From a candidate division WWE3 bacterium RIFOXYB1_FULL_43_24 (GTDB taxonomy: Bacteria; Patescibacteriota; WWE3; UBA101185; UBA10185): DNA of 64,000 nucleotides. The DNA lies in the NCBI GenBank assembly GCA_001773135.1, contig MEVX01000003.1, positions 172-64,171 on the forward strand, read 5' to 3'. Of the stretch, positions 1 through 64,000 are shown piece after piece (position 1 is the stretch's first letter; every line of letters starts with the position of its first letter). Both the position numbers and the translations under genes were made by a program. Below the pieces are notes generated by a model. That model was given only the letters and a program-made list of their open reading frames with translations, did not search any database and was not told the origin of the DNA.

Positions 1-10
1 GGCACGCACC

Positions 11-1156
11 TTGGATCTGGAAACTTTCGGTAAGTATGCCCTGTTATCCACGCTTCTTCTTACTATTTCTAAAATCGTGGATTTCGGCGCAAATTCGGTT
101 TACGTTGCAAGATCTATAAAGGAACAAAATAGCAGCCTTTCCAACACACTCTTCACGTTAAAAGTAATTCAATTTTTAGTCTCGGTTCCTATTTCGTTAA
201 TCAGCTTAAAGTTATTAAATATTTTTGACGGGACAATTGCCACGTTGTTTATACTCGGAATTCTTGCCTACACGATGAACTACCTTTTCTATGCTTACTT
301 TCAACGCGCAGAAAAATATGCCGGGATGGTTCTTTTAAATACAGTCCCTCAGTTGATTAAAGGTGTTTTTGCTTTTCTATTTTTCGCGGCTACTGTAACA
401 CCCAGCCTTCACCTAGCTTTTGGAATTTTTTCGCTGTCTATTTTCGCCGGAGTAGTTTTATATTTCTTTTTACCCGCGGAGAACAAAAAGTTTATTTTCG
501 ATTTCCGCGGAGTCCGTGAACTTTTTAAGGAATCTTCACCGGCAGGTATTTCACAGATAGTTTATGAAAGCTGGGGGACCCTTAACAACGCGATCGCAAA
601 ATTTACAAAGGGTTTCGGCGACGTAGGAATACTATCGTTAGCAAACAAAATCTCGAATCTATTTTCCCTGGCATCACTTTCTATTTTTGCTGTTCTTTTG
701 CCGAAAAATGCCACACGCAAACTGACCGGAAAAAAATATGATTATCAGGAAACCGCACTTATAGCGGGTGGAATTATTGCCTTGGCGGTTGTGGCAATAG
801 CAGGTTCCGAGCTTTTTATTACAACCATATTCGGGGAGAAGTTTTCAGGGTCGGTAAAGCTCCTGGATATTTTAATTCTCGCCGCGGCAGTTTCGGCCAT
901 TCACACTTTCATAGAGAATCTTTTCTTCGTTGAGAGTAAGACCGGGTACATTATCGCCGCAACTGTCATAAAACTTTCTACGTACGGATTAACCGCCTTA
1001 ATTTTAGTACCGAAATTATCTTTATATGGAATTGCCTGGTCCAACCTAGTCTCTGCTATAGCGGGGCTAATAACGGCGCTCTATTTTATCTCCCGCTTTA
1101 AGGATTTACCACATCAGGAGCTGCAACCTGAGCATCATATTTCTTCTGAGATATAA
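11..1156 (+). CDS. MOP-superfamily polysaccharide biosynthesis protein / Wzx-like flippase, possibly 5'-partial
   Basis: The translation is multi-TM and hydrophobic with a typical flippase C-terminus (ALYFISRFK). The reading frame is open back to base 2, so the true start may lie upstream of the window. 381 aa is short for a 12-TM flippase. Confidence 0.5.
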   Translation: MDLETFGKYALLSTLLLTISKIVDFGANSVYVARSIKEQNSSLSNTLFTLKVIQFLVSVPISLISLKLLNIFDGTIATLFILGILAYTMNYLFYAYFQRAEKYAGMVLLNTVPQLIKGVFAFLFFAATVTPSLHLAFGIFSLSIFAGVVLYFFLPAENKKFIFDFRGVRELFKESSPAGISQIVYESWGTLNNAIAKFTKGFGDVGILSLANKISNLFSLASLSIFAVLLPKNATRKLTGKKYDYQETALIAGGIIALAVVAIAGSELFITTIFGEKFSGSVKLLDILILAAAVSAIHTFIENLFFVESKTGYIIAATVIKLSTYGLTALILVPKLSLYGIAWSNLVSAIAGLITALYFISRFKDLPHQELQPEHHISSEI

Positions 1157-3959
1157 AGTACCAAAGTACCCAGTCACCTCGCTCCTCAACAACAACCGGA
1201 TTGTAATTAAATCCGGCGACATTCTCGCTAAATCTTCCCTTTTTTGTAAGGAGAATAGTAGGCTTCTCGTACACAGGTATAGGTACGCGGTCGATCCTAT
1301 CCGCCCTAAAGTCCAGTATCTCAAACGGACCGTCGGTATAGTACACCGCAAGAGGAATGTCCATGCGGTCGATGTAAATTTTGGCATCTGTACCGAAGGT
1401 TTTATCCTTTAATACCAAAAGTTCGGCTTCAGCCCCCGTAAGATCTGACGTGTAGACCATGTCGCGGTAATAAAAAAGATACGCCAAAGATACAGCCACT
1501 ATTAAAAAGACGGCCGAGAGCTTGAACCAGAGCTTATCAAATTTCCTGAACCGTCCCATAAAATATCTAAGAAAACGGTCGATAAAAGAACCGACTATCA
1601 AAGCAAGTGGGGGATACAGCGGAATTACATACCACACAAGTTTGGATTTGGCGGTAGAGAAGAATAAAAATACAAACAAAGCCCAGATAAGTAAAAATGC
1701 ATAAACCCTTCTTTTTTTGAATACTTTATAAATTGCCGCGGGAAAGGCAGCTAATAAAACAATAAACCAGAGACGCATGCTGACCTTCAAAACTATCAGG
1801 TACCAGTAAAAAGGTCTTCCTTTATCTTCAATGGCTGTGGTAGCTCTATCCCAAACATGATAGCCTAGGTATTGGTTCAAAAATGCTATACCGAACGTTT
1901 TGAGCGTATAAAGATGCCACGGCAAAGCTATAACAGCCCAGCCTAATAACATAAATAAAAACGGTTTAAGTGCTTTAACCGACAACTTCGTCTGTTTTGT
2001 TAATAAAAGGTACAGCTCGCACAAAATGAGCACCGGAAATGGAATAAGCCCCACAACACCTTTTGTCATTACCGCAAACCCGGCAAACATCCCCGGGAAC
2101 AGCCACAAAAAAGTCTTTTTCTTTCCCCTTACAAAAATGTAGGAAAGGAGGGAAGCCGAGATGAAAAAAGTTACGGTCACATCCGTCATAGCAGCGCGTG
2201 AATAATATAAGTATTGGGTGGTTGTTAACAGTACTAGCGCGGATAAAAAGCCGGCTGTTTTGTTAAACATTTTTTTGCCGGCGAAATAAACCATCATCAC
2301 TATTAGAAATCCCATAATTGCGCTCGGGAACCTCGCGGCCAAAGGAATCACACCCATCACCGACATAAATCCGGACATCATCCACATGTATAAAGGAGGT
2401 TTTTCGTACCACACAGACGGGGGTCTCCATTCCTGAACAAGATACTCACCTGAAGTAACCATGTTCTTGGCAATTTTGGCATAAATTGCTTCGTCATAAG
2501 GAATTAGGTGATTTTTCCCAAGTCCCTGAAAGATGAGTACGCCTGCTAAAATACCCAAAACCAAAGGAACTATTTTCTCCGATCTGAAAAAGTATGAAAA
2601 GACGATACTTCTACCGTACTTTTCATAAACGGTGCCCGCACCCCACGCGGCAATAAAAGAAAATATTATCCAAAAAAATTCCGAATTATAAGAATAAAAA
2701 ATTCCCGCTGTGAGCCATCCGATAATTGTTGAAAAAAATACAGCACTAATTAAAAATTCTTTCTTTTTTTGTAATTTCAAAGCTCCATATAAAAGTGCGG
2801 CGAGCATGGCAAAAGCAAATACGGTAAATGTCGTTAATCCTAAGATACCAGTCTCTGCTATCAGCTCACCCCAGATTGTGTGAGCAGGAACTCTTGTGTT
2901 TAAAGCGGCGGGATCACGGCTAAAGTACGTAGGAGCTATTTTCGTGCTACTAAAATGTTCGAAAAATGACCCGTACCCTCCCCCGATCAAAGGGTACTCC
3001 TCAAATATCTGTGTTGCTCCGGTCAAAAGCATGAAGTGCGAGTCAAACGAATCCATTCTGTAATGAAAATATTGCTTAATGCGCGCTCTAAAAGGACTTG
3101 ATTTTATGCTGTATTCCCTTAAAAAGGGTACTGAGATCACGGCAAGAGCTACAAATAGATACAAAACGCCTTTTGACCCGATCTTCCTGAAAAGAAGCGT
3201 GGAGATGAATACTAAAAACGTAACTCCCGCCATAATCCAGGCTGTGCGGCTGTTAGTAAGTAAAAGCGCCGCAAGCATTGAGATAAACATCAGAACATCA
3301 ACTGCCCTACCTTTTAAGCTTTTTCCGGTTATTATTAAAACGCCTAACAAAGGTAACAAGGCTGACAGTAGCGCCCCGTAATGATTCACGTCCCAAAAAG
3401 TCGAACCGACCCGGGGCAAGTTTCCCGGAATATTCCACAACGCCCCGATTATTACGCCTTTAGTTTGATACAACCAAAACTGAAACCATCCGAACAACGT
3501 AAGCGTGAACGCCGTGTAAATATAAAAGCGGAGATATTTTACTATTTGGTGAGCATTCTTCTTGTACGTAAAGTAAACCAGCAAAAAAGCAGCTACAGAA
3601 GTCGTAAAAAATCCCAGCAAAAATATAGAGGATTGAATATTTTTCGAATTTATTAACGATATTAAACGCACAATCCATAACAGTACGAGAGAAACCACAA
3701 TCGGATCTTTTAGTTTTTCGAAAAGTGCGGGAAAATTTCTTTCTTTAATTAACCACATTACGGCACGCGTCAAAACCGCGGCAAGAAGTGCGAGCATAAA
3801 AGCTCGGATGGGCATCAAGTCCCATCTATAAAAGCTAAAAAGTTCTTTGTGAAGAAGGACGGAAAGTAAAATAAGAATATACACCGCAAAATTTAGGTTA
3901 CGGAGTATTAGTATGTACGACAGGATGCAAATTGTTGCTATTACTACGATTTCTGCCAT
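1098..3959 (-). CDS. Fusion membrane protein with an O-antigen-ligase (Wzy_C)-like domain and an ArnT/PMT-like GT-C glycosyltransferase domain
   Basis: 953 aa. The N-terminal half is polytopic and carries LLTNSRTAWIMAGVTFLVF, which resembles the Wzy_C/WaaL signature. The middle carries YDEAIYAKIAKNMVTSGEYLVQEW...WYEKPPLYMW, which parallels the ArnT N-terminal DE..Y..E...EKP motif. The C-terminal ~120 aa is soluble. Confidence 0.6.
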   Translation of the reverse strand: MAEIVVIATICILSYILILRNLNFAVYILILLSVLLHKELFSFYRWDLMPIRAFMLALLAAVLTRAVMWLIKERNFPALFEKLKDPIVVSLVLLWIVRLISLINSKNIQSSIFLLGFFTTSVAAFLLVYFTYKKNAHQIVKYLRFYIYTAFTLTLFGWFQFWLYQTKGVIIGALWNIPGNLPRVGSTFWDVNHYGALLSALLPLLGVLIITGKSLKGRAVDVLMFISMLAALLLTNSRTAWIMAGVTFLVFISTLLFRKIGSKGVLYLFVALAVISVPFLREYSIKSSPFRARIKQYFHYRMDSFDSHFMLLTGATQIFEEYPLIGGGYGSFFEHFSSTKIAPTYFSRDPAALNTRVPAHTIWGELIAETGILGLTTFTVFAFAMLAALLYGALKLQKKKEFLISAVFFSTIIGWLTAGIFYSYNSEFFWIIFSFIAAWGAGTVYEKYGRSIVFSYFFRSEKIVPLVLGILAGVLIFQGLGKNHLIPYDEAIYAKIAKNMVTSGEYLVQEWRPPSVWYEKPPLYMWMMSGFMSVMGVIPLAARFPSAIMGFLIVMMVYFAGKKMFNKTAGFLSALVLLTTTQYLYYSRAAMTDVTVTFFISASLLSYIFVRGKKKTFLWLFPGMFAGFAVMTKGVVGLIPFPVLILCELYLLLTKQTKLSVKALKPFLFMLLGWAVIALPWHLYTLKTFGIAFLNQYLGYHVWDRATTAIEDKGRPFYWYLIVLKVSMRLWFIVLLAAFPAAIYKVFKKRRVYAFLLIWALFVFLFFSTAKSKLVWYVIPLYPPLALIVGSFIDRFLRYFMGRFRKFDKLWFKLSAVFLIVAVSLAYLFYYRDMVYTSDLTGAEAELLVLKDKTFGTDAKIYIDRMDIPLAVYYTDGPFEILDFRADRIDRVPIPVYEKPTILLTKKGRFSENVAGFNYNPVVVEERGDWVLWYFISQKKYDAQVAAPDVVNP

Positions 3960-5092
3960 TTAGTTAGAACTTCCTGATAAACCTCAAGTGTTTTAGCTGC
4001 AGCTTTTTCCCAAGTATATTCCTTCCTTAACTCGTCGGCAATTTGAGGTCTCGGGGCTTTAAGCTGGGTTTTTATTGCATCGGCAATCGAGTCGACGTTT
4101 CCCGGGTCGCAATAAGAAGCATGGTCTTTAAGGTATTCGCGGGCTCTTTCACCTGAGGCCACGGCGTTTGCTCCGCAAAAGAGGGCTTCCAGACTGGTCA
4201 GGCCGGTTGTTTCGAACCAGCTTGCGCTAACCCCAACTTTAGCGTTTCTATAATAATCCGGCATCTCCTGGTAAGGAACTTTCTCTACGTGATGAATCCA
4301 CGGGCTCATAGCTTTTTTCTCATTAAACATTCTGCCGTATTCAAAGTGTTTTAATCCGGTCGAAACACCTATGAGAACTAACTGCAGATCTTCACCCACT
4401 TCACTGCGCAACTTTTCAACAGCAGAAATTATATTCAACTGATTTTTTCTGGGCTCTATACGTCCGACACAGATAATATAATCTTTCAAATTAAGGGGGT
4501 TCGTTTCGTCAGTCCCGGCGCCCTGTTCAATAAAGTTTCTGCTTACGCCGTTCGGAACTTTTACAGCGTCTATCTTTACACCGAATGTTTTTTCCAAATC
4601 TTTTGTCTCCAGGTCCGTCTGTACCAAAACCTTTTCCGACATTTCTAAAACTTCTTTTTGCATTTTTTGAAACCCGTGCGTAATGCTCACAAGCGTAGGT
4701 TTAATTTTTTTAGGGTCGGTTAATGATCTGTAAACATTTTTAAAAGTGTCGCGATGGAACTGGTTGCTGAAAAGAACTTTGGAAAGTCTTCGGAAGTCGA
4801 ACACGTACTCGTCATCAAATCTCTTCACCTCTTCTATGCTGTGATGTATGGGAGATAAAATTATGGGTTTTGCTGCGTCGTGTGCTTTCCGGGCGTATAA
4901 ATAGGTTTCGGGCGTCCAGTCCAGTTGAAATATATGGATGACATCGTAATTTTGAGGGATAAAATCCTCATCCGTCCTGATTTCAACATCGGCGCCCAGA
5001 GCTCTTAATTCACGGGCGGTGTTCTCTATCTGTACTTTGTCCCCGCCACCGTGTTCCATCAAGTGGTATCTCCCGAGCATTAATATTTTCAT
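3944..5092 (-). CDS. Glycosyltransferase family 4 (GT-B, GT1-domain)
   Basis: Translation is MKILMLGRYHLMEHGGGDKVQIENTARELRALGADVEI. It has the typical GT4 N-terminus and a C-terminal GT1 domain. It overlaps the downstream gene by 4 bp. Confidence 0.7.
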   Translation of the reverse strand: MKILMLGRYHLMEHGGGDKVQIENTARELRALGADVEIRTDEDFIPQNYDVIHIFQLDWTPETYLYARKAHDAAKPIILSPIHHSIEEVKRFDDEYVFDFRRLSKVLFSNQFHRDTFKNVYRSLTDPKKIKPTLVSITHGFQKMQKEVLEMSEKVLVQTDLETKDLEKTFGVKIDAVKVPNGVSRNFIEQGAGTDETNPLNLKDYIICVGRIEPRKNQLNIISAVEKLRSEVGEDLQLVLIGVSTGLKHFEYGRMFNEKKAMSPWIHHVEKVPYQEMPDYYRNAKVGVSASWFETTGLTSLEALFCGANAVASGERAREYLKDHASYCDPGNVDSIADAIKTQLKAPRPQIADELRKEYTWEKAAAKTLEVYQEVLTKWQKS

Positions 5093-6237
5093 TTTTTCTT
5101 TAGTAGCCTTTCGTAAAGAGAGACATAACTATTTGTAAAAGCTTTTATCGTGTAAAGTTCTGTGACTCTTTGCTTACCTTGCAGATGAGGAATGTTTTCG
5201 TTATTAACATACTTTTCATAAGCTTCTATCATTTTTTCGGCGAGGTCTGACGAGTCGCCTGCGCGAAAATATGTCACGGTGTCTCCCGCAACTTCTTTTA
5301 GTACCTCAAGGTCAGAGCATATAACAGGGAGTTCCGAATACATTGCCTCGATTAAGACTAGCCCGAAACCTTCGGCCAGTGTCGGGAACACAAAAAAGTC
5401 AAATGCCGAATAATACTTCACTAAATCCTCAGGAGGAAATTCCCCGGTAAAAATAACTTTATCCGCTATTCCTTTTGTGGCTGCTAGTTTCCTTATCTCA
5501 TCTTCGGACTCGCCACCTCCGGCGATAAACAGCATGAAGTCTTTAGAATGATACATGTCGGTGCCTAAGAATTTTTTGTACGCGTCTAAAAGAATATCGT
5601 GACCCTTTTCTCTGGAAATCCTACCCAAATTTCCGAATACGAAAGCGTTTTTATTTATTCCGTATCTTTTTCTGATCTCTTCTTCGTAGTCTGTTCTGGT
5701 GATTTGAGAAATAGTGAGTTTAGTTATGTCCAGACCGTTCGGGATAACAACAATCTTGTCTTTTTTTATACCCTCTTTTATTTTGACTTTCTTTTTTGAC
5801 TCCGTCAGGGCAATCTCCGCGTCGGAAAAACGATTAACAATAAAACTATAGAACAAAGAGTCTATTTTCCGTCTGGTCGGGCTTATTTTCCATTCTGAGA
5901 TAGGTGTGTGGACGTGTGTTATTTTGACCGGAGTGTGAGCGTTTCTGGCCGCAGCAAGAGCATTAGCTGCTGCCTTTAGTTCGTGTGCGTGAATTACATC
6001 AATTTTATTATCTACCAAAAAGGTGGTCAGCTCTGAGATGTAAGGAGCATCAAAATCAGAGGATATACTTTTTCTTGTTACTTTCGCTCCGGCTTCTTCA
6101 TAAATATCCGCAGGTTTTCCGACAGGGCACCAAACATAAACGTCGTGCCCCTCCCCCAACATTCCCTTAATTAAGTCCAGAACGTGTTGTTCCATCCCTC
6201 CCTGTTTAGATGAATTGTGTGAGTAAAGTATTTTCAT
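5089..6237 (-). CDS. Glycosyltransferase family 4
   Basis: Translation is MKILYSHNSSKQGGMEQHVLDLIKGMLGEGHDVYVW, with the GT1 domain FVFPTLAEGFGLVLIEAM (EX7E-like). Confidence 0.75.
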   Translation of the reverse strand: MKILYSHNSSKQGGMEQHVLDLIKGMLGEGHDVYVWCPVGKPADIYEEAGAKVTRKSISSDFDAPYISELTTFLVDNKIDVIHAHELKAAANALAAARNAHTPVKITHVHTPISEWKISPTRRKIDSLFYSFIVNRFSDAEIALTESKKKVKIKEGIKKDKIVVIPNGLDITKLTISQITRTDYEEEIRKRYGINKNAFVFGNLGRISREKGHDILLDAYKKFLGTDMYHSKDFMLFIAGGGESEDEIRKLAATKGIADKVIFTGEFPPEDLVKYYSAFDFFVFPTLAEGFGLVLIEAMYSELPVICSDLEVLKEVAGDTVTYFRAGDSSDLAEKMIEAYEKYVNNENIPHLQGKQRVTELYTIKAFTNSYVSLYERLLKKK

Positions 6238-6238
6238 T

Positions 6239-7456
6239 TCACTTTTTAATAAGATCGCCGATTATTCTCAACATTCTCTCAACTTTTCCGTCCCAATCGT
6301 TACTCTTTGCTACTTTTTGTCTGGCGGCTCTTTTTTCCGCATCATCTTCTTCTAAAGCTTTTCTCACGAACTGAGAAAACTCATTATAACTTTTTGCAAT
6401 GTAACAAACATCTGCGAACGGAGCGTACGCCGGAAGATCGGTAACAATTGTGGGTAAACCTGCCGCCAACCCTTCATGAAATTTTACAGGAAAACATCCC
6501 CCAACAGTATAGTCATTAAGTCTGTAAGGTATTATGGTGGCGTCGAAAGCTGCCACATATTTATGTATCTCGGAAAATTGTTTGGTGCCGAGGAAGTAAA
6601 GATTTGGTAATCCGCCTAGCCCCAATTCCTCAAGAGACCCCTCCCTATCTTTTAGTGCAATGGGCCCTATGATAACGAATGAGTATTTCGGGTAGTCAGT
6701 CACGATCTTTTTCATAAGATCTTTATCAAACTTGTAATCATCAACTGCCCCGTAAAAACCAACGATGGGGTGCGGAACTGATTTTATATCTTCGGGAAAA
6801 ACTTTTATTTTTTCTTTTATTCCGAAAAACTTAGGGTAATCACCGACGTTGGGGGTGAAATAAACATTAGAATTAAATTTCTTAAGCTTCTCCACCAACC
6901 CCGGAGCCGTTGAAAAAACTACATTTGCTCTCATTGCGAGATTCTGTTCTTTTTTGTTGATAGCTTCTTTTTTCTCGGGAGTGTTGTATTTGGGGAATCC
7001 GGAATAATTATCAACGCAGTCGTAAACCAGAAAATCGTGCTCGATGTATTTTAAATAACTCTCAAGACCCGCGATTTCCACGTGATATACCCAAAGTATA
7101 GTTTCACGGTCGGGATTAAAAAAATTCTGAGTGACTTTTTGTATAGATTTGGCATGAAACTCCGCGTGCTTTTCGTGAACGGGGGAAAAATCCAAAGGTG
7201 AGTATACGACTACGTTTCCGGATCTTTGTTTTTTCGTGATAAATCTTGAAAGGTTCCATTTTCCCTGCAAAACCTGGCGTATAAACAAACGCCCGGTGTT
7301 AATAGGAGGATCAACGAACAACACATTATGCCCAAGCTTCTCCAGCCTTGTCATGACATGCTTTTTGTTCGTCCAGAGGGGATAATCCCATAGTTGGTTC
7401 GAAAGGCAGATTATGTTGTATTTTTCACCTTGCTGATGCATATCCGAATTCCGCAC
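6239..7456 (-). CDS. Glycosyltransferase, GT1-domain (TuaH-like)
   Basis: N-terminus IICLSNQLWDYPLW. The C-terminus FPVKFHEGLAAGLPTIVTD resembles the GT1 nucleotide-sugar binding region. Confidence 0.5.
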   Translation of the reverse strand: MRNSDMHQQGEKYNIICLSNQLWDYPLWTNKKHVMTRLEKLGHNVLFVDPPINTGRLFIRQVLQGKWNLSRFITKKQRSGNVVVYSPLDFSPVHEKHAEFHAKSIQKVTQNFFNPDRETILWVYHVEIAGLESYLKYIEHDFLVYDCVDNYSGFPKYNTPEKKEAINKKEQNLAMRANVVFSTAPGLVEKLKKFNSNVYFTPNVGDYPKFFGIKEKIKVFPEDIKSVPHPIVGFYGAVDDYKFDKDLMKKIVTDYPKYSFVIIGPIALKDREGSLEELGLGGLPNLYFLGTKQFSEIHKYVAAFDATIIPYRLNDYTVGGCFPVKFHEGLAAGLPTIVTDLPAYAPFADVCYIAKSYNEFSQFVRKALEEDDAEKRAARQKVAKSNDWDGKVERMLRIIGDLIKK

Positions 7457-7525
7457 AATATCCTATCACTATTAGATAATTCAGTCTAACAGACATTGAG
7501 GTCATTTTAGCCTCTTTTTTTCCGA

Positions 7526-8899
7526 CTATAAACACTTCGGGCACGCTGAAGCCATCAAACCAAGCTTAACCAGCACCCGTCTTATATCAAATAAAAATTC
7601 AGAGTCTTTTATAGACCAAAGCCACGAGGTGTTTTCGTAGCCTAGGTCGTAGGCGGCGTGCCATATCCCGTCAAAGAAAAGTAATCCGTAGATTTCGATG
7701 AACACAGACAGCCCAAATAGAATAAAAAATAGTTTTTTAGTTTTTTCAAAAGCCGCGGAATTAATGTAGGGAACCATTAAAAAAATAAAATAAGGTAGGA
7801 CGTCGCTCGACATTCTATACCCGAACGACCAGCCTCCGTACCAATGCTTCCACAAACTTATAACGAGGGTATGCAGAAGGATTATCAGAGCGAACACTTT
7901 ATATAACCCGATCTTTTCAATTTTTCCTTTGACTGCCAGGTAGAAACCGTAGATTGAAAAAAACAATACAGGTGAAAAAATTAAAATTCCTTTACTGGGT
8001 GAAAGCCACACGCCCAAAAAACTTATAGGAAAAGGCGAGAGCCACGAACGGAAAAGCTGGTCCGAGTATCCCTGGTTCTGAATGTCATAGTAATAAACCG
8101 AGTTGTACCAAAGGAAAAATGATGCCGCGACAATCAAACCAGAAGTAAAGGTTATGGCAGATTTAAATAAGTTATCACTTTTATGAATATTAGTGAAAAT
8201 TAGGTATAACTCTATCAATAAAATGGGTAAGCCGGCGGTCGGTCTGGAAAGAAAAGCGAACCCGAAAAACAAACCGGACAATAGCATATTCATATACGCG
8301 GAGTGGTCTTTTTGATGTTTAAGAAAAAAGTAGATACCTAAAATTGACAGGAGCTGCAGCGCACCGTGCTGCCACATCGCTTGCGAAACCATCGCAAAGT
8401 TTACCGTGGCAAATAAGTATACCGCCGTAAGAATTGTAGATTTCTTTTCTTCCAGTCCGAATCCTTCGCGGAGAGTTTTAAACAGAAACAACCCCGCCAA
8501 CGCCATTATCAAGGCACCTGACAAATGATTTAACAATGCCAGGTTGTCCCATGTAATAGGCATTCCCAGGGCGAGTGGCAGTGCAAAAACCGGAACTGAC
8601 AAAATAGGAGTAATGATGGGGAATGCCGTAATATAACGATCCCCTACTTTTCTTAAATAAAACGGGGTCAGGTCTTTTTGAAAATCTTTGTCGTCGGGGT
8701 GCGGATACCTGTCTCTCATCATCACATAGTATTTGTCGAGATATAACGTGCGGTCTTTAATAATTGAGACGGTTGTGAAAATAGAAGGCACTGTATCTTC
8801 ACTTTGAATTATGAGCGAATTAACATTGCGAAAGCCGGGGATTATAAAAGGAACAAAAAATACCGCGAGGGAAATTAAAAATATTTTTAACTGAGACAT
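7526..8899 (-). CDS. Polytopic integral membrane protein, hypothetical (possible GT-C-like)
   Basis: 457 aa and very hydrophobic, with many predicted TM helices. No recognisable catalytic motif. Confidence 0.4.
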   Translation of the reverse strand: MSQLKIFLISLAVFFVPFIIPGFRNVNSLIIQSEDTVPSIFTTVSIIKDRTLYLDKYYVMMRDRYPHPDDKDFQKDLTPFYLRKVGDRYITAFPIITPILSVPVFALPLALGMPITWDNLALLNHLSGALIMALAGLFLFKTLREGFGLEEKKSTILTAVYLFATVNFAMVSQAMWQHGALQLLSILGIYFFLKHQKDHSAYMNMLLSGLFFGFAFLSRPTAGLPILLIELYLIFTNIHKSDNLFKSAITFTSGLIVAASFFLWYNSVYYYDIQNQGYSDQLFRSWLSPFPISFLGVWLSPSKGILIFSPVLFFSIYGFYLAVKGKIEKIGLYKVFALIILLHTLVISLWKHWYGGWSFGYRMSSDVLPYFIFLMVPYINSAAFEKTKKLFFILFGLSVFIEIYGLLFFDGIWHAAYDLGYENTSWLWSIKDSEFLFDIRRVLVKLGLMASACPKCL

Positions 8900-8936
8900 T
8901 GTAGTTTCATTATATAGCAGGAAAGAAGTAAAGAAA

Positions 8937-8968
8937 TGGGGCTAAAAGGATAAAGAAACTTTTAGCCC
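8937..8968 (-). terminator. Intrinsic terminator hairpin (perfect 11-bp stem ggggctaaaag/cttttagcccc)
   Basis: It is a perfect inverted repeat with a 10-nt loop. On the minus strand it is followed by the T-rich tract atttctttacttctttcc. It lies downstream of the minus-strand small ORF and GT4 gene and upstream of the 7526..8899 gene. Confidence 0.45.
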
Positions 8969-9023
8969 CGGGTGCTACGGTGTGGGGAGGAGAGGAACCA
9001 TTCCCGTAGCGGATGTAATCTTT

Positions 9024-9209
9024 TTACAGTCCGGGAAGTTTGGGTTGTTCTTTCCGGATTTTCTGCTGGCGTACATATGTTCCCTTTCTGATACAGTGAC
9101 CATCAAGGTGATAACGGACTTCCCCGATCGTAAGTGTCCCGGAAAGGTGCTTGCCACAATTAGGACACACATCAGGGATAACGTTAAACTGCTTTCTATC
9201 GCCCATCAC
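9024..9209 (-). CDS. Small zinc-ribbon protein (61 aa), hypothetical
   Basis: Translation carries CPNCGKH...HLDGHC (a CxxC pair plus a His/Cys cluster). A GGAG sits 7 nt upstream of the ATG on the minus strand. A terminator hairpin follows. Confidence 0.35.
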   Translation of the reverse strand: MMGDRKQFNVIPDVCPNCGKHLSGTLTIGEVRYHLDGHCIRKGTYVRQQKIRKEQPKLPGL

Positions 9210-9267
9210 TCTACTCCAGTCTTTCTAAGATTCCTGAATACTAACATACTGCGGGGGTTGTATCAAA

Positions 9268-10431
9268 CTATGGGTTGATGCCGAGAATAAGGGATAATTC
9301 GGTATCCGCAATCTTGTTCCAACTATACTTTTTGACAAATTCCCGGGCTTTTTGGGCCATTTTTGCCCTTTCCGGCTCGTTTTCAAGAAGATACATTACT
9401 TTATCCAGTAAGTCCTTTTTATCGCCTGTTTTAGCGTAAATCACGTTGTCCTCCCAAACTGCCCTAAGCTCTTTTAAGTCATAGCAAACGACAGGAATTC
9501 CTGCAGCCATGGCCTCGCCGATGACTATTGCCCAGTTTTCCTCATAGGAAGGGAGTACAAATACCTTAGACTGCCACATCTTTTTGAATTTTTCCGCCGG
9601 ATCGTAAATTACACCGGCAAACTCGATGTTTTTATCCAAGCCCTTGTCAGTAGACATTTTTCTGGCCTCTTCTCCGTCGATACCCTCGCCGATAACTAAT
9701 AATTTAGCGTCGGGTTTTACTTTCATAAGTTCCGCCCAAATTTCCACCAAATCTAAGATCCCTTTTGTACGTTGAAGGCGTTTCATAAAGACAGCGTCGT
9801 ATTTTTTTTCTTCTCTTTCAGGAAAATACGAATTAATTTCATCAAAATTTACGCCACACAAAACAAAGTGAGCGGGTTTGCGGTTGAAAATAGAAGTTTT
9901 CAAAGCACTCAACGTATCTTCAGAAACAGGCAACAGCACGTCAGCGTTTAAATTGGCAAATAACAATCCCAGCCTTTCACTAATTAAAAACATTAGCGAA
10001 AAAAGAAAATTAGAATTTTTTCTTTTCCAAAATAGTGCGGGAGGAAGCCAATGAGTAACAACCCCGAATCTGATTTTGGAAGGACGAAACAACTTTAGTA
10101 AAAAACCCGGAAAAACATCGTAAATTTGTTCGCTGCCCGAGTACACGATACCTTCCTTGAAGGAAAATAATAGTGCGGGTAGATGAAAAAGCATCTTGAA
10201 AAATACTGCAATTATTTCCAGTCTGCCGATATTGGGAGAATTAGAAATACTGTGCAAAGTAACGGGTAGGCCCATTTTTTCACAAAGCACTTTTCCTGCT
10301 TTGCCGGACATCAGGTGGATTTCGTAGCCTTTTTTACTCCAACACTTCGCCAGTTCAATAAATCTGCTTTCTCCTCCGGTCACACCGGGCTCTGCACCTA
10401 CTATTGAGTTGGCTATAATTAATATTTTCAT
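9268..10431 (-). CDS. Glycosyltransferase family 4
   Basis: Translation is MKILIIANSIVGAEPGVTGGESRFIELAKCWSKKGYEIHL, with the GT1 domain VLPSYEENWAIVIGEAMAAGIPVV. Confidence 0.7.
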   Translation of the reverse strand: MKILIIANSIVGAEPGVTGGESRFIELAKCWSKKGYEIHLMSGKAGKVLCEKMGLPVTLHSISNSPNIGRLEIIAVFFKMLFHLPALLFSFKEGIVYSGSEQIYDVFPGFLLKLFRPSKIRFGVVTHWLPPALFWKRKNSNFLFSLMFLISERLGLLFANLNADVLLPVSEDTLSALKTSIFNRKPAHFVLCGVNFDEINSYFPEREEKKYDAVFMKRLQRTKGILDLVEIWAELMKVKPDAKLLVIGEGIDGEEARKMSTDKGLDKNIEFAGVIYDPAEKFKKMWQSKVFVLPSYEENWAIVIGEAMAAGIPVVCYDLKELRAVWEDNVIYAKTGDKKDLLDKVMYLLENEPERAKMAQKAREFVKKYSWNKIADTELSLILGINP

Positions 10432-11105
10432 TTATTAACAACTGCTTTAACAATTAACGAACGGCCTAACGCGGGAAATAACTTCGCAAGAAAAGCCGAA
10501 GAAACGGAGCCGGAAAAATTCACAACCTCCGATGTTCTTTCTACTATGTTAAAACCGTGCGATTTCAAAAAATCCCTTAAAAGATCGTAAGTGAAATATC
10601 GTAAGTGTCCTGCGGCGGAATCCCCGGGGTACGTATAAGACGCCTCAAAAAATGGATTCCTACCCAGTAATAGTAATGTCCTTCTCGCCAAAGAGGCGGT
10701 GTTGGGGGTGGTAAGGACCAAAAAACCTTCTTTTTTTAATACTCTTTTAATTTCCCTGATAAAACCGTCTGTATTCACAAGGTGCTCTATAACCTCACCG
10801 GCAAACACAACATCAAACATGTTGTCGGCGTAAGGTAACATTTCCTCAATGTTTGCTTTTGTAAAATCTATTCCTGCCGCAGAAAATTCGGCTGCGAATG
10901 CGTCGGTTGCGTCGACCGCCCAAACTTCGTTTCCCGATTCTTTTATTTTTTTACTTATTTTTCCGTTATATGCACCGATGTCTAATACTTTTTTATTTTC
11001 TCCAATCATCCTCAACGCTATTTTTATTCTTATGTCCTCGGGTTTAGAAAACTCTGCCCACCTGGCGTCCGAATATTTTTTTTCAGAAAAAGTTTCGGAA
11101 TTCAT
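10428..11105 (-). CDS. Class I SAM-dependent methyltransferase
   Basis: Motif I is VLDIGAYNG and motif II is DVVFAGEVIEHL, followed by VLTTPN. Confidence 0.75.
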   Translation of the reverse strand: MNSETFSEKKYSDARWAEFSKPEDIRIKIALRMIGENKKVLDIGAYNGKISKKIKESGNEVWAVDATDAFAAEFSAAGIDFTKANIEEMLPYADNMFDVVFAGEVIEHLVNTDGFIREIKRVLKKEGFLVLTTPNTASLARRTLLLLGRNPFFEASYTYPGDSAAGHLRYFTYDLLRDFLKSHGFNIVERTSEVVNFSGSVSSAFLAKLFPALGRSLIVKAVVNK

Positions 11106-11971
11106 TTTTTCACTCCTTTTAGTGCCACGGCCATGGTCGATTTAGTCAACGGAAACTTCCTATTGTTCATGCTGTCCACCGCTTTTAAAAAACTAAATCC
11201 TGTGTTTAGTATAGAGGAAGAAAGTGTTCGGCGTTTTGCTGCGTCCTCTTCCCACTCAAACTTTTCCATCGATTTTATAACATCTTCCGAAACGGGTAGT
11301 TTTGTGTAAAGCGTTTTGCCCAGCCATAGAATTAAATGGTTAAAAGGGACACCGAAGTGAGTTAAAACCTTCAAGTCTTCCACCCAGAAACCCGCATTTT
11401 CAGCCAAACTCTTTAAGTTTTCAGGAAGATACAAACGTTTGTGATCCTTAGCCCAGATTCCTCCCCAAAAGCCACTCATGGGACTGAAGTGACCCAAACC
11501 GAGGCTTTCGCGGATTTTATTCAGGGGATCCCACAATAAAGGATAGTTCTTATTCGGCACCGTTATAGCTACAATACCGCCCGGTTTTAGAACGCGGTAA
11601 AGCTCTTTTATCGCGGTTTTATCGTCATCTATGTGTTCCAGAACTTCGGTGCACACGATTTTGTCGAAAAAATTATCCGGAAAACGCAGGTTAGTTATGT
11701 CGCCCTGCTCTATCGTCACGTTATTTCTCCCGTCCAGCCACTTGTGGGCCAAAATAAGGATTTCCGGATCGAAATCTACAGCTGTAATTTTGCAGTCATA
11801 AAGATTATCAAAAACCATTGAATAAAATCCTTCCCCGCACCCCATATCCAAAATGTGCTCACCCGGTTGAATATCCAGATATTCGAGCATGGTTATTACA
11901 CGGCGTCTGAAGTTTAGATCGCCGGTCTTGGAAAGAATCTTTTGAAGTTTTTGATTCGTCTCTTTATTCAT
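11102..11971 (-). CDS. Class I SAM-dependent methyltransferase
   Basis: Motif I is ILDMGCGEGFYS, with post-I VDFD and motif II DKIVCTEVLEHI, followed by AITVPN. Confidence 0.75.
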   Translation of the reverse strand: MNKETNQKLQKILSKTGDLNFRRRVITMLEYLDIQPGEHILDMGCGEGFYSMVFDNLYDCKITAVDFDPEILILAHKWLDGRNNVTIEQGDITNLRFPDNFFDKIVCTEVLEHIDDDKTAIKELYRVLKPGGIVAITVPNKNYPLLWDPLNKIRESLGLGHFSPMSGFWGGIWAKDHKRLYLPENLKSLAENAGFWVEDLKVLTHFGVPFNHLILWLGKTLYTKLPVSEDVIKSMEKFEWEEDAAKRRTLSSSILNTGFSFLKAVDSMNNRKFPLTKSTMAVALKGVKK

Positions 11972-13154
11972 TAATTTCGTACGCGTCGGTAATAATGCTT
12001 GCGTTTGAAAAACCCAAATATTTCAGAGCGTACTGCCGGCACTTGTTAATGCTTTCAAGGGTTTTTGGGTGCGCTGTAAGATTCTGCAATGTTTTTGTAA
12101 GAATTTCGGAATCAATTTCTGCGGGCATATAATGAGCTACATCCTTTGATAAAAAGGTGGGAGGAGATCCCCTTTCAGGAATAACAGGAACTGTGCCTGA
12201 CGAAACAGCTTCGCAAAGAGTTATTGAGTAGCCCTCATCATACAAATAGGGAGAGACAAAATAATCGGCAAGGGAATAAAGTTCGAGCAAAGTGTCGCAT
12301 TGTTTTGGGTCATTCTGGTTCAATAGCCCCATGTATTTTATATTTTCACTTTTAGAAACCAGTAAGTCCACCTCACGCTGAAGCTGGCCCGCCCCGACTA
12401 AATAGAAATTCGCTTCTTTTATTTTTTCCGCAGCTTTTAGATATAACAGAACACCTTTTTTCTCGATAAATCTGGAGACCATCAAAAAGTTTATTTTCTT
12501 GTCGGACTTTATAGAAAGTTTTTGTCTGTCGCGGGGTTTGAAAACATCCGTATCAACCCAGTTTCTGAAAGCTTCGATTCTTCTCGCGGGTAGACCTATT
12601 TTTATTAATTCCTGTTTGGAAACTTCCGAAACAGCGAGAATTTTATCGTAGAAAGATAGTATGCCCCAAACTAGAATTTTTAATAAACGTTTCCTGTTCT
12701 CAAACGAATATATTGCGTGTGTGCTCACTACCATTCTTTTGTTCACCAGAAGCTTACAAAATACTCCGATTGTTGCTGCAACCAAACCGTGGGCATGAAT
12801 TACATTTATATGTTTGTGATTCACCAAATAAAAAGCGATGGACTTTATAAAAAGGCCGGGAAAAACGTAAGCGAATACTAAAGGAAATTTTGTTTCGAGT
12901 TGTTCAAACAGACCTACGCCGTACCACTGCGTGCGGTGGATCTCGTAATTCTCCCCACGTTCTCTTCTGGCACCTTTTGTTTTTGATGCGAGGGGTTGGT
13001 AAGTAAGTACTGTCGAGTAGTAACCATTTTTTCCCAAATAATCTATTAAACGGTCCAGATGAGTTTCTACCCCGCCGATGTTTGGTCTAAAAAATGGGCA
13101 GATAATGAGTACGTTTTTCTTTTTTGTTTGCGTTTCTTTTTGCCTGAGTTCCAC
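11964..13154 (-). CDS. Glycosyltransferase family 4
   Basis: Translation is NVLIICPFFRPNIGGVETHLDRLIDYLGKNGY. The GT1 domain is near the C-terminus. The apparent start is GTG. Confidence 0.7.
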   Translation of the reverse strand: MELRQKETQTKKKNVLIICPFFRPNIGGVETHLDRLIDYLGKNGYYSTVLTYQPLASKTKGARRERGENYEIHRTQWYGVGLFEQLETKFPLVFAYVFPGLFIKSIAFYLVNHKHINVIHAHGLVAATIGVFCKLLVNKRMVVSTHAIYSFENRKRLLKILVWGILSFYDKILAVSEVSKQELIKIGLPARRIEAFRNWVDTDVFKPRDRQKLSIKSDKKINFLMVSRFIEKKGVLLYLKAAEKIKEANFYLVGAGQLQREVDLLVSKSENIKYMGLLNQNDPKQCDTLLELYSLADYFVSPYLYDEGYSITLCEAVSSGTVPVIPERGSPPTFLSKDVAHYMPAEIDSEILTKTLQNLTAHPKTLESINKCRQYALKYLGFSNASIITDAYEINE

Positions 13155-13197
13155 TGAGGAAATTATACATTAGGGGGGAAGGGGGGAGGGTTTGTAC

Positions 13198-14781
13198 TTA
13201 ATTTATTTTGTATAAGGTGGCGTCAGAAAAAACCTGAACCTCTTCAAGCATATTTAAAGTACTAATCTGTTCTGAATATTTCTCGGGTTCATAAAATAGG
13301 ATATGTGTAACTCCCAATTCTTTTCCTGTATCTATCATACCGGGCTCAAATATTTTTAACGTCAGCTCCTCGGCAGATATATTTGTAAACCTGTAACCTC
13401 TTACATTCATCAAACACTGCTTATGATCGGGCAGCCAAAAAAGGCTCTCGTTTGATTTCGAGTAGGGATAAACAAGGTACTTTATTGTCATCGGTTGTTG
13501 GGCACCCATATAAAGGTAAGGGTCGGGAACCTTGTCGTATTTTGTTATTTTGAAAGGAACAAAGGTTTCTGCGAGTGTAACGACTAGCAGAATAGGCATG
13601 AAATATTTGAAAAACTTTGGCTTGTTAACATGAATAACATTTATAATCTCTGCCATTATCAAAAGCATGAGAAGTAAAATCATGGGGCTAAACCTCGCGG
13701 TTACACGGAACATGGGGAAAAATGTTGCGATAAGGTGCCCCGGTGTGTATATTTTCCAACCGGCTATCGTAAAAAATGGCGGCATTGTGAATGAGATAAG
13801 AAGAATTGTGGTGAGAAGCAGTACGTTAACTTTTTGTTTGATTTCGGTATCCAATTTCTTATATCCGTATATGAGACACCCTGCAAATGTGATTAAAAAA
13901 AGGTAACCGAAAAAAGCCGCCGAGTGCTCTGCAGGAAAGTAGTCATCTGCCAAGAAATACCCTGTAGATTCAATTTTTGCGGTGATATTTTTAGAAAATT
14001 CACCATAAATTGGATTTTTAGGGGAGGGGGTGAAGAAGTACCACGGACGGAGTGAGAATGTAACGAAGTCCTCGTACGGTCTCGCATAATACCCTATGCT
14101 AGGAACATTTTCCTCAGTCGTAAAAAAAGCTGCACGTATATATGGAAAAATAGACATAACAATAATGGCAATTGCGGATACTAGACACACTAGAAGATTT
14201 CTTAACTTTACAAGACCTAACCTATCCTTAAACTTTAAAAACAAAAAATAACTAACAATTACTGCCAAACAAGTCACGAGCATTACAAAACCCAAATAAT
14301 TAGAAATTAAAGTGCTTAGAATTAAAAGGGCAGTCAGCGCAACGTAATTGCGGAAATACCGCCTGGAATCGAATAAGATAGCTAACAAGGAAAGAATAAA
14401 AAGTACAAATAACCATACCTGCATAAGCTCCTGGTGTATTCCAAACTTTATCCAAAAATAACTGCAAGATGAAAAGATGGCGGCGTATATATACCAATAT
14501 CTATATTTTTTAAATAGTATATAACTCGATAAAAGAGTTAAAAAGATAGTAATAAGGGCACTTAGGGGCAAGAAGATCCAATCTAACAAAAACAACATAT
14601 ACTTAGTTATGAGGAGAAAAACCGGTTGACTGCTCGTCATTGGGTTGCCTACACTATTTATTACCGACACATATTGCTTGCATAAATCGACCAAACGATA
14701 CTGATCAACACCTAAAAGGTGTATTGTGTTTTTCCATATGTACAGAGTTGTTTGATCTTGTAATCCATTTATGACGTACAT
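13198..14781 (-). CDS. Polytopic integral membrane protein (possible Wzy-like polymerase or GT-C)
   Basis: 527 aa with more than 10 hydrophobic segments. No soluble catalytic motif recognised. Confidence 0.4.
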   Translation of the reverse strand: MYVINGLQDQTTLYIWKNTIHLLGVDQYRLVDLCKQYVSVINSVGNPMTSSQPVFLLITKYMLFLLDWIFLPLSALITIFLTLLSSYILFKKYRYWYIYAAIFSSCSYFWIKFGIHQELMQVWLFVLFILSLLAILFDSRRYFRNYVALTALLILSTLISNYLGFVMLVTCLAVIVSYFLFLKFKDRLGLVKLRNLLVCLVSAIAIIVMSIFPYIRAAFFTTEENVPSIGYYARPYEDFVTFSLRPWYFFTPSPKNPIYGEFSKNITAKIESTGYFLADDYFPAEHSAAFFGYLFLITFAGCLIYGYKKLDTEIKQKVNVLLLTTILLISFTMPPFFTIAGWKIYTPGHLIATFFPMFRVTARFSPMILLLMLLIMAEIINVIHVNKPKFFKYFMPILLVVTLAETFVPFKITKYDKVPDPYLYMGAQQPMTIKYLVYPYSKSNESLFWLPDHKQCLMNVRGYRFTNISAEELTLKIFEPGMIDTGKELGVTHILFYEPEKYSEQISTLNMLEEVQVFSDATLYKIN

Positions 14782-14799
14782 AAAGTATTTATAGCCTAA

Positions 14800-15162
14800 T
14801 CAATACTCTTTGCGAACCAACAATATTGCAGTGCCGAAAAAGAAAAGAAACAGAGCCCAGGTGGATAATTTTTCAGCTAATACCTTAAGATCGAGTAATA
14901 AAACCAGCGGTATAAGACACAAACCAACTATAGCGGCGGTATATATAACTTCTACTCTAAACTTAAACCGTAACCACAAAATAAACCAAAACGTAAAATA
15001 CAGCCAAAAAACAAAATTAATAATATAGCCAGAAAACAGCAGATCACCGATAACTATGACAACAAAACACGTTAACAACCAAAAATCTATTTTTGATTTC
15101 CTATATAATTTATAAAGGCTCTTAGGTAAATTACTTACTAATTTAGTTATGCTTTTTTTCAT
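14800..15162 (-). CDS. Small membrane protein, hypothetical
   Basis: 120 aa with 3-4 hydrophobic helices. It overlaps the start of the upstream 1207-aa gene by 20 bp. Confidence 0.3.
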   Translation of the reverse strand: MKKSITKLVSNLPKSLYKLYRKSKIDFWLLTCFVVIVIGDLLFSGYIINFVFWLYFTFWFILWLRFKFRVEVIYTAAIVGLCLIPLVLLLDLKVLAEKLSTWALFLFFFGTAILLVRKEY

Positions 15163-18100
15163 GTTTCCGAATTAGTACCGTTACGATAAACAGTATAGCA
15201 GTTAAAATTAATGTGACAGTAGCGAGTGAGCAAACGTAAAAAATTCTCTGAGGCCAAAATTCTATTATCAACGTAAAATCCTCTCTTCCGACTACCGAGG
15301 GGTCAACAACCCATGCATTTGCAAAACCATTAGCGATGTAGTGAGTTTTTGGAAACATTGCCTGCTTACTCCAAGTATCTATTGTGTTTTCATCAAATAA
15401 TACATCATTTGATGATCTCTCCACGATATCACCGTTGAAATAACTTTTCGAACCGAACTGATGTCGTTCTGACTGATTAAATATATCGAAAAAAGCTTTA
15501 GATATCTTAGTCAAGGTGCTATACAAAACACCTGACTGATTTTTTCTATCCATGCCCTCTGCAGAGTATAACCGCCACCCACTGTGGAAATTCTCTTGAA
15601 ATACCAGATCAAACGTGCTGGTAGCTCCAGAAACATTTACTACATATTTCGTGGGGTTTACCCGCGTATAAGAGATTTTGGGAACAGCTCTATTAATACA
15701 CCCACCTTCCTGGATATAAGCAACGGGCGGTATCGACCTTTTTTTAACACTTAGATTTTTTATCAAAACATCAGATTTGTGTTCTTTTGCCTCAACAGGG
15801 GTTTTAATAAAGACATATCCATTTTCAGACTCCGAACTAGAAGTGAATGTTTTCTGAAAGTGAGAATAACAGGGCTGAGATTGGTCGACACAGTATGCGA
15901 ACCCAAAAATCTCCTCATTAAATATCTTTCGCCTTTGAACAGGAAACTCTCCTTTCCCTATCAAATCCCAATCGATAACACCTGTACCCCTATCAACTAA
16001 CGAGTAGTCTAGTGTATCTTCATATACTCCAACTTCTACGTTAACCATACTAGATAAATAATCAAAAGAGACAGTATACTCGGTACTAGTTTCCCAATCA
16101 TTTACCTGTTGAAATTTCGCTATGTCATTCACATCTAGCTGCGAGGTTTTAATTAGTTCTCTATTATCACTTTGAGTGAAGTCTGCACACTTCAATTCTA
16201 TCGTTGAAGTCGTGTCGTAAATGTCTGTTCTTAACTTACGCCAAGAACCCGATTCTTCCGTGAATAATTCATAGTTACCTTCCTTCGGTATATTGAACAC
16301 ATACTCACAACCCGCCTGCTCAGATACCCCGCCTATCCATTGTTTTATCTCCTCAAAAAGACTTATAGAATCAGATACTTCGGTGTACGGAATCTCACTT
16401 CTAGAACTCAGTAAATTTATAGATACGCCTGCATATGCGTAGAGCTTTTTCACCAGTCCCCAGTATGTATCGGGACTTATTTTTGGATTAAGATTGACTG
16501 AAGCTGAATGCTCATCGAGGCTAGTGCGAAGTGTGTTAAACGCAAATCTAATACCATTATTGAACCTAATAATGTTTTTAACACGATCGTCTCCTGTAAG
16601 ATTGTACTCCAAAATTTCTTGAATCCTTTTAGAGGAGTTCCATATTTCGTAATCTGTACGCACCAGCTTGTCGGGAGCAGAAACTAGTCTTATTTTTTCA
16701 CTGAGTAGCATAATGTCATGTCTAAAAGTTCTGGGCTGTTTCTCTACCTTCGGCCACACCCACCCTTTATTCCAAGTCAGGGATTCGAGATTAATTTCTG
16801 GTTCTTCATCGTTAATTTGACCGTATGATATTACCGGGCAATAGTTATCTTGTGAAGAATAAACCTCAGCTTGGTTAATTTTGTAAACCGTCCTTACATC
16901 GGGAAAATATACATCTCTCATATAAACAACGTCTTCATTTCTTCCAGTGCCATAAACAATGTTTTTTGGTATGTAAAATTTGGGCAGATACTCATCCTCA
17001 TTTACTGTAAAAACACAAAGTGCCGGTTGATTCAGCAATTTAACATAAAGCTCATTTCTAACGCTGCTGTCTGTATCCTTGTTAAGAACCTTTTCCAAGT
17101 ATGTCTGATCAAACTTACCGTATTTATGGGAACATTCCCCTAGGATTCGTTTCGTGTCACTTTCAATATTTTCAGGATTGCTATATCTAAACTCAAAATC
17201 CGATTGATAAAGAATATGCAGCACGTTGAAAAAACCAATGTTATCAACCTTATTCCGATACAATGCGTTGACAACTGCGTCGCCTTCGGTAGATAAAGTG
17301 TCTGTTTTCCTCAAAACCTGCAGGTTAGTTGCTATTTCTGGGTAAGGCCAAACCATATTTGCACCTTGCAACCAGTTGTAACTGTTCCCATAACCTCTAG
17401 ACGGAAGCAGCAAATAGTGCTCTTTTGTGGAGGCCTCGCTGATAAATTCTTCCCAATATTCCGGAACCTTTACTACGCTACCCCACTGACCTGCATTCCA
17501 CCTATCATAGTTTAATAAAGCTTTTACATCTAAAACTGGGGCAACATATACAAAGACTAAAAGGGCCGTAATCAAAAATACAAGAGTTTTTCTTTTCCTA
17601 AACCTAAGAAGCAGATATTGTACGGACAGCGCGAAAATGAGCGTAAACCCTAAAGAGTACAGTGCCATAAACTTAGTAAAAGGCTCTCTATAAGGCTTGA
17701 GGAAAACGGTATTGTTATAAAACAAATCATAAAGAAAACCAAAGGGGGCCTTTGTACCCAACACAAGAAACATACCTATTAGCGGAATCAAATACACCAG
17801 TACTGAGAGGTTTGCTCTTATGAGACGTAACTTTTTAATTGATTTAAAAAGGGGGTACGCTAAAAAACCCATAAATACAACTGAGTAGGAAGCTATTATT
17901 ACTAGGGGGAGCTGATAATACGAACTTGCAAGGTAATAAGGCTGCCCATTATGCCCGGAGTACCAAGACCACGAGCCCAGCATTCTAAAAAAATCGAAAT
18001 AATATCCGGACCCAAGTGAACTAAACATCTGCAGCCCGTTGTTGGTAGCTCTAAACGATACAAATAAGGAATCTACTACAAGGTATATCCAATATGAATT

Positions 18101-18766
18101 TATTAAAAAAATTAGCACCATTAAAACTAAGTAATAGATGATAAATTTTATCTCCAATCTAGATACTGTTAACAGATGGGTTATATAAACAAACGGGAAC
18201 ACGAGATAACATAGGGTATATAACGCAATATTTGAAGAGACCGGAGTTAGGAGATTAAATACTAAGAATAGTAGTAGATAGTAAAAATGTATCTTACGAT
18301 AAATAATACCGACAGATAAATGGAATATTATTGGAAGAGCCGCATAAAACATTACGTATGGAACAGATATTGGGTAAAGAACCCTAAATGGATTTAGTGC
18401 GTACAAAGCTGCAGACAAATATATACCGGTGCGACTAATATTAAGCAACGACCCCAGTAAGAGCCTCATACTAATATATGGGGCAAAGTAGAAAAATACC
18501 ATAAAAATCTGGGATATATAAATATCTAATGGGGTGTTTTTTAACAAAGCAATAAGCAGATTCACAATATTTGTGTTCAATCTCCCGAAGTTGGCACTAC
18601 TATCCCACAAGTAAGGGGTTAGGTCCCTTGCTAAAAACGTGTAATTTTCTCCACCACCTAGGGAGATATCTTTTTCCCAAAAAACAAAAAAGTATACACT
18701 TAGACCTAGCAAAATTAATATATCAAACACAAAACCAGCTTTTATTAAATCTTTTAGTCTATGCAT
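15143..18766 (-). CDS. Giant membrane protein with an N-terminal polytopic GT-C-like domain and a ~770-aa extracytoplasmic C-terminal domain
   Basis: 1207 aa. About the first 430 aa are multi-TM and the remainder is soluble and rich in W/Y/N. This architecture is reminiscent of AftD-like arabinofuranosyltransferases, but I cannot confirm the family. Confidence 0.5.
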   Translation of the reverse strand: MHRLKDLIKAGFVFDILILLGLSVYFFVFWEKDISLGGGENYTFLARDLTPYLWDSSANFGRLNTNIVNLLIALLKNTPLDIYISQIFMVFFYFAPYISMRLLLGSLLNISRTGIYLSAALYALNPFRVLYPISVPYVMFYAALPIIFHLSVGIIYRKIHFYYLLLFLVFNLLTPVSSNIALYTLCYLVFPFVYITHLLTVSRLEIKFIIYYLVLMVLIFLINSYWIYLVVDSLFVSFRATNNGLQMFSSLGSGYYFDFFRMLGSWSWYSGHNGQPYYLASSYYQLPLVIIASYSVVFMGFLAYPLFKSIKKLRLIRANLSVLVYLIPLIGMFLVLGTKAPFGFLYDLFYNNTVFLKPYREPFTKFMALYSLGFTLIFALSVQYLLLRFRKRKTLVFLITALLVFVYVAPVLDVKALLNYDRWNAGQWGSVVKVPEYWEEFISEASTKEHYLLLPSRGYGNSYNWLQGANMVWPYPEIATNLQVLRKTDTLSTEGDAVVNALYRNKVDNIGFFNVLHILYQSDFEFRYSNPENIESDTKRILGECSHKYGKFDQTYLEKVLNKDTDSSVRNELYVKLLNQPALCVFTVNEDEYLPKFYIPKNIVYGTGRNEDVVYMRDVYFPDVRTVYKINQAEVYSSQDNYCPVISYGQINDEEPEINLESLTWNKGWVWPKVEKQPRTFRHDIMLLSEKIRLVSAPDKLVRTDYEIWNSSKRIQEILEYNLTGDDRVKNIIRFNNGIRFAFNTLRTSLDEHSASVNLNPKISPDTYWGLVKKLYAYAGVSINLLSSRSEIPYTEVSDSISLFEEIKQWIGGVSEQAGCEYVFNIPKEGNYELFTEESGSWRKLRTDIYDTTSTIELKCADFTQSDNRELIKTSQLDVNDIAKFQQVNDWETSTEYTVSFDYLSSMVNVEVGVYEDTLDYSLVDRGTGVIDWDLIGKGEFPVQRRKIFNEEIFGFAYCVDQSQPCYSHFQKTFTSSSESENGYVFIKTPVEAKEHKSDVLIKNLSVKKRSIPPVAYIQEGGCINRAVPKISYTRVNPTKYVVNVSGATSTFDLVFQENFHSGWRLYSAEGMDRKNQSGVLYSTLTKISKAFFDIFNQSERHQFGSKSYFNGDIVERSSNDVLFDENTIDTWSKQAMFPKTHYIANGFANAWVVDPSVVGREDFTLIIEFWPQRIFYVCSLATVTLILTAILFIVTVLIRKHEKKHN

Positions 18767-19880
18767 TGCGGATACTTGTCTCGAATATCTTCATATTCCT
18801 CTCAAAATTTATTACGGAGTTGTAATTCTTCTCTACACTCAGTCTTGCATTATTCTTTATACTTTCTTTCTGCGTTTTTGAAAGGGCAAGAACATAATGT
18901 ATTTTATCAGCGATCTCTTCTGAATCCTCACTTATAAAAAAACCGTTCTGACCATCTTTAATTATCGTGGATATCTCACCATACTTGGTAACAAGTACAA
19001 GTTGCCCAACCATCATGGCCTCTAACAAAGACCGCGACACTGTCGGTGCGTAAGAAAAAGGCAATATTGTTATATCCGACGATCTAATAGCATCGTTCAC
19101 GGCATCGAAGGGTAGAAACTTTTCAATAATCACGTTAGCTTCGGCGTCGAGTTCTTTTATGTGATCTATTACTTCCTGCTCTTGATTTTCTCCTCTAAAA
19201 TATAAGGTCAGCTTGTAACTAGACCCATATTTTTTTTTGTAAGTCTCTAATGCATCGAGTAGTGTGATTGCGGCGGTTCCGTTGGGCTTGTATAGTGGTT
19301 TGACAAAATGAATCTTAAGCTCGGCCATCCCGGGGCCATCCCAACTAGCTGTTCTACTCACAGATCGATCAATTATTTTTATACCGGGGGGAACAACAAC
19401 TGCATTGTTCCAATTCTTAAAATATTTATCTTTATAATACTGCGACCATAATATAATCTTATAGGGTTTACAAAGTTTGAGTATATATCTGTAAGAAAAT
19501 ACCGACAGGTGTGACAAAAACCCACCACTAGAGTCACCTACCATCTCAACTGTAACTACAAATTTTTTGTGGTAAATCAGCTTCGCGATAAATCCAAATA
19601 ATACTCCCCTGGTTCCTATCGAATGATAAACATCAGAGGTTCGTATTTCAACATGCGAAAGATATTTAAATACTCTAAAAATGAAGGACAACTCACTTTT
19701 ATCACGACTTACCCAAAGATACGTTAGGTTCTTCACTACCGGGAGTTCGGCACCATTGGGGTACTTTTCTGAGATTAGCACGCTGGAAACATCGTTTTCA
19801 CCAAGATACCTAAGGTACTCTGTAAGGTAACAACCTCTACTATACAGGGGGTAACGGAAATATATATGAGTTATTTTCAT
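18759..19880 (-). CDS. Glycosyltransferase family 4
   Basis: The C-terminal GT1 domain is ILPFSYAPTVSRSLLEAMMVGQLVLVTKYGE...GFFI. Confidence 0.6.
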   Translation of the reverse strand: MKITHIYFRYPLYSRGCYLTEYLRYLGENDVSSVLISEKYPNGAELPVVKNLTYLWVSRDKSELSFIFRVFKYLSHVEIRTSDVYHSIGTRGVLFGFIAKLIYHKKFVVTVEMVGDSSGGFLSHLSVFSYRYILKLCKPYKIILWSQYYKDKYFKNWNNAVVVPPGIKIIDRSVSRTASWDGPGMAELKIHFVKPLYKPNGTAAITLLDALETYKKKYGSSYKLTLYFRGENQEQEVIDHIKELDAEANVIIEKFLPFDAVNDAIRSSDITILPFSYAPTVSRSLLEAMMVGQLVLVTKYGEISTIIKDGQNGFFISEDSEEIADKIHYVLALSKTQKESIKNNARLSVEKNYNSVINFERNMKIFETSIRNA

Positions 19881-21268
19881 TCTTTATGTGCAACTAGCAA
19901 CTGCTGCGTCCCAAGTATTACAGCATTGGTACGGAATTTATTGTACGGGAGTGAATCTACACCCCTTCTTGTTTTATTCACTAAATCACTAACCCTAATA
20001 CCAGATCTAGATATCTTCTTCCCTAAAGGGTATATGATTTTCCTACCCATGTAATCCCATACACTAAATCCTGAAACCTCGTGTAAATCAACAATAAATC
20101 CTTTTTCTCTAATCAGGTGTTCCAACTCATTAAATGTCATCTCAGAAAAATGGGTCTCATCTAAATTTTTAACCAATATGTTTTTGTTCGGTGTCGTGAT
20201 AACTATTTCCCCTCCTATTTTCAGAAAACTGGAAATATAGTCTAGGGATGTTCCTGGATTTTTTATATGTTCTATAACCTCGTTCATAATGATTGTGTCA
20301 AAAAATCCATGGGCGTACGGTATTTCAAATGATTCGTTTAACACACCCACATTTAACCCATTGCCCCTGGCGTAATCTACGGCAAAGTCGTTGGTCTCGA
20401 GACCGTATTTTTCACCACCACCCACATCAATCAGACTTAGCAAAGTACCGTACCCACATCCATAGTCAAGTACCTTTTTATCTTTAAAATCGACGACCTC
20501 CAGTATCCTTTTATGGTCTTCTCGATTAGTGTTCTGGAACCCGTACTCATACTGTTTATAATAGTCTTCCGAATATTTTGGTTTCTGAATAAATTTAACA
20601 GCAAACAGCTCAAAACTAAGCTTAGGCATCTTATAAGTTAGTAGCTGCGATACTGTGGCTATCACAAACCAAAATATTTTAGGTCTGTACCGTATAGAAA
20701 TAGCCAAGTCATCGTCCATCGAATCATTCTCTCCCTTACCTTTCCTAAGATGCTTAATCCCCGCAAGTCCAAGTACCTTTGAAAAACCGAGATTAGTCAG
20801 ATCCTCCACACTCCAACCGGATAAATGTGTTTGTAAAACGTTATTGTCTAGCACCGATTGATTAACAAATCCGTTCGGTGTGGTTATTATCAGCTTTTTC
20901 CTTGCCCACTTTTCTGCTTTCTCCAGGAGCTTTACAGCATCGGGTTTTTCCAAATGTTCTAATACCTCTATCAACAAAACTGCGTCAAAGGATTTTTCTT
21001 CAAATTCTAGATTTTTGATATCACCGAGTATAAACTCATCGTGGGTACCGTTTCTTTTAGCAACTTTTATATATTCCTCGTAACCATCAACTCCGACTGT
21101 GTGTTTCAACCACGTAATACTGGCTATAGGTGAACTTGGACCACAACCCAAGTCAAGCACGGATTCACAGTTTGATAATTCATTTCTCAAACAATAGTTT
21201 GTGGTGTGAAAGATCTTTTCGAAAAAAGGTTTCTTATAAAAAAATTTAATTAGTTCTTTTAGGCTCAT
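19877..21268 (-). CDS. Tandem di-domain class I SAM-dependent methyltransferase
   Basis: There are two complete MTase cores. The first is VLDLGCGPSS...DAVLLIEVLEHL...IITTPNGF. The second is VLDYGCGYGTL...DTIIMNEVIEHI...IVITTPNKN. Confidence 0.7.
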   Translation of the reverse strand: MSLKELIKFFYKKPFFEKIFHTTNYCLRNELSNCESVLDLGCGPSSPIASITWLKHTVGVDGYEEYIKVAKRNGTHDEFILGDIKNLEFEEKSFDAVLLIEVLEHLEKPDAVKLLEKAEKWARKKLIITTPNGFVNQSVLDNNVLQTHLSGWSVEDLTNLGFSKVLGLAGIKHLRKGKGENDSMDDDLAISIRYRPKIFWFVIATVSQLLTYKMPKLSFELFAVKFIQKPKYSEDYYKQYEYGFQNTNREDHKRILEVVDFKDKKVLDYGCGYGTLLSLIDVGGGEKYGLETNDFAVDYARGNGLNVGVLNESFEIPYAHGFFDTIIMNEVIEHIKNPGTSLDYISSFLKIGGEIVITTPNKNILVKNLDETHFSEMTFNELEHLIREKGFIVDLHEVSGFSVWDYMGRKIIYPLGKKISRSGIRVSDLVNKTRRGVDSLPYNKFRTNAVILGTQQLLVAHKE

Positions 21269-22277
21269 AATTAAAATTTATACCTCCTATAATAGCGTGG
21301 TTGACTGAATCTTTATACCAATCCACTAACCCAATAAGTATAAATGGCGGAATTATTATTGTACCAAATGCAAAAAACCAAAAATAAACACTAAATAAGT
21401 TAGAGGGTCGGTATTTTATAAGGTAAATAATCTCTCTAATAAGGTATTTGAATTTGGCGTAATTCCTTATTTGCACTAAACCTACATAATTGTTGGCAAC
21501 AAAATTCTTTATCATATGTTCTCGAAAGCCTTTCCATTCAGGCTCGGGATACACACTTTTAAATAACTCAACCCACGAAAGTAAAGGTGAGACATTATAT
21601 ATCGAGGACACGTGCCTAGTTTGACTTGTGCTAATTCTTACAGCAACATTATAATCTTTTAAGAAAACTACCGGGTGCTTCTTAAAAATAGAGGCAAAGG
21701 GGTAAACATGACATGGAAAAATATCCGAGTGGAAAGGTATATCAAAAAAGTCACTTCTAAAAGACAGGCCTGTTAGCTGATCTAATGTGGAGAACATCGT
21801 GATAATATCAGTTGGATTAGAATCCATGGTTAACACCGTGTCTTGACCTTTCTCTAGAGTTTTCTTTTTTCTTACTGGTCTAAACTCGTTACTATTAAAC
21901 CAGTAGTAAGGTCTGGTTACTGCGCCAATGTCTGGGGAAAGCTCAAATGCATTTAGTGTATTTTTTAGAGCGTCCTTCGCTACCAAGTCATCCTGGCCCA
22001 CTAGGTATAAATATTTTCCTGTTGCGTGGGCCCTAGCAAATTCTAAGTTAGTGGGGTAACCAACATTTGTGCTATTCTCAAAATATTTAATCCGCCCGTC
22101 ACCATAACTATCAATCACATCTTTTATTCCATCTCTCGAACAATCCTCACTGATGATAATCTCAAAATCTTGATACGTCTGATTCAATATACTTTCTAAA
22201 GTTTCCCTTATGACTGTGCTACCCTTATATGTAGGTATCAAAATACTAAATGTAGGTATGTTTTTCACTGCCCCCAC
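21246..22277 (-). CDS. Glycosyltransferase family 2
   Basis: The GT-A N-terminus is FSILIPTYKGSTVIRETLESILNQTYQDFEIIISEDCSRDG, with a DxD-like QDD motif. Confidence 0.7.
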   Translation of the reverse strand: MGAVKNIPTFSILIPTYKGSTVIRETLESILNQTYQDFEIIISEDCSRDGIKDVIDSYGDGRIKYFENSTNVGYPTNLEFARAHATGKYLYLVGQDDLVAKDALKNTLNAFELSPDIGAVTRPYYWFNSNEFRPVRKKKTLEKGQDTVLTMDSNPTDIITMFSTLDQLTGLSFRSDFFDIPFHSDIFPCHVYPFASIFKKHPVVFLKDYNVAVRISTSQTRHVSSIYNVSPLLSWVELFKSVYPEPEWKGFREHMIKNFVANNYVGLVQIRNYAKFKYLIREIIYLIKYRPSNLFSVYFWFFAFGTIIIPPFILIGLVDWYKDSVNHAIIGGINFNYEPKRTN

Positions 22278-23302
22278 CCCTCCCGGCTCAACTCCGCCGT
22301 CTTAAAATAACCGCCAATCCTGCCCCACCCGTACTCCCACAACGTAATCCAGCACGCAACCGGATGGAAAAACCACGCAAAATCAGCCTTTTTCAGAAAC
22401 CCCACAATAGCTTGCCCCACCACAGGCACCACCAGCAACGTATACAGCACAAACCTCACCATCCCGCCTGATTTTTTTCCTCCCAAGTCCATTTCACCCC
22501 ACCCGAACTCCCTGCCACCCTTTTTATTCAAGTGAAATAAATAGTCTTTCACTCTTCTTCTCTGTTTTCTTGCAAACTTTCCGATATCGCTTCCACAAAA
22601 AGTATGAATAATTCCATTTTTAACTTTAATAAATTTCACCGAGCCTTTTTCTTTGATCTCCGAAGCAATTATATCTATATCAAACAAGTAATCTCCTTTT
22701 ACACGCCCTTTCAAAAACCCGGTCCTAAACACAGTTCCATTGGCGCCTATAGTAGGCACCCCTCTTTTATCCAAACCCAGCAACAAATAGCCACCCATAT
22801 CTTCTTCGTCGTGTTCAACTTCCGTCCACTTTCCCGTCAGTAAATTCACCCTATCGTAGTTTCCCAAAAACATTACAAACGGATCGTTCATTCCGATTAA
22901 CGCGCAATACCTATCTATAAACCCGTCTTCTTTCCTCCAAATATACTTCCACGGTTCGCTTCCTACAGCTTCAGCATGTTTCAACAAAGGCTCAATCATC
23001 TGATTTAGCCACTCCCCATCGGGTAAAATGTTATCCGAATCAATGAGCGCAACAAATTCACCGCCAGCTGCTCTCAGCGCCGCCGCTTTTCCCGCTTCTC
23101 CCGTTTTTAATTTATTTTCAACAACAACTGCCCCATACTTTTTAGCCATTTCCACTGTTCCGTCAGTAGACCCGCCGTCTGCAACAATAATTTCGATTTT
23201 TTCAGTTGGGTAATTTTGTTTTTTAATAGATTCCAGACAATTTTCGAGTACAGAACTTGCGTTTAAAGTCGGTATTAAAATCGACACGGCCGGTTTTTCC
23301 AT
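22265..23302 (-). CDS. Glycosyltransferase family 2
   Basis: Translation carries VSILIPTLNASSVLENCLESIKKQNYPTEKIEIIVADGGSTDGT and the DSD motif. The 3' end is visibly G+C richer than the neighbouring genes. Confidence 0.7.
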   Translation of the reverse strand: MEKPAVSILIPTLNASSVLENCLESIKKQNYPTEKIEIIVADGGSTDGTVEMAKKYGAVVVENKLKTGEAGKAAALRAAGGEFVALIDSDNILPDGEWLNQMIEPLLKHAEAVGSEPWKYIWRKEDGFIDRYCALIGMNDPFVMFLGNYDRVNLLTGKWTEVEHDEEDMGGYLLLGLDKRGVPTIGANGTVFRTGFLKGRVKGDYLFDIDIIASEIKEKGSVKFIKVKNGIIHTFCGSDIGKFARKQRRRVKDYLFHLNKKGGREFGWGEMDLGGKKSGGMVRFVLYTLLVVPVVGQAIVGFLKKADFAWFFHPVACWITLWEYGWGRIGGYFKTAELSREGWGQ

Positions 23303-23321
23303 TTGTATATTGTACTACAAC

Positions 23322-23762
23322 CTAGAAAGCGAAGAGTTTATCCAGCGCGAATCCCTGTAAATACCTCGCAATAATAAAGTACGTGTACCAGTGGGCCGGA
23401 TTGGTTAAGTAATCCCACAATAAATGAAGGGTCAATCCCAAAATTAAAGGGCACCAAATATGTTTTTTCTTTGAAAAATATGCAAAGACGCCCAAGAGCA
23501 AAACAAGCTCCCAGCTATGAAAAAATATAAAGGAGGTGTTGGTTTCGTGATAATGCTGACCGGACAGAAAATCGCTTAAATTAAAATAAAAGCCTCTATG
23601 GATAAAGTAATCCAGCAGATGATCCAGATCAACAAAAAATCCTGATAATAAGGCAACTACGTAACTTGAAAGTCTTTTATATCGTTTAAAACAGAAGTAC
23701 CCGGCGACTAAAGAAAACGCCAAGTGCCCCATTTCTGTTGTTAAAAGGTACATCCTATACAT
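23322..23762 (-). CDS. Membrane-bound metal-dependent hydrolase-like protein (YdjM/DUF457-like)
   Basis: 146 aa. It carries MGHLAFSLVAG...FFVDLDHLLDYFIH, which gives the HxxxG and DxDH pattern typical of that family. Confidence 0.45.
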   Translation of the reverse strand: MYRMYLLTTEMGHLAFSLVAGYFCFKRYKRLSSYVVALLSGFFVDLDHLLDYFIHRGFYFNLSDFLSGQHYHETNTSFIFFHSWELVLLLGVFAYFSKKKHIWCPLILGLTLHLLWDYLTNPAHWYTYFIIARYLQGFALDKLFAF

Positions 23763-23830
23763 TTTACTCTACCGGACTTTTTTGGTAGACTGTCCGCAGA
23801 AAATCAATCAAATCAGGTTAAGGAGGGGAG

Positions 23831-24031
23831 ATGTGGGAGTTCGTTTTTTCTGATAGGCACGGCTTTGAAACGGCCGTAAACCGGCTAAATCATAGCGACG
23901 TGCCGTCCTGGCTTCATTCTTTGGTCGAGCTACGGATTCTAATATATTCCGCTGACGACAAGGAATTCCTGCTTCAACAGCTGGTTCTTTTGGGAGTGCC
24001 GGAAACATCGTACCGGATTAAAAAAATATGA
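23831..24031 (+). CDS. Small protein P1 (66 aa), hypothetical. Paralog of P4
   Basis: AGGAGG sits 5 nt upstream. It aligns with P4 over its full length (M..F.F...F..A..L..SD..W..S..L.I.Y...D..FL..LVLLGV...YR). Confidence 0.6.
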   Translation: MWEFVFSDRHGFETAVNRLNHSDVPSWLHSLVELRILIYSADDKEFLLQQLVLLGVPETSYRIKKI

Positions 24032-24053
24032 CTGATTGAGAAGAGGTGTACGG

Positions 24054-24278
24054 ATGCATGAATGGGTACGTTTGCGGAAGAAACAGGATATGTCAGTAAT
24101 ACAAGCTCTTCTTGACGGGATGGAAGGAAGGGATTCGGAAGGATACATAATAGACTTCTGTACCAAAAATGTCCTACCCGGCTCTGAAAGGGACACTATG
24201 AGATTTAAAGAGGTACTGACGTCCCGTGGCATTCCGTTTGGACTTAAAGCAATAAAAATGGATGAGGAGGAAAAATGA
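24054..24278 (+). CDS. Small protein P2 (~74 aa), hypothetical. Distant paralog of P7
   Basis: The ATG has GAAGAGGTG upstream. The ORF track extends it to a TTG at 24036. The stop overlaps the P3 start (ATGA). It shares ..LL...EG...E...I.....M.RFK..L with P7. Confidence 0.5.
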   Translation: MHEWVRLRKKQDMSVIQALLDGMEGRDSEGYIIDFCTKNVLPGSERDTMRFKEVLTSRGIPFGLKAIKMDEEEK

Positions 24279-24493
24279 TCGTATTCTTTGACAACCAAGA
24301 GGGCCTGACCAAAGCCATAACGGTTGGGAACAAAGTGGGAATCTGCGATTGCGAAGACTTCAGGGTCGACGCGGCTCAAAACGCAATAGTGTTTGATGAC
24401 ACTTGCGAGGTGGAAATAACCGAGTTCATTTCTGCCCTGGAAAAGAATAACAACGGATCGGAGGAACTTATATACTTTCGAGCCAGATACTAG
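24275..24493 (+). CDS. Small protein P3 (72 aa), hypothetical. Paralog of P5
   Basis: A GAGGAGG SD lies inside the P2 3' end. It aligns with P5 (M..F....L..A..G..V....VDA..N.I.FD.....FISA.....E.IYF). Confidence 0.6.
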   Translation: MIVFFDNQEGLTKAITVGNKVGICDCEDFRVDAAQNAIVFDDTCEVEITEFISALEKNNNGSEELIYFRARY

Positions 24494-24499
24494 CCCGAT

Positions 24500-24539
24500 A
24501 AGCCCGTTGTTCCAACAAAAAACAACGGGCTTTCTTTTT
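24500..24539 (+). terminator. Rho-independent terminator T1
   Basis: The stem is aagcccgttgtt / aacaacgggctt with a 9-nt loop, followed by tctttttc. It is nearly identical to T2. Confidence 0.7.
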
Positions 24540-24552
24540 CGAGGAGGGACAA

Positions 24553-24798
24553 ATGTACAACTTTTTTTTCTTTACGGAAGAAGCGTTTTCTCTAGCATTG
24601 GAGAAACTTCGTAAGAGCGATAGGAATTGGTTTTACAGCTACAAAAATCTTCTTATCAGTTTTTACGAGGGTTGCGACGCCGATTTCCTGGTAGGAGAAC
24701 TTGTTTTACTGGGAGTTTCCGGCGGGGCATACAGACTGGAGCGCCCGGAAAGGAAGAAGGGAGGAACCGAATTAAAAACTAGGGGACGTGTTAAGTAA
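24553..24798 (+). CDS. Small protein P4 (81 aa), hypothetical. Paralog of P1
   Basis: A GAGGAGGG SD is present. It carries the conserved ELVLLGV...YR block and has a basic C-terminal tail. Confidence 0.6.
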   Translation: MYNFFFFTEEAFSLALEKLRKSDRNWFYSYKNLLISFYEGCDADFLVGELVLLGVSGGAYRLERPERKKGGTELKTRGRVK

Positions 24799-24847
24799 TA
24801 CATATCTTTTTCAGACATGTAGCCGGAATAGAAAGGCAAGGGAGGAT

Positions 24848-25072
24848 ATGTACTTAATTTTTGGTTCACCTGATGATTTGCGGAGAGCGATGCGGATTGG
24901 CGAAAGGGTGCACGTGTTTGAAAGTCAGCACTACACCGTAGACGCAGAAAAAAACCGGATAAACTTTGATCGTGACATCTATCCGGAAAAAGTCCGAAGT
25001 TTTATCTCGGCTATCAGACACGTTAACTCCTGCCCTGATAAAGAACCGATTTACTTTAGTACTGCTCATTAG
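24848..25072 (+). CDS. Small protein P5 (75 aa), hypothetical. Paralog of P3
   Basis: I chose the start at the ATG preceded by GGGAGGA. The ORF track extends it upstream to 24788 without an SD. Confidence 0.55.
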   Translation: MYLIFGSPDDLRRAMRIGERVHVFESQHYTVDAEKNRINFDRDIYPEKVRSFISAIRHVNSCPDKEPIYFSTAH

Positions 25073-25097
25073 GTTAAATTTTTATTAATGAAACCTT

Positions 25098-25138
25098 AAG
25101 CCCGTTGTTTCAACAAAACACAACGGGCTTTCTTTTTT
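25098..25138 (+). terminator. Rho-independent terminator T2, a duplicate of T1
   Basis: The stem is aagcccgttgt / acaacgggctt followed by tcttttttcg. It matches T1 at almost every base. Confidence 0.7.
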
Positions 25139-25180
25139 CGGAAGGCAGTCGTGCTTGTTTAAAAGAAGGGTTTTTCAAAG

Positions 25181-25209
25181 TTGTAAACAGCCCTTTATGC
25201 TGTTAGAAT
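25181..25209 (+). promoter_or_regulatory. Sigma70-like promoter (TTGTAA, 17 nt spacer, TAGAAT) upstream of P6
   Basis: The -35 element TTGTAA is at 25181-25186 and the -10 element TAGAAT is at 25204-25209. The spacer is exactly 17 nt. This sits about 38 nt upstream of the P6 ATG. Confidence 0.5.
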
Positions 25210-25247
25210 CCCATGCAGAAAGATAATCTGGAAAAAGGAGAGAAAAT

Positions 25248-25511
25248 ATGTCCGATACGATTATAAGGCTGTTGAAAAACGGCGGGTTTGGCTATATCCG
25301 CGGGGAAGACCTCTGCAAAAGCGACACGTGTGAGTATTATGTAAGCCGGGATAACGAGTGCTTTGGTAAGCAATCAGAGACCCATAACATAATGGTCAAA
25401 CGTGCGGGCCCAATCCTGCAGGTAACAGACTCTGGTGTTGAAAAGGCAGGGTGTAAATCCATAACCCGGGAGGATCTGATGACGGGAGATTATATCTCGG
25501 TAGAAGTGTGA
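25248..25511 (+). CDS. Small protein P6 (87 aa), 4 Cys, hypothetical
   Basis: An AAAGGAGAG SD is present. It carries CKSDTC...C...C and a GFGYIRGED segment. No paralog is seen. Confidence 0.55.
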   Translation: MSDTIIRLLKNGGFGYIRGEDLCKSDTCEYYVSRDNECFGKQSETHNIMVKRAGPILQVTDSGVEKAGCKSITREDLMTGDYISVEV

Positions 25512-25563
25512 AAAGAGGCATATCTCTCAAAGGGATTCGAAACTGACTGAATAAGGGGAGGAG

Positions 25564-25797
25564 ATGAAACATTTTTTGTCCTACGACAGCGCACGTGAAA
25601 TGAAAGACTATGTGGTCAAACTGCTCCAAACCGAGGGCTACAGCACAGAATACCTCAAAATTGAAATAGTAAGGGACAAACGGGGGTTTTTCATTGAGGC
25701 ATCCTCTGAAACTGACCCACAGATGGTAACACGTTTTAAACACCTGCTACGTGAACGATTGAGAACACTTCGCAGTGCCTTAAACCTAACAATCTAG
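25564..25797 (+). CDS. Small protein P7 (77 aa), hypothetical. Distant paralog of P2
   Basis: A GGGGAGGAG SD is present. Confidence 0.55.
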   Translation: MKHFLSYDSAREMKDYVVKLLQTEGYSTEYLKIEIVRDKRGFFIEASSETDPQMVTRFKHLLRERLRTLRSALNLTI

Positions 25798-25813
25798 GTG
25801 ATGGAGGGGGAAA

Positions 25814-26107
25814 ATGCTGACTAGGATAGAAGATTTACCGAGACGTGCAGTTGCTTATGCATCAGCCTCCGCGCTGATTTTGTACAGAGGAAACCTGTAC
25901 ATAAACTTCAAAACGGGAGTCAGCTTCTCACCCGATCCGGCTACCGGCAGGACAATGCGTTTTACAACTTTGGGATCAAGCGTAGTTGTATACGACTGCA
26001 CTTTGCCCCGTGAACTTGTTGTCCGTGTACTGGATAACTGGGATATTGCAGGCATGAGCTTTCGTCCTGTCGAAATAGAAGAGAGCCTTACCGGATATTC
26101 AAACTAA
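25814..26107 (+). CDS. Small protein P8 (97 aa), hypothetical. Paralog of P9
   Basis: A GGAGGGGG SD is present. It aligns with P9 at a constant 5-residue offset (LP...., G.L.IN, TLPRE versus TLPED). Confidence 0.55.
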   Translation: MLTRIEDLPRRAVAYASASALILYRGNLYINFKTGVSFSPDPATGRTMRFTTLGSSVVVYDCTLPRELVVRVLDNWDIAGMSFRPVEIEESLTGYSN

Positions 26108-26117
26108 GAGAAAAGGA

Positions 26118-26426
26118 GTGAAAATGTTTTTTCCGAGTGTACCTCTAAGGTTGCTACCCGCAAATTCTAGGGTATTCGTATCTCCGGGGGCGTTTGTGAA
26201 ATTTGAGGGAAAACTGCACATCAACCTCAATTCCTACATAAACGACGTCTATGACCCGGACCGTTATTTTACGGTCGAAGTCACGAGGTTAGAACAGGGC
26301 GTTCTGGTAAACATGAGCACTTTACCGGAAGATTTACGCCCGCCTGAGATCAATAACAAGACAATTATCGAAAAACACTTTAACCCGATTACTAAACAGG
26401 GTTTCAGGATAGTTGACGCCTGTTAA
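26118..26426 (+). CDS. Small protein P9 (102 aa), hypothetical. Paralog of P8
   Basis: An AAAGGAG SD is present. Confidence 0.55.
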   Translation: MKMFFPSVPLRLLPANSRVFVSPGAFVKFEGKLHINLNSYINDVYDPDRYFTVEVTRLEQGVLVNMSTLPEDLRPPEINNKTIIEKHFNPITKQGFRIVDAC

Positions 26427-26433
26427 AATGCTC

Positions 26434-26477
26434 AAAGCCGCGACGTTTAATAAAATAAACCCGCGGCTTCTTTTTTA
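26434..26477. terminator. Bidirectional terminator hairpin between convergent P9 and the radical SAM gene
   Basis: The stem is aagccgcg / cgcggctt with an ~19-nt loop. It is followed by cttttttac on the plus strand, and A/T-rich sequence follows on the minus strand. Confidence 0.45.
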
Positions 26478-26514
26478 CTCAAAAGCATCCTGCCTTTTTT
26501 ACTAAATGCACGTT

Positions 26515-28125
26515 CTACTCTTTTTTTGCAGTAACACTTCCGAACATACTCTTGAGTGCATTTCCCCAAAATTTCGGTGAAGTCCAATTTACCTTTGTCT
26601 GTTCTTTATCAAAATCTAATAAATGCCCTATCAACTTCCATGCCGAATACCATAAAAATCTTACGTCGTTAAGATTTCTGACAGAAAGTATTTTTCTGAA
26701 AATATACTGCGGTGTAAAAAAAGATGAGTACAAAGATTGAGTTAATTCATACAAACGCTCGTTTGAAAAAGGAATTTTCATCACCGGTGCTCTCATATCA
26801 AATTTCTCATAATCTTTTGCGTCAACCTGCAACCAATCTTTTTCTACACATTCTTTATATAAAGGTGTGCCGGGGTAAGGAATGACGATAGTAGCCTGCA
26901 TAGTGTCTACATAACCCTTTTTAAACAAATCTTTGGCCAAGTCTATAGTCTTTTGAGCCATTTCCTCGGTCTCCCAGGGATAACCCAACATAACGGTTAT
27001 GTGAGGTTCCAAACCTGCCTTTTTAGCTATTCTGGCGCCTTCTGCAATCTCCTCTACCTTCAGTCCTTTATCCAGTTTGTCCAAAGTAAACTGATTCGCC
27101 GATTCCATTCCGTATAAAATGAATCTGAAATTGGCCTTGTTCATTAATTCGTAGTATTCGGACGTAAGGGCATTCAGTCTCATGTTGCACCCGATGACTA
27201 CTTTTTTGTTGTACCCTGACTCGATTAACAGCTCACAAAACTTTTTCAACGGTGGTCCGACAAATAAAGTTCCGGCGTCATCGAATATTTCTTTAACACC
27301 GTAGTTATCGACAACATGTTTAACTTCGGCAAAAAGTCTTTCGGGAGAAAATCTTCTATAAAAACCCTGGGGATTTAACGTGTGATCCCAGACACAAAAT
27401 GTACATCTATTCCACCAACAGTCTCTTCCCGAATACATGTAGGTCGCCGGCGTATATTTATAATTTCCGTTCGCATACGCATAGAGTTTCCATTTTGTAA
27501 GGTCGCGGTCAACAAATGGAAGGTCGTCGAGATTATGTTGAAGTTCTAAAGGACCGCTTTGAAAGTACTCTTCTTCGCCGGATATTTCAGACTTGTGCAT
27601 TTTTAACCACTTGGGATCGATTGAAACTCTTTTGTCTCCTTTTCTACCATAGATTCCACCGGGCAAAAAAGTCTTATTTTTTATGGCATCCAGCATATCG
27701 CTTAGTAAAAAGTCGTAATCACCCCCTGTAATAATGTAATCGATTTTGCAGGCATCCAGGGTTTCTATGGGGTTCCAGGTTACATGGTCTCCGACAAGAA
27801 TGATTGTCATTTCAGGGAATTTCTCTTTTAACTCGTCAATTATTTTCCAGTGAAATTTCAAAACGGGAGCTTTGGTTTCCAGCATAAGGTAATCGGGCTT
27901 TTCGTTATCGAGCTCTGTGAGCCATTCTGCGTACGTTTTTTTCTCGGCAATACCGTCCATCCACACGACATCGTATCCGCGCTCTTTGGCTAAAGAGGCT
28001 GCGTAAGCCGGTACCATGGGATATATGTATGTCGGGGCGTTGAAATACTGGAACTGTCTGTTTTGAGACAGCAGGGGCACTCCTTTGAGTTGATCTATTG
28101 GAGGATAACCTATGACTAACTTCAC
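26515..28125 (-). CDS. B12-binding-domain radical SAM protein with non-canonical CX4CX2C spacing
   Basis: The N-terminus has a Rossmann-like B12-binding fold (IGYPPI...MTIILVGDHVTW). The radical SAM core carries RDCWWNRCTFCVW. The DNA reads GGA AGA GAC TGT TGG TGG AAT AGA TGT ACA TTT TGT on the minus strand, which confirms the spacing. Confidence 0.65.
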   Translation of the reverse strand: MKLVIGYPPIDQLKGVPLLSQNRQFQYFNAPTYIYPMVPAYAASLAKERGYDVVWMDGIAEKKTYAEWLTELDNEKPDYLMLETKAPVLKFHWKIIDELKEKFPEMTIILVGDHVTWNPIETLDACKIDYIITGGDYDFLLSDMLDAIKNKTFLPGGIYGRKGDKRVSIDPKWLKMHKSEISGEEEYFQSGPLELQHNLDDLPFVDRDLTKWKLYAYANGNYKYTPATYMYSGRDCWWNRCTFCVWDHTLNPQGFYRRFSPERLFAEVKHVVDNYGVKEIFDDAGTLFVGPPLKKFCELLIESGYNKKVVIGCNMRLNALTSEYYELMNKANFRFILYGMESANQFTLDKLDKGLKVEEIAEGARIAKKAGLEPHITVMLGYPWETEEMAQKTIDLAKDLFKKGYVDTMQATIVIPYPGTPLYKECVEKDWLQVDAKDYEKFDMRAPVMKIPFSNERLYELTQSLYSSFFTPQYIFRKILSVRNLNDVRFLWYSAWKLIGHLLDFDKEQTKVNWTSPKFWGNALKSMFGSVTAKKE

Positions 28126-28179
28126 CTGAACAGTATATATAAACTATCTAATAAGTTCAAGGAGTATATAGATGGGTAT

Positions 28180-28437
28180 CTATTTGTTCTCAGGGTACAA
28201 AACGTTACCTTCAAGATCTTCAACAATTATTGCTGTTGTCGGGCAGCTTTTAGCGCCTTTTATGATTTCTTCCGCTTCATTCCACGTGCCTTCTTTCGCG
28301 TAAACGATTCCATTGGGGTCAAGATCAAAAGTTTCGGGCGCATGTATTACACAGGTCGCCGCACTTATACATTTTTCATTTATAACTTTTATAATTACCT
28401 TTGAGTTTGGATTCCTATAAGTAGAGATCTCTTCCAT
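28180..28437 (-). CDS. Single-cluster [3Fe-4S]/[4Fe-4S] ferredoxin
   Basis: 85 aa. It carries CISAATC...CP (CxxAxxC...CP), which is typical of small single-cluster ferredoxins. It lies immediately upstream of the radical SAM gene. Confidence 0.6.
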   Translation of the reverse strand: MEEISTYRNPNSKVIIKVINEKCISAATCVIHAPETFDLDPNGIVYAKEGTWNEAEEIIKGAKSCPTTAIIVEDLEGNVLYPENK

Positions 28438-28439
28438 TT

Positions 28440-29453
28440 TTATCCTCCTAAATAATTTCCTGTTGCTTTATCGATGCCCCTTAATTTTAACTTGGGTTTT
28501 TTGATTATACCAACTATAAAATTAAATCCATAAACTACGTGGGTCAAAAATATTCCTGCGGGAACGTAAAAAAGTGTTTTTAAATTTCTGTCTTTTAAAA
28601 AAACGCGCAGCCCTTCAATCAATAACATCGCTGTGTATATTAATAAACCGGCCAGATAAAATTTCCATAATTGCGGAACTAGTAAAGACACAAAAGGACC
28701 GGACACCAAACCGGTCAGAAACACCGATGGGGCAAAATATGAAGGAAGTCTGGAGGTCTCGGGAAATATCCTGGCAAACTGCCCCCTGTGGCGTCCGTAC
28801 CTGGATATTTGCTTTAGGTGCGGGATAAAAAGGTTCCTCCTGTGGTGGTACACGACCGGTTTAGAGTCATATTTAAACTTACGACCGTAGGTTTTTACAA
28901 GTTCCAGACAGAGCTTAGTGTCCTCTCCGGGCCAAAATTCGATTGGAAACCCCCCTGCTCTCTCGAAAGCTTCTTTTCTCACAAACAAATTGACGGTGGG
29001 GTAGTCAGATATTTCCATACTTTTTCCGGGTTTATGTCTGTATACTGTTCCGGCGCTTGCCATGTATGACTCCAGTACTCTGCCCGACATTTTTTCCAAA
29101 AATTGGGCGTCTTTCGGTGTCATAGCCGGACCTCCTAATGCGTACACCCCGCTATCTGCAAAAATTTCAACTGCCCTATCCAGCCAATCTTTCTCGGGGT
29201 AGGCGTCATCGTCCAAAAAGGCTAATATATCTCCCAATGCTTTTACTGCCCCGACATTCCTTTTTTCTCCCGGACCTATCGGTCCTGAAGCGACTAAAAC
29301 AAACCTTTGATCCTGAAAATCATACTTCTCTTCTTCATCCGTAATTATTATTACTTCAAAATTTTTGTAAGAAAGTTCTTTCAGATGGGAAATGTTCTCT
29401 TGCAAGAACACATTTATTTTTCTGACTGGGATAATAATACTGAACTTATTCAT
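28440..29453 (-). CDS. Glycosyltransferase family 2
   Basis: Translation carries FSIIIPVRKINVFLQENISHLKELSYKNFEVIIITDEEE with a DDD motif. The C-terminus is TM-rich. Confidence 0.65.
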   Translation of the reverse strand: MNKFSIIIPVRKINVFLQENISHLKELSYKNFEVIIITDEEEKYDFQDQRFVLVASGPIGPGEKRNVGAVKALGDILAFLDDDAYPEKDWLDRAVEIFADSGVYALGGPAMTPKDAQFLEKMSGRVLESYMASAGTVYRHKPGKSMEISDYPTVNLFVRKEAFERAGGFPIEFWPGEDTKLCLELVKTYGRKFKYDSKPVVYHHRRNLFIPHLKQISRYGRHRGQFARIFPETSRLPSYFAPSVFLTGLVSGPFVSLLVPQLWKFYLAGLLIYTAMLLIEGLRVFLKDRNLKTLFYVPAGIFLTHVVYGFNFIVGIIKKPKLKLRGIDKATGNYLGG

Positions 29454-30279
29454 CTTTTAACTCTCCGGTGTTTACTCTCATTTCCAGTTCTTTGTCGTAT
29501 ACCCACTTACGGTTGCTATGATCATCGTAATATTTTAGAATTTTTAATCTATAAAAAACCGCGGCCGTGTCCGCGAGCATATTTCTGATGTGTTTGTCGA
29601 AGACAAAAAATGGCGAAAAAGTTGAAGCTGAAAAATCAATCGTGACATAGACCGGTGCTTCGTATATTTTGTCAAAGCCCAGGTGATTAGCCACAGCTAA
29701 AAGCTCTATATCAAAGGCAAACTTCTTTATCGCCAATCTGGATAGTACCTTTTCCAGAACTTCCCTCTTCATAACTTTCAGGCCTGTTTGTGTATCCTTT
29801 AGCTTTAAACCGAAAAGAAGCCGCACCATCGTGTGATAACCCCAGCTATATACTCTCCTAACGGCAGGATAATTAACTTTTGAAACCGGGTGTTTCTTAC
29901 TCCCCACAATAATATCGGCCCCGTACCACTCCATATGTTCCAACAACATTGAGATCCCGTTCGGGTTTATATCCATTCCCGCGTCTATAAAACAAACATA
30001 ATCTCCCGACGCCCTTGCCATTCCATATCTTATTGCGTAGCCCTTACCTTTATTAGTTTCGTAACCGAAAACTTTCAGTTTTTTATTCTGTAAAGATTTG
30101 GCAATGTCGTATGTTTTATCTAGTAAGCCGTCGACAACAACAATTATTTCAAAATCCCATCTGGTCTGAAGCATCGTGTTCAGGATATTTTCAAGATCTT
30201 GTTTGATAGTTTTTTCTTGTTTATAGGCAGGGACAATTATCGAAACTAGTTTTTCAGATTTCTTTTGCTCTTTTTCCAT
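29446..30279 (-). CDS. Glycosyltransferase family 2
   Basis: Translation carries VSIIVPAYKQEKTIKQDLENILNTMLQTRWDFEIIVVVDG and FIDAGMD (DxD). Confidence 0.7.
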   Translation of the reverse strand: MEKEQKKSEKLVSIIVPAYKQEKTIKQDLENILNTMLQTRWDFEIIVVVDGLLDKTYDIAKSLQNKKLKVFGYETNKGKGYAIRYGMARASGDYVCFIDAGMDINPNGISMLLEHMEWYGADIIVGSKKHPVSKVNYPAVRRVYSWGYHTMVRLLFGLKLKDTQTGLKVMKREVLEKVLSRLAIKKFAFDIELLAVANHLGFDKIYEAPVYVTIDFSASTFSPFFVFDKHIRNMLADTAAVFYRLKILKYYDDHSNRKWVYDKELEMRVNTGELKDE

Positions 30280-31531
30280 TGTTACCTACTATAAAGAATA
30301 TTGTAAGAAGTACTAGGCTGATTATACCAGCATATATGTCAGCTCTGATTATATCGTACAACGTCGCGTGGTTTGTAGTTATAAGCACGTACTGTACAAC
30401 TAAGCCGGGGAATAGCAGCAAGAACACCGAGGTTCTACTGACGGCCAAAAAGAAGAGTACAAGAAAGTTTATGATTATGTACAACCCTATAAATAAGGCA
30501 AAAGCAGGCAAGTATTCTACGGAGTTCATAAACCTTTCTCCGAAGAACAACCTGGTAAGGAAGCCCGGGAAAACAGAAAAAGCTACCAATCCTCCGGCAA
30601 CCAGCACTAACTGCAGTGATAAAAATTTGAAAAACGCCCGGCCATAATTTAAACCCCGTGCTGCCAAAGAAGATATTGTAGGGAACATTACCGTAGAAAC
30701 TGCTCCTGCACCGAACAAAAATATTTTTCCCAAAGTAACGGTGCCCGCATAATAACCTGCCATCTCAGGTTCAAAATATTTTTTAACTAAAATAAGGTCT
30801 ATATTATTTAAAAACATTAATCCGAAATTCACGAACATTACAGGCAAACTAAACGCGACCAATCTTTTATAGTCTTGCATCAGACTAATGTTTTCAAATA
30901 CAGTAAGGTTTCTCCGTAAAATAAAAAATGCGCTAACCAATGCTGCCACACCTCCGACAAACATTCCCCCGAAAGCACCCGCTAATTTAAACCCCAACAG
31001 TACGGCAAGAACCGAAAACGTAAAACGGTACGCACTCGACATTACGTTAAAAAACGCGAAAGCACGGTATCTTAGCAAACCCTGAAAGTACGCGGACGGT
31101 ATCACCCCGGCAAAGGCTAATCCCATAGAAATACCATAAACACTAATAATCCCAATATCATAAATCTTTAACTGTTCTGAGATACTAAATCTTAGTAAAA
31201 AGATAGCGAGTGAGATTCCGATCCCGAGCACCAGTGATATAACTAGTAACTTCCAATATAAAGCTGTAAGTTTTTTTGAATCCTGCCTCGAAGAAAGTTC
31301 AGAAACATATTTTATAAGGGATACACTAAAAACCCCGGCAGGGACACCGACTAAATATGACAAAGAAATTAGAGCGTTAAAAGTTCCGAAGTCCGCGACC
31401 GAAAGTATTCTTCCGAAAATAAACTGCAGTAAATAGGAAAAAATTGATGCCAGAACACTTCCGGCTCCTATGTATACCGTACCCATCAAATATTTATTAG
31501 TCTTAACTTTTTGTATGAAAGCGCCGATCAT
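30254..31531 (-). CDS. MOP-superfamily flippase (Wzx-like polysaccharide biosynthesis protein)
   Basis: 425 aa and about 12 TM helices. It has the typical Wzx-like hydrophobic profile. Confidence 0.6.
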   Translation of the reverse strand: MIGAFIQKVKTNKYLMGTVYIGAGSVLASIFSYLLQFIFGRILSVADFGTFNALISLSYLVGVPAGVFSVSLIKYVSELSSRQDSKKLTALYWKLLVISLVLGIGISLAIFLLRFSISEQLKIYDIGIISVYGISMGLAFAGVIPSAYFQGLLRYRAFAFFNVMSSAYRFTFSVLAVLLGFKLAGAFGGMFVGGVAALVSAFFILRRNLTVFENISLMQDYKRLVAFSLPVMFVNFGLMFLNNIDLILVKKYFEPEMAGYYAGTVTLGKIFLFGAGAVSTVMFPTISSLAARGLNYGRAFFKFLSLQLVLVAGGLVAFSVFPGFLTRLFFGERFMNSVEYLPAFALFIGLYIIINFLVLFFLAVSRTSVFLLLFPGLVVQYVLITTNHATLYDIIRADIYAGIISLVLLTIFFIVGNNGKRAKEI

Positions 31532-33120
31532 AATGAAGTTCTCTCGTAGACCTTATACACTTCAACACCTCTAAGATAAATGCTATCTATATACTTCAAA
31601 CCAAATCTTTTCTCTTCCGTAGAAATATCATCCCAAACAGGATAGACAAAATACTTCGTCTTTACCGCAAAAGGTGTCAGATCCTCAATAACTGCATATC
31701 CCCCTATTACGCGGAAAAACGGGTGAATCTGGGTGTAATATTTTTCCTGAAAAGCTACGGTTAGTGCGTCCTGCGGGTCAGCCCCGTTTAAAACTTTTTC
31801 CAGAGACGTGTCACCGTAAATAGGCTCAGTTCCGTCTTCAATCATTTTCTTTTCAAAAAAGTTAATCACTTCTCTTTCCCCGATCAACCACTTAGGTTCC
31901 AAAATATTAATTCCTTTTTTAAGGCCGCCGAACATCGGGTTGTAATACGACAAGTAATCGGGGTGAAGATAAAACGCCGGTACCGCCGCCACAGCTATCA
32001 AAGGAATGAATTTTAAGAAACTTCTCCCCTTTACTTTTTCTATCAGCCATATCCAGAAAAATGAGGTAACCATGGATAGCATCATTAAGTTCGGCAAAAT
32101 ATAACGGTCCAGTTTTTTTGTGGGGATTATTAACTGTACAAAATAAAATCCTACGAACAGCAAAGAGTAAAGTAAAAACTTGCGGTGACCTTCATTAAAT
32201 ATTTTTTTCCAAAAAAGCGCGGTTCCGATTAAACCTAAAATCAAGAGATACGAAGATCTTAGACCTAAAACAACAAAATAATAGAAAAAGCCCGGATCCT
32301 CTACCAGTTTTCCGAAGTAAAACTGAGCATGTTCTCTTTCTATTCCTATCTCCGAAACCCCGCGGTATAACGCGGCAAGAGCCTGCCCCGGAAATGCCCA
32401 CATGGCGGGCCAAACTGCCACAAATGTCGCTAAAAACACTAGCAACCATATTCCAATCTTCGGTAAGGTATTCACAATATTTTTGCGTCCCTCTATCAGC
32501 AGAATCAAACCAGCGTAAGGGAACATGAACAAAGCCGATGTCTTGGTTAAAAAAGCTAATCCTGCGAATACTGCGGAGATTATCAATCTTTTTTTCTTAC
32601 CCGACTCCAGCGTGTAATAGTAAAGCCACAAAAAAGACGCCAGCATAAATGTTGACATCAAACCTTCCAAATGAAATTCACGGGTCAGTGCAATATAAAA
32701 CGGCTCCAACGAAAGCAGCGCAAGAACCAACAAAGCTTTTCTTGCCCCGAATAATTTTTTAAGTACAAAAAGTGAGAAACCGAGTGTTACCGCTATTGTT
32801 ATTACAACAAAAAGTTTCTGCACAAAGTGGAGCTGAAAAATCATTGAGACACTATTTTCAGCCGGATAATATCCGGAGTAAAAATTGTAAGCTTTTATCG
32901 CAGCCGTCCCGAGCCACATTAAAGTAACCCCGGGATGATATTTTTGTATTGTCTTTTCCGGATCCCATGTAAAAACTCCCGTCCCGAAATCATAACTCCG
33001 TGCCTTCCATTTCCATACATCGGTATTAAACGTATCGTTTCCCAGATCCGGTAACCTGAAGATTATAAAAAGAAGGACAAAAAGTATACCGAACATATGT
33101 TTCTTTATAAATTTAAGCAT
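31528..33120 (-). CDS. Polytopic GT-C-like membrane glycosyltransferase (putative). Paralog of 34603..36177
   Basis: It shares the blocks YHPGVTLMW, LEPFYIA and KKLDRYILP with the 34603..36177 product. Confidence 0.5.
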   Translation of the reverse strand: MLKFIKKHMFGILFVLLFIIFRLPDLGNDTFNTDVWKWKARSYDFGTGVFTWDPEKTIQKYHPGVTLMWLGTAAIKAYNFYSGYYPAENSVSMIFQLHFVQKLFVVITIAVTLGFSLFVLKKLFGARKALLVLALLSLEPFYIALTREFHLEGLMSTFMLASFLWLYYYTLESGKKKRLIISAVFAGLAFLTKTSALFMFPYAGLILLIEGRKNIVNTLPKIGIWLLVFLATFVAVWPAMWAFPGQALAALYRGVSEIGIEREHAQFYFGKLVEDPGFFYYFVVLGLRSSYLLILGLIGTALFWKKIFNEGHRKFLLYSLLFVGFYFVQLIIPTKKLDRYILPNLMMLSMVTSFFWIWLIEKVKGRSFLKFIPLIAVAAVPAFYLHPDYLSYYNPMFGGLKKGINILEPKWLIGEREVINFFEKKMIEDGTEPIYGDTSLEKVLNGADPQDALTVAFQEKYYTQIHPFFRVIGGYAVIEDLTPFAVKTKYFVYPVWDDISTEEKRFGLKYIDSIYLRGVEVYKVYERTSL

Positions 33121-34646
33121 CAGCGGATCATCTCCTCGACCGTGATATACGGGCCTATTCTACCCTTATTAGACACTTCAAAAATTGCACGGCCTGAAGA
33201 AGTACCTTTATTTAATTCTATGTAATAATACCGCGTACCTTTCGGTAATTTCGCCGGATCTTTTATGGCATCGTTAAATACATACCTGGCCACGGGTTCT
33301 ACATCGGAGCTTCCGTAAACTATTCTAGTTCCCAGCGGAACTTCCTTTTCCAGGAATTTTTTCAAATCAAGACGGGTGTCGTTTCTTAAAAATCTGACCG
33401 AGTTATTAACAGATAAATAGAACGGCGGTAAAAATAATATTAGCATTATAGGAAAGTACAGAGATTTCATTCCCAAACTTGCCTTATTCATAGCCCACAC
33501 ACAGAAGTAACCGAATATTACAGAAAGGAACGGGTACGTAATAAAGTAGTATTGCGAGCGGCTTTTTTCAAAACCCGAAATATAATAAATCAAAGCAAAA
33601 GCCGGAACTATTAAAAACATCAACGAAATATCAAACCTTGAAAATGTTCCTTTTAAAAATCTAATTAGTACTAGGCCGGAAGTTAGAAACAACGCGACTA
33701 AAATTGTATAGCCCAAATCGTCCGAAATCTTGAAACTCATGTCCGTGAAAAACTTTCCCACATGGTCAGCAAAGTTCACTGATCCTACATTTGTGAACTG
33801 CCAAAAAGCCCCGGCCGCAGAGTCGGTTCTGCTAAAAGTCTTGTAGTCTAATAGTGCGTACGGGGTACCGAGTAAAAACCCTAAAAAGGCAAATATTGCG
33901 GACAAAATAAGGTTCAAAATCGTGTGAAAATAGGGAAAATCGCCCCTTGTTTCAGAAAGGCGCATTTTCACCAAAACCCAGCGTAAAAACGCCGCCAAAG
34001 GCACCGTAATGGCTCCCAGACCCCCGTTATATTTGTTCGATGCTGCTATCCCTATAAAAAACCCTGAAAGTATATAGTCTATAGGGTATCCGCGTGCGAG
34101 AATTCGCGCTGCGAAATAAACTCCCCAAGCCATAAAGAACAACATGGGCGCGTCCGGCAGCGAATAATGGGAATGCCACACGTGGAAAGGAATTAGGGTA
34201 AAAGCCAGGGCAGACAAAAGACCGACTTTGTCGCCAAACAAAACTTTACCTGTTTTGTATATCGGAATTACAGTTAAAGCCCCGAGCACTGCTGCAAAAA
34301 CGCGCGTAATAAAATAGAATACGACCGTATCGTCCCACATAAGGGGGAATATTTTTATCATAAAGTTTTGAAAATTATAATCGACTGCGAGATCCCGGAT
34401 CTTTGCAAAAACTTTGAACACAAAATAGTTAGCATATATAAAAAAGTGGGGCCAATCGAAATGACCGGGATTCGGATCAAACCTCACGTCCAGAGCAGAA
34501 CGCACAATGGTGGGTTCGTCGGGGTGAAAAATAAAAGGAAAGCCGTGATTTATTCCGGCCAATCTTAATGCAAGGGCAAGAAATATTATCAGGTATAAAA
34601 GACTACTTGTCTTCCTTGACATATATTCTCCAATACTCCAACCCAT
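33120..34646 (-). CDS. Polytopic GT-C-like membrane glycosyltransferase (putative, ArnT/PMT-like)
   Basis: It carries FHPDEPTIVRSALDV, which is an early-loop DE motif as in GT-C enzymes. It has about 12 TM helices and a C-terminal soluble domain. Confidence 0.5.
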   Translation of the reverse strand: MGWSIGEYMSRKTSSLLYLIIFLALALRLAGINHGFPFIFHPDEPTIVRSALDVRFDPNPGHFDWPHFFIYANYFVFKVFAKIRDLAVDYNFQNFMIKIFPLMWDDTVVFYFITRVFAAVLGALTVIPIYKTGKVLFGDKVGLLSALAFTLIPFHVWHSHYSLPDAPMLFFMAWGVYFAARILARGYPIDYILSGFFIGIAASNKYNGGLGAITVPLAAFLRWVLVKMRLSETRGDFPYFHTILNLILSAIFAFLGFLLGTPYALLDYKTFSRTDSAAGAFWQFTNVGSVNFADHVGKFFTDMSFKISDDLGYTILVALFLTSGLVLIRFLKGTFSRFDISLMFLIVPAFALIYYISGFEKSRSQYYFITYPFLSVIFGYFCVWAMNKASLGMKSLYFPIMLILFLPPFYLSVNNSVRFLRNDTRLDLKKFLEKEVPLGTRIVYGSSDVEPVARYVFNDAIKDPAKLPKGTRYYYIELNKGTSSGRAIFEVSNKGRIGPYITVEEMIR

Positions 34647-36177
34647 TAATGTAAAGCGACGAATCTTTTTTGAATCGGGTTCGGCTCTTCAGCACTTTCT
34701 CAGGCATTTCCTCGTTTATTCCAAGTATCAATAATTCGTAGTCGCTAACCCCGTTAATACGGATGTCTACCACTTTTGAATTTGAATAAATGGCCTTCAT
34801 GGGCTTTGTATCTATAAACCCCAGCTCAACCTCGCTACCGTACCTGTCAACTATGTAATCCTTTAGCGCGGGAACAGCGATACCGAAAGGTTTTTGGGCG
34901 ATGATTCTATTAGCGGATTCGGCCGTACCAACCACCGGGCTTGTGTATGTAAAGTAATAAGGAAAATCTACAACTGCCGGTAATATGTAAAAAAGAGTAA
35001 ACAGGAAAATTGCTATGCTTATAAAAATTTTCCTTAACCTGGCTTTTTTAATTGAAGAGTAGAAACGTACAATTCCGTGCGCTGCCAAAAGTGCTAAAAA
35101 CGGATAAAGGGGCAGCATGTACCTATCAAGTTTTTTTGACGGATAAATCATAACGGAAAAATATCCGAGATAAAATACTGCGAGATAAAGATAAGGGTTA
35201 GAATATTTGGAAGCAACGTTTTTCAGAATTGCCCGAACGGATTTTGTACATTTTATCAAACACAACATAAGGCCTATTATTAAAAACGGTGTGGTTTTAA
35301 TTAGAAGTACCAACGGATAGAATAAAATTCCTGCGTCCTGAGTAGTTTCCCCGAACAGAATTTGTTCGTGACCTTTTCTTATTCCCACTCTTTCGGATTC
35401 GGCAAAAATTTCCGTCAGGTAGTAAACGGGTCTTACCCACATTGCAGGAAAAAGCAGAAAAGTTGTTAATATAAACGAACCCAATATCGTGAAAAAATAT
35501 TTCAAAAGTCCCTTTAAATCTTTTTTATGCGCAAAATAAGCGATCGAAAAAAGTAACACAAAAAAGAGGGCGCCTATACCGATGCTTTTAGTGAGAAATG
35601 AAAGTGATAAGAACACCCCCGCCAAAACTGCCCCTTTATAGCTAAATTCCTTTAAATTTAACCAGCTTATTAGTAGGGCAATAAGCACAAAAAGTGCTAA
35701 CAGCACATCCATGTGGTATAGCCTGGAGTTGCCTATAAAGAAAGGCTCCAGCGAGAAAAGAAACACCGAAAAATAGGCTATTTTGAACCCAAAAACCCGT
35801 GTCAGGTAATATAAAAGGATAAACGTCAAAATTAACTGGGCAAATACCACCGAAACTTTTGCTACGGTGTTAAAGGCTAGGAAGTTGTGCTGGTCATAAG
35901 TGGTGATTCCTGTAATTTGTTTATAAATCTCTATCGGTACTCCGCTAATCCACATTAAAGTCACCCCGGGGTGGTAATGCTGGTAAGTACGTTCAAAATC
36001 CCTCAACTTCAAACCGACTATAAATTGTTGGGACCTGTAGTGCCAATTAACCCCATCGGGATTTACTTCATCGGGGCCGAGAAAAAGAAAACGTGTAAGA
36101 CCGAAGACTAAAATAAAAAAAATGATAGCTACATACTTATTTTTAATAAAACCGATCAAACGTTCGCGTGTTTTCAT
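34603..36177 (-). CDS. Polytopic GT-C-like membrane glycosyltransferase (putative). Paralog of 31528..33120
   Basis: It carries YQHYHPGVTLMW, LEPFFIGNSRLYHMD and KKLDRYMLP. Confidence 0.5.
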   Translation of the reverse strand: MKTRERLIGFIKNKYVAIIFFILVFGLTRFLFLGPDEVNPDGVNWHYRSQQFIVGLKLRDFERTYQHYHPGVTLMWISGVPIEIYKQITGITTYDQHNFLAFNTVAKVSVVFAQLILTFILLYYLTRVFGFKIAYFSVFLFSLEPFFIGNSRLYHMDVLLALFVLIALLISWLNLKEFSYKGAVLAGVFLSLSFLTKSIGIGALFFVLLFSIAYFAHKKDLKGLLKYFFTILGSFILTTFLLFPAMWVRPVYYLTEIFAESERVGIRKGHEQILFGETTQDAGILFYPLVLLIKTTPFLIIGLMLCLIKCTKSVRAILKNVASKYSNPYLYLAVFYLGYFSVMIYPSKKLDRYMLPLYPFLALLAAHGIVRFYSSIKKARLRKIFISIAIFLFTLFYILPAVVDFPYYFTYTSPVVGTAESANRIIAQKPFGIAVPALKDYIVDRYGSEVELGFIDTKPMKAIYSNSKVVDIRINGVSDYELLILGINEEMPEKVLKSRTRFKKDSSLYINGLEYWRIYVKEDK

Positions 36178-36178
36178 A

Positions 36179-37648
36179 TTATTTTTTCAGTGCCTTGACA
36201 AATTTTTTAACGTAACCGATTCCGCTCTGTACTTCTTTTTTAGTCAGATAGCCCGGTATGAAAAACGCCCATATTAACATTCCGAATAAAAACGGAAAGA
36301 AGATTATCTTCATGTTTAACGGCAACAAGGCGATCATGGAAATTGAAAAAGCCTGCGCAAGTATTGCAAGATGGTCGATGTTGAAATAACTAAATTTTAG
36401 TTTTTTATTGATCGCAAGACTGATATATAAAAAGGACGCCGCAGAACCGAAAGCCATTGCCCAAGCCATACCCTGAAGGGCACCGATAGTGTGGTAAGTT
36501 GCGAAAAAGAATGCTGCTGTAGCAGCTATCAATAATGTAAAACCGGCTATCATGTGCTTAACCATCTTCGCGGGAATTAAAACACTTGATTTCACAATAT
36601 TAATAAAAGAGTAGAGGATAAAAGCAAAAATCACCGGTGCAATTAAGACATACGAATCCTGATATTTATCCCCTCCCACTACCAAATTTACTATCTCAGG
36701 AGCCCAATAGGATGCAAATGCAGCTGCCGCTATAACACTTATAAAAATCTTGTCAAAGTTTTTGGTAAAAAGTCTTTTGAAATCCGCGAAATCTTTTACG
36801 TATTTTTCGGAAAGAACCGGAAGGCTTACGTCGGTAACCGCGTCAGAAATACTTAGTAATTTTTTTGCGTACAACAAAGCAAACGCAAAAATGGCGACTA
36901 CTTCAGGAGAGTTAAATAATCCAAGTACATTATTTCCGAATTTCTCCCAGTTGGTATAAATAATTTTTACAAGATAAATTCCCATACTTATAGAAAATAT
37001 TTCTTTAAACAAACGTTTAAAATCCGAGCGGCTCGGCAACTGCATACTGCCTCTCAGAGGTTTGAAAGCCATATAACCCAAAATAACGGAACTTAACGCA
37101 TTAAACATAAAAAACGCGTAGAAATAGCCATTTACTCTGTAAGTTAATACCAATGGGATAAAGATAACCACGCTTGCCGCGGCTATCGCTATTTGGTAAA
37201 GAAAAAGTTGCTTAAATCTTTTTGTACCTGATATAACCGAGTTCATAATACTTTGCACACCTTGAAACAGTAATGTCAGCGCATAAATTTTAATGGGTAA
37301 GACGAGAACCTCATTTTTATAAATATCGATGGCAACATATTTTGCCGCGAAAAAAAGTCCGATAGAGATAGGGACCGTAATGGCGTAACGTATTACGGCT
37401 GAAGTTATGAATATTTTGAATACTTCCTTGTCGTCTTCCGCCGAGGAAATTTCACGGGTGCTTGCCGAGGCAAGACCAAGGTGCTGATAAATTCCCAGCG
37501 CACCACCAATGGAAATTGCGAGCTGAATAACTCCCCACTCCCCCACGCTTAAAACGCGGATTATCACAAACGTCTGAACCAGTCCCAAAAGCATTGCCGT
37601 GGACCTCGACGCAAAACTTATTATTTGCCACTTCCCGAGTTCTTTCAT
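36179..37648 (-). CDS. MOP-superfamily flippase / polysaccharide biosynthesis protein
   Basis: 489 aa and multi-TM. It is a Wzx/MurJ-like membrane transporter. Confidence 0.55.
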   Translation of the reverse strand: MKELGKWQIISFASRSTAMLLGLVQTFVIIRVLSVGEWGVIQLAISIGGALGIYQHLGLASASTREISSAEDDKEVFKIFITSAVIRYAITVPISIGLFFAAKYVAIDIYKNEVLVLPIKIYALTLLFQGVQSIMNSVISGTKRFKQLFLYQIAIAAASVVIFIPLVLTYRVNGYFYAFFMFNALSSVILGYMAFKPLRGSMQLPSRSDFKRLFKEIFSISMGIYLVKIIYTNWEKFGNNVLGLFNSPEVVAIFAFALLYAKKLLSISDAVTDVSLPVLSEKYVKDFADFKRLFTKNFDKIFISVIAAAAFASYWAPEIVNLVVGGDKYQDSYVLIAPVIFAFILYSFINIVKSSVLIPAKMVKHMIAGFTLLIAATAAFFFATYHTIGALQGMAWAMAFGSAASFLYISLAINKKLKFSYFNIDHLAILAQAFSISMIALLPLNMKIIFFPFLFGMLIWAFFIPGYLTKKEVQSGIGYVKKFVKALKK

Positions 37649-37652
37649 AGTT

Positions 37653-39761
37653 CTACTTTATAAGTATATTCCCCAGGTATAAATTTCTGGTCTTCACTTT
37701 ATTAGACATGCCGGCAAAAACCCTGTAATCACCGGGGTCCAAAAAAGACGGGAAGTTAATCTTAAGATCCTCAATATAGTAGCGGTCAGAATCCCAATCG
37801 GCAGGCTGAATTAGCGAAAAAGACGGGAGGCTCGCTATTTCGTAAAGATCGCCTGTCTTCTCATTCATAAAAGTCATATACATAACAAAACCGTTTAAGG
37901 AATCACTTTCTCTTTTGAAAAAGACAAGTCTGAAATTTTCCGGAATACCTCTTGACACTTCTTTAGGATAATCAAAATCAGCTATTTCGGTTCCGAACAA
38001 AATATTGTATTCGTATTTTGCCGGATAATTGAACTTTTCCTGCATAGGAAGCAGATCAGTTTTTTCATGCGGACCTACCTTTTTGAAAACAAATAAGTTT
38101 CCGCACCCGGTCAGCAGTTCATAATCTTTGCTTTTAATTATATCTCCGGTGACGTCGCGCACTAAGCTTGTTTCAACATCTAATATGGTTAGTATTTTGC
38201 GCGAGAAAACATCGACTATCACATAATCAGCGCTGGTGTACAAAGCCGGGAATATTGCGTAAGTTTCTCTTAAAGACAAATGAGCTCCTAAATAGTCAGG
38301 GCCTGTAACCGAAACTCCATCAGGTATCAAACCGACTATCTTCTCGGCGCACTCAACGTCTTTGTTATCCAAGTCCGGAAGTTTTACTACATCTCCCACT
38401 TTTAGTCTGCTTTTCCACACAGCTTCGGGGTCCGACCCTGCAAAAACCCTTTTTCGCACTGCCTGGTCTATCCAAAGATAGACGGGGTTGTTAAAGGCGT
38501 ACGATGTCCTAATACCTGCAACAACCAAAACCAGGGAAAAGAGTATCTGAACGCCTTTTATTACACGCGGGCGCCTTTTTCTAAAGTTACCCAAAGCATC
38601 CGCAATCATTCCGATGGCATAAATAGTTGATATGAAAAGAACAGGAATTATCATGGAGATTCTATGGTTCGTTATTTCTGCCGTACCGACACCGTCCGCC
38701 GAAGTCAGGTAATTTATTAAAAAGTCGGGGACGGCCATTAGTAATATCTGAGGGTATGCTAGGGGTAAAAATAAAAGGGGATCAAAAGTTTTTCTTAGAT
38801 TATCTATCCTGTCCCCTCCGAAAAATATTCTGATTGCTTTTTGGTGGTCCAGAACCATTCCTACAAGAACGTCGGTGTAGGATTCGCCGAAGGCATCGTA
38901 TCTGCTTAAAAAATAGTTGGGTTTTGAAACGTCACGTGTGGTATCACCCACAATACCTATCTCACGCGCAAACTTGTTATATCCCGTAACTCTATACTGT
39001 GAGTATGCCGGTATTATTATAAAGAATGCGGCTACAAACCAAAGAGAAGCAACCACAAACATAGACAACGCGAGTTTGCCCGTGATAGTTTGATAAAATT
39101 TCTTGCCTTCTTCTTTAAGAGGTCTGCAAAAAAGTATAAACAGCGAATACATAATGACATATAGAGGGAGCTGTTCTTTTCCGGCCATTGTAATGATAAG
39201 AAGCACCCAAAATATAATTAGGTTCTTTTTGCTGAAGTTTTTCTCTTTATACATTTTCTCGAAAACGTAGAATGCCCCGAAAAAGAAAGGTACTGCCGCC
39301 GTAACCCCGTGAAATCCGGTCCACGCGTTTAAATAACCTAAAGCCGGGTATAAAAGATATGAGATGCCCAGCATTGCCGACGCCGCCTTAGAGCCCAGCC
39401 TCAGATAAGCGATCTTGTAGACCAAAAAGGCTGAAAGGATAACCATCACGAACTGCGAGACTACCAGCGTGAGTGGGTGCTGATATAGTGCGAACAAAGG
39501 AAGGAACAGCAGTAGTATCGGATCGACATGACTCATTGCCCACCTGGGTAAGTTGGTTCCGAAATAATCGGTGAGATACATAAATCTCCCGTGCATGGTG
39601 TTCCAAAGCATCTGCGACATGTTACCAAGATCAAATTTTCCGAAATCGAAATTGTTGTAGCGAAATATATTTATACGTAAATTCACGGCAATATTTATTA
39701 CAGCAAGTGCCGCAAGTAACAATATAAATATATTTTCCCTAATAAATTTTATGATTTTCAT
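37653..39761 (-). CDS. Large polytopic membrane protein with a C-terminal extracytoplasmic domain, hypothetical
   Basis: 702 aa. The N-terminal ~450 aa is TM-rich and the C-terminal ~250 aa is soluble. Confidence 0.4.
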   Translation of the reverse strand: MKIIKFIRENIFILLLAALAVINIAVNLRINIFRYNNFDFGKFDLGNMSQMLWNTMHGRFMYLTDYFGTNLPRWAMSHVDPILLLFLPLFALYQHPLTLVVSQFVMVILSAFLVYKIAYLRLGSKAASAMLGISYLLYPALGYLNAWTGFHGVTAAVPFFFGAFYVFEKMYKEKNFSKKNLIIFWVLLIITMAGKEQLPLYVIMYSLFILFCRPLKEEGKKFYQTITGKLALSMFVVASLWFVAAFFIIIPAYSQYRVTGYNKFAREIGIVGDTTRDVSKPNYFLSRYDAFGESYTDVLVGMVLDHQKAIRIFFGGDRIDNLRKTFDPLLFLPLAYPQILLMAVPDFLINYLTSADGVGTAEITNHRISMIIPVLFISTIYAIGMIADALGNFRKRRPRVIKGVQILFSLVLVVAGIRTSYAFNNPVYLWIDQAVRKRVFAGSDPEAVWKSRLKVGDVVKLPDLDNKDVECAEKIVGLIPDGVSVTGPDYLGAHLSLRETYAIFPALYTSADYVIVDVFSRKILTILDVETSLVRDVTGDIIKSKDYELLTGCGNLFVFKKVGPHEKTDLLPMQEKFNYPAKYEYNILFGTEIADFDYPKEVSRGIPENFRLVFFKRESDSLNGFVMYMTFMNEKTGDLYEIASLPSFSLIQPADWDSDRYYIEDLKINFPSFLDPGDYRVFAGMSNKVKTRNLYLGNILIK

Positions 39762-39769
39762 CTTACCCG

Positions 39770-40456
39770 TCAGTCCGTAAATCTATATTTTATTAGCGTG
39801 AACAATGCGTGTATTCCATCTCTCCAAGTTATCTTTTTACCTTCGCTATGTGTACGCCCTCTATATGAGATTGGAACTTCTCTTATCTTTAAACCCGACT
39901 TCAATATTTTTGCCGTAATTTCAGGTTCAAAATCAAACCTTTCTGATTTTATATTCACTTTTCTCACAAAATCTCCCGGCATTAATTTATAGCAGGTCTC
40001 CATATCGGTAAGCATTACACCGAAGAAAATGTTCGTAATTAACGTAAGTAATTTGTTACCGAAGTAATGTAGTGTTGACATATCCTCGTAACTTCCCGAA
40101 AATCTGCTTCCATATATAACCTGCGCGTTGTACTCGTCTAACGCACGGATAAGTTTGTGGTAATCATTGGGATCGTACTCAAGGTCGGCGTCTTGCACAA
40201 TTACGTAGTCTCCGGTAGTATGCTGAAACCCGAGCTTCAGTGTGTGACCTTTTCCCCTATTTTTCTCTTTATAGTAGAACCGGATATCGGGATGAACCTT
40301 TTCCAACTCTTTTAGAATGTCGGTTGTGCCGTCGGTAGAAGCGTCGTCCACTACGATTATTTCTTTGTCTATACCTTCAACAGCCTTGATCTCGTCCAAA
40401 ATTTTCTCGATCGTGTTTTTTTCGTTGTACACGGGAACAACAATAGATAGTTTCAT
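39770..40456 (-). CDS. GT2 polyprenol-phosphate glycosyltransferase (DPM1-like)
   Basis: It carries LSIVVPVYNEKNTIEKILDEIKAVEGIDKEIIVVDDASTDGT and VQDADLEYDP. Confidence 0.75.
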   Translation of the reverse strand: MKLSIVVPVYNEKNTIEKILDEIKAVEGIDKEIIVVDDASTDGTTDILKELEKVHPDIRFYYKEKNRGKGHTLKLGFQHTTGDYVIVQDADLEYDPNDYHKLIRALDEYNAQVIYGSRFSGSYEDMSTLHYFGNKLLTLITNIFFGVMLTDMETCYKLMPGDFVRKVNIKSERFDFEPEITAKILKSGLKIREVPISYRGRTHSEGKKITWRDGIHALFTLIKYRFTD

Positions 40457-40458
40457 AT

Positions 40459-41970
40459 TTAGTCCTTCCGTTCAAACCTTACAATTTTAGCAAAAAACTC
40501 CGCACCATTTACATTATAACTAAAATCCTTCACAGGCTTCAGATATGGCCTGGATTCCAAATCCAGCTCCATTGTAGTGTTGTGCTCATTAGTAATTAGA
40601 AAATAATCCGCTCCGGTCGATTTTAAGGCTTCGTAAGTCAGGTTCTTTTTACTTTCGGTGTTGTAGTAAAAACCGGATATCTTCGGGGTATCCAAAACAT
40701 TAAGATAAAAATCCGAAACACTACTAACGTCATTGTAAGCAACCTTACCTTCAAGATTGTAGGATGCGTATTCTGCCGCATTTTTTACCGAAATGAAGAT
40801 ATCTTTGTGTAATTTAATTACCGATCCGGACCAAAGCGACATAATCACCGCCAGAGAGACTGCCGAAAGGAGAAAGTTCTTTTTTACTATAAAAAATACA
40901 GCAGCTATCTGGAATAAAAATAAAACTCCCAGCAACACCTTATCCAAAACCAGAAATTGTAATTTGAGAAAATACTGAGAACCTGCGTACAAGAATAGTA
41001 AGGACGCCGCACAAATATATATAAATTTACTTTCTTTCCCATCCTCCCACCACTTTTCCAAACTCAAGGTTAGCAAGAGGATCAAAAGAGGAACAACGGC
41101 GACGAATAATCTGGGTATCGCTGCCGGCCACAGAAGTATCAATAAAAGTTCGAGGAATAGAAATATTGAAATGTGAGGATTACTTGTAATAAATTTCCAC
41201 GTACTCTTTTTTACAAATGAAAACGCCGGGACAAAACCAAAGATCGCAAGCAGACTCGCAATATAAATCCAAATCATCCGCGAGTCGTAAGCGCGGCCTG
41301 CCGGTTCCTCCAGGTATGTGGACGAGAACGGGCTGCGGTATAAAAACCAGGGCAATAAAACAACCAACGCTCCAAGTCCGTAATAAACGTAATTTTTTAG
41401 CTTTCTTCTGTGCTCGATAGATAATGCTAGAAATAAAGAACCTGCCAGAATATATCCTTCAAATCTGGTGAGAATGGATAGCCCGGCAACAACACCTAGG
41501 ATAAATAACCTTTTATTACTCCAACTGCCCTTCCATTTTTTATACAAATAAATTGCGAGAAGAGACAGCAGCGCAAACGGAACATCAGCCATTACTCTTA
41601 TCGACCAGTACAAAAAATCCGGATTAAAAAGAAGTAGTAGCATCCCCAAAAAGACAAAACGTTCGTCTTTAATATACTGCTTTAAAAATTTACTGAATAA
41701 AACCATTCCGGCAAACCCGGCTACGAGCATAAACCCTCTTGCCCACATAACGGGATCAATTGCTTCCGGTCTGACGGCTAAAAACAGCGAGTACAAGGGA
41801 GGCCTCTTCTCATCTTCAGGATAACTTCCGTCTCTAATAAATTCAGATGCTCGGAGAATTCTGTAAGAATCCCCCCATTCCGCCGTGTTTATATTTAGCA
41901 AAAGAAAATGCACAATAATAAACAAAACGTAGGGTAGGTACTTAAATATAGTTTTTGATTGCAAAGTCAT
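40459..41970 (-). CDS. ArnT/PMT-like GT-C membrane glycosyltransferase
   Basis: It carries YPEDEKRPPLYSL (DE plus a PPL motif). It is polytopic with a C-terminal soluble domain. Confidence 0.55.
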   Translation of the reverse strand: MTLQSKTIFKYLPYVLFIIVHFLLLNINTAEWGDSYRILRASEFIRDGSYPEDEKRPPLYSLFLAVRPEAIDPVMWARGFMLVAGFAGMVLFSKFLKQYIKDERFVFLGMLLLLFNPDFLYWSIRVMADVPFALLSLLAIYLYKKWKGSWSNKRLFILGVVAGLSILTRFEGYILAGSLFLALSIEHRRKLKNYVYYGLGALVVLLPWFLYRSPFSSTYLEEPAGRAYDSRMIWIYIASLLAIFGFVPAFSFVKKSTWKFITSNPHISIFLFLELLLILLWPAAIPRLFVAVVPLLILLLTLSLEKWWEDGKESKFIYICAASLLFLYAGSQYFLKLQFLVLDKVLLGVLFLFQIAAVFFIVKKNFLLSAVSLAVIMSLWSGSVIKLHKDIFISVKNAAEYASYNLEGKVAYNDVSSVSDFYLNVLDTPKISGFYYNTESKKNLTYEALKSTGADYFLITNEHNTTMELDLESRPYLKPVKDFSYNVNGAEFFAKIVRFERKD

Positions 41971-43135
41971 ATATTCCGTCTATTCCCTCTATTTTTGTAT
42001 TCCACGAGTGTTTAGATCTTATGAGCTGGACATCAACATCTCTCGGGGTACTTGTTATTTCTAAAATTTTATTTGCAATCGTTTGGGGTTCCAGATTTTC
42101 AAGATAAAACACGCCTCTTATATCTTCGTTTATTTTAAAACCGGAAACCAGACAGGGAATACCGCACGACAGCCCCTGCATAACAGCTTTAGGCAACCCT
42201 TCCCATGAGGAAGGAAGCACGAATATATCTGATACCTGGTAAGCAATTGGAACGTGGGGGTAGGGAGTATAGCCTGTTTTAATTATTCTGGACTCCAGTT
42301 TTTTTAGTTTTATCTGCTCATTTAACTTTTCTACATAAGTCGGATCGCCCGTTCCTGAAAGCAGTAATTTATAATCTCCGGGTAACAACGCGAGCGCATC
42401 AATTAACAAGTGGATGTTTTTTCTTTCGTTCATTACACCGTGGTTGAGTATAACTTTATCGAATCTGTCGAATCCTATTTCTCTGCGGGACTTATCTTTT
42501 TCTTCCTCGCCCACGGGTACGAACATTTCCGTGTTTACTCCGGTCTCGATTAAGAAACATTTGGCCGGATTTGCACCGTAATATTCCTGCGCTTCTTTAA
42601 CGTTATCCGCACTAACAAAAATACACGCAGATGCCGCTTTTACTGCCATCTTGTCAGAAAAAACAGCCATCGGCCAACCCAGCATCTTAGACATGGGCTT
42701 GATGGGCTTTCCCTGCTTCTCAAACGTAACCCATCTGCCTTTTGCGGTATTGTGAAAGTGAACAACTAAAGGTATTTTAAGTTCTTTTGCCCAGGGGAAA
42801 TGCTTTTTCAAAAATACTCTGTAAACGTAAAGCCATATTGCAAAATGCCCGTGGCAGTGAATTACGTCAGGCTTATTTGTTTTTCTGTATTTTAAATAGC
42901 GGAAAAATAGAACAACACTGCTTGTGAAAAAAATTGTATCGGGGTAAGGTTCCCGGTCGATGGCGTTGATTTCTAAACCGTCAAGTTTTACGGGGCCGCC
43001 CGAGTTAGGCCACTGTCCGCAGAACAAAGTTACTTTATGCCCTTGCTTCAGCTGTGCTGCCGTAATTTCGTATGGATGGGGAGCCAGTCCCTGCCAGGGA
43101 TTTGGCCAGTCATATACTATTCTTAAAATATTCAT
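41942..43135 (-). CDS. Glycosyltransferase family 4
   Basis: The GT1 domain is VLPSSWEGLPKAVMQGLSCGIPCLVS. Confidence 0.7.
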   Translation of the reverse strand: MNILRIVYDWPNPWQGLAPHPYEITAAQLKQGHKVTLFCGQWPNSGGPVKLDGLEINAIDREPYPDTIFFTSSVVLFFRYLKYRKTNKPDVIHCHGHFAIWLYVYRVFLKKHFPWAKELKIPLVVHFHNTAKGRWVTFEKQGKPIKPMSKMLGWPMAVFSDKMAVKAASACIFVSADNVKEAQEYYGANPAKCFLIETGVNTEMFVPVGEEEKDKSRREIGFDRFDKVILNHGVMNERKNIHLLIDALALLPGDYKLLLSGTGDPTYVEKLNEQIKLKKLESRIIKTGYTPYPHVPIAYQVSDIFVLPSSWEGLPKAVMQGLSCGIPCLVSGFKINEDIRGVFYLENLEPQTIANKILEITSTPRDVDVQLIRSKHSWNTKIEGIDGIYDFAIKNYI

Positions 43136-44325
43136 GCTCTTATTTCCTTAAATATTTCCTCATAAGAGTCTAACATTTTATCAAGCGTAAATCTCTCCAT
43201 TGCCTTGTTTAAAGCATTAGCACCCATCTTTCGTGCCGTTTCCGGACTATTTTTCAGCTCATTCAATTTACTCTTGAATACATAGAATTTGCCGGGATTT
43301 ACGAGGTATCCCGTCTCCCCGTCTGTAATGGCATCCGAAACACCCCCAAGATTAAAGGCTACGATAGGAAGTTGCCCGAACATAGATTCAACTAAAACCA
43401 TTGGAAAACCTTCGATTCTTGAAGTAGGAAAAACAAAAGCATCGAACCTTGCCGGATTGTACATCCGTAAAACTTCGGTGTAGTCGAGTTTCCCACGCAA
43501 AATTATTCTTCCCTCGCTTTTTCCGGAAATCACACCCAGCTCTTCCTGTAATTCACCTGCTCCTACAATATCTAATGTAAAATCTTTCATGTCTTCGCCG
43601 GCAATTATTTCGGCGAGCTTTCCTATACCCTTCGAACGTATAAGTTGACCCACGTAAAGTAAACGGAATTTTCCGGCAATACCTCTGTCGCCTTCAACCG
43701 GTTCGGTTTTTAGAGGTTTTATTCCATTATTTATGACCCTGACTTTTGATTCTTCAACGAAAGTCTCTTCGACCAAAGCCTTTTTTACTGAATTAGACAC
43801 CGCCACAACAACACCGGAACCATGTACAAACTCACGCTGTACTGTAAAAAAATTTTTAAACACGTGAGGAAGGTCGAGGAAAGATTTTAACAAACCCTTA
43901 ACAGACGGATCGCTTTTTAACTTTGTATGAAGTTCGCCAATCTTCGTTCCGTGAGATATAGAAACGATAGGCAACCCAAACTCTTCCTTGTTTCTAGTCA
44001 CACCTACCGCACCCGAACTCTGTCCTAAAATTAATTCAAATTTTTCTTCTCCGTGCATATCACGGAACACTTCATAAGACTTTGCCACCCAGCTATCTTT
44101 TTTCGAAACTGTTACAGAACTGTACTGCGCTGTTTTACACTCTACAAAAATATATTTAACTCCGTTTTCTACCGCCTGTTCTTTTTCTTTAATAATTCTT
44201 GGGGTAAACACCGTAACTTTGTGGCCGCGTGAAACCAATCCCTCACATAAAAGTTTGTTCTGAGTTTCCAGCCCACCGTAAGAACCGCTGAAGGTCGTGG
44301 ATTTTATAAAGACGGCGATTTTCAT
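43132..44325 (-). CDS. Glycosyltransferase family 4
   Basis: The GT1 domain is VFPTSRIEGFPMVLVESMFGQLPIVAF. Confidence 0.7.
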   Translation of the reverse strand: MKIAVFIKSTTFSGSYGGLETQNKLLCEGLVSRGHKVTVFTPRIIKEKEQAVENGVKYIFVECKTAQYSSVTVSKKDSWVAKSYEVFRDMHGEEKFELILGQSSGAVGVTRNKEEFGLPIVSISHGTKIGELHTKLKSDPSVKGLLKSFLDLPHVFKNFFTVQREFVHGSGVVVAVSNSVKKALVEETFVEESKVRVINNGIKPLKTEPVEGDRGIAGKFRLLYVGQLIRSKGIGKLAEIIAGEDMKDFTLDIVGAGELQEELGVISGKSEGRIILRGKLDYTEVLRMYNPARFDAFVFPTSRIEGFPMVLVESMFGQLPIVAFNLGGVSDAITDGETGYLVNPGKFYVFKSKLNELKNSPETARKMGANALNKAMERFTLDKMLDSYEEIFKEIRA

Positions 44326-45531
44326 TTACAGTGACTCCTTTACAATAAGGTCTTCCAGTTCAACAGCGTTTCTTTCAATATCAAATTCCGAAGATACTTT
44401 ACGGTACGCTTCTTTGGCGAGTCCTTCTGCCAATTGTTTATCGTTTAAAATAAGTTTAAGACCGTCTGCCAAAGCTGACGGGTCTTTTTGAGGAACTATT
44501 ACCCCACTGACACCGTTTTCCAAAAACTCTTTTGTACTCCCGGAGTCCGTGGCCACAATGGGCAAATGCGAGGCAGCTGCCTCTAGCAGAACATTCGCAA
44601 TGCCGTCGGCATCCCCTTCCTCCGTGTTAATGCCGGAAAATACGAATACGTCACTTTCGGCATAATATTTTTGGGTTTCCGAAAACGGAAGACCGGCGCC
44701 CCCTCCCAATATCTCAACATAATCCGATAATCCCAAAGATGAAATCTGTTCACTAAGTTCCGCGTATAAACTACCGGGACCTATTAGCAACATTTTGAAA
44801 CTCATGCCGTCGTTACGGAGAATTTTTGCAGCTTCCAACAAATATTTATGACCTTTTTTCTCTTCGAGACGGCCGATGTTAAGTATCACAGGCACGTCAG
44901 ACTTCCTTCCTGCGCTATCGAACTTTGTGAGGTCTAATCCGTGATATTTTAATATAACTTTGTGGGAATAATCGGGAGCAACTGCCTTAACACAACTTTC
45001 ATGCGCGTGCTTATTGCAGATTAAAACAAAGGTCGCATTCTCGGATTTTTCTTTCATGCAGTGAGGACTAACTGTTATATCTTTCGCGTGCGCAGATATT
45101 GCGTAAGGAACATCGAGCACCATCGCAGCCACCATCACAATGGTGCTGGATTCAGACATAAAGTGTGCGAGTATGAAGTCCGGTTTGGAGGATGAGAAGA
45201 TTTGCGCATAGCCCATACCTTTTAACAAGGTGTAGTACGGGCTGCCACACCCCTTTATAACACCCAAAGCTTTGGAAATATTTTTTCCGGCGTTGAAGAA
45301 AAACCTCAACGACAGTATAAGGTCCAAAATGGAAAGTCTTTTGTATCTCACGAGAGGTTCGAGAACGGGACTCACTTCACCCGACGCCCTAAGCAAAGAC
45401 ATTACGGAAAGGTCCAGATTTCCTCTTTCAGCTATTTTCGCGATCTCGCGTTCAATGAAAGTCTCCGTCAGCACCGGAAATTCCGGTATGAAGATAATGA
45501 CCTTCTTTTTAGTGCTGTCCGGTTGAACCAT
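44326..45531 (-). CDS. Glycosyltransferase family 4
   Basis: The GT1 domain is EGDADGIANVLLEAAASHLPIVATDSGSTKEF. Confidence 0.7.
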   Translation of the reverse strand: MVQPDSTKKKVIIFIPEFPVLTETFIEREIAKIAERGNLDLSVMSLLRASGEVSPVLEPLVRYKRLSILDLILSLRFFFNAGKNISKALGVIKGCGSPYYTLLKGMGYAQIFSSSKPDFILAHFMSESSTIVMVAAMVLDVPYAISAHAKDITVSPHCMKEKSENATFVLICNKHAHESCVKAVAPDYSHKVILKYHGLDLTKFDSAGRKSDVPVILNIGRLEEKKGHKYLLEAAKILRNDGMSFKMLLIGPGSLYAELSEQISSLGLSDYVEILGGGAGLPFSETQKYYAESDVFVFSGINTEEGDADGIANVLLEAAASHLPIVATDSGSTKEFLENGVSGVIVPQKDPSALADGLKLILNDKQLAEGLAKEAYRKVSSEFDIERNAVELEDLIVKESL

Positions 45532-46894
45532 TGGTGTTAAGTAGTACCGTCTGATACAAGTTCCTTGTATCTATTTTAACCATACCGTTAGTCCTTTTAC
45601 CAACAGCAAAGTATGTAAAGCCCGTGCTCTCAACTTTTGAACGATCCAGAAGGTTTCTTCCATCAAAAATAACTGGCGATTTCAACATTGCTTTTACCTT
45701 GTCGAGCTCGATTGTTGCAAATTCCTGCCACTCGGTTAGTACAAACAAAGCATCCGCACCCGGCATAGTTTCGTATTTATCCAGACAATATTCAACGTTT
45801 ACCGAACCTAAAACCTGCTTAGCGTTGTACATAGCTTCGGGGTCGTAAACCTTCAATGTTGCACCTAATCCGCGCAACTTCTTGCACAATTCTATTGAAA
45901 CGGAATCTCTTATGTCGTCGGTGTTGCCTTTAAATGCCAAACCTAATATTGCGAACGTTCTTCCGGAAAGATTTTTTCCGAAATGTCTGAGAACTTTATT
46001 CATAAAGTTCTCTCTTTGAGCAATATTGACTTCCATAACGCTTCTTAAAAGCTTGAAATCGTAGTCCTGGTCGGTTGATGTTTTGTATAAGGCTGCAACG
46101 TCCTTAGGGAAACAGCTTCCGCCGTATCCTATACCTGCGTTCAGAAAAGCTGCACCTACTCTTTTGTCTAAACCCATACCTTTTGCAACTACCGTAACGT
46201 CGGCTCCGGCTCTTTCACAGATTTGAGCAATCTCGTTGATAAATGATATTTTTGCAGCCAAAAATCCGTTTGAAGCATACTTAATCATTTCAGCTGACCT
46301 GAGGTCGCACTCAACAATAGGGGTATTCAGATGCTCGTAGAGTCTTCTCATTACAGAGTGAGCTTTTTCGGTCTCGGCACCGACAACAGTTCTGTCGGGT
46401 TTAGCCATATCTTCAACCGAAGAACCTTCTCTTAAAAATTCCGGATTTGAGGCGACATCAAACTCAATCTGCTGGTTAGCAAGATTTTCTTTGATGATCA
46501 TTTTTACTTTTTCATTTGTTCCTACCGGAACAGTACTTTTTGTAACAATAACTTTGTATCCGTTCATACTCTTACCGATGTCTTTTGCAACTTCCCACAC
46601 CTGCGAGAGATCTGCCGCACCCGTGTCGCTTTGAGGAGTGCCCACGCAGATAAATACAATTTCGGCGTCTTTAATACCATCTGCAATTGAAGTCGTGAAC
46701 GAAAGTCTATTTTGCGCTATGTTTCTTAAAACGATCTCTGATAAACCGGGTTCGTAAATCGGCATTTCGCCTTTTTTTATTCTTTCGATCTTTTCGGTGT
46801 CTATATCAACACCCACAACTTCATTACCCCAATCCGAAAAAATTGCAGCTCCTACCAAACCTACATAACCTGTTCCTATTACGCATAGTTTCAT
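45509..46894 (-). CDS. ugd: UDP-glucose 6-dehydrogenase (nucleotide-sugar dehydrogenase family)
   Basis: The N-terminal Rossmann motif is MKLCVIGTGYVGLV. The catalytic region is GGSCFPKD. The C-terminal UDP-binding domain is present. Confidence 0.85.
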   Translation of the reverse strand: MKLCVIGTGYVGLVGAAIFSDWGNEVVGVDIDTEKIERIKKGEMPIYEPGLSEIVLRNIAQNRLSFTTSIADGIKDAEIVFICVGTPQSDTGAADLSQVWEVAKDIGKSMNGYKVIVTKSTVPVGTNEKVKMIIKENLANQQIEFDVASNPEFLREGSSVEDMAKPDRTVVGAETEKAHSVMRRLYEHLNTPIVECDLRSAEMIKYASNGFLAAKISFINEIAQICERAGADVTVVAKGMGLDKRVGAAFLNAGIGYGGSCFPKDVAALYKTSTDQDYDFKLLRSVMEVNIAQRENFMNKVLRHFGKNLSGRTFAILGLAFKGNTDDIRDSVSIELCKKLRGLGATLKVYDPEAMYNAKQVLGSVNVEYCLDKYETMPGADALFVLTEWQEFATIELDKVKAMLKSPVIFDGRNLLDRSKVESTGFTYFAVGKRTNGMVKIDTRNLYQTVLLNTNGSTGQH

Positions 46895-46946
46895 AGTTTT
46901 ATAAATTTCACCCCGAAATATATACTTAATGACTTTATGAGGGGCG

Positions 46947-47720
46947 TTACTTGGCAGTGTTGTAAAGGCCCATAATATCGTTCAGCCTTATCTTCAAAAC
47001 GTCAAGTCCCATTTTAACGGAATCACGGACGGGGCTTACCCGCGTGGTCTTAACGTGAGTCCAGACTATCGGAACTTGTTTGACATTATACCCCAGTTTC
47101 TTGGCTAAGTACAAAACCTCTACATCCCATGCTCCGGTGTATGGTTTGTCCAATTCTTTGGTGTTTTTACCGTAAACTTTCATTCTTCCGAAGATATCCT
47201 TGGCCACAGAACCCTTGAAAAGCTTAAATCCGCACTGGCTGTCTCTGATACCGGGCAAAGCAACAATTTGTATCATCAGGTTGAAAACCCTACCCATCGC
47301 GTGACGGTAAAAAGGTTCTCCCACCCTTTCGGCTCCTATTCCTTCTCTGGATGCGATTGCGATATCAAAGTTTTGATCGGTAATCCAAATAGCCAGCTTC
47401 TTTAGTTCCGTCATGGGAGCTGAAAGATCGGCGTCCGCCATATAAATAAGATCACCAACTGCCGTGTTCATTCCGGTCAAAACTGCAAAACCTTTTCCTT
47501 TATGTGGATTTCTTATCACTCTGACTTCGGGATTTTCCACCGCATACTCTTCCACTATAGAAGCAGTAGCGTCCTTGCTACCATCGTCGACTACGATAAT
47601 CTCAAAAGTGTCTGTAAAAGTTTTCATAAAATTAACGGCTTGTGTTAGTGATGAAGATATTTTGTCCGCCTCGTTGTATGCGGGTATAACTATTGAGTAA
47701 TTCATTTTTTGCCCTTCCAA
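46947..47720 (-). CDS. GT2 polyprenol-phosphate glycosyltransferase (DPM1/GtrB-like)
   Basis: It carries YSIVIPAYNEADKISSSLTQAVN...FEIIVVDDGSKDAT and MADADLS. Confidence 0.75.
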   Translation of the reverse strand: MEGQKMNYSIVIPAYNEADKISSSLTQAVNFMKTFTDTFEIIVVDDGSKDATASIVEEYAVENPEVRVIRNPHKGKGFAVLTGMNTAVGDLIYMADADLSAPMTELKKLAIWITDQNFDIAIASREGIGAERVGEPFYRHAMGRVFNLMIQIVALPGIRDSQCGFKLFKGSVAKDIFGRMKVYGKNTKELDKPYTGAWDVEVLYLAKKLGYNVKQVPIVWTHVKTTRVSPVRDSVKMGLDVLKIRLNDIMGLYNTAK

Positions 47721-48823
47721 ATTATTTTACTATAAACAGTAAAATTCCATATCAGCCCGAATATTATACCAATTAAAAACGCCGTGTTTGAAACAAGTGC
47801 GGTATCACCGAATGTGCTGACCGCAAATCCTACAAGTTTTGAACGGACGAATATAGGTATGAACGAAGAAGTAATGTAAATAACAAACCCTAAAACTTTC
47901 TCTTTCACTCCCTCAATCTTTCGTTCGCCGAAAGACCAGTAGTTATTTAACAGGAACGTCACCATCATTGCAACAAACCCTGATGCCAGTGCAGCATTGC
48001 GGGAACTTAAAATACTGATTCTTAAAATATTAAATAGACTGGCGTCAACTATAAATCCTGCAACACCTACGAAAAGAAATTTGACGAAGCTTTTATTTTC
48101 GTTGTACCTGAGCAGGACGACAACTCTTAGCGAGTCCCTTAAATTGTTTTTTTCCATTTTGGAATCACCGCGGTCACGTAGTCCGAATTTTATCGGAACT
48201 TCCTTTATTTTTGCTCCCAATCTGTGCATTTTGAACAGGAGGTCAATCTTATAAGCGAATCCCTGAGAAAGTATTTTGTCCAATGACAGCCTGTCGACAA
48301 ATCCTTTAACACGTGAGGCTTTAAAACCGGAAGTGAAATCGTTTACATTAAAAATACCTAAAACTAGTTTTGAAAAAATGTTTCCGCCCACACTGAAAAA
48401 TTTCCTTTTAAAGGCCCATTCTTCCGGTATGCTTCCGCCCTTTGTAAATCTGGAACCTATTACGTAGTCATAACCATTATCTATTTCGTCGATAAGTCTC
48501 ACCATATCTTTTGGGTCGTGCTGGAAGTCTGCGTCCATCTCAACTATCACGTCGGCTTTCAGTTCGTTCATTGCTTCTCTGAAACCGTAAACGTACGCTG
48601 CACCTAAACCGGCCTTAACTTTTTCCATTAGTAAATGAACGTTCAGATTACTTTTCATCTTTTCACGGACTATGTTGGCTGTACCGTCGGGAGAATTTCC
48701 TTCAACAACCAGGATATGAAAATCGTGTTGAGGTCTTTTCAGAAACTCCTGCTGAAGAACATCTGTGAGCCTTCCTATATTTTCCGCCTCATTATAAGTA
48801 GGTATAACAATAACTATTTTCAT
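47702..48823 (-). CDS. GT2 polyprenol-phosphate glycosyltransferase fused to a C-terminal GtrA-like membrane domain
   Basis: The N-terminus is MKIVIVIPTYNEAENIGRL...VEMDADFQHDP. The C-terminus has 4 TM helices (FLFVGVAGFIVDASLFN...) typical of GtrA. Confidence 0.7.
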   Translation of the reverse strand: MKIVIVIPTYNEAENIGRLTDVLQQEFLKRPQHDFHILVVEGNSPDGTANIVREKMKSNLNVHLLMEKVKAGLGAAYVYGFREAMNELKADVIVEMDADFQHDPKDMVRLIDEIDNGYDYVIGSRFTKGGSIPEEWAFKRKFFSVGGNIFSKLVLGIFNVNDFTSGFKASRVKGFVDRLSLDKILSQGFAYKIDLLFKMHRLGAKIKEVPIKFGLRDRGDSKMEKNNLRDSLRVVVLLRYNENKSFVKFLFVGVAGFIVDASLFNILRISILSSRNAALASGFVAMMVTFLLNNYWSFGERKIEGVKEKVLGFVIYITSSFIPIFVRSKLVGFAVSTFGDTALVSNTAFLIGIIFGLIWNFTVYSKIIWKGKK

Positions 48824-48825
48824 AT

Positions 48826-49086
48826 TTAGAAATTCAGGACAGTATACATCAGGAAAAAGACAAGCGTACCGAACACTATATATTCGGCTGCTATAAATTT
48901 TGTCAGTCTTCCTTCAAGAGCATGGTGTAGTACACCCCAAATAATGTAAGCAAGTGAGGAAACGCCCGATAAAAATATCAAAACCCCGTGGTTGTATCTG
49001 AAATAGTAGAACAACAAACTTATTATTACTGCCAAGGTAGCCAACACCGCGTATTCAACTAAATGTGTGTCGCTTTTATCTTTCAT
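48826..49086 (-). CDS. Small membrane protein (86 aa), hypothetical
   Basis: It has three hydrophobic helices and is tightly coupled to its flanking genes. Confidence 0.35.
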   Translation of the reverse strand: MKDKSDTHLVEYAVLATLAVIISLLFYYFRYNHGVLIFLSGVSSLAYIIWGVLHHALEGRLTKFIAAEYIVFGTLVFFLMYTVLNF

Positions 49087-50072
49087 AGAACTATTCCCGG
49101 TGTCAGAACAAACCAGATACTGGCAACCACAAGTATCAAAATCCCGAGGTGGGCAGCTGTATGGCCTGTAAACTTGTGAATTCCTCTCGTTTTTGAGTAC
49201 CAGACATCAAGCGCTAAAAGCGTTCCGACGAACCCGCCGAAAACAGCGCTCACCGTCTTAGTAGCCGTCGTTACGTCGATAGCAGGCTTCTCGGGGGCTA
49301 CAGGAGTGTAGACAGGCTCCGAAACAGCCTCGGGGACACCTTCGGCCTCAGGCTCCCTCTCCGACACCGCAGCAGTTGCAGAGGACTCTTTCTGCAGGAC
49401 TGTCTGCTCCTCGTAAACTGAAGCTACCTGAGCGGCATTTCTTGGCCTGCCGAACATCTGCACGACAAGGGTAGTCTCGTACCCCTCCATAACACCGTTT
49501 ACCACGGCAAATCCTATCTCATCGTAGTTCGGGCTCAGTAGGTTTTCTTTATGTGAGGAGGATTTCATCCACGCTTCAACCACGTCTCTCGAATTGTTAA
49601 AATTTTTCGCCAAATTCTCACCGGCATAAATGTAATCGTAGTTTTGTCCCAGAATAAAATCCCACGGTTCCGTACCGTCGGGTGAAATATGAGCCCAGTA
49701 CTGATCTTTGAACATATCCTCTGCTTTTTGGTGGGCAGCTGAAGTAAGCGCAGAATTTAGACGCAACTCAGATAGCCCCGCTTCTTTTCTTTTCACATTC
49801 GTATAAGTGAGGAGATCCTTTACGGCGATGTCTGAAGCATACCCAAGTACTCCGGGTACGATTTTGGGAAGAATCCTGAATATACCCGCGATAAGTAGCA
49901 TCGCGACGCAGTATACGATAACGGCCCTGTTTGAAAGTAGTGTCGCTCTTCTTTTTTCCTCCGGATGAGGTAAAAAGTGGTGCACAAACTGGAATTTTTC
50001 AATGGATTTAGGCTGTTGGCGCCAATCTTTTATAATATTCGACTTCTTTTTGCCTTTAAGTACGGACATCAA
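49083..50072 (-). CDS. CAP/SCP (YkwD-like) domain protein with an N-terminal TM, an E/P/A-rich linker and a C-terminal TM hairpin
   Basis: The CAP domain carries HQKAEDMFKDQYWAHISPDG...YAGENLA...WMKSSSHKENLL. The linker is EREPEAEGVPEAVSEPVYTPVAPEKP. Two TM helices sit at the C-terminus. Confidence 0.65.
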   Translation of the reverse strand: MMSVLKGKKKSNIIKDWRQQPKSIEKFQFVHHFLPHPEEKRRATLLSNRAVIVYCVAMLLIAGIFRILPKIVPGVLGYASDIAVKDLLTYTNVKRKEAGLSELRLNSALTSAAHQKAEDMFKDQYWAHISPDGTEPWDFILGQNYDYIYAGENLAKNFNNSRDVVEAWMKSSSHKENLLSPNYDEIGFAVVNGVMEGYETTLVVQMFGRPRNAAQVASVYEEQTVLQKESSATAAVSEREPEAEGVPEAVSEPVYTPVAPEKPAIDVTTATKTVSAVFGGFVGTLLALDVWYSKTRGIHKFTGHTAAHLGILILVVASIWFVLTPGIVL

Positions 50073-50133
50073 AGAAATTATATCCCAAAGACGGGAAAAG
50101 GACTAGAAAAGAGGGGTGTTACAAGGATGACAG

Positions 50134-50748
50134 CTACAGATACTTCTTCACTTCTTCAAAAACTTCTTCGGGAGAACCCGAACCGTCTATTTCAATAAGA
50201 ACGCCCTGGGAACGGAATTTTTCTATCTGCTCACCTGTTTCGTTGGCGAATATCCCGAGTCTTTTTAATATAGCCTCTTCTTTATCGTCGTCTCTTTGTT
50301 TGAGCGCGCCTCCGCACTTATCGCAAACACCTTCTACTTTCGGGGGCTTTGACACCACGTTATAAACAGCACCGCACGACTCGCATGTTCTTCTGGTGGA
50401 AAGTCTCATTAACGATATCTCACGTGGAATGTTAATTAAAAACACCTTATCGTAATTCGGGTCAAAAAATACCAGGTCCTCAGTTGTCCTGCCCCAGCCA
50501 TCCATAATGTAACCTTTTTCAAAACCGGGGGAGGCAACCGCTTCTTTTAATATTTCGGCAACTTTATCCTGAGGTGCAAGTCGTCCTGCCACAAGAGCAT
50601 CGTTGATTTCTTTGTACCACGGGTGTTCGGGTGCGAGGTCGCGTAAAGCCTGCCCTACGGAGATTAAAGGCAAACTCAGGTATTTACTCAACATTTCTCC
50701 TTGTGTACCTTTCCCTGACCCCACAGGGCCCATTAACAGTATCTTCAT
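50134..50748 (-). CDS. adk: Adenylate kinase
   Basis: The P-loop is MKILLMGPVGSGKGTQG. The zinc-lid region is CESCGAVYN...CDKCGG. Confidence 0.9.
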   Translation of the reverse strand: MKILLMGPVGSGKGTQGEMLSKYLSLPLISVGQALRDLAPEHPWYKEINDALVAGRLAPQDKVAEILKEAVASPGFEKGYIMDGWGRTTEDLVFFDPNYDKVFLINIPREISLMRLSTRRTCESCGAVYNVVSKPPKVEGVCDKCGGALKQRDDDKEEAILKRLGIFANETGEQIEKFRSQGVLIEIDGSGSPEEVFEEVKKYL

Positions 50749-50756
50749 AGTGAGGT

Positions 50757-51023
50757 TTAGAGCCCGGGGAGACCGAGATCCTGTAACTGTCCTCTCATTT
50801 GTTTCTCAACTTTTTTATCAACATCCTTGAAAGCATCATTTAATAATTCCCTCAAAAGCTTATCGTCCTCACCATCAATTTCAAGTTTCTCGATTCTTTT
50901 GTCGCCTCTTATAACAATTCTTAATCTACCCTTTTCCGAAGTTACAAAAATATTCTCCATTTGTTTTTTAATATCGGATTGGGTTTTTCTTAATTTATTT
51001 ATGTCTTTTAATTTATCGAACAT
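50757..51023 (-). CDS. ybaB: YbaB/EbfC-family nucleoid-associated protein
   Basis: 88 aa. It aligns with E. coli YbaB in the central region (DDKLLRELLNDAFKD versus DDKEMLEDLVAAAFNDA) and at the G-L-P-G C-terminus. Confidence 0.65.
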   Translation of the reverse strand: MFDKLKDINKLRKTQSDIKKQMENIFVTSEKGRLRIVIRGDKRIEKLEIDGEDDKLLRELLNDAFKDVDKKVEKQMRGQLQDLGLPGL

Positions 51024-51034
51024 TATTAACCTCC

Positions 51035-52291
51035 TTAGAACAAAAACTTGTCGTAGCTTCTTGTTACCATTAAAGATTCTGTCTGTCTAATTGTTTCGAG
51101 GACAACGGACACTACGATGAGTAAGCTTGTGCCTCCAACGGTCATGGCGGTAGTTCCGGCAGCCCCCTGAAAAAAGTACGGGAGTATGGCTATTAAGCCC
51201 AAAAAGACTGCACCCGCCAGAGTAATTCTGTTAACAACACTTTTGAGATAACGCGCGGTACCCATACCCGGTCTGATTCCCGGAATAAAACCTCCCCGCT
51301 TTTTTACATCATCCGCAATCTTTTGGGGATTGAATTGAATACCTGTGTAAAAAAAGGTGAATGCGACGACCAACAAGAAATATAAAATGTTGTAAGCAAT
51401 ATCGTTTTGGCCAAAATTGACCGACAAGAATGTTCCTATGCTTTGCAAAGTTCCATTACTTGAACTCGTCAGCGGTCCTGCCAGAAGGGAAGGTACCATG
51501 ACCACTGAAACAGCAAAAATTATAGGTATGACACCGGCCTGATTGATCTTAAGCGGAAGGTAGTTGGTGACCTTCTGGCTTCTGGTGCCTGTTCTACCGT
51601 ATTCGATGACGATGTTTCTGGTACCTTCGTTAACCAGTACCACGCTGGCAACAATTACCACCGCCAGGACAGCGAACAAAATAGCACTGAAAAATGTTTC
51701 GGCTGTAAGTGTGGCTATGTATGAGTATATCTGTTGAGGAAATCTGCTTATTATTCCCACAAAAATTAAAAGCGAAACTCCATTACCCACGCCTCGTTCT
51801 GTGACAAGATCGCCAAGCCAAACAAGAAACATTGCTCCCGCTGACATCGTAACTATTAAGACCAGAAGATCGATGGAATTTAGAATCGGGATAGCACCTT
51901 GTTTATTTAATAGAAAATATATTCCGTAAGCCTGGATCAGCGTCATCGGAACACTAAGATATTTTGTGTAAAGGTTTATTTTTTCTCTACCGTACTCACC
52001 TTCTTTAGCCATCTCTTCGAGTGAAGGCACCATCACAGTCAAGAGTTGCATGATGATAGACGCGTTAATGTACGGCCCCAACCCGAGGGTAACAATTGAA
52101 AAGTTTTGAAAACCACCACCACTGAAAAGATCGAACATACCGAATAGTGCGTTGCCGGATAAAAATGACCTGATGGTAGCGACATCGACGCCCGGAACAG
52201 GGACATGCGCCAAAAATCTGAATATTACAATGATTGAAAGGGTAAAAATAATTTTTCTTCTTACTTCAGGGTATCTGAATAGTTTAATCAT
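51035..52291 (-). CDS. secY: Preprotein translocase subunit SecY
   Basis: 418 aa with 10 TM helices. It sits in the conserved position after rplO. Confidence 0.9.
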
Positions 52292-52721
52292 TTAGGGTAG
52301 AGCCCGATTTTTTTGCTTCCTCAAGTGCTCCTTTAGAATAAGTGAACCCCTTAAGGATCAGTTTCTTTTTAAGGCTTCCTCCACCAATGATTTTAACACC
52401 CTGGCGTGTGATAGTTCTAATTATTCTTTTTTTCAGGAGAACTTCGGGAGTTACTTCAGTACCTTCGTCAAACTTGTTCAATTCTTCCAGTCTTATACCT
52501 ACAGCCTTTTTTAGAGACTTGAAACCGCCAAGCTGTGGTAATCTTTTATAAAGGGGCACCTGCCCTCCTTCAAATCCTACCGACAGGCTATGACCGGTTC
52601 TGGATAACTGACCCTTCATTCCTCTTCCGACTGTGTGGCCACCTTTACCTGAACCGTAACCACGTCCCAATCTTTTTTTGCTTCTTTTTGTTTTTAAAGA
52701 TACTAAGTTAGATAAATCCAT
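52284..52721 (-). CDS. rplO: 50S ribosomal protein L15
   Basis: Translation carries [22 protein letters not shown]. Confidence 0.9.
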
Positions 52722-52725
52722 ATAA

Positions 52726-53184
52726 TTATCCTTTTAATTTCTTCAGGGCTTTTAAAGTACATCTCACATTACTTATCTTATTGTTTGACCCGATCATTTT
52801 TGCCGAGATGTCTTTTATTCCTGCTAATTCCAAAACAGCTCTTACTGCGCCGCCCGCAATTACTCCGGTACCTTTAGGAGCCGGCTTTAAGAAAACCTTG
52901 GCTGACTCGTACTTTGCTGTGACTTCGTGAGCTATAGTTGGGCCGCTTAATTTTATTTCCACCATCGATTTCTTTGCCTTACCCATTGCTTTGTTTATAG
53001 AAGTCGCGACGTCAGGTGCTTTTCCATAACCTACGCCGACCCTACCGTTATGATTTCCCACAACAGCAAGTACTGCGAAAGCAATTGTGTTGCCTCCTTT
53101 GGTCTTTTTGGAAACTCTTCTGATTTCCAAAACCTTCTCTTCTATTTCATCGAATTTCGCTGTGTTTACATCTGCGGTTATCAT
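52726..53184 (-). CDS. rpsE: 30S ribosomal protein S5
   Basis: Translation carries VSKKTKGGNTIAFAVLAVVGNHNGRVGVGYGKA. It is only 4 nt from rplO, so there is no room for rpmD. Confidence 0.9.
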   Translation of the reverse strand: MITADVNTAKFDEIEEKVLEIRRVSKKTKGGNTIAFAVLAVVGNHNGRVGVGYGKAPDVATSINKAMGKAKKSMVEIKLSGPTIAHEVTAKYESAKVFLKPAPKGTGVIAGGAVRAVLELAGIKDISAKMIGSNNKISNVRCTLKALKKLKG

Positions 53185-53540
53185 AGTTTTAAGCCACCTT
53201 CCCTGGCTCCGTCAGCTAAAGCTTTTACTCTTCCGTGAAATCTGAATCCATTCCTGTCAAACACCGCTTCTTTTATTTTATGTTCTGTAGCTTTTGCAGC
53301 TAAAGCTTTTCCTGCTTCGAATGCGATTTCCGTCTTGGTTTTTCCTTTTACCTTTTTTTCAACTTCTACAGACACGGAGGCAATAGTATGTCCCTTAACG
53401 TCATCAATAAGCTGGGCGTAAATGTGCTTGTTAGTTCTAAAGACTGAGATTCTTGGAATCTTTCCGGTTCCTGAGATCTTTTTCCTAACTCTCAATTTTC
53501 GTCTTTCAATATTTGTTTTTCTTAAATTTACTTTATACAT
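53181..53540 (-). CDS. rplR: 50S ribosomal protein L18
   Basis: Translation carries RISVFRTNKHIYAQLIDD...NGFRFHGRVKALADGAREGGL. Confidence 0.85.
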   Translation of the reverse strand: MYKVNLRKTNIERRKLRVRKKISGTGKIPRISVFRTNKHIYAQLIDDVKGHTIASVSVEVEKKVKGKTKTEIAFEAGKALAAKATEHKIKEAVFDRNGFRFHGRVKALADGAREGGLKL

Positions 53541-53547
53541 ATATCTA

Positions 53548-54096
53548 CTACTTGGCGGATTTCGCTGCCTTTCCCGCTTTCCTTCTAATTTTCTCGCCAG
53601 CGTATTTTATTCCCTTACCCTTATAGGGTTCCGGTTTTCTTAGTTTTCTAATCTTAGCAGCTGTTAATCCTACCAGATCCTTATCTATTCCTCTAACTGT
53701 TAAGGTTTGGTTTTCCCCTACTTCGAATTTTATGCCTTCCGGAGCTTTAATTTTCACCGGGTGGGAAAAGCCCAAAGTAAGCGAAATCATGTCGGGAGCT
53801 TCTTGCTTAACTCTGTACCCTACTCCGATAAGTTCGAGGTTCTTATTAAATCCTTCGGTAACACCTTCCACCATATTGGCAATCAAAGACCTAGTCATTC
53901 CCCAAAATGCGCCGGACTGCTTCGTGTCTAGGGCTATAGAAACCTTTGCCTCGTCGCCCTCAACCGCTACCGCTATTTCAGGCCTTACATTAAGTTTGAG
54001 TTCACCCTTAGGTCCCTTCACGGTAACCAGTGAGTCTTTGATCTCAAGTGTGACCCCTGCGGGTATTTTTACAGGTAGCTTTCCTAATCGGCTCAT
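53548..54096 (-). CDS. rplF: 50S ribosomal protein L6
   Basis: I chose the start at MSRLGKLPVKIPAGV, as in the E. coli L6 N-terminus. The ORF track extends it 11 codons upstream into rpsH. Confidence 0.85.
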   Translation of the reverse strand: MSRLGKLPVKIPAGVTLEIKDSLVTVKGPKGELKLNVRPEIAVAVEGDEAKVSIALDTKQSGAFWGMTRSLIANMVEGVTEGFNKNLELIGVGYRVKQEAPDMISLTLGFSHPVKIKAPEGIKFEVGENQTLTVRGIDKDLVGLTAAKIRKLRKPEPYKGKGIKYAGEKIRRKAGKAAKSAK

Positions 54097-54097
54097 A

Positions 54098-54496
54098 TTA
54101 ATAAACCTCGCAAATAATCTCTCCTCCAATTTTTTTCTTTCTGGCCTCGGTAGAACTCATGATACCTTTTGATGTCGAGACGACCATAACACCGAAACCT
54201 CTTTTAAAAGTACCTATTTCATCGGCTCCTCTGTATATCCTTCTTCCGGGTTTCGATACTCTTCTTGCTTCGGTAAGAACAAAAACGTTCTCGTCTTTTG
54301 CCAGCTCTATGTGTAATCTCTTTACGGTTGTCTTTTCAGGTTTAAACACCTTAACACTTTCCAGGAAACCTTTCTCTTTTAAGACCTTGGCTACTTCCTC
54401 ACACTCTCTGGAATACCTTGTTTCCACAACTTTCTTACCCGCCATCGAGGCGTTTTTTAAAGAACTTAACATGTTAGATAATCTGTCCATCGACAT
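54098..54496 (-). CDS. rpsH: 30S ribosomal protein S8
   Basis: Translation carries MSMDRLSNMLSSLKNA...GGEIICEVY. Confidence 0.9.
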   Translation of the reverse strand: MSMDRLSNMLSSLKNASMAGKKVVETRYSRECEEVAKVLKEKGFLESVKVFKPEKTTVKRLHIELAKDENVFVLTEARRVSKPGRRIYRGADEIGTFKRGFGVMVVSTSKGIMSSTEARKKKIGGEIICEVY

Positions 54497-54501
54497 AGAA
54501 G

Positions 54502-54687
54502 TTACCAGCTAGCCTTTCTTATTCCGGGTAACACGCCTGAGTGAGCGAGTTCCCTAAAACACTTCCTGCACATTTTAAATCTTCTGTAATACCCTCTGGG
54601 GTTTCCACATAACGGGCATCTGTGGTAAGCCCTGCTACTGAATTTTGCTTCTCTTTTTTGTTTTGCAATTAAAGATTTTTTAGCCAT
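54502..54687 (-). CDS. rpsZ: 30S ribosomal protein S14 type Z (zinc-binding, 61 aa)
   Basis: Translation is [16 protein letters not shown]...[24 protein letters not shown] chose the start at the conserved MAKK. The ORF track's upstream ATG would overlap rplE. Confidence 0.85.
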
Positions 54688-54688
54688 A

Positions 54689-55234
54689 TTAATCGTCCTT
54701 CCTAAACGGCATCCCCAAACCTGCAAGTAAATATTTGTTATGTTCGACATCTTTTGTGCTGAAAACCACGGTGATCTGCATACTTCTCAAACCTTTTGTG
54801 GTGTTTGGGTTAACTTCCGGGAAAATAACATGTTCTCTAATGCCAAGGGAATAATTTCCATTGCCATCGAAGGACGTGTCCTCTAACCCTCTGAAGTCTC
54901 TAACCCTGGGTATCGCAATATTGATTAATTTATCAAGAAACGCCCACATTCTCTCGCCCCTCAGAGTTACTGAGTAACCCACTATATCACCTTGTCTTAT
55001 CTTAAATCCAGCTACTGATTGGCGGGCCTTTCTGGGGAAAGCTTTTTGTCCGGCTAAAGATGAAAGTTCCTCCAGGAATGAGTCCAAAGCTTCTCTGTTT
55101 TCTCTAAAAGGACCAACACCGGCGTTTATTGAAACCTTCAATACTTTTGGCAAAGCCATGATGTTAGAAATTTTTAGTTCTTTCATCATCTTTGGCGCTA
55201 TTTCTTTAATGTATTTTTCTCTAAGTCTGTTCAT
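54689..55234 (-). CDS. rplE: 50S ribosomal protein L5
   Basis: Translation carries [20 protein letters not shown]... Confidence 0.9.
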
Positions 55235-55554
55235 TTGCTTTTTTTAATTTCAATAACCTCACCTGACTTTTTATTTACTCTGTATTTCTTGCCGTCAATT
55301 ATTTTGTAACCGACTCTAATCGGGTCTCCGGACTTCTGGTCAATCAACATAACATTGGAGACATTTACCGGCTTCTCCATGCTTATAATTCCGCCCTCTT
55401 TTGAAACTTTGCCGGGTTTTACAGCTTTCTTTATTATGTTCACGCCTTCTACGACAACTTTTCCTTTGGCGGGGAACACCTTCAACACTTTTCCGGTTTT
55501 ACCCTTGTCTTTTCCTGCTATTACTTTTACTTTGTCGTCCTTTTTTATTTTCAT
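55231..55554 (-). CDS. rplX: 50S ribosomal protein L24
   Basis: I chose the start at [23 protein letters not shown], the KOW motif. The ORF track start at 55587 would overlap rplN. Confidence 0.85.
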
Positions 55555-55558
55555 ATGC

Positions 55559-55924
55559 TTACCAAACTTCCTTAGCCAAAGATACAATCTTCAAAAGTCC
55601 TCTATCTCTGATTTCTCTTGCAATGGGACCGAAGATACGTGTACCAATCAGGTTCCTATCTTTGTCTACAACCACTGCTGCATTGTCATCGAATCTAATA
55701 TAACTTCCGTCTTTTCTTCTGACCTCTTTTTTAGTTCTCACTACAATGGCTTTCACAACAGTGTGGTCTTTTACCGCACCTGCGGAATCGGCACCTTTTA
55801 CTACTGCAGTTACCAGATCACCTATCCTAGCAACGGTTTTTCTTGACCCTGGAATGCCAATTATCTTTAACTTCTTGGCTCCTGAGTTATCCGCTAGATT
55901 TACTGTAGTACCGATCTGTAACAT
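55559..55924 (-). CDS. rplN: 50S ribosomal protein L14
   Basis: Translation carries [23 protein letters not shown]. Confidence 0.9.
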
Positions 55925-55925
55925 C

Positions 55926-56204
55926 TTATTTCTCCTTAGTGCCCTTTCCTTCCGGCTGTTTGACTACTTCTATAACTTTCCATGTGACTTCTTTACTGAA
56001 AGGAGCGCATTCCTCAACTATGACTTCGTCTCCCAAAGAAACTCCCATCTCATCTCTGACTTTTAATCTCTTATTTGTCTTTACAGGTTTACTGTATAAA
56101 GGGTGTCTGGTAGAAATATCTATTTTCACCACAACAGTTTTCTGCATTTTAGTAGAGACAACTTTTCCTTTTATTTTTCTTGCACTAGTAGTTTTTTCTG
56201 TCAT
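55926..56204 (-). CDS. rpsQ: 30S ribosomal protein S17
   Basis: Translation carries GKVVSTKMQKTVVVKIDISTRHPLYSK. The start was trimmed to the Met after the rpmC stop. Confidence 0.85.
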   Translation of the reverse strand: MTEKTTSARKIKGKVVSTKMQKTVVVKIDISTRHPLYSKPVKTNKRLKVRDEMGVSLGDEVIVEECAPFSKEVTWKVIEVVKQPEGKGTKEK

Positions 56205-56205
56205 A

Positions 56206-56418
56206 TTACCCCTCAAGCTTTTCAGCGCTTAAAATTTTCTTCTCATTTAAAACAGTAAGTATTCTGGACATGTCTTTTCTGAGCAATCCCGCCTTTTTAA
56301 CATTTTTCTCCTTACCCTGTAAAGTGTTTAACGAAACTTCCCTTATTTCCTTCTCCAGGTTTTTCTTTGCGTCTAAAAGTTCCTGTTCATTTTTTTGTCT
56401 TAGTTCTTTTGCGTTCAT
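56206..56418 (-). CDS. rpmC: 50S ribosomal protein L29
   Basis: Translation carries MNAKELRQKNEQELLDAKKNLEKEI. The start was trimmed so that it does not overlap rplP. Confidence 0.75.
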   Translation of the reverse strand: MNAKELRQKNEQELLDAKKNLEKEIREVSLNTLQGKEKNVKKAGLLRKDMSRILTVLNEKKILSAEKLEG

Positions 56419-56422
56419 ATGT

Positions 56423-56830
56423 TTATTCCTTAGATACAAACTTCATTTTAATAGGAAGTTTAGCGGAAGCTTTCCTAAAAGCGTGTTTAGCCAAATCTCT
56501 TGTAACGCCGCCAATTTCAAATACTACCTTTCCGGGTTTTATAACAGCTGCGTAGTGATCGGTATTTGCCTTACCGCTTCCCATCCTTGTTTCTGCAGGC
56601 TTAGCCACAACAGGCTTATCAGGGAAAACCCTAATCCATAGCTTGCCTCCTCTTTTAGTCTCGTGCATTACAGCCTTTCTTGCAGCTTCTATCTGTCTCG
56701 AAGTCAAAAGTCCCCTGTCAGCAGCTTTCAAAGCATAATCGCCGTAAACGATCTTAGATCCTCTGACAGCAATACCCTTGTTGTTGCCTCGTTGCTGTTT
56801 TCTAAATTTTACTTTCTTCGGCATCAACAT
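56423..56830 (-). CDS. rplP: 50S ribosomal protein L16
   Basis: Translation carries MPKKVKFRKQQRG... Confidence 0.9.
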   Translation of the reverse strand: MLMPKKVKFRKQQRGNNKGIAVRGSKIVYGDYALKAADRGLLTSRQIEAARKAVMHETKRGGKLWIRVFPDKPVVAKPAETRMGSGKANTDHYAAVIKPGKVVFEIGGVTRDLAKHAFRKASAKLPIKMKFVSKE

Positions 56831-56832
56831 AG

Positions 56833-57465
56833 TTAAATCGTCTTTTCACCTTTATAAATCCATACTTTAATTCCGATAGTTCCGTAAAGTAAGTGACAAT
56901 CAACTTGAGCGTAATCTATCTCCGCCCTGAGTGTCTGAAGTGGGATAGAACCCAACGTGTACTGTTCGGATCTGGAAATTGTGTTGCTTCCGCTTAAAAC
57001 TCCCGACAATCTTATTTTTATTCCCTTCGCTCCTTTATCCATCGCACCGCTCAACGCGAACTTTACGACTCTTCTGTAAGGCATTCTTCTTTTTATTTGT
57101 CTTGCTAAGTAATCTCCTACAAGCTGGGCTTCCGTTTCAGGAGATTTAACTTCTTCAGCCGTAATCTTAACTTTGGCTTTTGTAAGCTTCTTAATTTCTT
57201 TTTCAATTTCTTCCACTCCGGTACCGCCTCTTCCTATAACAACCCCTGGTTTGGACACTCTTACTGTTATGCTTATGTCGTTCTCAGTTCTCTCGATATC
57301 TATCTCTTTCAAACCAGCCATCTCCAGTTTCTTTTTAAGGTACTTCCTTATCTTTATATCTTCGTGTGCTACATCAGCATAAGAAGAAGGTGGTGCGTAC
57401 CATCTGGACTGCCAGTCCCTTGATATTCCTAATCTGTACCCAATCGGGTTTATTTTTTGTCCCAT
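56833..57465 (-). CDS. rpsC: 30S ribosomal protein S3
   Basis: Translation carries MGQKINPIGYRLGISRDWQSRWYA. Confidence 0.9.
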   Translation of the reverse strand: MGQKINPIGYRLGISRDWQSRWYAPPSSYADVAHEDIKIRKYLKKKLEMAGLKEIDIERTENDISITVRVSKPGVVIGRGGTGVEEIEKEIKKLTKAKVKITAEEVKSPETEAQLVGDYLARQIKRRMPYRRVVKFALSGAMDKGAKGIKIRLSGVLSGSNTISRSEQYTLGSIPLQTLRAEIDYAQVDCHLLYGTIGIKVWIYKGEKTI

Positions 57466-57466
57466 A

Positions 57467-57835
57467 TTATTTAACCTTTTTACCTATCTGACTTAACCCA
57501 ACATAAATATGACTCGTTCTTTTTAAAATGGGGCTAAATCTTCCTTTTGCAACGAATTTTCCGCTTTTTTGAACAGGTCCTCCGCTAACCCAAAGCTCGG
57601 ATAAGACCAGATTTTCTTTTTCAAACTTGTTGTTATTCACGGCGTTCGCCTCGGCAGATTTTAACACCTTTAACACCAAAGCAGCAGCCTTAGTTCTATC
57701 AAAGGCAAGTATCAACTTGGCTTCTTCTACCGGTTTCCCTCTGACAAGATCCATCACCGGAGCAACCTTCTTAGGCGATATTCTTGCTTTCATGTGTTTT
57801 GCATATACTTCCGACTTGTTCATATTTTTATGCAA
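57467..57835 (-). CDS. rplV: 50S ribosomal protein L22
   Basis: Translation carries [28 protein letters not shown]. Confidence 0.85.
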
Positions 57836-58097
57836 CCTTCTTAGAAGAGTGGGCTCTAAATGTTCTCGTAGGTGAGAACTCTCCTAATTTATGACCCACC
57901 ATAGATTCAGTTACAAAAACAGGGATGTGTTTTTTGCCGTTGTGTACTTCGAATGTCAGCCCCACCATCTCTGGTACAATGGTTGATCTTCTTGCCCATG
58001 TTTTTATAGGAGTTCTTGCTCCGTTAGAAAGGGCTGTCTGTACCTTCTTCATTAATTTTTCGTCTGTATATATTCCTTTTTTTAATGACCTTGTCAT
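57828..58097 (-). CDS. rpsS: 30S ribosomal protein S19
   Basis: Translation carries [19 protein letters not shown]...[23 protein letters not shown]. Confidence 0.9.
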
Positions 58098-58141
58098 AAT
58101 TTGTTCCTTTAAAAATCAGGGTAGCCTTGCTGACAAGCTGA

Positions 58142-58975
58142 CTACTTCCTCTTTTTCTCCCTTCTTTTAACTATGGTGTAATCAGTGTGGACACGCTTTC
58201 TGCTTTTTACACCCCTTGTTTTCCATCCCCAAGGAGATAGAGGTGCGGGTCGTCCGATACCTGTTGTACCGTATTTACCTGCGTGCGGGTGGTCCTTCTT
58301 CGGGTTTGCCATCGCAACACCACGAACGTGAGGTCTAAAGCCAAGGTATCTTTTCTTTCCGGCTCTACCTAACCGCACATTCCTGGTATCGGGATTGGAT
58401 AACGTACCGATAGAAGCGTAGCACTTTCCAAGTACCTTCTTCACCTCACCGCTCGGGAGCCTCAGATTAACATATGCTCCCTCTTTGGCCAATATCAGGG
58501 CTGAATTTCCTGCTCCTCTTGCCATAACGCCCCCCGCACCTATATTTACCTCTATGTTGTGCACGAACGTGCCCAAAGGTATGTTCTCTAAAGGCAACGC
58601 GTTACCGGGGTTAAGCTCGGCCTCGGGACCTGAAACAACCTCCATGCCTACCGCCAATCCTTCGGGAGCGAGAATGTATCTCTTTTCGCCGTCTACAAAG
58701 TTAAGAAGAGCTATATTTGAGCCTCTGTTGGGATCGTATTCGATAGAAGCTACTTTGGCGGGTACAAGCAGTTTATTTCTTTTAAAATCGATTATTCTAT
58801 ATCTCTTTTTTGTTCCTCTTTCTCTATATCTTGTGGCAATTCTCCCGCGGCTTCTCCCGGCAGGACCCTTCAACGGCGAGGTTAGAGCCTTTAAGGGCCT
58901 TTCCTTGCTCACCTCTCTAACTAGAGTTTTTCTTGTTCGCTGTCCTTGACTTGTAGGTTTATATCTTTTTAACAT
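58142..58975 (-). CDS. rplB: 50S ribosomal protein L2
   Basis: Translation carries MLKRYKPTSQGQRTRK... Confidence 0.9.
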   Translation of the reverse strand: MLKRYKPTSQGQRTRKTLVREVSKERPLKALTSPLKGPAGRSRGRIATRYRERGTKKRYRIIDFKRNKLLVPAKVASIEYDPNRGSNIALLNFVDGEKRYILAPEGLAVGMEVVSGPEAELNPGNALPLENIPLGTFVHNIEVNIGAGGVMARGAGNSALILAKEGAYVNLRLPSGEVKKVLGKCYASIGTLSNPDTRNVRLGRAGKKRYLGFRPHVRGVAMANPKKDHPHAGKYGTTGIGRPAPLSPWGWKTRGVKSRKRVHTDYTIVKRREKKRK

Positions 58976-58977
58976 GT

Positions 58978-59268
58978 TTACTCCTTCGGCATTATATCAA
59001 TTGTCTGGCCTTCTTTTAACTTTACTATGGCCTTTTTCCATTTAACTCTTCCTGAGAATCTTCTGGTTCCTGAAACTCTTCTTGGTTTTCCCGGCACGAC
59101 TATCGTTTTTACAGCGGTAATTTTGACTCCGTACATTTTTTCTATTTCCTTTGCTACAGATTCTTTATTGGCATCCATTGCAACCTTAAAAGAGTAGAAG
59201 CCGTTGGCCGCCTGGGCGTACGTCTTTTCGGTAACTATTGGTTTGTATATCAAATTGTTTAGTCTCAT
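58978..59268 (-). CDS. rplW: 50S ribosomal protein L23
   Basis: Translation carries YKPIVTEKTYAQAANGFYSFKV. Confidence 0.85.
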   Translation of the reverse strand: MRLNNLIYKPIVTEKTYAQAANGFYSFKVAMDANKESVAKEIEKMYGVKITAVKTIVVPGKPRRVSGTRRFSGRVKWKKAIVKLKEGQTIDIMPKE

Positions 59269-59888
59269 TTTTTAAACCTCTCGTTTATATCAAGTATGGC
59301 GTCTTTTTCAAATAGGACTGTCTTGGCCGAAATCAGATCGTAGGGATTCAAAGATCCGGCATAAGCAGCCCGTATATTAGTTAAGTTAGAGATGCTTTTC
59401 ATTACCTTCTCGTCTTTTTTATTCCAAACATAAAGTACGGAACCTTTGAGTCCGAGGGTCTTTACTGCAGTTGACATGGCTGACGTTGATATTTTGTCCA
59501 CACCAAAATCGTTAACTACAAAAAGCGAATCTGCGGCCTCTTTCAACGAAAGGGCAGATCTCATAGCTAATTTCTTCATTTTCTTAGGCAATTTCAACGT
59601 CCAATCCTTGGGAAGTGGGCCGTGTGTAACACCCCCGTGAACCCATATAGGGCTCCTTGAGGACCCTGCTCTTGCTCTGCCCGTACCTTTTTGTCTCCAG
59701 GGCTTCGCTCCGCCTCCGGCAACCTCTGCTTTATTCTTTACTTTTGAGGTCCCGGTTCTCTGGTTAGTTGTATAAACTCTTATGTACTGAACTAGTACGT
59801 TGTTGTTAGGTTCGGCTTTAAATACCTCATCGTGGAGGGTTATTTCTTCAACCTTATTACCTTTTTTATCTAACACTTGTTTTTTCAT
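59265..59888 (-). CDS. rplD: 50S ribosomal protein L4
   Basis: 207 aa in the conserved position. Translation carries GGGAKPWRQKGTGRARAGS. Confidence 0.85.
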   Translation of the reverse strand: MKKQVLDKKGNKVEEITLHDEVFKAEPNNNVLVQYIRVYTTNQRTGTSKVKNKAEVAGGGAKPWRQKGTGRARAGSSRSPIWVHGGVTHGPLPKDWTLKLPKKMKKLAMRSALSLKEAADSLFVVNDFGVDKISTSAMSTAVKTLGLKGSVLYVWNKKDEKVMKSISNLTNIRAAYAGSLNPYDLISAKTVLFEKDAILDINERFKK

Positions 59889-59890
59889 AT

Positions 59891-60319
59891 TTACTTTAAC
59901 TCGATCGTAATTTTTGAATTTCTCGCCCCAGGTACAGGACCTGAAACCATAAGTTGGTTTTGTTCTGGCATTACTTTTACGATTTTTAGACCTTTTATCG
60001 TCACTCTTTCCCCGCCCATTCTTCCTGCCATCTTCTTACCTTTTCTGACTCTTCCCGGTGTCTGGCTTCCGATAGAACCCGGAGCTCTGGGTTTTGTGCT
60101 TTGTCCGCCTGTCGCGGGCCCTCCTGAGAAGTGCCATCTCTTCATAACCCCGGCAAAACCCTTTCCTTTAGAAACTCCAACAATCTTCACATATTTATTT
60201 TCCATATCCGAAGTCAGATCCTCGTCAATTTTGCCGATTACCGTTACAGGAACAACTTTTCCCGTGTCGAGAAATATTTGGCTCATGTTTAGTTTTATTC
60301 CTTTTATCTTTTCAGTCAT
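59891..60319 (-). CDS. rplC: 50S ribosomal protein L3, unusually short at 142 aa
   Basis: Translation carries KGKGFAGVMKRWHF...QTPGRVRKGKKMAGRMGGERVTIKGLKIVKV. Roughly 60 residues present in the middle of the ~210-aa E. coli L3 are absent. Confidence 0.7.
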   Translation of the reverse strand: MTEKIKGIKLNMSQIFLDTGKVVPVTVIGKIDEDLTSDMENKYVKIVGVSKGKGFAGVMKRWHFSGGPATGGQSTKPRAPGSIGSQTPGRVRKGKKMAGRMGGERVTIKGLKIVKVMPEQNQLMVSGPVPGARNSKITIELK

Positions 60320-60339
60320 GGCAAAAAATTAGCGCCCAA

Positions 60340-60372
60340 GGGGCGCCCACTAATGTAACCCTTGTTATTAAT
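60340..60372 (-). promoter_or_regulatory. GC-rich stem-loop plus U-tract immediately upstream of the rplC start (terminator/attenuator-like)
   Basis: The minus strand reads gggcgccccttgggcgc then taattttttgcc then ATG. There is no SD-like sequence between the hairpin and the ATG. Confidence 0.35.
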
Positions 60373-60481
60373 TACTTTTGCCGGACAAACCGGCTATTTT
60401 TAAACGTTTCTTGCATTGAGCGACTTATATTACCCTAGATTACGGCAAAAATCCATACTTTTACCGCAACCGGTCCACAAC

Positions 60482-60802
60482 TTACATCTTCATCGTAATG
60501 CCAACACCGGCCGGCAAACTGAGCTTTGAAAGGCTCTCTACGGTCTGTGCTGTCGGATTCAAGACGTCTACCACTCTTTTGTGGGTTCTTAGCTCAAATT
60601 GTTCACGTGACCTCTTATCGATATGAGGGCCCCTGATTACCGTGAATTTCTCTATTCTGGTGGGAAGGGGCACCGGCCCTACTACCTTGGCTCCGGTCCT
60701 TATCGCCGTATCAACTATCTTTGAGCAGCTAAGATCTATGATCCTGCTGTCGTATGAATTGAGTTTTATTCTGATTTTTGTTTCTTTTTGAGCTTTAGCC
60801 AT
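60482..60802 (-). CDS. rpsJ: 30S ribosomal protein S10
   Basis: Translation carries [23 protein letters not shown]... Confidence 0.9.
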
Positions 60803-60814
60803 TTTGTTTTACCG

Positions 60815-60838
60815 ATAGAACTGCCCCCTTTCGGGGGC
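60815..60838 (-). promoter_or_regulatory. Leader stem-loop with a GAAA tetraloop upstream of rpsJ
   Basis: The sequence is ctgcccccGAAAgggggcag, a 8-bp GC-rich stem. It lies 12 nt upstream of the rpsJ ATG. No U-run follows it. Confidence 0.4.
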
Positions 60839-60853
60839 AGTTGAAAAATCAAG

Positions 60854-62032
60854 TTATGCGTTTACTTTAGAGATAGCTCCTGCTCCTACAGTGTGGCCGC
60901 CTTCTCTTATAGCGAATCTCATACCGTCTTCGAGTGCAACCGGTGTAATGAGTTTAACTTTCATAGCTACCTTATCTCCTGGCATGACCATCTCGACACC
61001 TTCAGGGAGTACTATTTCGCCTGTAACGTCAGTGGTTCTGATATAGAACTGGGGTCTGTATCCGCTGAAGAAAGGTTTCTGTCTTCCACCCTCTTCCTTG
61101 GACAATATGTAAACCTCAGCATCAAAATCTGTGTGGGGTTTTGTGCTTCCGGGCTTGGCCAACACCTGACCTCTTTCCACATCAGTTCTCTCAATACCTC
61201 TAAGAAGTATGCCGACGTTATCTCCTGCGAGACCTTCCTGCATCTGCTTCTTGAACATTTCTACACCTGTAACTACCGATTTCTTTGTGTCCTTAATTCC
61301 GACAATTTCAATTTCTTCGTTGATCTTTACCTTGCCTCTTTCGATTCTTCCCGTAACGACAGTCCCTCTTCCCGAGATTGTAAATACGTCTTCAACGGGC
61401 ATTAGGAACGGTTTATCGAGTTCTCTTACCGGAGTAGGTATGAACGTATCAACTGCCTCCATAAGTTCCTCGATGCTTTTTATAGCTTCCGCGTCACCTT
61501 CCAAAGCTTTCATAGCGGATCCTTTAATTATTGGTGTGGTGTCCCCTGGGAATCCGTACTTGGTCAATAATTCTCTTACTTCGAGCTCAACGAGATCAAG
61601 AATCTCTTTGTCCTGTACCATATCCGTCTTATTCATGAAGACGACCATAGCAGGGACGTTAACTTGCTTAGCTAACAAAATATGCTCTCTTGTCTGAGGC
61701 ATCGGTCCATCAGGAGCGGAGACCACGAGTATTGCGCCGTCCATCTGAGCGGCACCGGTGATCATGTTCTTGATGTAGTCCGCGTGTCCGGGAGCATCGA
61801 TGTGAGCGTAGTGCCTCTTGTCGGTTTCATACTCAACGTGTGTGATGTTGATTGTGATACCTCGGGCCCTCTCTTCAGGAGCCTTATCGATGTTTTCGTA
61901 ACTTACAAACTGTGCCTGACCCTTGCCTGAAAGCACTTTTGTAATAGCTGCGGTCAATGTGGTTTTTCCATGGTCAACGTGACCAATGGTACCTATGTTT
62001 ACGTGTTCTTTATTTCTTACAAATTCGGCCAT
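60854..62032 (-). CDS. tuf: Elongation factor Tu
   Basis: Translation carries [34 protein letters not shown]. Confidence 0.95.
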
Positions 62033-62152
62033 GTTAAATTAACTATCCTTTCAAAATTATATAAATTAATACTTTAAGATATTCAGACTAATTCGACAAC
62101 TGCTAGTTAACCAGATTAATACCTAAAAATCAAGCGTTTTCAGGGGAAAAAC

Positions 62153-64000
62153 CTATCTCCTGCCTGTCTTGACCAATTCGGGTAAGATGCTGGACGGAAC
62201 CTCCTCGTAATGACTCGGCTCCATCGCAAAAGAGGCTCTTCCTTGCGTTAAACCTCTTAACTCCGTTGCATACCCGAACATCTCGGCCAAAGGTGCCGTA
62301 CAGGTTATAACACGGGCGTTTCCACGCTGCTCGGTGCTCTCAATCTTGCCTCTTTTTGAGGACAGGTTGCCGATAACATCCCCCATAAACTCATCCGGTG
62401 TAACAACTTCAATTTTCATTATAGGCTCGATTATGAAAGAGTCGGCGGTTCTCTGTGCGTCCCTCATTGCTTCTATTGCTGCCATCTTAAATGCCATTTC
62501 CGAAGAGTCGACTTCGTGGAAGGATCCGTCATGAAGTGTAACCCTGATGTCTACTAACGGGTATCCCGCCAGTATTCCGCTTTCAACAGCTTCCTTTACT
62601 CCTTTTTCAACTGCCGGAACATATTCCCTTGGTATAGAGCCGCCAACTAGCTTATCTACGAATTCCAAACCCTTTCCCCGTTCCAGGGGTTCGACCTTAA
62701 CAACAACGTGACCATATTGCCCACGTCCGCCTGATTGACGTATGTATTTGCCTTCGATATCGACAGTTTTTCTAATAGTTTCTCTGTAAGCAACCTGGGG
62801 TTTACCGGTGTTGACCTCAACACCGAACTCTCTTTTCATACGGTCAACAATTATTTCAAGGTGAAGTTCTCCCATTCCGTATAAAACACCTTGTCCGGTT
62901 TCTTCGTTTGTTTTTATTTTTAAGGTCGGGTCTTCTTCCAAAAACTTCTTGATGGCGACCGACATTTTATCTCTGTCCGCTTTTGACTTGGGCTCCAGTA
63001 CTAATCCGATAACCGGTTCTGCAAAACTAATAGATTCCAAAACGATCGGATACTCTTCGCTGCACAAAGTATCTCCTGTTACAGCGTCAAGTCCTACGGC
63101 AGCACAAATTTCACCGGCTTTTATTTCATGTAACTCTTCCCGGTGGTTCGCGTGCATCAAAAGAATACGTCCGATTCTTTCTTTCTTGTCTTTAGTTGAA
63201 TTATAAATATAAGAACCTGCGGTAATTTTTCCGGAATAAATTCTAAGGTAGGTCAATCTACCCACATAAGAGTCGGTTTGAACTTTAAATGCAAGAGCAA
63301 CAAAAGGCCCGTTTTCGTCATGGGCAAGATGCATTTTTTCTCCGGTTTTCTGATCAAAACCTTCCGTTTCCGGCGTATCTGAAGGAGAAGGAAGATAGGA
63401 AACAACCCCATCCAACAGTTTTTGAATTCCTATATTTGATAAGGAAGCTCCACAAAACACGGGATACATTTTAGTTTGAACGGTTAGTTTTCTTATTCCG
63501 GATTTTATTTCCTCAACACTCAGTTCTTCTCCGTTCAAATATTTTTCTATAAGTGAGTCGTCGCTCTCTGCAACTTTTTCAACCAGCTTCTGTCTGAACT
63601 CTTCTACCTTTTGTTTCATATCTTCCGGAATTTCAACTTCGATGATATTTTCTCCGAGATTTCCCTCGAATTTATAAGCTTTTCTTTCAATCAAATCTAT
63701 GACCGCATTAAATTCGTTCTCTATTCCGATTGGAAGTTGTACTGCAACAGCATTGGGTGCTAGTTTTTCATAAACTGAACCGACGGACATATAAAAATCT
63801 CCGCCTATCTTGTCTAATTTATTTACAAAAAATATTAAAGGAACATGGTATTTTTGAGCCTGCCTGAAAACAGTTTCTGATTGAGGCTCGACGCCCTGTG
63901 AACCATCCAAAATAATAACGCCTCCATCAAGAACTCTTAGTGATCTTTCAACCTCAGCTGTAAAGTCAACGTGACCGGGGGTATCGATAATATTTATTCT
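62153..64000 (-). CDS. fusA: Elongation factor G, 5'-partial (continues beyond the window end)
   Basis: The frame is open to base 64000. The final codons translate as ...INIIDTPGHVDFTAEVERSLRVLDGGVIILDGSQGVEPQ, which is the G domain. The ORF-track start is an internal TTG. Confidence 0.9.
   Translation of the reverse strand, partial: RINIIDTPGHVDFTAEVERSLRVLDGGVIILDGSQGVEPQSETVFRQAQKYHVPLIFFVNKLDKIGGDFYMSVGSVYEKLAPNAVAVQLPIGIENEFNAVIDLIERKAYKFEGNLGENIIEVEIPEDMKQKVEEFRQKLVEKVAESDDSLIEKYLNGEELSVEEIKSGIRKLTVQTKMYPVFCGASLSNIGIQKLLDGVVSYLPSPSDTPETEGFDQKTGEKMHLAHDENGPFVALAFKVQTDSYVGRLTYLRIYSGKITAGSYIYNSTKDKKERIGRILLMHANHREELHEIKAGEICAAVGLDAVTGDTLCSEEYPIVLESISFAEPVIGLVLEPKSKADRDKMSVAIKKFLEEDPTLKIKTNEETGQGVLYGMGELHLEIIVDRMKREFGVEVNTGKPQVAYRETIRKTVDIEGKYIRQSGGRGQYGHVVVKVEPLERGKGLEFVDKLVGGSIPREYVPAVEKGVKEAVESGILAGYPLVDIRVTLHDGSFHEVDSSEMAFKMAAIEAMRDAQRTADSFIIEPIMKIEVVTPDEFMGDVIGNLSSKRGKIESTEQRGNARVITCTAPLAEMFGYATELRGLTQGRASFAMEPSHYEEVPSSILPELVKTGRR

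Follow-up and report, generated by a model that had tools for sequence, protein, structure and literature searches.

A large glycosyltransferase-rich locus with conserved arms and a variable centre in a WWE3 bacterium

What does a bacterium build with tens of kilobases of tightly packed glycosyltransferase genes? We analysed a window of 64,000 nucleotides, the whole stretch of DNA considered here, from candidate division WWE3 (Katanobacteria). WWE3 is a CPR lineage, and a CPR host was what the initial annotation had supposed; the bacterium comes from groundwater, has a 0.9-Mb genome and is presumed to be monoderm. An abundance of glycosyltransferases and dTDP-rhamnose genes has been noted in WWE3, and glycoproteins or a glycosylated S-layer have been suggested (Kantor 2013, PMC3812714). 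The locus is real and unusually large, ~49 kb within the window, and its biosynthetic logic is already familiar from other bacteria.

Gene content and setting

The ORF layout and Pfam scans place 36 locus genes between positions 1 and 48,823, and 35 of them form one consecutive minus-strand run from 1098 to 48823. The co-directional, tight packing described earlier is thus confirmed, with junctions mostly between -44 and +69 nt. This spacing is broken by a 368-nt gap (8899-9268) and by nine small plus-strand ORFs that lie in a 2.75-kb block (23.8-26.5 kb). The locus has the GC content of its flanks, and no tRNA or mobility genes were found. Together with the lineage-wide gene order described below, this rules out an acquired island, and that earlier label was misleading. 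The extent of ~49 kb holds for the window; the locus continues past coordinate 1, and in relatives it measures about 60 kb in full.

Glycosyltransferases, flippases or sugar-modifying enzymes are encoded by 32 of the 36 genes, a share far beyond chance. The 25 glycosyltransferase genes include nine GT4, seven GT2 (four of them DPM1/DPMS-like), eight demonstrable GT-C enzymes and one DUF2079 protein. There are also three Wzx-type MOP flippases (PF01943/PF13440), four SAM-methyltransferase domains spread over three proteins, and single copies of Ugd, a B12-type radical SAM enzyme and a ferredoxin. This reproduces the initial inventory almost gene for gene, including its flippases, methyltransferase domains and single-copy extras. 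Its seven GT2 stand, with four DPM1-like rather than three; its estimate of about eight GT4 was close, and the last of its roughly nine GT-C is the DUF2079 protein, a presumed member.

Six GT-C-type proteins pass the Pfam thresholds for PMT_2/PMT, one of them a Wzy_C+PMT_2 fusion, and one protein passes that for DUF2079. A 1207-aa protein is assigned to the AftD family by transitive homology, and a 527-aa protein to GT-C by its predicted fold. Seven GT-C-type paralogues have an invariant D/E shortly after the first transmembrane segment in their orthologue sets (in the DUF6311 protein, D9 at the N-terminus); the AftD-like orthologue set, too small for this comparison, yielded none. The sequence comparisons show that loop-1 acidic residues are retained in the GT-C enzymes. 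The paralogues share at most 43% identity with one another, and this deep divergence marks them as distinct enzymes rather than products of recent duplication. All GT2 score below the NCBIfam equivalog cut-offs, and donor sugars are not readable from the sequences.

Conserved arms and a hypervariable centre

Comparison with relatives revealed an architecture of conserved arms and a variable centre, which the initial annotation had missed. The synteny comparison it proposed found perfect colinearity of the 28-49 kb arm in nine WWE3 loci. The arm is colinear in each WWE3 genome recovered, even where protein identity falls to 40-70%, and its neighbour is always the ribosomal/SecY/Adk operon. From the first gene of the locus inwards, this arm and the junction region (22 to 28 kb) contain:

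47702..48823, minus: DPMS-type GT2 with GtrA/DPMS transmembrane domain (PF00535, 90 bits; PF04138, 49 bits)
46947..47720, minus: soluble DPM1/ALG5-like GT2, polyprenyl-phosphate sugar synthase type (PF00535, 107 bits)
45509..46894, minus: UDP-glucose/GDP-mannose dehydrogenase family, Ugd (PF03721, 226 bits; PF00984, 124 bits; PF03720, 111 bits)
44326..45531, minus: GT4 glycosyltransferase (PF00534, 108 bits)
43132..44325, minus: GT4 glycosyltransferase (PF00534, 80 bits)
41942..43135, minus: GT4 glycosyltransferase (PF00534, 75 bits; PF13439, 72 bits)
40459..41970, minus: GT-C (PMT_2/PMT), E31/D34 invariant (PF13231, 38 bits; PF02366, 24.5 bits)
39770..40456, minus: soluble DPM1-like GT2, polyprenyl-phosphate sugar synthase type (PF00535, 126 bits)
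37653..39761, minus: DUF2079 polytopic membrane protein, 702 aa (PF09852, 123 bits)
36179..37648, minus: Wzx-type MOP flippase (PF13440, 63.5 bits; PF01943, 62 bits)
34603..36177, minus: GT-C (PMT_2/PMT), D36/D41 invariant (PF13231, 26.9 bits; PF02366, 24.3 bits)
33120..34646, minus: GT-C (PMT_2/PMT), D43 invariant (PF13231, 50 bits; PF02366, 41 bits)
31528..33120, minus: GT-C (PMT_2), D34/D44 invariant (PF13231, 46.7 bits)
30254..31531, minus: Wzx-type MOP flippase (PF01943, 66 bits; PF13440, 55 bits)
29446..30279, minus: DPM1-like GT2, polyprenyl-phosphate sugar synthase type (PF00535, 94 bits)
28440..29453, minus: GT2 with three predicted C-terminal transmembrane segments (PF00535, 49 bits; PF13632, 34.6 bits)
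28180..28437, minus: small 4Fe-4S ferredoxin (PF13370, 38.6 bits)
26515..28125, minus: B12-binding-type radical SAM enzyme (PF04055, 66 bits; PF02310, 24 bits, below cut-off)
23322..23762, minus: 146-aa membrane protein, weak YdjM-like match (PF04307, 21.7 bits, below the cut-off of 29)
22265..23302, minus: GT2 with C-terminal transmembrane segment (PF00535, 84 bits)

The product of the first gene matches P. furiosus DPMS (5MLZ) over residues 1-346 (E 4e-38), and the soluble GT2 at 39770..40456 does so over residues 1-206 (E 7e-18), with full-length matches to AglJ, PpgS and DPhHxTase. The GT2 at 46947..47720 matches ArnC and DPhHxTase and bears the UniRef name "dolichyl-phosphate beta-glucosyltransferase"; that at 29446..30279 matches PpgS and PgfS nearly full-length, as well as ArnC, and clusters with the other DPM1-like paralogues. 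Between 28.4 and 41.9 kb, DPM1-like GT2, MOP flippase and GT-C genes are repeatedly adjacent. The DUF2079 protein, with D39/D44 invariant after its first transmembrane segment, is presumed to be a GT-C. In the junction region, orthologues of the GT2 are 68-80% identical in loci L004 and L006, and that of the 146-aa protein is 64% identical in L004. The ferredoxin is conserved in L010-L014, where the radical SAM gene comes after it, and is a probable electron donor for that enzyme. The best NCBIfam match of the radical SAM enzyme is HpnJ, at 155 bits far under the 578 cut-off; it may be a sugar C-methylase or catalyse another radical sugar modification.

The centre follows:

9026..22300: hypervariable centre, with strain-dependent gene content in WWE3 (blastn and gene content), containing
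21246..22277, minus: GT2 with C-terminal transmembrane segment (PF00535, 97 bits)
19877..21268, minus: protein with two SAM-methyltransferase domains (PF08241, 94 bits, two matched stretches)
18759..19880, minus: GT4 glycosyltransferase (PF00534, 68 bits)
15143..18766, minus: AftD-family GT-C by transitive homology, 1207 aa
14800..15162, minus: small membrane protein, 120 aa, 3-4 transmembrane segments, with positional counterparts in relatives
13198..14781, minus: predicted DUF6311-type GT-C-fold membrane glycosyltransferase, 527 aa (homologues and fold)
11964..13154, minus: GT4 glycosyltransferase, variable cassette (PF13439, 64 bits; PF00534, 52 bits)
11102..11971, minus: SAM-dependent methyltransferase (PF08241, 89 bits)
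10428..11105, minus: SAM-dependent methyltransferase (PF08241, 67 bits)
9268..10431, minus: GT4 glycosyltransferase, variable cassette (PF00534, 106 bits)

This region is hypervariable, at least from 14 to 22 kb; comparison with other relatives extends this to everything beyond 9 kb. Colinearity with L008 by blastn breaks off abruptly at 9026, and L008 lacks a counterpart of the GT4 at 9268..10431. No DNA match to L004 was found across 14.1-22.3 kb, gene content differs in L004, L006 and L008, and GC is low at 14-22 kb (0.36-0.39). The centre holds a divergent trio: the AftD-like GT-C, the small membrane protein and the DUF6311 GT-C. The 1207-aa protein combines ~10 N-terminal transmembrane segments, a ~750-aa extracytoplasmic domain and a C-terminal transmembrane segment. 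Its residues 36-632 align with the protein P0002 (E 2e-62), whose aligned region matches PF11847 (GT-C_AftD, 48 bits); among its 1859 relatives found, 31 of the 41 aligned match PF11847, and identity with AftD proper is undetectable by direct search. The 120-aa protein, whose gene overlaps the AftD-like gene by 20 nt, has no family match in Pfam and NCBIfam scans; its positional counterparts in L004 and L006 are 121-134 aa long and 21-28% identical. The 527-aa protein itself has no Pfam match, and PF19830 is found in its homologues. The top Foldseek PDB matches of its AF2 model (pLDDT 91) are all GT-C: DPY19, ArnT, STT3, AftA and PglB.

Towards the window start, the locus ends in:

7526..8899, minus: GT-C (PMT_2) membrane glycosyltransferase, E34/D35 invariant among orthologues (PF13231, 40.6 bits)
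6239..7456, minus: weak GT4-like glycosyltransferase (PF13692, 33.7 bits; PF00534, 26.1 bits, just under the cut-off of 26.4)
5089..6237, minus: GT4 glycosyltransferase (PF00534, 121 bits; PF13439, 83 bits)
3944..5092, minus: GT4 glycosyltransferase (PF00534, 67 bits), 57-88% identical to orthologues in L007/L008
1098..3959, minus: fusion of Wzy_C and ArnT/PMT_2-type GT-C (Pfam), 953 aa, ~19 transmembrane segments
1..1156, plus: Wzx-type MOP flippase (PF01943, 51.5 bits)

The fusion carries Wzy_C (WaaL/Wzy/PglL family) in its N-terminal half and the ArnT/PMT_2-type GT-C in its C-terminal half (Wzy_C, 47 bits; PMT_2, 77 bits; PMT, 56 bits). It matches ArnT 5EZM with E 2.5e-21 (profile E 1.8e-40). 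In Foldseek, its AF2 model (pLDDT 87) matches ArnT (TM 0.68) and WaaL 7TPG (TM 0.65), and its structural matches place it closer to ArnT than to ALG9/ALG12. The protein has at least 300 homologue clusters; among the matches listed, 120 of 120 have both domains. D489-E490 and R291/R301/H308/R348/R356/H360 are invariant. The flippase gene converges on the rest of the locus and is truncated at the edge of the window; in the contig it encodes 414 aa. The full gene is visible in L001-L003 and its position is kept in L007 and L008. In relatives, rmlABCD, a GT4, a Bac_transf initiating phosphoglycosyltransferase and DUF4012 lie just past this flippase, outside the window. The overall order is lineage-wide, and so are the end markers: the DPMS-GtrA gene opens the locus, and the fusion, the convergent flippase and Bac_transf close it. 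Housekeeping genes (ProRS, NTPase) break it up in distant relatives. A conserved CAP-domain membrane protein with a P/E/A/T-rich linker adjoins the locus.

A proposed pathway and its rivals

Altogether, the initial interpretation is partly supported. As first described, this is a glycoconjugate locus with many GT-C enzymes and DPM1-like synthases of polyprenyl-phosphate sugars, which points to outer-face glycosylation from lipid-phosphate-monosaccharide donors; the product is most likely a complex cell-surface polysaccharide partly built outside the membrane. We lean, with modest confidence, towards a lineage-wide chromosomal locus for a complex WWE3 cell-envelope heteropolysaccharide made by a hybrid route, most likely a Rha-CWPS-like secondary wall polysaccharide or lipoglycan. 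Our preferred reading is an envelope polysaccharide of the Rha-CWPS-like kind, synthesised via Wzx export together with several polyprenyl-phosphate-sugar/GT-C modules. The locus may have more than one product.

Ugd would supply a uronic acid precursor and, in relatives, RmlABCD dTDP-rhamnose; the uronic-acid and methylated-sugar inferences made at the outset remain reasonable. Synthesis could start on polyprenyl phosphate through the Bac_transf phosphoglycosyltransferase just beyond the window in relatives, or through a DPM1/GacI-like GT2 acting on the monophosphate, as for lactococcal PSP. In the cytoplasm, oligosaccharides would be extended by the nine GT4 together with those GT2 that are not DPM1-like and O-methylated by soluble SAM methyltransferases; the B12-rSAM/ferredoxin pair may also modify them. 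Export of the lipid-linked intermediates would fall to the three Wzx-type MOP flippases. Four DPM1/DPMS-like GT2, one with its own GtrA-type membrane domain, would make polyprenyl-phosphate-monosaccharides, which eight or nine GT-C may use outside the membrane to branch or extend the glycan, and the WaaL/Wzy_C-ArnT-like fusion would polymerise it or ligate it to an acceptor. The conserved 28-49 kb arm may specify a backbone or core that does not vary, and the hypervariable centre (AftD-like, small membrane and DUF6311 proteins, swapped GT4/GT2/methyltransferase cassettes) may specify a strain-specific outer part. In a published precedent, synthesis starts on C55-P by DPM1-like initiation and continues by extension in the cytoplasm; a Wzx flippase and a polymerase and ligase of the GT-C type also take part, and the rhamnan is conserved and the PSP variable (PMC10821137). 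Against this reading, the window contains no initiating phosphoglycosyltransferase, chain-length regulator, LCP-type ligase or ABC exporter.

The 2.75-kb opposite-strand block that divides the locus, the three flippases, the sharp conservation contrast between arms and centre, and the ProRS and NTPase genes inside the locus in distant relatives would also fit two or more independent pathways merely juxtaposed, for example a conserved wall polysaccharide and a variable capsule/EPS. We regard this as possible but doubtful: gene order and end markers are retained across the lineage, and in the precedent conserved and variable parts are finally joined into one polymer. Wzy_C domains are also found in protein O-oligosaccharyltransferases, which counts against an envelope polysaccharide and for general protein O-glycosylation of S-layer, pilin or other surface proteins. 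A polyprenyl-PP glycan would then be transferred en bloc to Ser/Thr via Wzy_C (PglL/PilO/WsaB-type), and PMT_2/PMT proteins would O-mannosylate secreted proteins directly from polyprenyl-P-mannose. Five proteins score above the Pfam threshold for PMT (protein O-mannosyltransferase), beyond PMT_2 alone; the methyltransferases and rml genes recall Geobacillus and Paenibacillus S-layer glycan clusters; and the adjacent CAP-domain protein has its P/E/A/T-rich linker. However, 25 glycosyltransferase genes and three flippases far exceed the needs of known bacterial protein-glycosylation loci, the GT-C half of the fusion is closest among solved structures to ArnT, a lipid-acceptor enzyme, the Bac_transf and DUF4012 locus end in relatives is an arrangement reported in CPS/EPS clusters, and no acceptor protein was identified. 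We consider protein O-glycosylation unlikely, even with the glycoprotein or S-layer suggestion of Kantor (2013) in its favour.

More improbable still is a membrane-anchored lipoglycan of the mycobacterial PIM/LM/LAM type, in which GT4 enzymes would act on a cytoplasmic glycolipid anchor and, after flipping, GT-C including the AftD-like enzyme would elongate or branch it from polyprenyl-phosphate sugars. The combination of GT4, DPM1-like GT2 and many GT-C does resemble PimA/B, Ppm1 and PimE/Mpt/Emb/Aft logic, an AftD-family GT-C is present, and the lack of an initiating phosphoglycosyltransferase in the window would fit. Yet Pfam scans of the window found no Emb-type (PF04602), GT87 or decaprenyl-phospho-arabinose synthesis genes, and Wzy_C, Wzx flippases and, in relatives, the nearby Bac_transf suggest repeat units linked to polyprenyl-PP. 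CPR bacteria are not known to synthesise phosphatidylinositol anchors.

Comparison with known systems

One near parallel is offered by the rhamnose-rich CWPS loci found in Lactococcus and Streptococcus (cwps; GAC gacA-L; S. mutans SCC). Shared features are DPM1/GacI-like GT2 for sugar-P-polyprenol, cytoplasmic extension of a lipid-linked unit, Wzx-type flippases, GT-C outside the membrane, rml genes (in WWE3 relatives) and a conserved part beside a strain-variable part. Unlike these, the WWE3 locus has 8-9 GT-C rather than 1-3, plus four DPM1-like synthases; its window lacks an ABC exporter, GacJ/WpsB (DUF2304) activator and LCP ligase; it adds the WaaL/Wzy_C-ArnT-like fusion, AftD-family enzyme, B12-rSAM and ferredoxin; and its host is a 0.9-Mb CPR bacterium.

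The triad of GT2 polyprenyl-P-sugar synthase, flippase and GT-C recalls GtrA/GtrB/GtrC, CsbB/GtcA/YfhO and ArnC/ArnEF/ArnT, and the flippase part has a counterpart in the GtrA-type domain of the 47702-48823 gene. Such systems are normally a single accessory module adding one side-chain sugar, whereas in WWE3 several modules make up the bulk of a ~50-kb locus and the main flippase candidates are MOP proteins. The mycobacterial arabinogalactan/LAM line (AftA-D, EmbA-C, PimE, MptA-C, Ppm1) shares serial GT-C working from polyprenyl-phosphate sugars, an AftD-family member with a large extracytoplasmic domain and GT4 for the cytoplasmic phase, but no Emb-type, GT87 or DPA-pathway genes were found in the WWE3 window, which has Wzx/Wzy_C elements.

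The initial annotation set the locus apart from classical Wzy-type loci, which is half true. Three of three flippases are Wzx-type, the Wzy_C domain is fused to a GT-C in a protein whose model superposes on WaaL, and Bac_transf, rmlABCD and DUF4012 lie beyond the convergent flippase in relatives. As in Wzx/Wzy O-antigen, capsule and S-layer-glycan loci, there are GT4/GT2 sets, a variable centre inside conserved flanks and, in relatives, a Bac_transf initiator. Unlike in those loci, the Wzy_C domain is a permanent part of a fusion with an ArnT-like GT-C, Wzz/PCP proteins were not seen, and the GT-C number exceeds that of any described Wzy locus. Finally, the archaeal/eukaryotic dolichol pathway (DPMS, ALG GT-C, RFT1-like flip) has no equivalent of its STT3/AglB oligosaccharyltransferase in the WWE3 locus, but its sequence of cytoplasmic GT4 phase, flip and outside GT-C phase is the same, and the first WWE3 gene matches the Dol-P-Man synthase of P. 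furiosus over almost its whole length, membrane domain included. This resemblance is one of logic rather than of demonstrated descent.

Gene content and layout of the locus

Minus-strand ORFs run almost uninterrupted from position 1098 to 48823 of the window, and neighbouring locus genes mostly overlap by 1-44 nt or are separated by <70 nt. The initial annotation described nearly all genes as tightly packed and co-directional. This holds for the 1098-48823 run, but it overlooked that the first gene, a MOP flippase cut by the window start (414 aa in the source contig), lies on the opposite strand, and that the locus is interrupted at 23.8-26.5 kb by a 2.75-kb block of small plus-strand ORFs. 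A Pfam scan of all ORFs in the locus gave the following inventory, which agrees with the earlier gene counts to within one gene per class.

Genes of the glycan locus, named by window start coordinate, with Pfam-based class
3944, 5089, 6239 (weak), 9268, 11964, 18759, 41942, 43132, 44326; minus strand; GT4 glycosyltransferases (n=9)
21246, 22265, 28440, 29446, 39770, 46947, 47702; minus strand; GT2 glycosyltransferases (n=7)
1098, 7526, 31528, 33120, 34603, 40459; minus strand; PMT_2/PMT GT-C proteins (n=6)
37653; minus strand; DUF2079 membrane protein (n=1)
1-1156 (plus strand), 30254, 36179 (both minus strand); Polysacc_synt-type MOP flippases (n=3; PF01943/PF13440 above threshold)
10428, 11102, 19877; minus strand; SAM-methyltransferase domains (n=4 in 3 proteins)
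45509; minus strand; Ugd
26515; minus strand; radical SAM enzyme with a weak B12-binding domain
28180; minus strand; ferredoxin

The products of 13198 (527 aa), 14800 (120 aa), and 15143 (1207 aa) had no family match in the Pfam scan; all three are predicted to be polytopic. Identity as a true HpnJ was rejected for the radical SAM enzyme, which reaches 155 bits where the cut-off is 578.

Upstream of the locus, the same strand encodes a CAP-domain membrane protein, Adk, SecY, the ribosomal protein operons, EF-Tu, and EF-G. The apparent truncation of EF-G is only the window boundary. In the ribosomal protein operon (52284-53184, minus strand), L15 directly follows S5, with no L30 gene between them. 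The CAP/SCP-domain protein (49083-50072, minus strand) has N- and C-terminal TM segments and a Pro/Glu/Ala/Thr-rich linker, and it lies between Adk and the glycan locus in all examined WWE3 genomes whose sequence extends to this point (50-87% identity); it is possibly a surface protein. Proteins identical to window proteins are present in WWE3 (Katanobacteria) bins from Rifle groundwater.

At the other end, contigs of the window's own strain break ~1.3 kb past the window start, soon after the flippase. Neither Bac_transf (PF02397) nor a WecA/MraY-type initiator (PF00953) was matched among the window genes, and Pfam scans of the same genes found no chain-length regulator (Wzz/PCP). In three relatives (loci L007, L008, and L009), a Bac_transf gene (187 bits) is found 2.5-9 kb past the convergent flippase, a position that the window's contig does not reach, and the initiating phosphoglycosyltransferase therefore appears to lie just outside the window. 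After this flippase, some relatives carry GT4, Bac_transf, and DUF4012, while the other arrangement has RmlD, RmlA, RmlB, RmlC, GT2, and three GT4 genes before GT4, Bac_transf, and DUF4012. DUF4012, which is among the CPR-enriched envelope families of Meheust et al. 2019 (PMC6744442), is an uncharacterised candidate accessory. An identical 953-aa protein (gene 1098) occurs on at least 24 contigs; the three with most DNA around the gene (L001-L003) all end ~1.3 kb downstream of it, straight after the convergent flippase, which hints at strain heterogeneity or a repeat there. The full locus in WJKK01000001.1 occupies ~60 kb of an 864-kb contig; within it, positions 13607-18338 of L016 encode a DUF84 NTPase, ProRS, an Elp3-like radical SAM/GNAT protein, and an LPG_synthase_TM-family membrane protein.

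Conserved arms and a variable centre

The DUF2079 protein, used as query against one genome per species, returned 11 loci, and nine of these were informative when window proteins were mapped by tblastn. This synteny comparison with related genomes, suggested in the initial annotation, shows an arm from CAP to ferredoxin that is colinear in all nine: CAP, DPMS/GtrA GT2, GT2, Ugd, three GT4, PMT_2, GT2, DUF2079, MOP, three PMT_2, MOP, GT2, GT2, and ferredoxin. Colinearity of the arm extends to distant WWE3 genomes at 40-70% protein identity, and the start of the radical SAM gene after the ferredoxin is also found in relatives with at least 74% identity. The opposite end is conserved as PMT_2, three GT4, the gene 1098 fusion, and the convergent flippase. 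Some distant WWE3 genomes have housekeeping genes (ProRS, NTPase) inserted after the second MOP flippase; the locus is therefore ordinary chromosome and not a mobile unit.

The locus had earlier been called an island. We reject an acquired genomic island on composition and synteny: GC resembles that of the flanks (0.36-0.44 in the locus vs 0.40-0.46 outside), searches of the complete window for tRNA genes and Rfam families gave no matches, and gene order and neighbours recur in all WWE3 loci found.

Low GC and strain variability are confined to the 14-22 kb centre. DNA comparison with the RAAC2-type relative (L008) gives a single 78% colinear block, window 1-9026, which ends within the 368-nt gap at 8899-9268. 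The 14.1-22.3 kb stretch has no DNA match in another, 70%-identical relative, and nowhere else in the window is GC so low (0.36-0.39). Because colinearity breaks in that gap and the low-GC centre is unmatched, we suggest cassette exchange between strains. Within the centre, a trio consisting of the 1207-aa protein gene (15143-18766), the 120-aa membrane protein gene (14800-15162), and the 527-aa protein gene (13198-14781) keeps its position between genomes but diverges to 28-36% identity, against 70-90% for flanking genes. The GT4, GT2, and methyltransferase genes around it form a different set in each genome.

The small plus-strand ORFs (nine, 66-102 aa, 23831-26426) run opposite to the locus and divide it in two. 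None has a Pfam match. They include two paralogue pairs (23831/24553, 37% identity; 25814/26118, 29%), and two nearly identical 41-nt hairpin and T-run elements lie at 24499-24539 and 25097-25137. Scanned for sigma-70 promoters and terminators, the 22.5-29 kb region showed no enrichment over shuffles. The relative L004 carries, at the same position, counterparts of two of these ORFs with 37-40% identity, so they look like real genes.

Membrane glycosyltransferases and their putative donor synthases

Paralogue comparison places 29446, 39770, 46947, and 47702 in one mutually related GT2 group. The product of 47702-48823 has a GtrA/DPMS membrane domain (GtrA_DPMS_TM, 49 bits) and matches the Pyrococcus Dol-P-Man synthase 5MLZ over almost its whole length (E 4e-38), while that of 39770-40456 matches the 5MLZ catalytic domain (E 7e-18). 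The DPM1-like GT2s match the AglJ, PpgS, and DPhHxTase models over nearly the full length, and ArnC in part. Judged by sequence, these four are putative polyprenyl-phosphate monosaccharide synthases of the DPM1/GtrB/ArnC type. All GT2 genes score far below NCBIfam equivalog cut-offs, and donor sugars are not assignable from NCBIfam. MOP flippases adjoin DPM1-like GT2 and GT-C genes, and the locus appears to hold all three parts of an extracytoplasmic glycosylation system: DPM1-type GT2, flippase, and GT-C transferase.

The 953-aa protein of gene 1098 (1098-3959, minus strand) joins a Wzy_C match (residues 224-378; PF04932, 47 bits vs a cut-off of 31.7) to a region that aligns with ArnT (residues 471-797). 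Its AlphaFold model (pLDDT 87) superposes on ArnT with TM 0.68 and, by Foldseek, on the WaaL O-antigen ligase 7TPG with TM 0.65 (E 2e-6). Homologues form at least 300 clusters in WWE3 and other Patescibacteria, and both domains are present in 120 of 120 among the matches listed (47-90% identity). The D489-E490 pair is invariant across homologues within 'WDEAIY', a context characteristic of outer loop 1 in PMT/ArnT enzymes. In the Wzy_C half, R291, R301, H308, R348, R356, and H360 are invariant in the homologue alignment; this domain may be a polymerase, a ligase, or an O-oligosaccharyltransferase, with all of which its sequence is compatible.

The 1207-aa protein has no Pfam match itself, including to PF11847, and PDB sequence searches with it alone or with a 6-sequence profile gave noise only, so its assignment was made via homologues. 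Residues 36-632 align with a Parcubacteria protein (P0002; 31% identity, E 2e-62) whose matching region scores 48 bits on Pfam GT-C_AftD (PF11847; cut-off 26). An exhaustive HMMER search returned 1859 relatives, and GT-C_AftD is matched by 31 of the 41 that were aligned. Together, these links make it a probable divergent AftD-family GT-C with a predicted large extracytoplasmic domain. The 527-aa protein likewise has no Pfam, NCBIfam, or PDB sequence match, and its homologues carry DUF6311; its GT-C nature was resolved by structure prediction only (AlphaFold model from 55 sequences, pLDDT 91), with best PDB matches that are all GT-C enzymes: DPY19, ArnT, STT3/PglB, AftA, ALG3, and PimE. The DUF2079 protein is presumed to be a GT-C from its Pfam clan and from invariant Asp residues after TM1 in its orthologue set; hhalign comparison of DUF2079 with the GT-C alignments (probabilities of 4-16%) and PDB sequence and profile searches spoke neither for nor against this.

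The 120-aa protein (14800-15162, minus strand) has 3-4 TM segments, and its gene shares 20 nt with the AftD-like gene. Other WWE3 loci have a counterpart in this position, at only 21-28% identity. No GtrA, DUF2304 (GacJ), or other match was found in Pfam/NCBIfam. Since none of these families was matched, any role, whether as a subunit, an activator, or a small flippase serving the adjacent GT-C enzymes, is a guess.

Seven GT-C-type paralogues have an invariant D/E shortly after TM1 in their orthologue sets (in the DUF6311 protein, D9 at the N-terminus); the small AftD-like set has no invariant acidic residue. GT-C and GT4 paralogues are ≤43% identical, and recent tandem duplication is rejected. 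The deep divergence of paralogues, together with the invariant acidic residues, argues for many distinct, functional linkage-forming steps and not for decaying duplicates.

Proposed pathway and comparison with known systems

Gene families, folds, conservation pattern, and locus architecture are established by these analyses. From them we infer how the steps are ordered, which donors and acceptor are used, and whether one product or several are made. The genes are consistent with a hybrid route. GT4 and GT2 enzymes would build oligosaccharides on polyprenyl phosphate at the cytoplasmic side, where soluble methyltransferases would O-methylate them and Ugd would provide the uronic acid precursor. 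Wzx-type flippases would export the lipid-linked intermediates. Outside the membrane, GT-C enzymes, supplied by the four DPM1-like polyprenyl-phosphate-sugar synthases, would branch or elongate the glycan, and the WaaL/Wzy_C-ArnT-like fusion would polymerise or ligate the product. Uronic acid, O-methyl sugars, and rhamnose would be the expected constituents.

These genes might instead belong to two glycan pathways that are merely co-located, a reading that we consider rather unlikely. Less probable still is protein O-glycosylation, in which Wzy_C would act as an O-oligosaccharyltransferase and the PMT proteins would be genuine protein mannosyltransferases: five proteins carry PF02366 (PMT) above the cut-off and D489-E490 is invariant in the fusion, but the nearest solved structure to the fusion's GT-C half is ArnT, a lipid A-modifying enzyme, and not a PMT. 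An LM/LAM-like lipoglycan seems improbable, as Pfam scans found no genes of the decaprenyl-phospho-arabinose (DPA) pathway among the window genes. We also give little credence to a broader extension of the proposed pathway, in which its product would be the principal, lineage-defining envelope polymer of Katanobacteria, made by a GT-C 'assembly line' mainly at the membrane's outer face and perhaps assuming part of the structural role of a reportedly incomplete peptidoglycan pathway, while the hypervariable centre would determine how hosts or phages recognise each strain. On this view, the universally conserved fusion would represent a new kind of bifunctional enzyme, adding one sugar to the acceptor as a primer and ligating the polymer onto it. 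In complexity the assembly line would be comparable to mycobacterial arabinogalactan/LAM synthesis, although encoded by a 0.9-Mb genome.

Members of the CPR/Patescibacteria are ultra-small episymbionts, most of them uncultured, whose surface chemistry is to our knowledge hardly described. In relatives with genomes of 0.86-0.90 Mb, the locus takes up ~50-60 kb, or ~6-7% of the genome, in an order fixed across WWE3, which argues that the glycan is central to WWE3 biology. Its possible roles include envelope integrity, host attachment, and phage evasion. Targets for study are the WaaL/Wzy_C-ArnT-like fusion, found in hundreds of Patescibacteria; the trio of AftD-like, small membrane, and DUF6311 proteins, strain-variable like a serotype determinant; and several uncharacterised GT-C families, including DUF6311 and (presumed) DUF2079. 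Named genes are now available for glycomics and cryo-ET on WWE3 enrichments.

Kantor et al. 2013 (PMC3812714) noted that WWE3 genomes are especially rich in glycosyltransferases, proposed polysaccharides, glycoproteins, or a glycosylated S-layer, and reported dTDP-rhamnose genes and an incomplete identifiable peptidoglycan pathway. Our literature searches (Patescibacteria with GT-C, Katanobacteria with glycosyltransferases, and DUF2079) found no description of the locus, its conserved and variable architecture, the fusion, or the AftD-like/DUF6311 trio. The nearest described logic is that of the rhamnose-rich cell-wall polysaccharide of lactococci and streptococci, in which a GacI/WpsA-type GT2 starts the unit on C55-P and cytoplasmic glycosyltransferases lengthen it; after export by a Wzx-type flippase, GT-C enzymes carry out its polymerisation and its attachment to a conserved rhamnan, and the distal part differs between strains (PMC10821137). 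The locus is not a categorically new mechanism, and its composition and lineage-wide conservation are worth experimental follow-up. This kind of system is already known, but its scale is not: 25 glycosyltransferase genes, eight or nine of them GT-C, in 6-7% of a genome of <0.9 Mb.

Follow-up and report, generated by a model that had tools for sequence, protein, structure and literature searches.

A WaaL/Wzy_C-type ligase-like module fused to an ArnT-like glycosyltransferase module in a single membrane protein of WWE3 bacteria

WaaL/PglL-type enzymes transfer a glycan preassembled on undecaprenyl diphosphate (Und-PP) en bloc to a hydroxyl acceptor, and GT39/ArnT/PMT-type enzymes use a polyprenyl-monophosphate donor and transfer a single sugar. 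ArnT, the L-Ara4N transferase, belongs to the bacterial branch of the GT39/GT83-like PMT_2 family. In E. coli WaaL, R215 is the Arg that binds the Und-PP phosphate (PMC3643930, PMC10920833), and both R215 and H338 are functionally required (PMC3643930). The His at the latter position in WaaL and PglL is the proposed activator of the acceptor (PMC3643930, PMC10920833). One comparative study, as opposed to experimental work on the clade described here, indicates that ligases possess His at the position where inverting polymerases and SEDS proteins possess Glu or Asp (PMC10920833). The closest precedent for the protein described here is WadA from Brucella and Mesorhizobium, a bimodular O-antigen ligase composed of GT25 and GT121, in which the extra glycosyltransferase adds the sugar that later serves as the ligase acceptor (PMC9938171, PMC10920833). 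In Gram-positive bacteria, extracytoplasmic glycosylation is performed by a GT2 Und-P-sugar synthase, a GtrA-type flippase and a GT-C (PMC8035078, PMC11127046).

We analysed a stretch of 64,000 nucleotides from a WWE3 bacterium (hereafter, the window). A preliminary description had claimed that a single 953-aa ORF at 1098-3959 joins a Wzy_C/WaaL-like half to a half with a loop like that at the N-terminus of ArnT. The ORF listing with translations contains this ORF at exactly that place, on the minus strand and with an ATG start; its stop codon is 1098-1100. The features of the gene are as follows.

1098..3959, minus strand: whole fusion gene, bimodular membrane glycosyltransferase (ORF listing; full-length homologues)
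2616..3959, minus strand: WaaL/Wzy_C-type N-terminal module, residues 1-448, GT-C_B-like (Pfam Wzy_C, AF2 helices, Foldseek)
2826..3290, minus strand: Pfam Wzy_C match, residues 224-378 (47.1 bits, cut-off 31.7, E 2.8e-12)
3246..3248, minus strand: codon of R238 in LTNSR238TAW, matching E. coli WaaL R215 (LTQTR215AT) by motif
2880..2882, minus strand: codon of H360 in H360-T-x9-G371-xx-G374, counterpart of E. coli WaaL H338, CmWaaL H313 and NmPglL H349
2574..2615, minus strand: interdomain linker, residues 449-462, K/R-rich, predicted to be cytoplasmic (alignment, conservation, topology)
1443..2573, minus strand: GT39/ArnT-like GT-C_A transmembrane module, residues 463-839 (Pfam PMT_2 and PMT; PDB 5ezm; Foldseek)
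2490..2495, minus strand: codons of D489-E490, the GT-C 'DE' catalytic motif in the first outer loop, corresponding to CmArnT D55/E56 (residue-level alignment with 5ezm)
1101..1442, minus strand: C-terminal alpha/beta domain, residues 840-953, predicted to be extracytoplasmic as in ArnT (AF2 secondary structure, topology)

The junction is in frame, and the DNA contains no stop or shift there. The same full-length fusion was found in more than 120 protein clusters and 80 species-level genomes with 41-90% identity, and its carriers include a closed WWE3 genome (CP006914.1) and single-cell genomes. In one relative, the halves are encoded by split orthologues (L084 and L085), which are adjacent genes in the same order as the fusion halves and show 35% identity to the fusion (E 1e-74 and 2e-75). 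In two MAGs (L021 and L071), the fusion gene is broken into fragments. The split form and these fragments, which show that indel errors do happen in such assemblies, might suggest that a sequencing frameshift or misassembly joined two neighbouring genes. However, the errors seen in MAGs break the gene instead of fusing it; the same in-frame junction, with a linker constant within 1-2 residues, recurs throughout these clusters and species genomes from many studies, and both the closed genome and the single-cell genomes carry it. Recurrence in independent assemblies, together with the pair of split-gene orthologues, excludes an artefact for practical purposes. Thus, the concern that two genes had been merged artificially is answered. 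The fusion is a real bimodular integral-membrane protein with approximately 23-25 TM helices, and it is the usual state of the gene across WWE3/Patescibacteria rather than a rarity there. Public databases have contained it, under no other label than 'glycosyltransferase family 39', from the time of the RAAC2_WWE3_1 genome or earlier; a literature search found no paper on a GT121-like::GT39 fusion.

The N-terminal module comprises approximately 12 TM helices and a long outer loop (residues 285-361) in the AF2 model, and its class is Pfam Wzy_C, CAZy GT121-like, GT-C_B. The peptide LLTNSRTAWIMAGVTFLVF, quoted in the preliminary description, corresponds to residues 232-250. In the Foldseek search, the best structural match of this half was WaaL (7tpg_B, E 1e-5, TMt 0.64 over 458 columns). 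By local motif and spacing, R238 and H360 correspond to E. coli WaaL R215 and H338: the Arg-to-His spacing is 122 residues in the fusion and 123 in E. coli WaaL, and the His motif arose by chance in 1.2% of shuffles. Both residues are invariant in set A1 and in the distant fused, split and standalone relatives (for R238, in every one). The fusion possesses Thr in the His motif where WaaL proteins show N/S/Q. The second Arg that binds Und-PP (R288 in E. coli, R265 in Cm) had no confident counterpart; R291 and R301 are invariant only in the close family. Because profile comparison gave no significant alignment between E. coli WaaL and the fusion, and sequence searches of the PDB found no ligase structure for the N-terminal half, the WaaL assignment rests on Pfam, the fold and the motifs.

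The N-terminal half carries the ligase-type His (H360) and not the acidic residue of inverting polymerases. This bears on another explanation, in which the Wzy_C module would act as a Wzy-type enzyme and polymerise repeat units flipped by Wzx to give a surface polysaccharide. GT39 would then serve as the GT-C arm of a 'three-component' system and attach side-chain sugars, taken from Und-P-sugar, to the growing polymer on the outer side, as happens with Gram-positive wall polymers. Pfam Wzy_C does span certain polymerases besides ligases. In contrast, the invariant H360 lies in a WaaL-type H-x10-G-xx-G motif, where inverting polymerases of the same clan possess Glu or Asp (PMC10920833), and the top structural match being WaaL also argues against a polymerase.

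The C-terminal half exceeded the curated cut-offs for Pfam PMT_2 (residues 520-681, 77.3 bits, cut-off 26.1, E 2e-21) and PMT (residues 515-691, 56.1 bits, cut-off 22.7); since Wzy_C also did so, both domains score significantly. The other quoted peptides, YDEAIYAKIAKNMVTSGEYLVQEW (residues 488-511) and WYEKPPLYMW (residues 517-526), are present, and the proposed parallel with the ArnT loop holds in sequence (PDB 5ezm, E 2.5e-21 from the single sequence and 3e-39 from the family profile) and at the fold level (Foldseek with ArnT 5f15, E 5e-12, TMt 0.67). In the 5ezm alignment, E519/K520, D593, R705 and Y777 align with ArnT E84/K85, D158, R270 and Y345. These residues and D489/E490 are all invariant among the relatives; every ArnT catalytic position examined is kept. 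The best NCBIfam match of this half is the ArnT equivalog, with 98 bits against a cut-off of 567, and an ArnT orthologue was rejected on this score.

GT39 is also the family of protein O-mannosyltransferases, and the Pfam PMT score (56 bits) is consistent with a machine for protein O-glycosylation, in which a PglL/WsaB-like O-oligosaccharyltransferase and a PMT-like O-mannosyltransferase act on Ser/Thr of secreted surface proteins. Furthermore, the Wzy_C family includes O-oligosaccharyltransferases with the same catalytic Arg and His (PMC3643930). However, the GT39 half is nearer to ArnT than to the PMTs, as seen in both the best NCBIfam match and the Foldseek alignment (approximately 550 columns with ArnT, only approximately 260 with Pmt1/2/4 structures). 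In addition, the fusion contains no MIR domain, and the PglL-specific Pfam models PglL_A and Wzy_C_2 gave no match at E <= 0.01 in the Pfam scan.

Each half retains its catalytic signatures, and both modules are probably active as enzymes. It is conceivable that one half is a non-catalytic scaffold; for example, GT39 might only bind the carrier lipid or the acceptor. In related fusions of 842-874 aa, the first Asp of the DE motif is apparently missing, and the GT-C half may be non-canonical in this subclass; in a class of approximately 700 aa, the GT-C half is swapped for an unrelated extension. Thus, the partner module can degenerate or be replaced. However, all catalytic positions examined in both halves are invariant here and in the relatives of 920-1070 aa, and the two halves are equally conserved (mean identity 54% and 53%, as compared with 24% for the linker). 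We therefore consider a degenerate half very unlikely. Mean identity in the C-terminal alpha/beta domain is 42%.

The AF2 model of the whole chain (pLDDT 86.2, pTM 0.84) contains both folds, and its pTM value suggests that the two modules are packed together in a defined way. Linker length differs by only 1-2 residues across 33 homologues (47-90% identity). In the topology model, which was amended post hoc by reassigning helix 523-535 as juxtamembrane, the positive-inside bias is 0.29 vs 0.10, and 13 of the 13 catalytic candidates are on the outer face. The topology check is thus in agreement with the outer-face location given in the preliminary description: both catalytic centres are predicted to lie outside the cytoplasmic membrane. 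They are joined by a short linker predicted to be cytoplasmic.

The neighbouring genes are as follows.

11..1156, plus strand: Wzx-type flippase (Polysacc_synt), convergent to the fusion (Pfam match from profile position 31)
3944..5092, minus strand: GT4 glycosyltransferase, directly upstream of the fusion (Pfam)
5089..6237, minus strand: GT4 glycosyltransferase, conserved module member (Pfam; 41/43 genomes)
6239..7456, minus strand: GT-B glycosyltransferase (TuaH-like), conserved module member (Pfam; 40/43 genomes)
7526..8899, minus strand: second GT-C (PMT_2, LA_3751/3752-like), conserved module member (39/40 genomes)
13198..14781, minus strand: 527-aa membrane protein UNK527 (DUF6311-like), GT-C_A-type fold (AF2 pLDDT 88.5, Foldseek)
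47702..48823, minus strand: GT2 and GtrA_DPMS_TM fusion, candidate polyprenyl-phosphate-sugar synthase for GT-C donors (Pfam)

In 54 of 55 genomes, the gene directly upstream of the fusion is the GT4 gene found here at 3944..5092, and it belongs to the operon of the fusion because its stop end overlaps the fusion start by 16 nt. The product of 6239..7456 scored 89 bits with NCBIfam TuaH, which is below the cut-off. The Wzx ORF probably lacks its 5' end at the window edge; its 3' end overlaps that of the fusion by 59 nt, and Wzx is located within three genes downstream in 51 of 58 genomes. The phosphoglycosyltransferase is conserved with the fusion in 41 of 43 genomes. The order of the conserved module is GT-C, three GT-B glycosyltransferases, fusion, convergent Wzx, more GT4s, priming phosphoglycosyltransferase and DUF4012; taken as a whole, it is a complete locus for assembling a surface glycan. 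UNK527 is upstream of the fusion in 20 of 34 genomes; its Foldseek matches are DPY19, ArnT, AftD and STT3, and a Wzy-like polymerase was rejected for it on the basis of the GT-C_A-type fold. Therefore, there is no other Wzy/WaaL-type protein in the conserved module. The window carries a large glycosylation supercluster, with several PMT_2 genes and many GT-C genes.

The phosphoglycosyltransferase, GT-B enzymes and Wzx are parts of a Wzx/Wzy pathway, and because the module has no Wzy_C-type domain other than the N-terminal half, polymerisation would fall to that half if any polymer is made. The GT2-GtrA fusion and the many GT-C genes are typical of extracytoplasmic decoration (PMC8035078). In contrast, the module showed no recognisable chain-length regulator (Wzz/PCP), although its conserved DUF4012 protein has no assigned role. 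Together with H360 and the WaaL fold, this makes a polymerase with a decorating arm rather unlikely. The tightly conserved module contains no polyprenyl-P-sugar synthase, and the nearest candidates are approximately 36-45 kb away in the window; the GT2-GtrA_DPMS_TM product may supply the donor of the GT39 module.

We propose, with a probability of roughly 0.6, that the fusion acts as terminal enzyme in a conserved Wzx-dependent pathway, performing its last two outer-face steps on one acceptor. The small Bac_transf phosphoglycosyltransferase would prime Und-P, approximately 5-6 GT-B enzymes would lengthen the Und-PP-oligosaccharide, and Wzx would flip it to the outer face. The ligase module would then transfer the flipped oligosaccharide, and the GT39 module would work on the same acceptor. 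By analogy with WadA, we favour a 'prime-then-ligate' order, in which GT39 adds the sugar that serves as acceptor and the ligase module joins the oligosaccharide to it; the reverse order, ligation and then decoration, is less favoured. We infer both the sequential action and the functional coupling of the two activities. Possible acceptors are Ser/Thr of surface proteins, a membrane glycolipid and a wall polymer. CPR bacteria are generally held to lack LPS; if so, the canonical acceptor of WaaL is missing, and 'O-antigen ligase' is not to be taken literally for the fusion. The presumed absence of LPS and the heavy investment in surface modification implied by the supercluster are in line with a protein acceptor. 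Protein O-glycosylation is a special case of the terminal-enzyme proposal, with pilins, S-layer proteins or adhesins modified while emerging from the membrane. However, no obvious substrate-protein gene adjoins the fusion conservedly across the compared neighbourhoods, and we regard the specific protein O-glycosylation machine as unlikely.

The window resembles the Gram-positive multi-component systems in its GT2-GtrA fusion and several PMT_2 genes. In those systems, a PMT_2-type GT-C modifies a polymer outside the membrane with the sugar of an Und-P-monosaccharide; this GT-C, however, is a protein of its own, with no Und-PP-glycan ligase or polymerase fused to it. PglL/PilO/WsaB-type O-oligosaccharyltransferases share the Wzy_C superfamily and the catalytic Arg and His with the fusion (PMC3643930) and could plausibly be its functional counterparts in an organism that lacks LPS, although no adjacent substrate gene was identified at the fusion locus. 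ArnT (PDB 5EZM/5F15) is the best sequence and fold match of residues 463-953: all catalytic and carrier-lipid-binding positions examined are kept, and both proteins possess a C-terminal outer domain, but the fusion has no arn operon context. WaaL (CAZy GT121; PDB 7TPG) and the N-terminal half share Pfam Wzy_C, a fold of approximately 12 TM helices, a long outer loop ahead of the last three helices, the LTxxR Arg and the catalytic His in H-x10-G-xx-G. The fusion differs from E. coli WaaL in that pairwise sequence similarity is not detectable and the second Arg has no clear counterpart; moreover, it is joined to GT39, and lipid A-core cannot be assumed as its acceptor in WWE3, which is probably monoderm. 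WadA uses lipid A-core as its acceptor, a structure that WWE3 probably lacks; the ligase module of WadA is C-terminal instead of N-terminal, and its two sites are on opposite membrane faces, whereas both sites of the fusion are predicted on the outer face. The partner module in WadA is a GT25 enzyme of the GT-A type, soluble and cytoplasmic, with a nucleotide sugar as donor, whereas the partner in the fusion is a polytopic GT-C_A (GT39) of the type using a lipid-phosphate sugar. Nevertheless, in both proteins a WaaL-family ligase module and a second glycosyltransferase of the same pathway are placed on one polypeptide.

An open reading frame of 953 codons at 1098-3959 on the minus strand, encoding a membrane protein with two enzyme domains, was claimed in the preliminary description. 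The frame is present and uninterrupted, and the peptides that had been read from it lie at residues 232-250, 488-511 and 517-526. In the Pfam scan, the Wzy_C, PMT_2 and PMT matches each exceed the curated gathering score, which bears out the two-domain make-up:

Residues 224-378: Wzy_C (PF04932), 47.1 bits (cut-off 31.7)
Residues 515-691: PMT, 56.1 bits (cut-off 22.7)
Residues 520-681: PMT_2, 77.3 bits (cut-off 26.1)

The NCBIfam ArnT equivalog (PRK13279) spans residues 478-837 with 98.2 bits (cut-off 567). Because this score is far below the cut-off, the C-terminal half is ArnT-like and not an ArnT orthologue. When the PDB was searched by sequence, with the single protein and with a 33-sequence profile, ArnT was the only match (GT39 module against 5ezm, E 3e-39 with the profile) and no ligase was matched. 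Therefore, the link to WaaL was taken from the fold search. Comparison of the family profile with the single E. coli K-12 WaaL sequence by hhalign gave a probability of 0.4 and no usable alignment, a single-sequence template being weak.

A search of 5.8 billion proteins found 305 relatives of the fusion. The best 120 of these are nearly all full length and 48-90% identical to it, and every one has Wzy_C and PMT_2; a few are shorter, such as the 767-aa homologue P0008. The source labels of these 120 are WWE3 or Patescibacteria and, where they are named, the name is only "glycosyltransferase family 39". A scan of species-representative genomes placed the fusion in at least 80 loci at 41-90% identity; the carriers include WWE3 bacterium RAAC2_WWE3_1, whose genome is closed (CP006914.1), and two single-cell genomes. 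In the 33-sequence alignment, the junction (residues ~446-465) is variable in sequence, with length shifts of only 1-2 residues, and in the window the junction DNA is in frame. The mean pairwise identity is 0.54 and 0.53 in the two modules and 0.24 in the linker. The gene is fragmented in two MAGs, into four consecutive same-strand ORFs in one (BPJL01000002.1) and two in the other (CAVXUZ010000005.1); these fragments likely come from indel errors or pseudogenisation. Thus, assembly errors here break the gene up instead of creating the fusion. An artefact, in which two genes have been joined by error, has a negligible probability: recurrence in many genomes, including closed and single-cell ones, the constant linker length and the in-frame junction mark a genuine single gene.

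With the N-terminal half alone as the query, a search of 1.84 billion representatives gave 542 relatives, 71 of them at E <= 1e-30. They fall into the following size classes.

Size classes among relatives of the N-terminal half
About 430-460 aa: standalone Wzy_C
About 700 aa (683-731): Wzy_C and an unrelated extension of ~270-330 aa without a Pfam match (P0156, P0158, P0162, P0165, P0166, P0170, P0172, P0173)
842-874 aa: Wzy_C and a shorter, divergent PMT_2 half (P0163, P0169, P0174, P0178, P0184, P0189-P0191, P0200)
920-1070 aa: canonical fusions

Relatives of 842-874 aa often lack the first Asp of the DE motif, and in a rough neighbor-joining tree the members of the ~700-aa class group in clades of their own. 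The 699-aa member P0156 has a separate PMT_2 gene before it and Wzx after it. On a 285-kb metagenomic contig, the standalone relative P0141 lies in the order GT4, Wzy_C (P0141, 460 aa), a 55-nt spacer, PMT/PMT_2 (497 aa), GT4, Wzy_C (428 aa) and Wzx. P0141 is 35% identical to the N-terminal half of the fusion (E 1e-74, residues 3-432), its 497-aa neighbour is 35% identical to the C-terminal half (E 2e-75, residues 460-913), and the two proteins keep all signature motifs. In the N-module tree (neighbor-joining, midpoint-rooted, without support values), GT39-fused forms occur throughout and standalone forms, some of them possibly truncated genes, are interspersed. This pattern suggests that the partnership of the ligase and GT39 modules is old and that fission is occasional. 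The lineage-wide fusion and the split adjacent orthologues provide Rosetta-stone evidence that the ligase is partnered with a GT39-type transferase, and the search for the acceptor thereby narrows to things modified by GT39 enzymes.

An AlphaFold2 model of the whole chain on the family alignment has a mean pLDDT of 86.2 and a pTM of 0.84. In a Foldseek search of the PDB with this model, the best match is ArnT (5f15, E 5e-12, TMt 0.67) and the fourth is the WaaL O-antigen ligase (7tpg_B, E 1.1e-5, TMt 0.64, 458 columns). Other GT-C_A enzymes (ALG9/12, PglB/STT3, Pmt4) rank between and below these two, and Pmt structures cover only ~260 columns. The predicted structure thus agrees with the proposal of two folds in one chain, ArnT and WaaL both being matched. 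In the model, the N-module has about 12 transmembrane helices, and a 77-residue loop (285-361) precedes the last three, as in WaaL. Next come a K/R-rich linker (449-462), a bundle like that of ArnT and, at the C-terminus, an alpha/beta domain. The helix at 523-535 was reassigned as juxtamembrane by homology to ArnT, a post hoc correction of the register of the GT39 half. After this reassignment, the K+R density is 0.29 in the predicted inner loops and 0.10 in the outer loops, and the predicted topology places 13/13 catalytic-candidate residues of the two modules on the outer face and the linker inside. It had been proposed that both reactions take place at the outer face; the predicted topology, with the post hoc helix correction included, supports this.

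In the GT39 half, D489/E490, E519/K520 and D593 align (HMMER) with what we take to be D55/E56, E84/K85 and D158 of C. metallidurans ArnT, and R705 and Y777 with what are presumably its R270 and Y345, the PDB chain numbering being offset by three. D489/E490, in the first outer loop, forms the acidic DE motif, a feature of GT39 and PMT_2 enzymes. All of these fusion residues are invariant in the family, in distant 920-1070-aa fusions and in one split orthologue.

Functional residues are reported for E. coli WaaL (R215, R288 and H338) and for N. meningitidis PglL (R224, R298 and H349) (PMC3643930). We compared the ligase half with the E. coli waaL product by motifs and spacing only, Smith-Waterman alignment of the loop regions being untrustworthy. 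The first Und-PP-binding Arg (R215 in E. coli, R191 in C. metallidurans WaaL) corresponds to R238 (LTNSR238TAWI vs LTQTR215ATLL). The catalytic His that closes the long loop (H338 and H313, respectively) corresponds to H360 (H360TIWGELIAETGILG vs H338NEIIEAGSLKGLMG), whose motif is H-T-x9-G-xx-G. The spacing from Arg to His is 122 residues in the fusion and 123 in E. coli WaaL. By chance, the pattern H-[NSQT]-x9-G-xx-[GTY] occurs in 1.2% of shuffles of the N-terminal half. R183, D190, N192, H193, R238, H308, H360, G371 and G374 are found in every fused, split and standalone relative, to identities as low as ~29%. For the second Und-PP-binding Arg (R288 in E. coli, R265 in C. metallidurans), the sequence-based candidates are R291 and R301, which are invariant in the close family and not in distant relatives; alternatives to them are R183 and R356(K/H). 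In Wzy-type inverting polymerases (CAZy GT125-129, clan GT-C1), a conserved Glu/Asp takes the place of the ligase His; the fusion has no such acidic residue there. Because H360 fits the comparative rule of His versus Glu/Asp, we infer from the sequence that the N-module signature is of the ligase/O-OTase type rather than the polymerase type. It is very improbable that one module is degenerate and the other alone is active, with candidate catalytic residues conserved in both; R238, H360 and D489/E490 are concrete residues for mutation.

The fusion is the last gene of a minus-strand operon. The features of the window that bear on its setting are as follows:

1098-1156: overlap (59 nt) of the 3' ends of the fusion gene and the convergent Wzx gene
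3944-3959: overlap (16 nt) of the fusion start with the stop of the upstream GT4 gene
13198-14781, minus strand: 527-aa membrane protein
15143-18766, minus strand: 1207-aa protein
24275-26426, plus strand: tandem small ORFs of 72-102 aa
26515-28125, minus strand: B12-binding radical-SAM enzyme
31528-36177: three PMT_2 GT-C genes in tandem
39770-40456: short GT2, a candidate donor synthase
47702-48823, minus strand: GT2 + GtrA/DPMS transmembrane fusion (373 aa, Pfam), a candidate donor synthase

The overlap of the fusion with GT4 suggests translational coupling; the overlap with Wzx is not found in L013, one of the related loci. The neighbourhood was compared by ORF calling and BLASTP against the window proteins in 80 genomes, and the downstream genes were identified on L013 (Pfam, NCBIfam).

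Conserved module around the fusion (genomes with the gene among genomes with enough flank)
LA_3751-like GT-C (PMT_2): 39/40
TuaH-like GT-B: 40/43
GT4, second upstream: 41/43
GT4 immediately upstream of the fusion: 54/55
Convergent Wzx, at most three genes downstream of the fusion: 51/58
Bac_transf phosphoglycosyltransferase (~212 aa), at most 10 kb downstream: 41/43
DUF4012 protein (~655 aa; L013 18302-20269 and equivalents), directly after the priming phosphoglycosyltransferase: 37/43

Between Wzx and the phosphoglycosyltransferase there are two or three more GT4 genes, and beyond DUF4012 come housekeeping genes. The phosphoglycosyltransferase of the present genome lies beyond the window start. 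The conserved module is a complete Wzx-dependent Und-PP-oligosaccharide pathway. Both candidate donor synthases lie outside the tightly conserved module; the GT2-GtrA architecture is that of a polyprenyl-phosphate-sugar synthase with a putative flippase, and the protein would probably supply donor to the many GT-C enzymes of the cluster.

The 527-aa protein was considered as a missing Wzy polymerase and was ruled out by its GT-C_A-type fold. Its AlphaFold2 model (pLDDT 88.5) matches DPY19, ArnT, AftD and STT3, with TM-scores of only 0.3-0.5. It has no Pfam match of its own, DUF6311 (PF19830) is found in some homologues, and it is often co-located with the fusion; its invariant D9, H116, E285/H286 and R359/R363 may mark an active site. 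Because its fold is of the GT-C_A type and not of the Wzy type, the N-module of the fusion is the sole Wzy_C-type catalyst in the module. This could speak for a second reading, in which the N-module is a polymerase and the GT39 half a decorator. Against it stand the ligase-type His and the module itself, in which no Wzz/PCP chain-length regulator, the usual partner of Wzy-type polymerases, was recognised. The uncharacterised DUF4012 protein gave no PDB or NCBIfam match when tested for likeness to such regulators; a role in chain length or export is possible. Taken together, we regard the polymerase reading as unlikely.

Window 1-48823 (minus strand) forms one glycan-assembly supercluster of ~48.8 kb, adjoining adk, secY, ribosomal-protein, tuf and fusA genes. 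It contains at least nine GT4/GT1, seven GT2 and three SAM methyltransferase genes (one with a double domain), six PMT_2 GT-C genes, three Wzx-like flippases, a UDP-Glc/GDP-Man dehydrogenase, a DUF2079 membrane protein and the B12/radical-SAM enzyme. The last sits among GT2 genes. It and the neighbouring GT2 pair share 50-73% identity with genes adjoining the fusion module in one of the loci with a fragmented fusion gene (CAVXUZ010000005.1), and the enzyme may act on a sugar, C-methylation being one possibility. The 1207-aa protein, which is without a Pfam or NCBIfam match, is polytopic in its N-terminal membrane region, and its large C-terminal region is extracytoplasmic. In 11/34 genomes, weak homologues of it (20-29% identity) are encoded upstream of the fusion; the protein itself is possibly a further giant GT-C (AftD-like?) or a glycosylated substrate. 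The tandem small ORFs form the sole plus-strand stretch within the supercluster, and at least two seem paralogous by eye (...VDA..N.I.FD...IYF...). An Rfam scan of the window gave no match.

Best supported is the reading of the fusion as a bimodular enzyme that works at the outer face and completes the Wzx-dependent pathway. Once flipped by Wzx, the Und-PP-oligosaccharide would be transferred en bloc by the ligase module; the GT39 module would place a single sugar from a polyprenyl-phosphate donor on an acceptor shared with the ligase module. We favour the order "prime-then-ligate" because of the analogy with WadA, the bimodular O-antigen ligase of Brucella and Mesorhizobium. CPR bacteria are generally reported to be without LPS. 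No LPS core genes were found in the window, and lipid A-core is an improbable acceptor in a CPR bacterium. Surface-protein Ser/Thr, a glycolipid and a wall polymer are candidate acceptors.

The first of these candidates would fit a dedicated protein O-glycosylation machine. In PglL-type O-oligosaccharyltransferases, PglL_A and PglL_B (Wzy_C_2) motifs flank Wzy_C (PMC3643930). Neither gave a Pfam match at E <= 0.01 in the fusion, although a divergent O-OTase might escape these models, which were built from proteobacterial PglL. Its Pfam output contains no MIR domain, a feature of eukaryote-type PMT protein O-mannosyltransferases. We consider such a dedicated machine unlikely. A bolder form of the bimodular reading, to which we give a probability of about one in five, is an undescribed "double GT-C" class: a GT-C_A (lipid-P-monosaccharide) and a GT-C_B (lipid-PP-oligosaccharide) enzyme, rigidly packed into a two-step outer-face line that works on an acceptor other than LPS, surface proteins being the most provocative choice. 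In that case, the PMT-like half would prime Ser/Thr with a sugar, and the WaaL-like half would ligate the preassembled oligosaccharide onto that sugar. If true, this would be a new protein (or glycolipid) glycosylation route and the first functional assignment for WaaL homologues in bacteria without LPS.

WaaL-family (GT121) proteins are widespread in LPS-less bacteria, where their role is an acknowledged open question (PMC10920833), and the fusion bears on this question. The WWE3 surface-glycan locus that it anchors is conserved and close to universal, and probably matters for host attachment of these ultra-small episymbionts and for phage recognition. Glycoengineering might also profit from a compact enzyme for two-step glycosylation at the outer face.

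Our full-text literature search found no description of a GT121-like::GT39 (Wzy_C + PMT_2) fusion or of WWE3 ligase homologues. In the CAZy classification paper that introduced GT121, the GT25 fusion is the only one mentioned. The fusion sequences have long been public, and the joining of a ligase-family domain to another glycosyltransferase has one characterised precedent, WadA. Thus, the fusion is real, lineage-wide and mechanistically suggestive, and is not a categorically new system. The 913-aa relative P0244, from a Logan assembly, has an N-terminal GT2 and then Wzy_C (residues 664-818); its architecture of a cytoplasmic glycosyltransferase and a ligase is like that of WadA, although GT2 replaces GT25. 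WadA was reported as the first bifunctional O-antigen ligase (PMC9938171, PMC10920833) and is the closest precedent for the fusion. In WadA, the partner of the ligase is GT25, whereas in the fusion it is GT39, and Pfam finds no GT25/GT-A domain. Therefore, the fusion is an analogue of the WadA-type ligases and not a member of them. With WadA as the first, it would be the second known kind of bifunctional ligase; no earlier kind would have both sites at the outer face, as is predicted here.

Follow-up and report, generated by a model that had tools for sequence, protein, structure and literature searches.

Introduction

In Bacteroides, capsule loci carry the locus-linked regulators UpxY and UpxZ, the first of which is NusG-like. 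Small genes of other kinds form the classic RiPP picture, in which several small paralogous ORFs lie beside an rSAM gene, or the small gene pairs of type II toxin–antitoxin (TA) systems and tandem immunity arrays. CPR bacteria have tiny genomes with a large share of genes without assigned function, and they depend on surface contact with their hosts.

The window analysed here, a stretch of 64,000 nucleotides with positions counted from its first letter, comes from candidate division WWE3 (Katanobacteria), a groundwater CPR bacterium, and carries a cluster of nine small genes (P1–P9) within a glycan locus. By analogy with UpxY and UpxZ, these may be viewed as small genes belonging to a surface-polysaccharide locus and diverging with it, but no KOW, NusG or other regulator domain was found in the cluster, and its genes occupy the opposite strand in mid-locus rather than the locus head. 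As in RiPP arrays, small paralogous ORFs adjoin a B12-rSAM gene, whereas here the modelled products (P9 and a P2-B fusion) are predicted to be folded, the orientation is convergent and the rSAM gene lies inside a glycan operon. With type II TA and tandem immunity arrays the cluster shares small gene pairs in an operon of their own, divergent copies in tandem, deeply diverse alleles and rapid evolution; it differs in matching no toxin, antitoxin or immunity model, in its fixed syntenic site as opposed to a patchy mobile distribution, and in having four further conserved genes (families C–F below) with no TA counterpart. Finally, every A-B cassette terminates in a conserved hairpin at which two of the recombination breakpoints lie, which may recall integron-type cassettes, but this hairpin bears a terminator U tract and is found only after B; no integrase was detected among the genes scanned within 10 kb of the cluster. 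Nothing known fits the cluster, and it is new in that sense only.

Organization of the cluster

Nine small plus-strand ORFs are present at 23831–26426. Their products are 66–100 aa long from the ATG starts (the original prediction had 66–102), and each ORF has a GGAGG-type SD 5–10 nt upstream, the weakest being that of P2 (AAGAGG). As had been proposed, they run opposite to the surrounding large ORFs, nearly all of which, from 1.1 to 54 kb of the window, are on the minus strand, and the layout [P1 P2 P3]-T1-[P4 P5]-T2-promoter-P6-P7-P8-P9-T3 holds. The cluster comprises two transcription units.

The first, unit 1, consists of an A-[P2]-B cassette that is polymorphic, has its own putative promoter and ends in a terminator of conserved sequence. 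The window genome possesses two divergent tandem copies of it, P1-P2-P3 and the promoterless P4-P5. The type-1 copy consists of P1 (family A, 66 aa, 23831–24031), P2 (74 aa, 24054–24278), which occurs only in type-1 cassettes and whose stop codon overlaps the P3 start (ATGA), and P3 (family B, 72 aa, 24275–24493). In the type-2 copy, P4 (family A, 81 aa, 24553–24798) follows directly after T1 with an SD, and P5 (family B, 74 aa from ATG, 24848–25072) also has an SD. The candidate promoter of unit 1 (TTTACT-17 nt-TAGACT, plus strand, 23763–23791) was read from the sequence and is only putative because it scores below the threshold of the consensus scan; the same motif pair occurs upstream of the A gene in relatives L006, L010, L011, L013, L015 and L017. 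It stands back to back with a minus-strand YdjM-like gene and with the variable arm of the glycan locus.

Unit 2, C-D-E-F, is preceded by a promoter (TTGTAA-17-TAGAAT with an upstream TG, 25181–25209) identified by consensus scan, and the whole plus-strand promoter and 5' leader region (25181–25247) is conserved in all Rifle-type relatives, being retained in L010 despite the loss of C. The unit includes P6 (family C, 87 aa, 25248–25511), P7 (family D, 77 aa, 25564–25797) with a basic C-terminal helix, P8 (family E, 97 aa, 25814–26107) and P9 (family F, 100 aa from ATG, 26124–26426, with an alternative GTG at 26118). Family C orthologs are 96–101 aa long and end in ..SKGF(E/D)P(D/E), whereas P6 in the window is truncated by a premature TGA; comparison with L006 and other orthologs reveals an in-frame remnant of the ancestral C-terminus behind it (KEAYLSKGFETD and a stop, plus strand, 25512–25550).

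T1 (24499–24541), T2 (25097–25140), both on the plus strand, and T3 (26435–26477) are hairpins of 11–15 base pairs followed by U runs (folding z −3.9 to −4.5). T1 folds at −19.7 kcal/mol (z −4.3) and T2 at z −4.5, while T3, which P9 and the convergent B12-rSAM gene have in common, forms a hairpin on either strand (−16.0 kcal/mol, z −3.9, and −20.1 kcal/mol, z −4.1) and is likely a bidirectional terminator for the two. T1 and T2 are the two copies of a 41-nt direct repeat, 95% identical and spaced by 598 bp, which is the sole direct repeat and is internal to the cluster. The stem of T2 (GCCCGTTGT/ACAACGGGC) is retained in all Rifle-type lineages, and T2 is the best-conserved non-coding element of the locus; between L015 and L010 it is 97.5% identical, with coding flanks there of 69–78% identity.

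Protein families and predicted folds

Pairwise paralogy was evaluated by Smith-Waterman alignment against 500 shuffles, and families were compared by hhalign of their profiles. Four paralog pairs had been proposed, of which P1/P4, P3/P5 and P8/P9 stand (z 19.5, 17.1 and 14.7, respectively; 0/500 shuffles each), whereas P2/P7 does not (z 2.5, 17/500 shuffles; family profiles at hhalign E 0.027 and 1.8% probability). P2 stands apart as an old family, which one lineage has fused to B: in L029 a P2-like domain, 41% identical, and a B domain share a single protein of 145 aa. Nor is P6 a singleton, as had been thought, since the profile of its family matches that of P8/P9 over 84 columns (hhalign probability 94.3%, E 1e-7); judged by these profiles, P6 is a distant homolog within the P8/P9 superfamily. 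A second fusion was found in L047, where family D follows an N-terminal domain X (D part: hhalign 98.7%, E 1.6e-16).

In agreement with the original prediction, none of the nine products matches a recognised family in Pfam, PHROGs, PADLOC, NCBIfam or the PDB sequence set; the sole PADLOC match, Cmr3 for P9 (E 0.039), is at chance level. Based on the AF2 model of the L029 P2-B fusion, which contains a beta-alpha-beta-beta-alpha module, P2 and B are predicted to be generic ferredoxin-like modules of this kind. A and D are probably ferredoxin-like as well; for P1 and its family the clue is the sequence pattern together with weak hhalign scores against P2 and B. The models of P9 and of the P2-B fusion are compact and nearly full-length (pLDDT above 85, about 90 except for the last 4–5 residues), and C, E and F are predicted to be homologous beta-rich domains of ~95 aa without a PDB counterpart. 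P2 and B have the beta-alpha-beta-beta-alpha(-beta) fold in common with ACT/RAM regulatory domains, Atx1/HMA metallochaperones and the ring-building motifs of PrgK/EscJ/secretins, but the cluster contains no Pfam or NCBIfam match, no conserved CxxC of the HMA type and no recognisable ligand-binding motif, and the likeness says little about function because the fold is very common.

The only structures resembling the C/E/F domain came from a Foldseek comparison of the P9 model with BFVD. They are three uncharacterized actinophage proteins of similar size (E 2.5e-4 to 2.6e-3, TM 0.60–0.66), namely A0A6G5YFK0, A0A1I9SAK7 (Rhodococcus phage Weasels2) and U5PXJ5 (Clavibacter phage CN1A), at 7–13% sequence identity. 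U5PXJ5 is most likely CN1A_69, on the sole ground that this is the only 95-aa CDS; CN1A_69 sits in an early-type region of small genes, its match to the cluster profiles is not significant (hhalign E 0.05–0.1), and hmmsearch does not place it first. No transmembrane segments or signal-like stretches were found in the cluster proteins. Most of the invariant positions are hydrophobic or hold Gly, Pro or Asn, and therefore no catalytic motif is apparent; the proteins are probably non-enzymatic binding modules.

Conservation of the cluster in WWE3

The same cluster is found at the same site, between GT2u and B12-rSAM, in all of the about eight WWE3 lineages recovered, with the fixed order A(P1/P4)–[P2]–B(P3/P5) followed by C(P6)–D(P7)–E(P8)–F(P9). 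Every lineage found has the last cluster gene in convergent orientation to the B12-rSAM gene, whose co-occurrence the original prediction had proposed to check, and the distribution is not patchy, with only the P4-P5 sub-unit variable between strains. The genes around the cluster encode GT2, GT1, methyltransferases, Wzx and B12-rSAM, and the Pfam-matched genes called within 10 kb on either side all belong to the glycan pathway, none being mobility-related. The rSAM, ferredoxin, GT2, GT2 and Wzx genes belong to one operon; together with PMT_2 they form the conserved arm of the glycan locus, and the cluster is fixed at its junction with the variable arm.

All nine are real genes under purifying selection, with dN/dS of 0.11–0.37 (P1 0.30, P2 0.37, P4 0.14, P5 0.21, P6 0.15 and P7 0.23) versus 0.03–0.04 for rSAM. 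Between lineages the small proteins are 20–70% identical, compared with 81–95% for rSAM and 73–95% for the enzymes overall. Orthologs of P1 and P2 in L006 are 79% and 88% identical, and those of P4 and P5 in L010 are 70% and 74% identical; P4 is absent from L006. Family D is the most conserved small family (48–88% identity), and P8 orthologs are 35–89% identical. Several lineages have lost members: C in L010, E in L013, D and E in both L028 and L029, and A in L028. In L013 the A and B genes overlap. The description of a duplicated and diversified multi-component small-protein system thus holds: purifying selection acts on the genes, paralogs are among them, and they have been conserved together.

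The cluster had further been described as visibly more G+C rich and plausibly horizontally acquired. The compositional difference is real but modest: 44.2% GC against 40.7 ± 2.0% for stretches of the same size (+3.5 points, about 1.8 SD, reached by 3.3% of them), with a pooled GC3 of 49.3% against 41.9 ± 3.5% for 45 large ORFs (about +2 SD). Recent horizontal acquisition is disfavoured by synteny in about eight lineages whose flanking rSAM genes are 81–95% identical, with fixed order and position. A genomic island or moron of recent arrival, which the opposite strand, the GC and GC3 and the strain-level indels and mosaicism might suggest, is therefore very improbable, because lineages with flanks saturated at synonymous sites have the cluster genes in the same order at the same insertion point, there are no tRNA genes in the whole window, the recognisable genes within 10 kb all belong to the glycan pathway, the GC is inside the range of host genes (44.0% in the neighbouring GT2 gene, with two host ORFs, one of them the plus-strand ORF 55355–55846, equalling or exceeding the cluster in GC3), no direct repeats flank the cluster, and no relative outside WWE3 was found among 5.8e9 and 1.84e9 proteins. 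The cluster is a vertically inherited, Katanobacteria-restricted set of genes for small soluble proteins.

Cassette exchange at the conserved terminator

The locus is a recombination mosaic. Two of the three breakpoints fall at T2, the conserved terminator after B, in the comparisons of L017 with L018 and of L006 with the window. L017 and L018 are 98.8% identical rightwards from the terminator and unrelated leftwards, and the P4-P5 indel relative to L006 has its left edge at T1. A and B each exist in at least five deeply diverged types with 20–40% identity, between which DNA similarity is gone even where the flanks align, and cassette content differs among otherwise near-identical strains.

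Possible functions

Our best guess, a tentative one, is that the cluster encodes an accessory complex of the glycan locus, with a conflict system nearly as likely. The modules would assemble into hetero-oligomeric complexes, as suggested by the P2-B and X-D fusions, the overlapping or tight gene spacing and the paralogous triplet. Such a complex may regulate or scaffold the cell-envelope glycan pathway around it, given that the cluster is fixed at the junction of the conserved and variable arms and that the A promoter is back to back with the latter. A-B would diverge fast and move along with the variable arm, a link for which the L017/L018 switch at the terminator speaks, and C-F would move with the conserved arm. 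The link to glycans is one of position, and co-location is inseparable from shared ancestry because the whole neighbourhood is syntenic. We know of no precedent for such accessory proteins. Against a glycan role, evolution is 5–10 times faster in the small proteins than in the enzymes that they would be serving. Separately, the member losses and the truncation of P6 are at least as compatible with genes that are dispensable or driven by conflict.

It is also possible, though doubtful, that the cluster is a domesticated phage-derived, defence, anti-defence or TA-like module at a recombination hot spot of the glycan locus, in which A-B would act as a polymorphic pair for specificity or immunity and C-F as phage-like small binding proteins. 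Divergence that is very fast relative to the flanks, the multiple A and B types without DNA similarity, the different cassette content of near-identical strains and the variable presence of members all point this way, as does the second, promoterless A-B cassette in tandem in the window. The resemblance of the P9 model to the actinophage proteins, with CN1A_69 in an early-type region, agrees with it too, but this match is structural only: six IMG/VR scans and PHROGs were negative for viral relatives, and tblastn against 50,697 phage records gave chance-level matches only. Like type II TA modules, A-B is a pair of small genes with its own putative promoter and terminator, with overlaps of P2/P3 and, in L013, of A/B. 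Nothing significant was found among toxin or antitoxin families in Pfam, NCBIfam or PADLOC, there is no enzyme-like effector, and the B proteins are acidic to neutral, whereas most RNA-targeting toxins are basic. Fixed position and order across dS-saturated lineages are, moreover, unlike mobile defence or TA cargo.

In a bolder proposal, which we regard as unlikely, a hetero-oligomeric, Katanobacteria-specific machine of ferredoxin-like modules and a new beta-rich fold common with actinophage early proteins would act in phage–host or symbiont–host conflict at the surface-glycan locus, the A-B types being ancient alleles under balancing selection and exchanged via the hairpin after B.

There is hardly any prospect that the adjacent B12-binding rSAM takes the small proteins as its substrates, whether as RiPP-like precursors or as proteins that it modifies, even with several small paralogous ORFs convergent to its gene in every lineage found and with its weak similarity to RiPP C-methyltransferases (ApyD, E 1e-19; rSAM_ocin_1, E 1e-12), since P9 and the P2-B fusion are predicted to be compact folded domains rather than leader-plus-core peptides, T3 separates the cluster from an rSAM gene that is co-operonic with glycan genes, the best rSAM model is HpnJ-like with every match far below its cutoff, no protease or exporter adjoins the cluster, and the putative substrates are far less conserved (20–70%) than the enzyme (81–95%).

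The locus unites seven protein families of two fold classes at one site across Katanobacteria, with sequences that change several times faster than those of the neighbouring enzymes, and it offers a clean natural case of cassettes being exchanged at a conserved hairpin. If the glycan role is true, the cluster would represent a new layer in how envelope glycans are controlled or assembled in organisms reliant on surface contact with hosts; if the conflict role is true, it would be a new kind of conflict system inside a phage-receptor locus. Under either reading, its small soluble products offer concrete targets for structural work and for tests of interaction.

Gene organization and genomic context

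Nine plus-strand ORFs, each preceded by a GGAGG-type ribosome-binding site, are present in the interval 23763-26480, as predicted. Counted from their most plausible ATG starts, they encode P1 (23831-24031, 66 aa), P2 (24054-24278, 74 aa), P3 (24275-24493, 72 aa), P4 (24553-24798, 81 aa), P5 (24848-25072, 74 aa), P6 (25248-25511, 87 aa), P7 (25564-25797, 77 aa), P8 (25814-26107, 97 aa) and P9 (26124-26426, 100 aa). By exact look-up the window belongs to Rifle aquifer bins of candidate division WWE3 (Katanobacteria), where the database records list all nine products as hypothetical proteins; transmembrane segments were found in none of them. A hairpin with a U run closes P3, P5 and P9 (z -3.9 to -4.5 versus shuffles), and a near-consensus promoter with an extended -10 element lies upstream of P6, in agreement with the proposed layout. 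The P4-P5 pair is located directly behind the first terminator and has no promoter of its own. The cluster comprises two operons for small soluble proteins. No Rfam match was obtained in the cluster region.

Between 1 and 54 kb almost every large ORF lies on the other strand, and the flanking genes on both sides are glycan genes, so that the proposed setting was confirmed. One flank contains GT2, GT2, a double methyltransferase, GT1 and a YdjM-like membrane protein; the other carries a B12-binding radical SAM enzyme (rSAM), a ferredoxin, two GT2, a Wzx flippase and PMT_2 proteins. The rSAM (26515-28125, minus strand), to which NCBIfam assigns HpnJ as the best model (E 3e-45, far below cutoff), is a highly conserved enzyme without an assigned substrate inside a variable glycan locus. 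The ferredoxin gene between it and the next GT2 (28183-28437, minus strand, 85 aa, 4Fe-4S of the Fer4_13/15/19 type) is 92-94% conserved in the relatives compared, and its product presumably supplies the rSAM with electrons. The glycan cluster also includes a 1207-aa minus-strand ORF (15143-18766) with no Pfam match at E <= 0.001; a protein of similar size (1244 aa), likewise without a Pfam match, is located at the far left end of two related loci, L011 and L012. One assembly (L001, 6221-7164) has the upstream GT2 gene in two pieces, ORFs of 202 and 120 aa, owing to either a frameshift or an assembly error; in the other contigs of the same population the gene is intact.

Relationships among the nine proteins

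Smith-Waterman scores compared with 500 shuffles per pair supported three of the four predicted paralog pairs, P1/P4 (z 19.5, family A), P3/P5 (z 17.1, family B) and P8/P9 (z 14.7, families E and F). The fourth, P2/P7, was not supported: its z is 2.5, with 17 of 500 shuffles scoring as high, and comparison of the family profiles brought no improvement (hhalign E 0.027, probability 1.8%). Nor is P6 (family C) a singleton: with distant orthologs included, the P6 and P8/P9 profiles can be aligned over 84 columns (probability 94.3%, E 1e-7). Among the small alpha/beta families, including P7 (family D), hhalign comparisons (A/B, A/D, B/D, P2/A and P2/D) gave E 0.007-0.5 and probability <= 5.5%, scores so weak that common ancestry is unproven.

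As expected from the original prediction, the nine proteins gave only chance-level matches in Pfam, PHROGs, PADLOC and NCBIfam. The same is true of all 16 E/F family members in Pfam and PHROGs, and profile searches of PDB sequences with families A, B, D and E/F returned nothing below E 0.03. The E/F profile also hit P0042, a 2208-aa repeat protein of unrelated origin that is rich in T, S and V, with E 2e-5 over 10 stretches; the match was judged compositional, because it reflects a recurring 'GVLVN.ATV'-type strand in the repeat. The profile and P0042 have a 'TV.VT....GVLVN..T' hairpin motif in common. No literature on this cluster was found.

Predicted structures

Two fold classes are in use. 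The P9 model (pLDDT 85.9, pTM 0.74, with 14 family sequences as input) predicts a domain that is largely beta and closes with a helix at the C-terminus. A Foldseek search of BFVD with this model retrieved three uncharacterized actinophage proteins (E 2.5e-4 to 2.6e-3, TM 0.60-0.66); the match from Clavibacter phage CN1A is probably CN1A_69, the sole 95-aa CDS, whose surroundings consist of small genes of early type. Sequence profiles gave no support for homology between the P9 family and CN1A_69. A GGFGYI sequence in P6, resembling a cold-shock/OB motif, was rejected as a lead, given that it is not conserved in the family and that the related P9 model has no OB/SH3 match. The second class is represented by a natural P2-B fusion (145 aa), modelled with pLDDT 87.8 as two predicted beta-alpha-beta-beta-alpha modules in a row. 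In A and D, hydrophobic strands likewise alternate with amphipathic helices, and the hhalign scores against P2 and B are weak; it is from this pattern and these scores that we infer a similar fold for them.

Distribution and composition of the cluster in WWE3

Relatives were sought by exact look-ups, a genome scan, a metagenome scan, word-indexed protein searches and an exhaustive HMMER search, and the same cluster was recovered in about eight WWE3 lineages. In every one of them it runs opposite to the flanking genes and is bordered by one and the same GT2 gene (73-90% identical) on one side and by the rSAM gene (81-95%) on the other, with the fixed order A, sometimes P2, B, C, D, E, F. The E/F family accounts for only 13 clusters in 5.8 billion proteins and 11 representatives in 1.84 billion, and the B family for 12 clusters; every member with a name carries a WWE3, Katanobacteria or Patescibacteria annotation. 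The cluster is old, vertically inherited and limited to the WWE3 lineage.

Gene content varies within this order. Two A-B cassettes were seen only in the window; a strain about 90% identical (L006) has P1-P2-P3 and C-F and lacks P4-P5. L010 possesses only a P4/P5-type cassette, and its C gene is gone, yet the promoter, 5' leader and SD of C remain (9442-9775), followed by an 8-codon ORF (ATG..TGA). L013 lacks E, while L028 and L046 have B, C and F. L029 carries A, the P2-B fusion (7250-7687), C and F. The short contig L047, which does not cover the upstream content, encodes F and a second natural fusion (153-647, 164 aa), in which an N-terminal domain of about 90 aa (X), assignable to neither A nor B, is joined to D.

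The claim that the island is richer in G+C was borne out in part: its 44.2% exceeds the window value of 40.7 +/- 2.0%, and 3.3% of same-size windows reach that level. The adjoining GT2 gene has 44.0%, and two host ORFs, of which one is likewise on the plus strand, attain the GC3 of the island (49.3% versus 41.9 +/- 3.5%). If the numbers 42 and 43 in the bin names are the GC percentages of the bins, which we take to be the naming habit of the project, the island has about the mean GC of the genome, and the glycan genes fall short of that mean.

Sequence turnover and recombination

The cluster sequences turn over quickly. Between lineages, protein identity ranges over 20-79% for A, 21-89% for B, 24-89% for C, 48-88% for D, 35-89% for E and 22-91% for F, compared with 81-95% for the rSAM in the same comparisons. 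The Nei-Gojobori dN/dS is 0.11-0.37 for each small gene with unsaturated dS and 0.03-0.04 for the rSAM, indicating that the small genes are coding and that selection on them is purifying but relaxed. Between the window and L006, dS is lower in the small genes (0.14-0.41, 23831-26426) than in the rSAM (0.68, 26515-28125), which hints that neighbouring segments have separate histories or that codon use is constrained. The P6 frame is closed by a TGA that lies 13 codons short of the ancestral stop (25509-25550). The in-frame remnant behind it, KEAYLSKGFETD*, still fits the ..SKGF(E/D)P(D/E) C-terminus that is kept in every other lineage; for the early TGA, common to all Rifle contigs read, the two explanations are a nonsense mutation of recent date and a site of read-through.

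The A-B unit is both polymorphic and subject to recombination. A and B occur in at least five types, between which there is no DNA similarity even where both flanks align. The most conserved DNA of the locus (window, L005, L006, L010, L011, L013, L015 and L017) is the 41-nt hairpin after B, found here in two 95% identical copies 598 bp apart (24499-24539 and 25097-25137). Its stem sequence is retained in all Rifle-type lineages, with no compensatory changes, and between L015 and L010 the hairpin is 97.5% identical against 69-78% for the coding flanks. The P4-P5 indel relative to L006 has its edges exactly at the two copies, and L017 and L018 are unrelated to the left of the hairpin and 98.8% identical from it rightwards, so that two independent recombination breakpoints coincide with it. 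In a third mosaic, the co-occurring Rifle strain L005 (compared over 24641-26857) switches inside P6, from 75-88% identity to the window in P4, P5 and the start of P6 to 100% from about 25,418 rightwards, through P7-P9 into the rSAM, which indicates that strains of the population have recombined recently. Taken together, these patterns describe the locus as a recombination mosaic with the hairpin as a preferred junction, which may be due to a sequence-specific function or merely to its being the longest shared stretch. The hairpin may have a role beyond termination, for instance as a binding site for a protein or a site of recombination. Its pattern occurred 13 times in IMG/VR; these occurrences were set aside as roughly the number that chance would give for a split palindrome of 18-19 bases in so large a collection (a rough estimate rather than a calculation).

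Possible roles

The P2-B and X-D fusions, the overlapping or tight gene spacing and the presence of three homologous beta-domain proteins in one operon suggest that the products would assemble into hetero-oligomers. The invariant positions are structural residues, and the proteins would accordingly be binding modules and not enzymes. Our first-ranked, if tentative, reading is an accessory complex, regulatory or scaffolding, of the envelope-glycan locus, suggested by the invariant position at the junction of the conserved, rSAM-side arm and the variable arm and by the divergent promoter arrangement. A conflict-type system, ranked a close second and likewise tentative, is consistent with the evolutionary tempo, the allelic diversity, the gene loss and the possibly phage-like fold of C, E and F, but it finds no catalogue match and fits poorly with an immobile, syntenic distribution. 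That the small proteins are RiPP-type substrates of the rSAM is very improbable: adjacency is all that favors it, whereas the models show folded proteins, the orientation is convergent with the rSAM and the rSAM has its own operon. Synteny speaks against a recent acquisition by horizontal transfer, originally considered plausible, and this reading deserves hardly any credence. No known family or system fits, so the cluster formally falls outside every known kind, and its present novelty is one of description rather than of mechanism.
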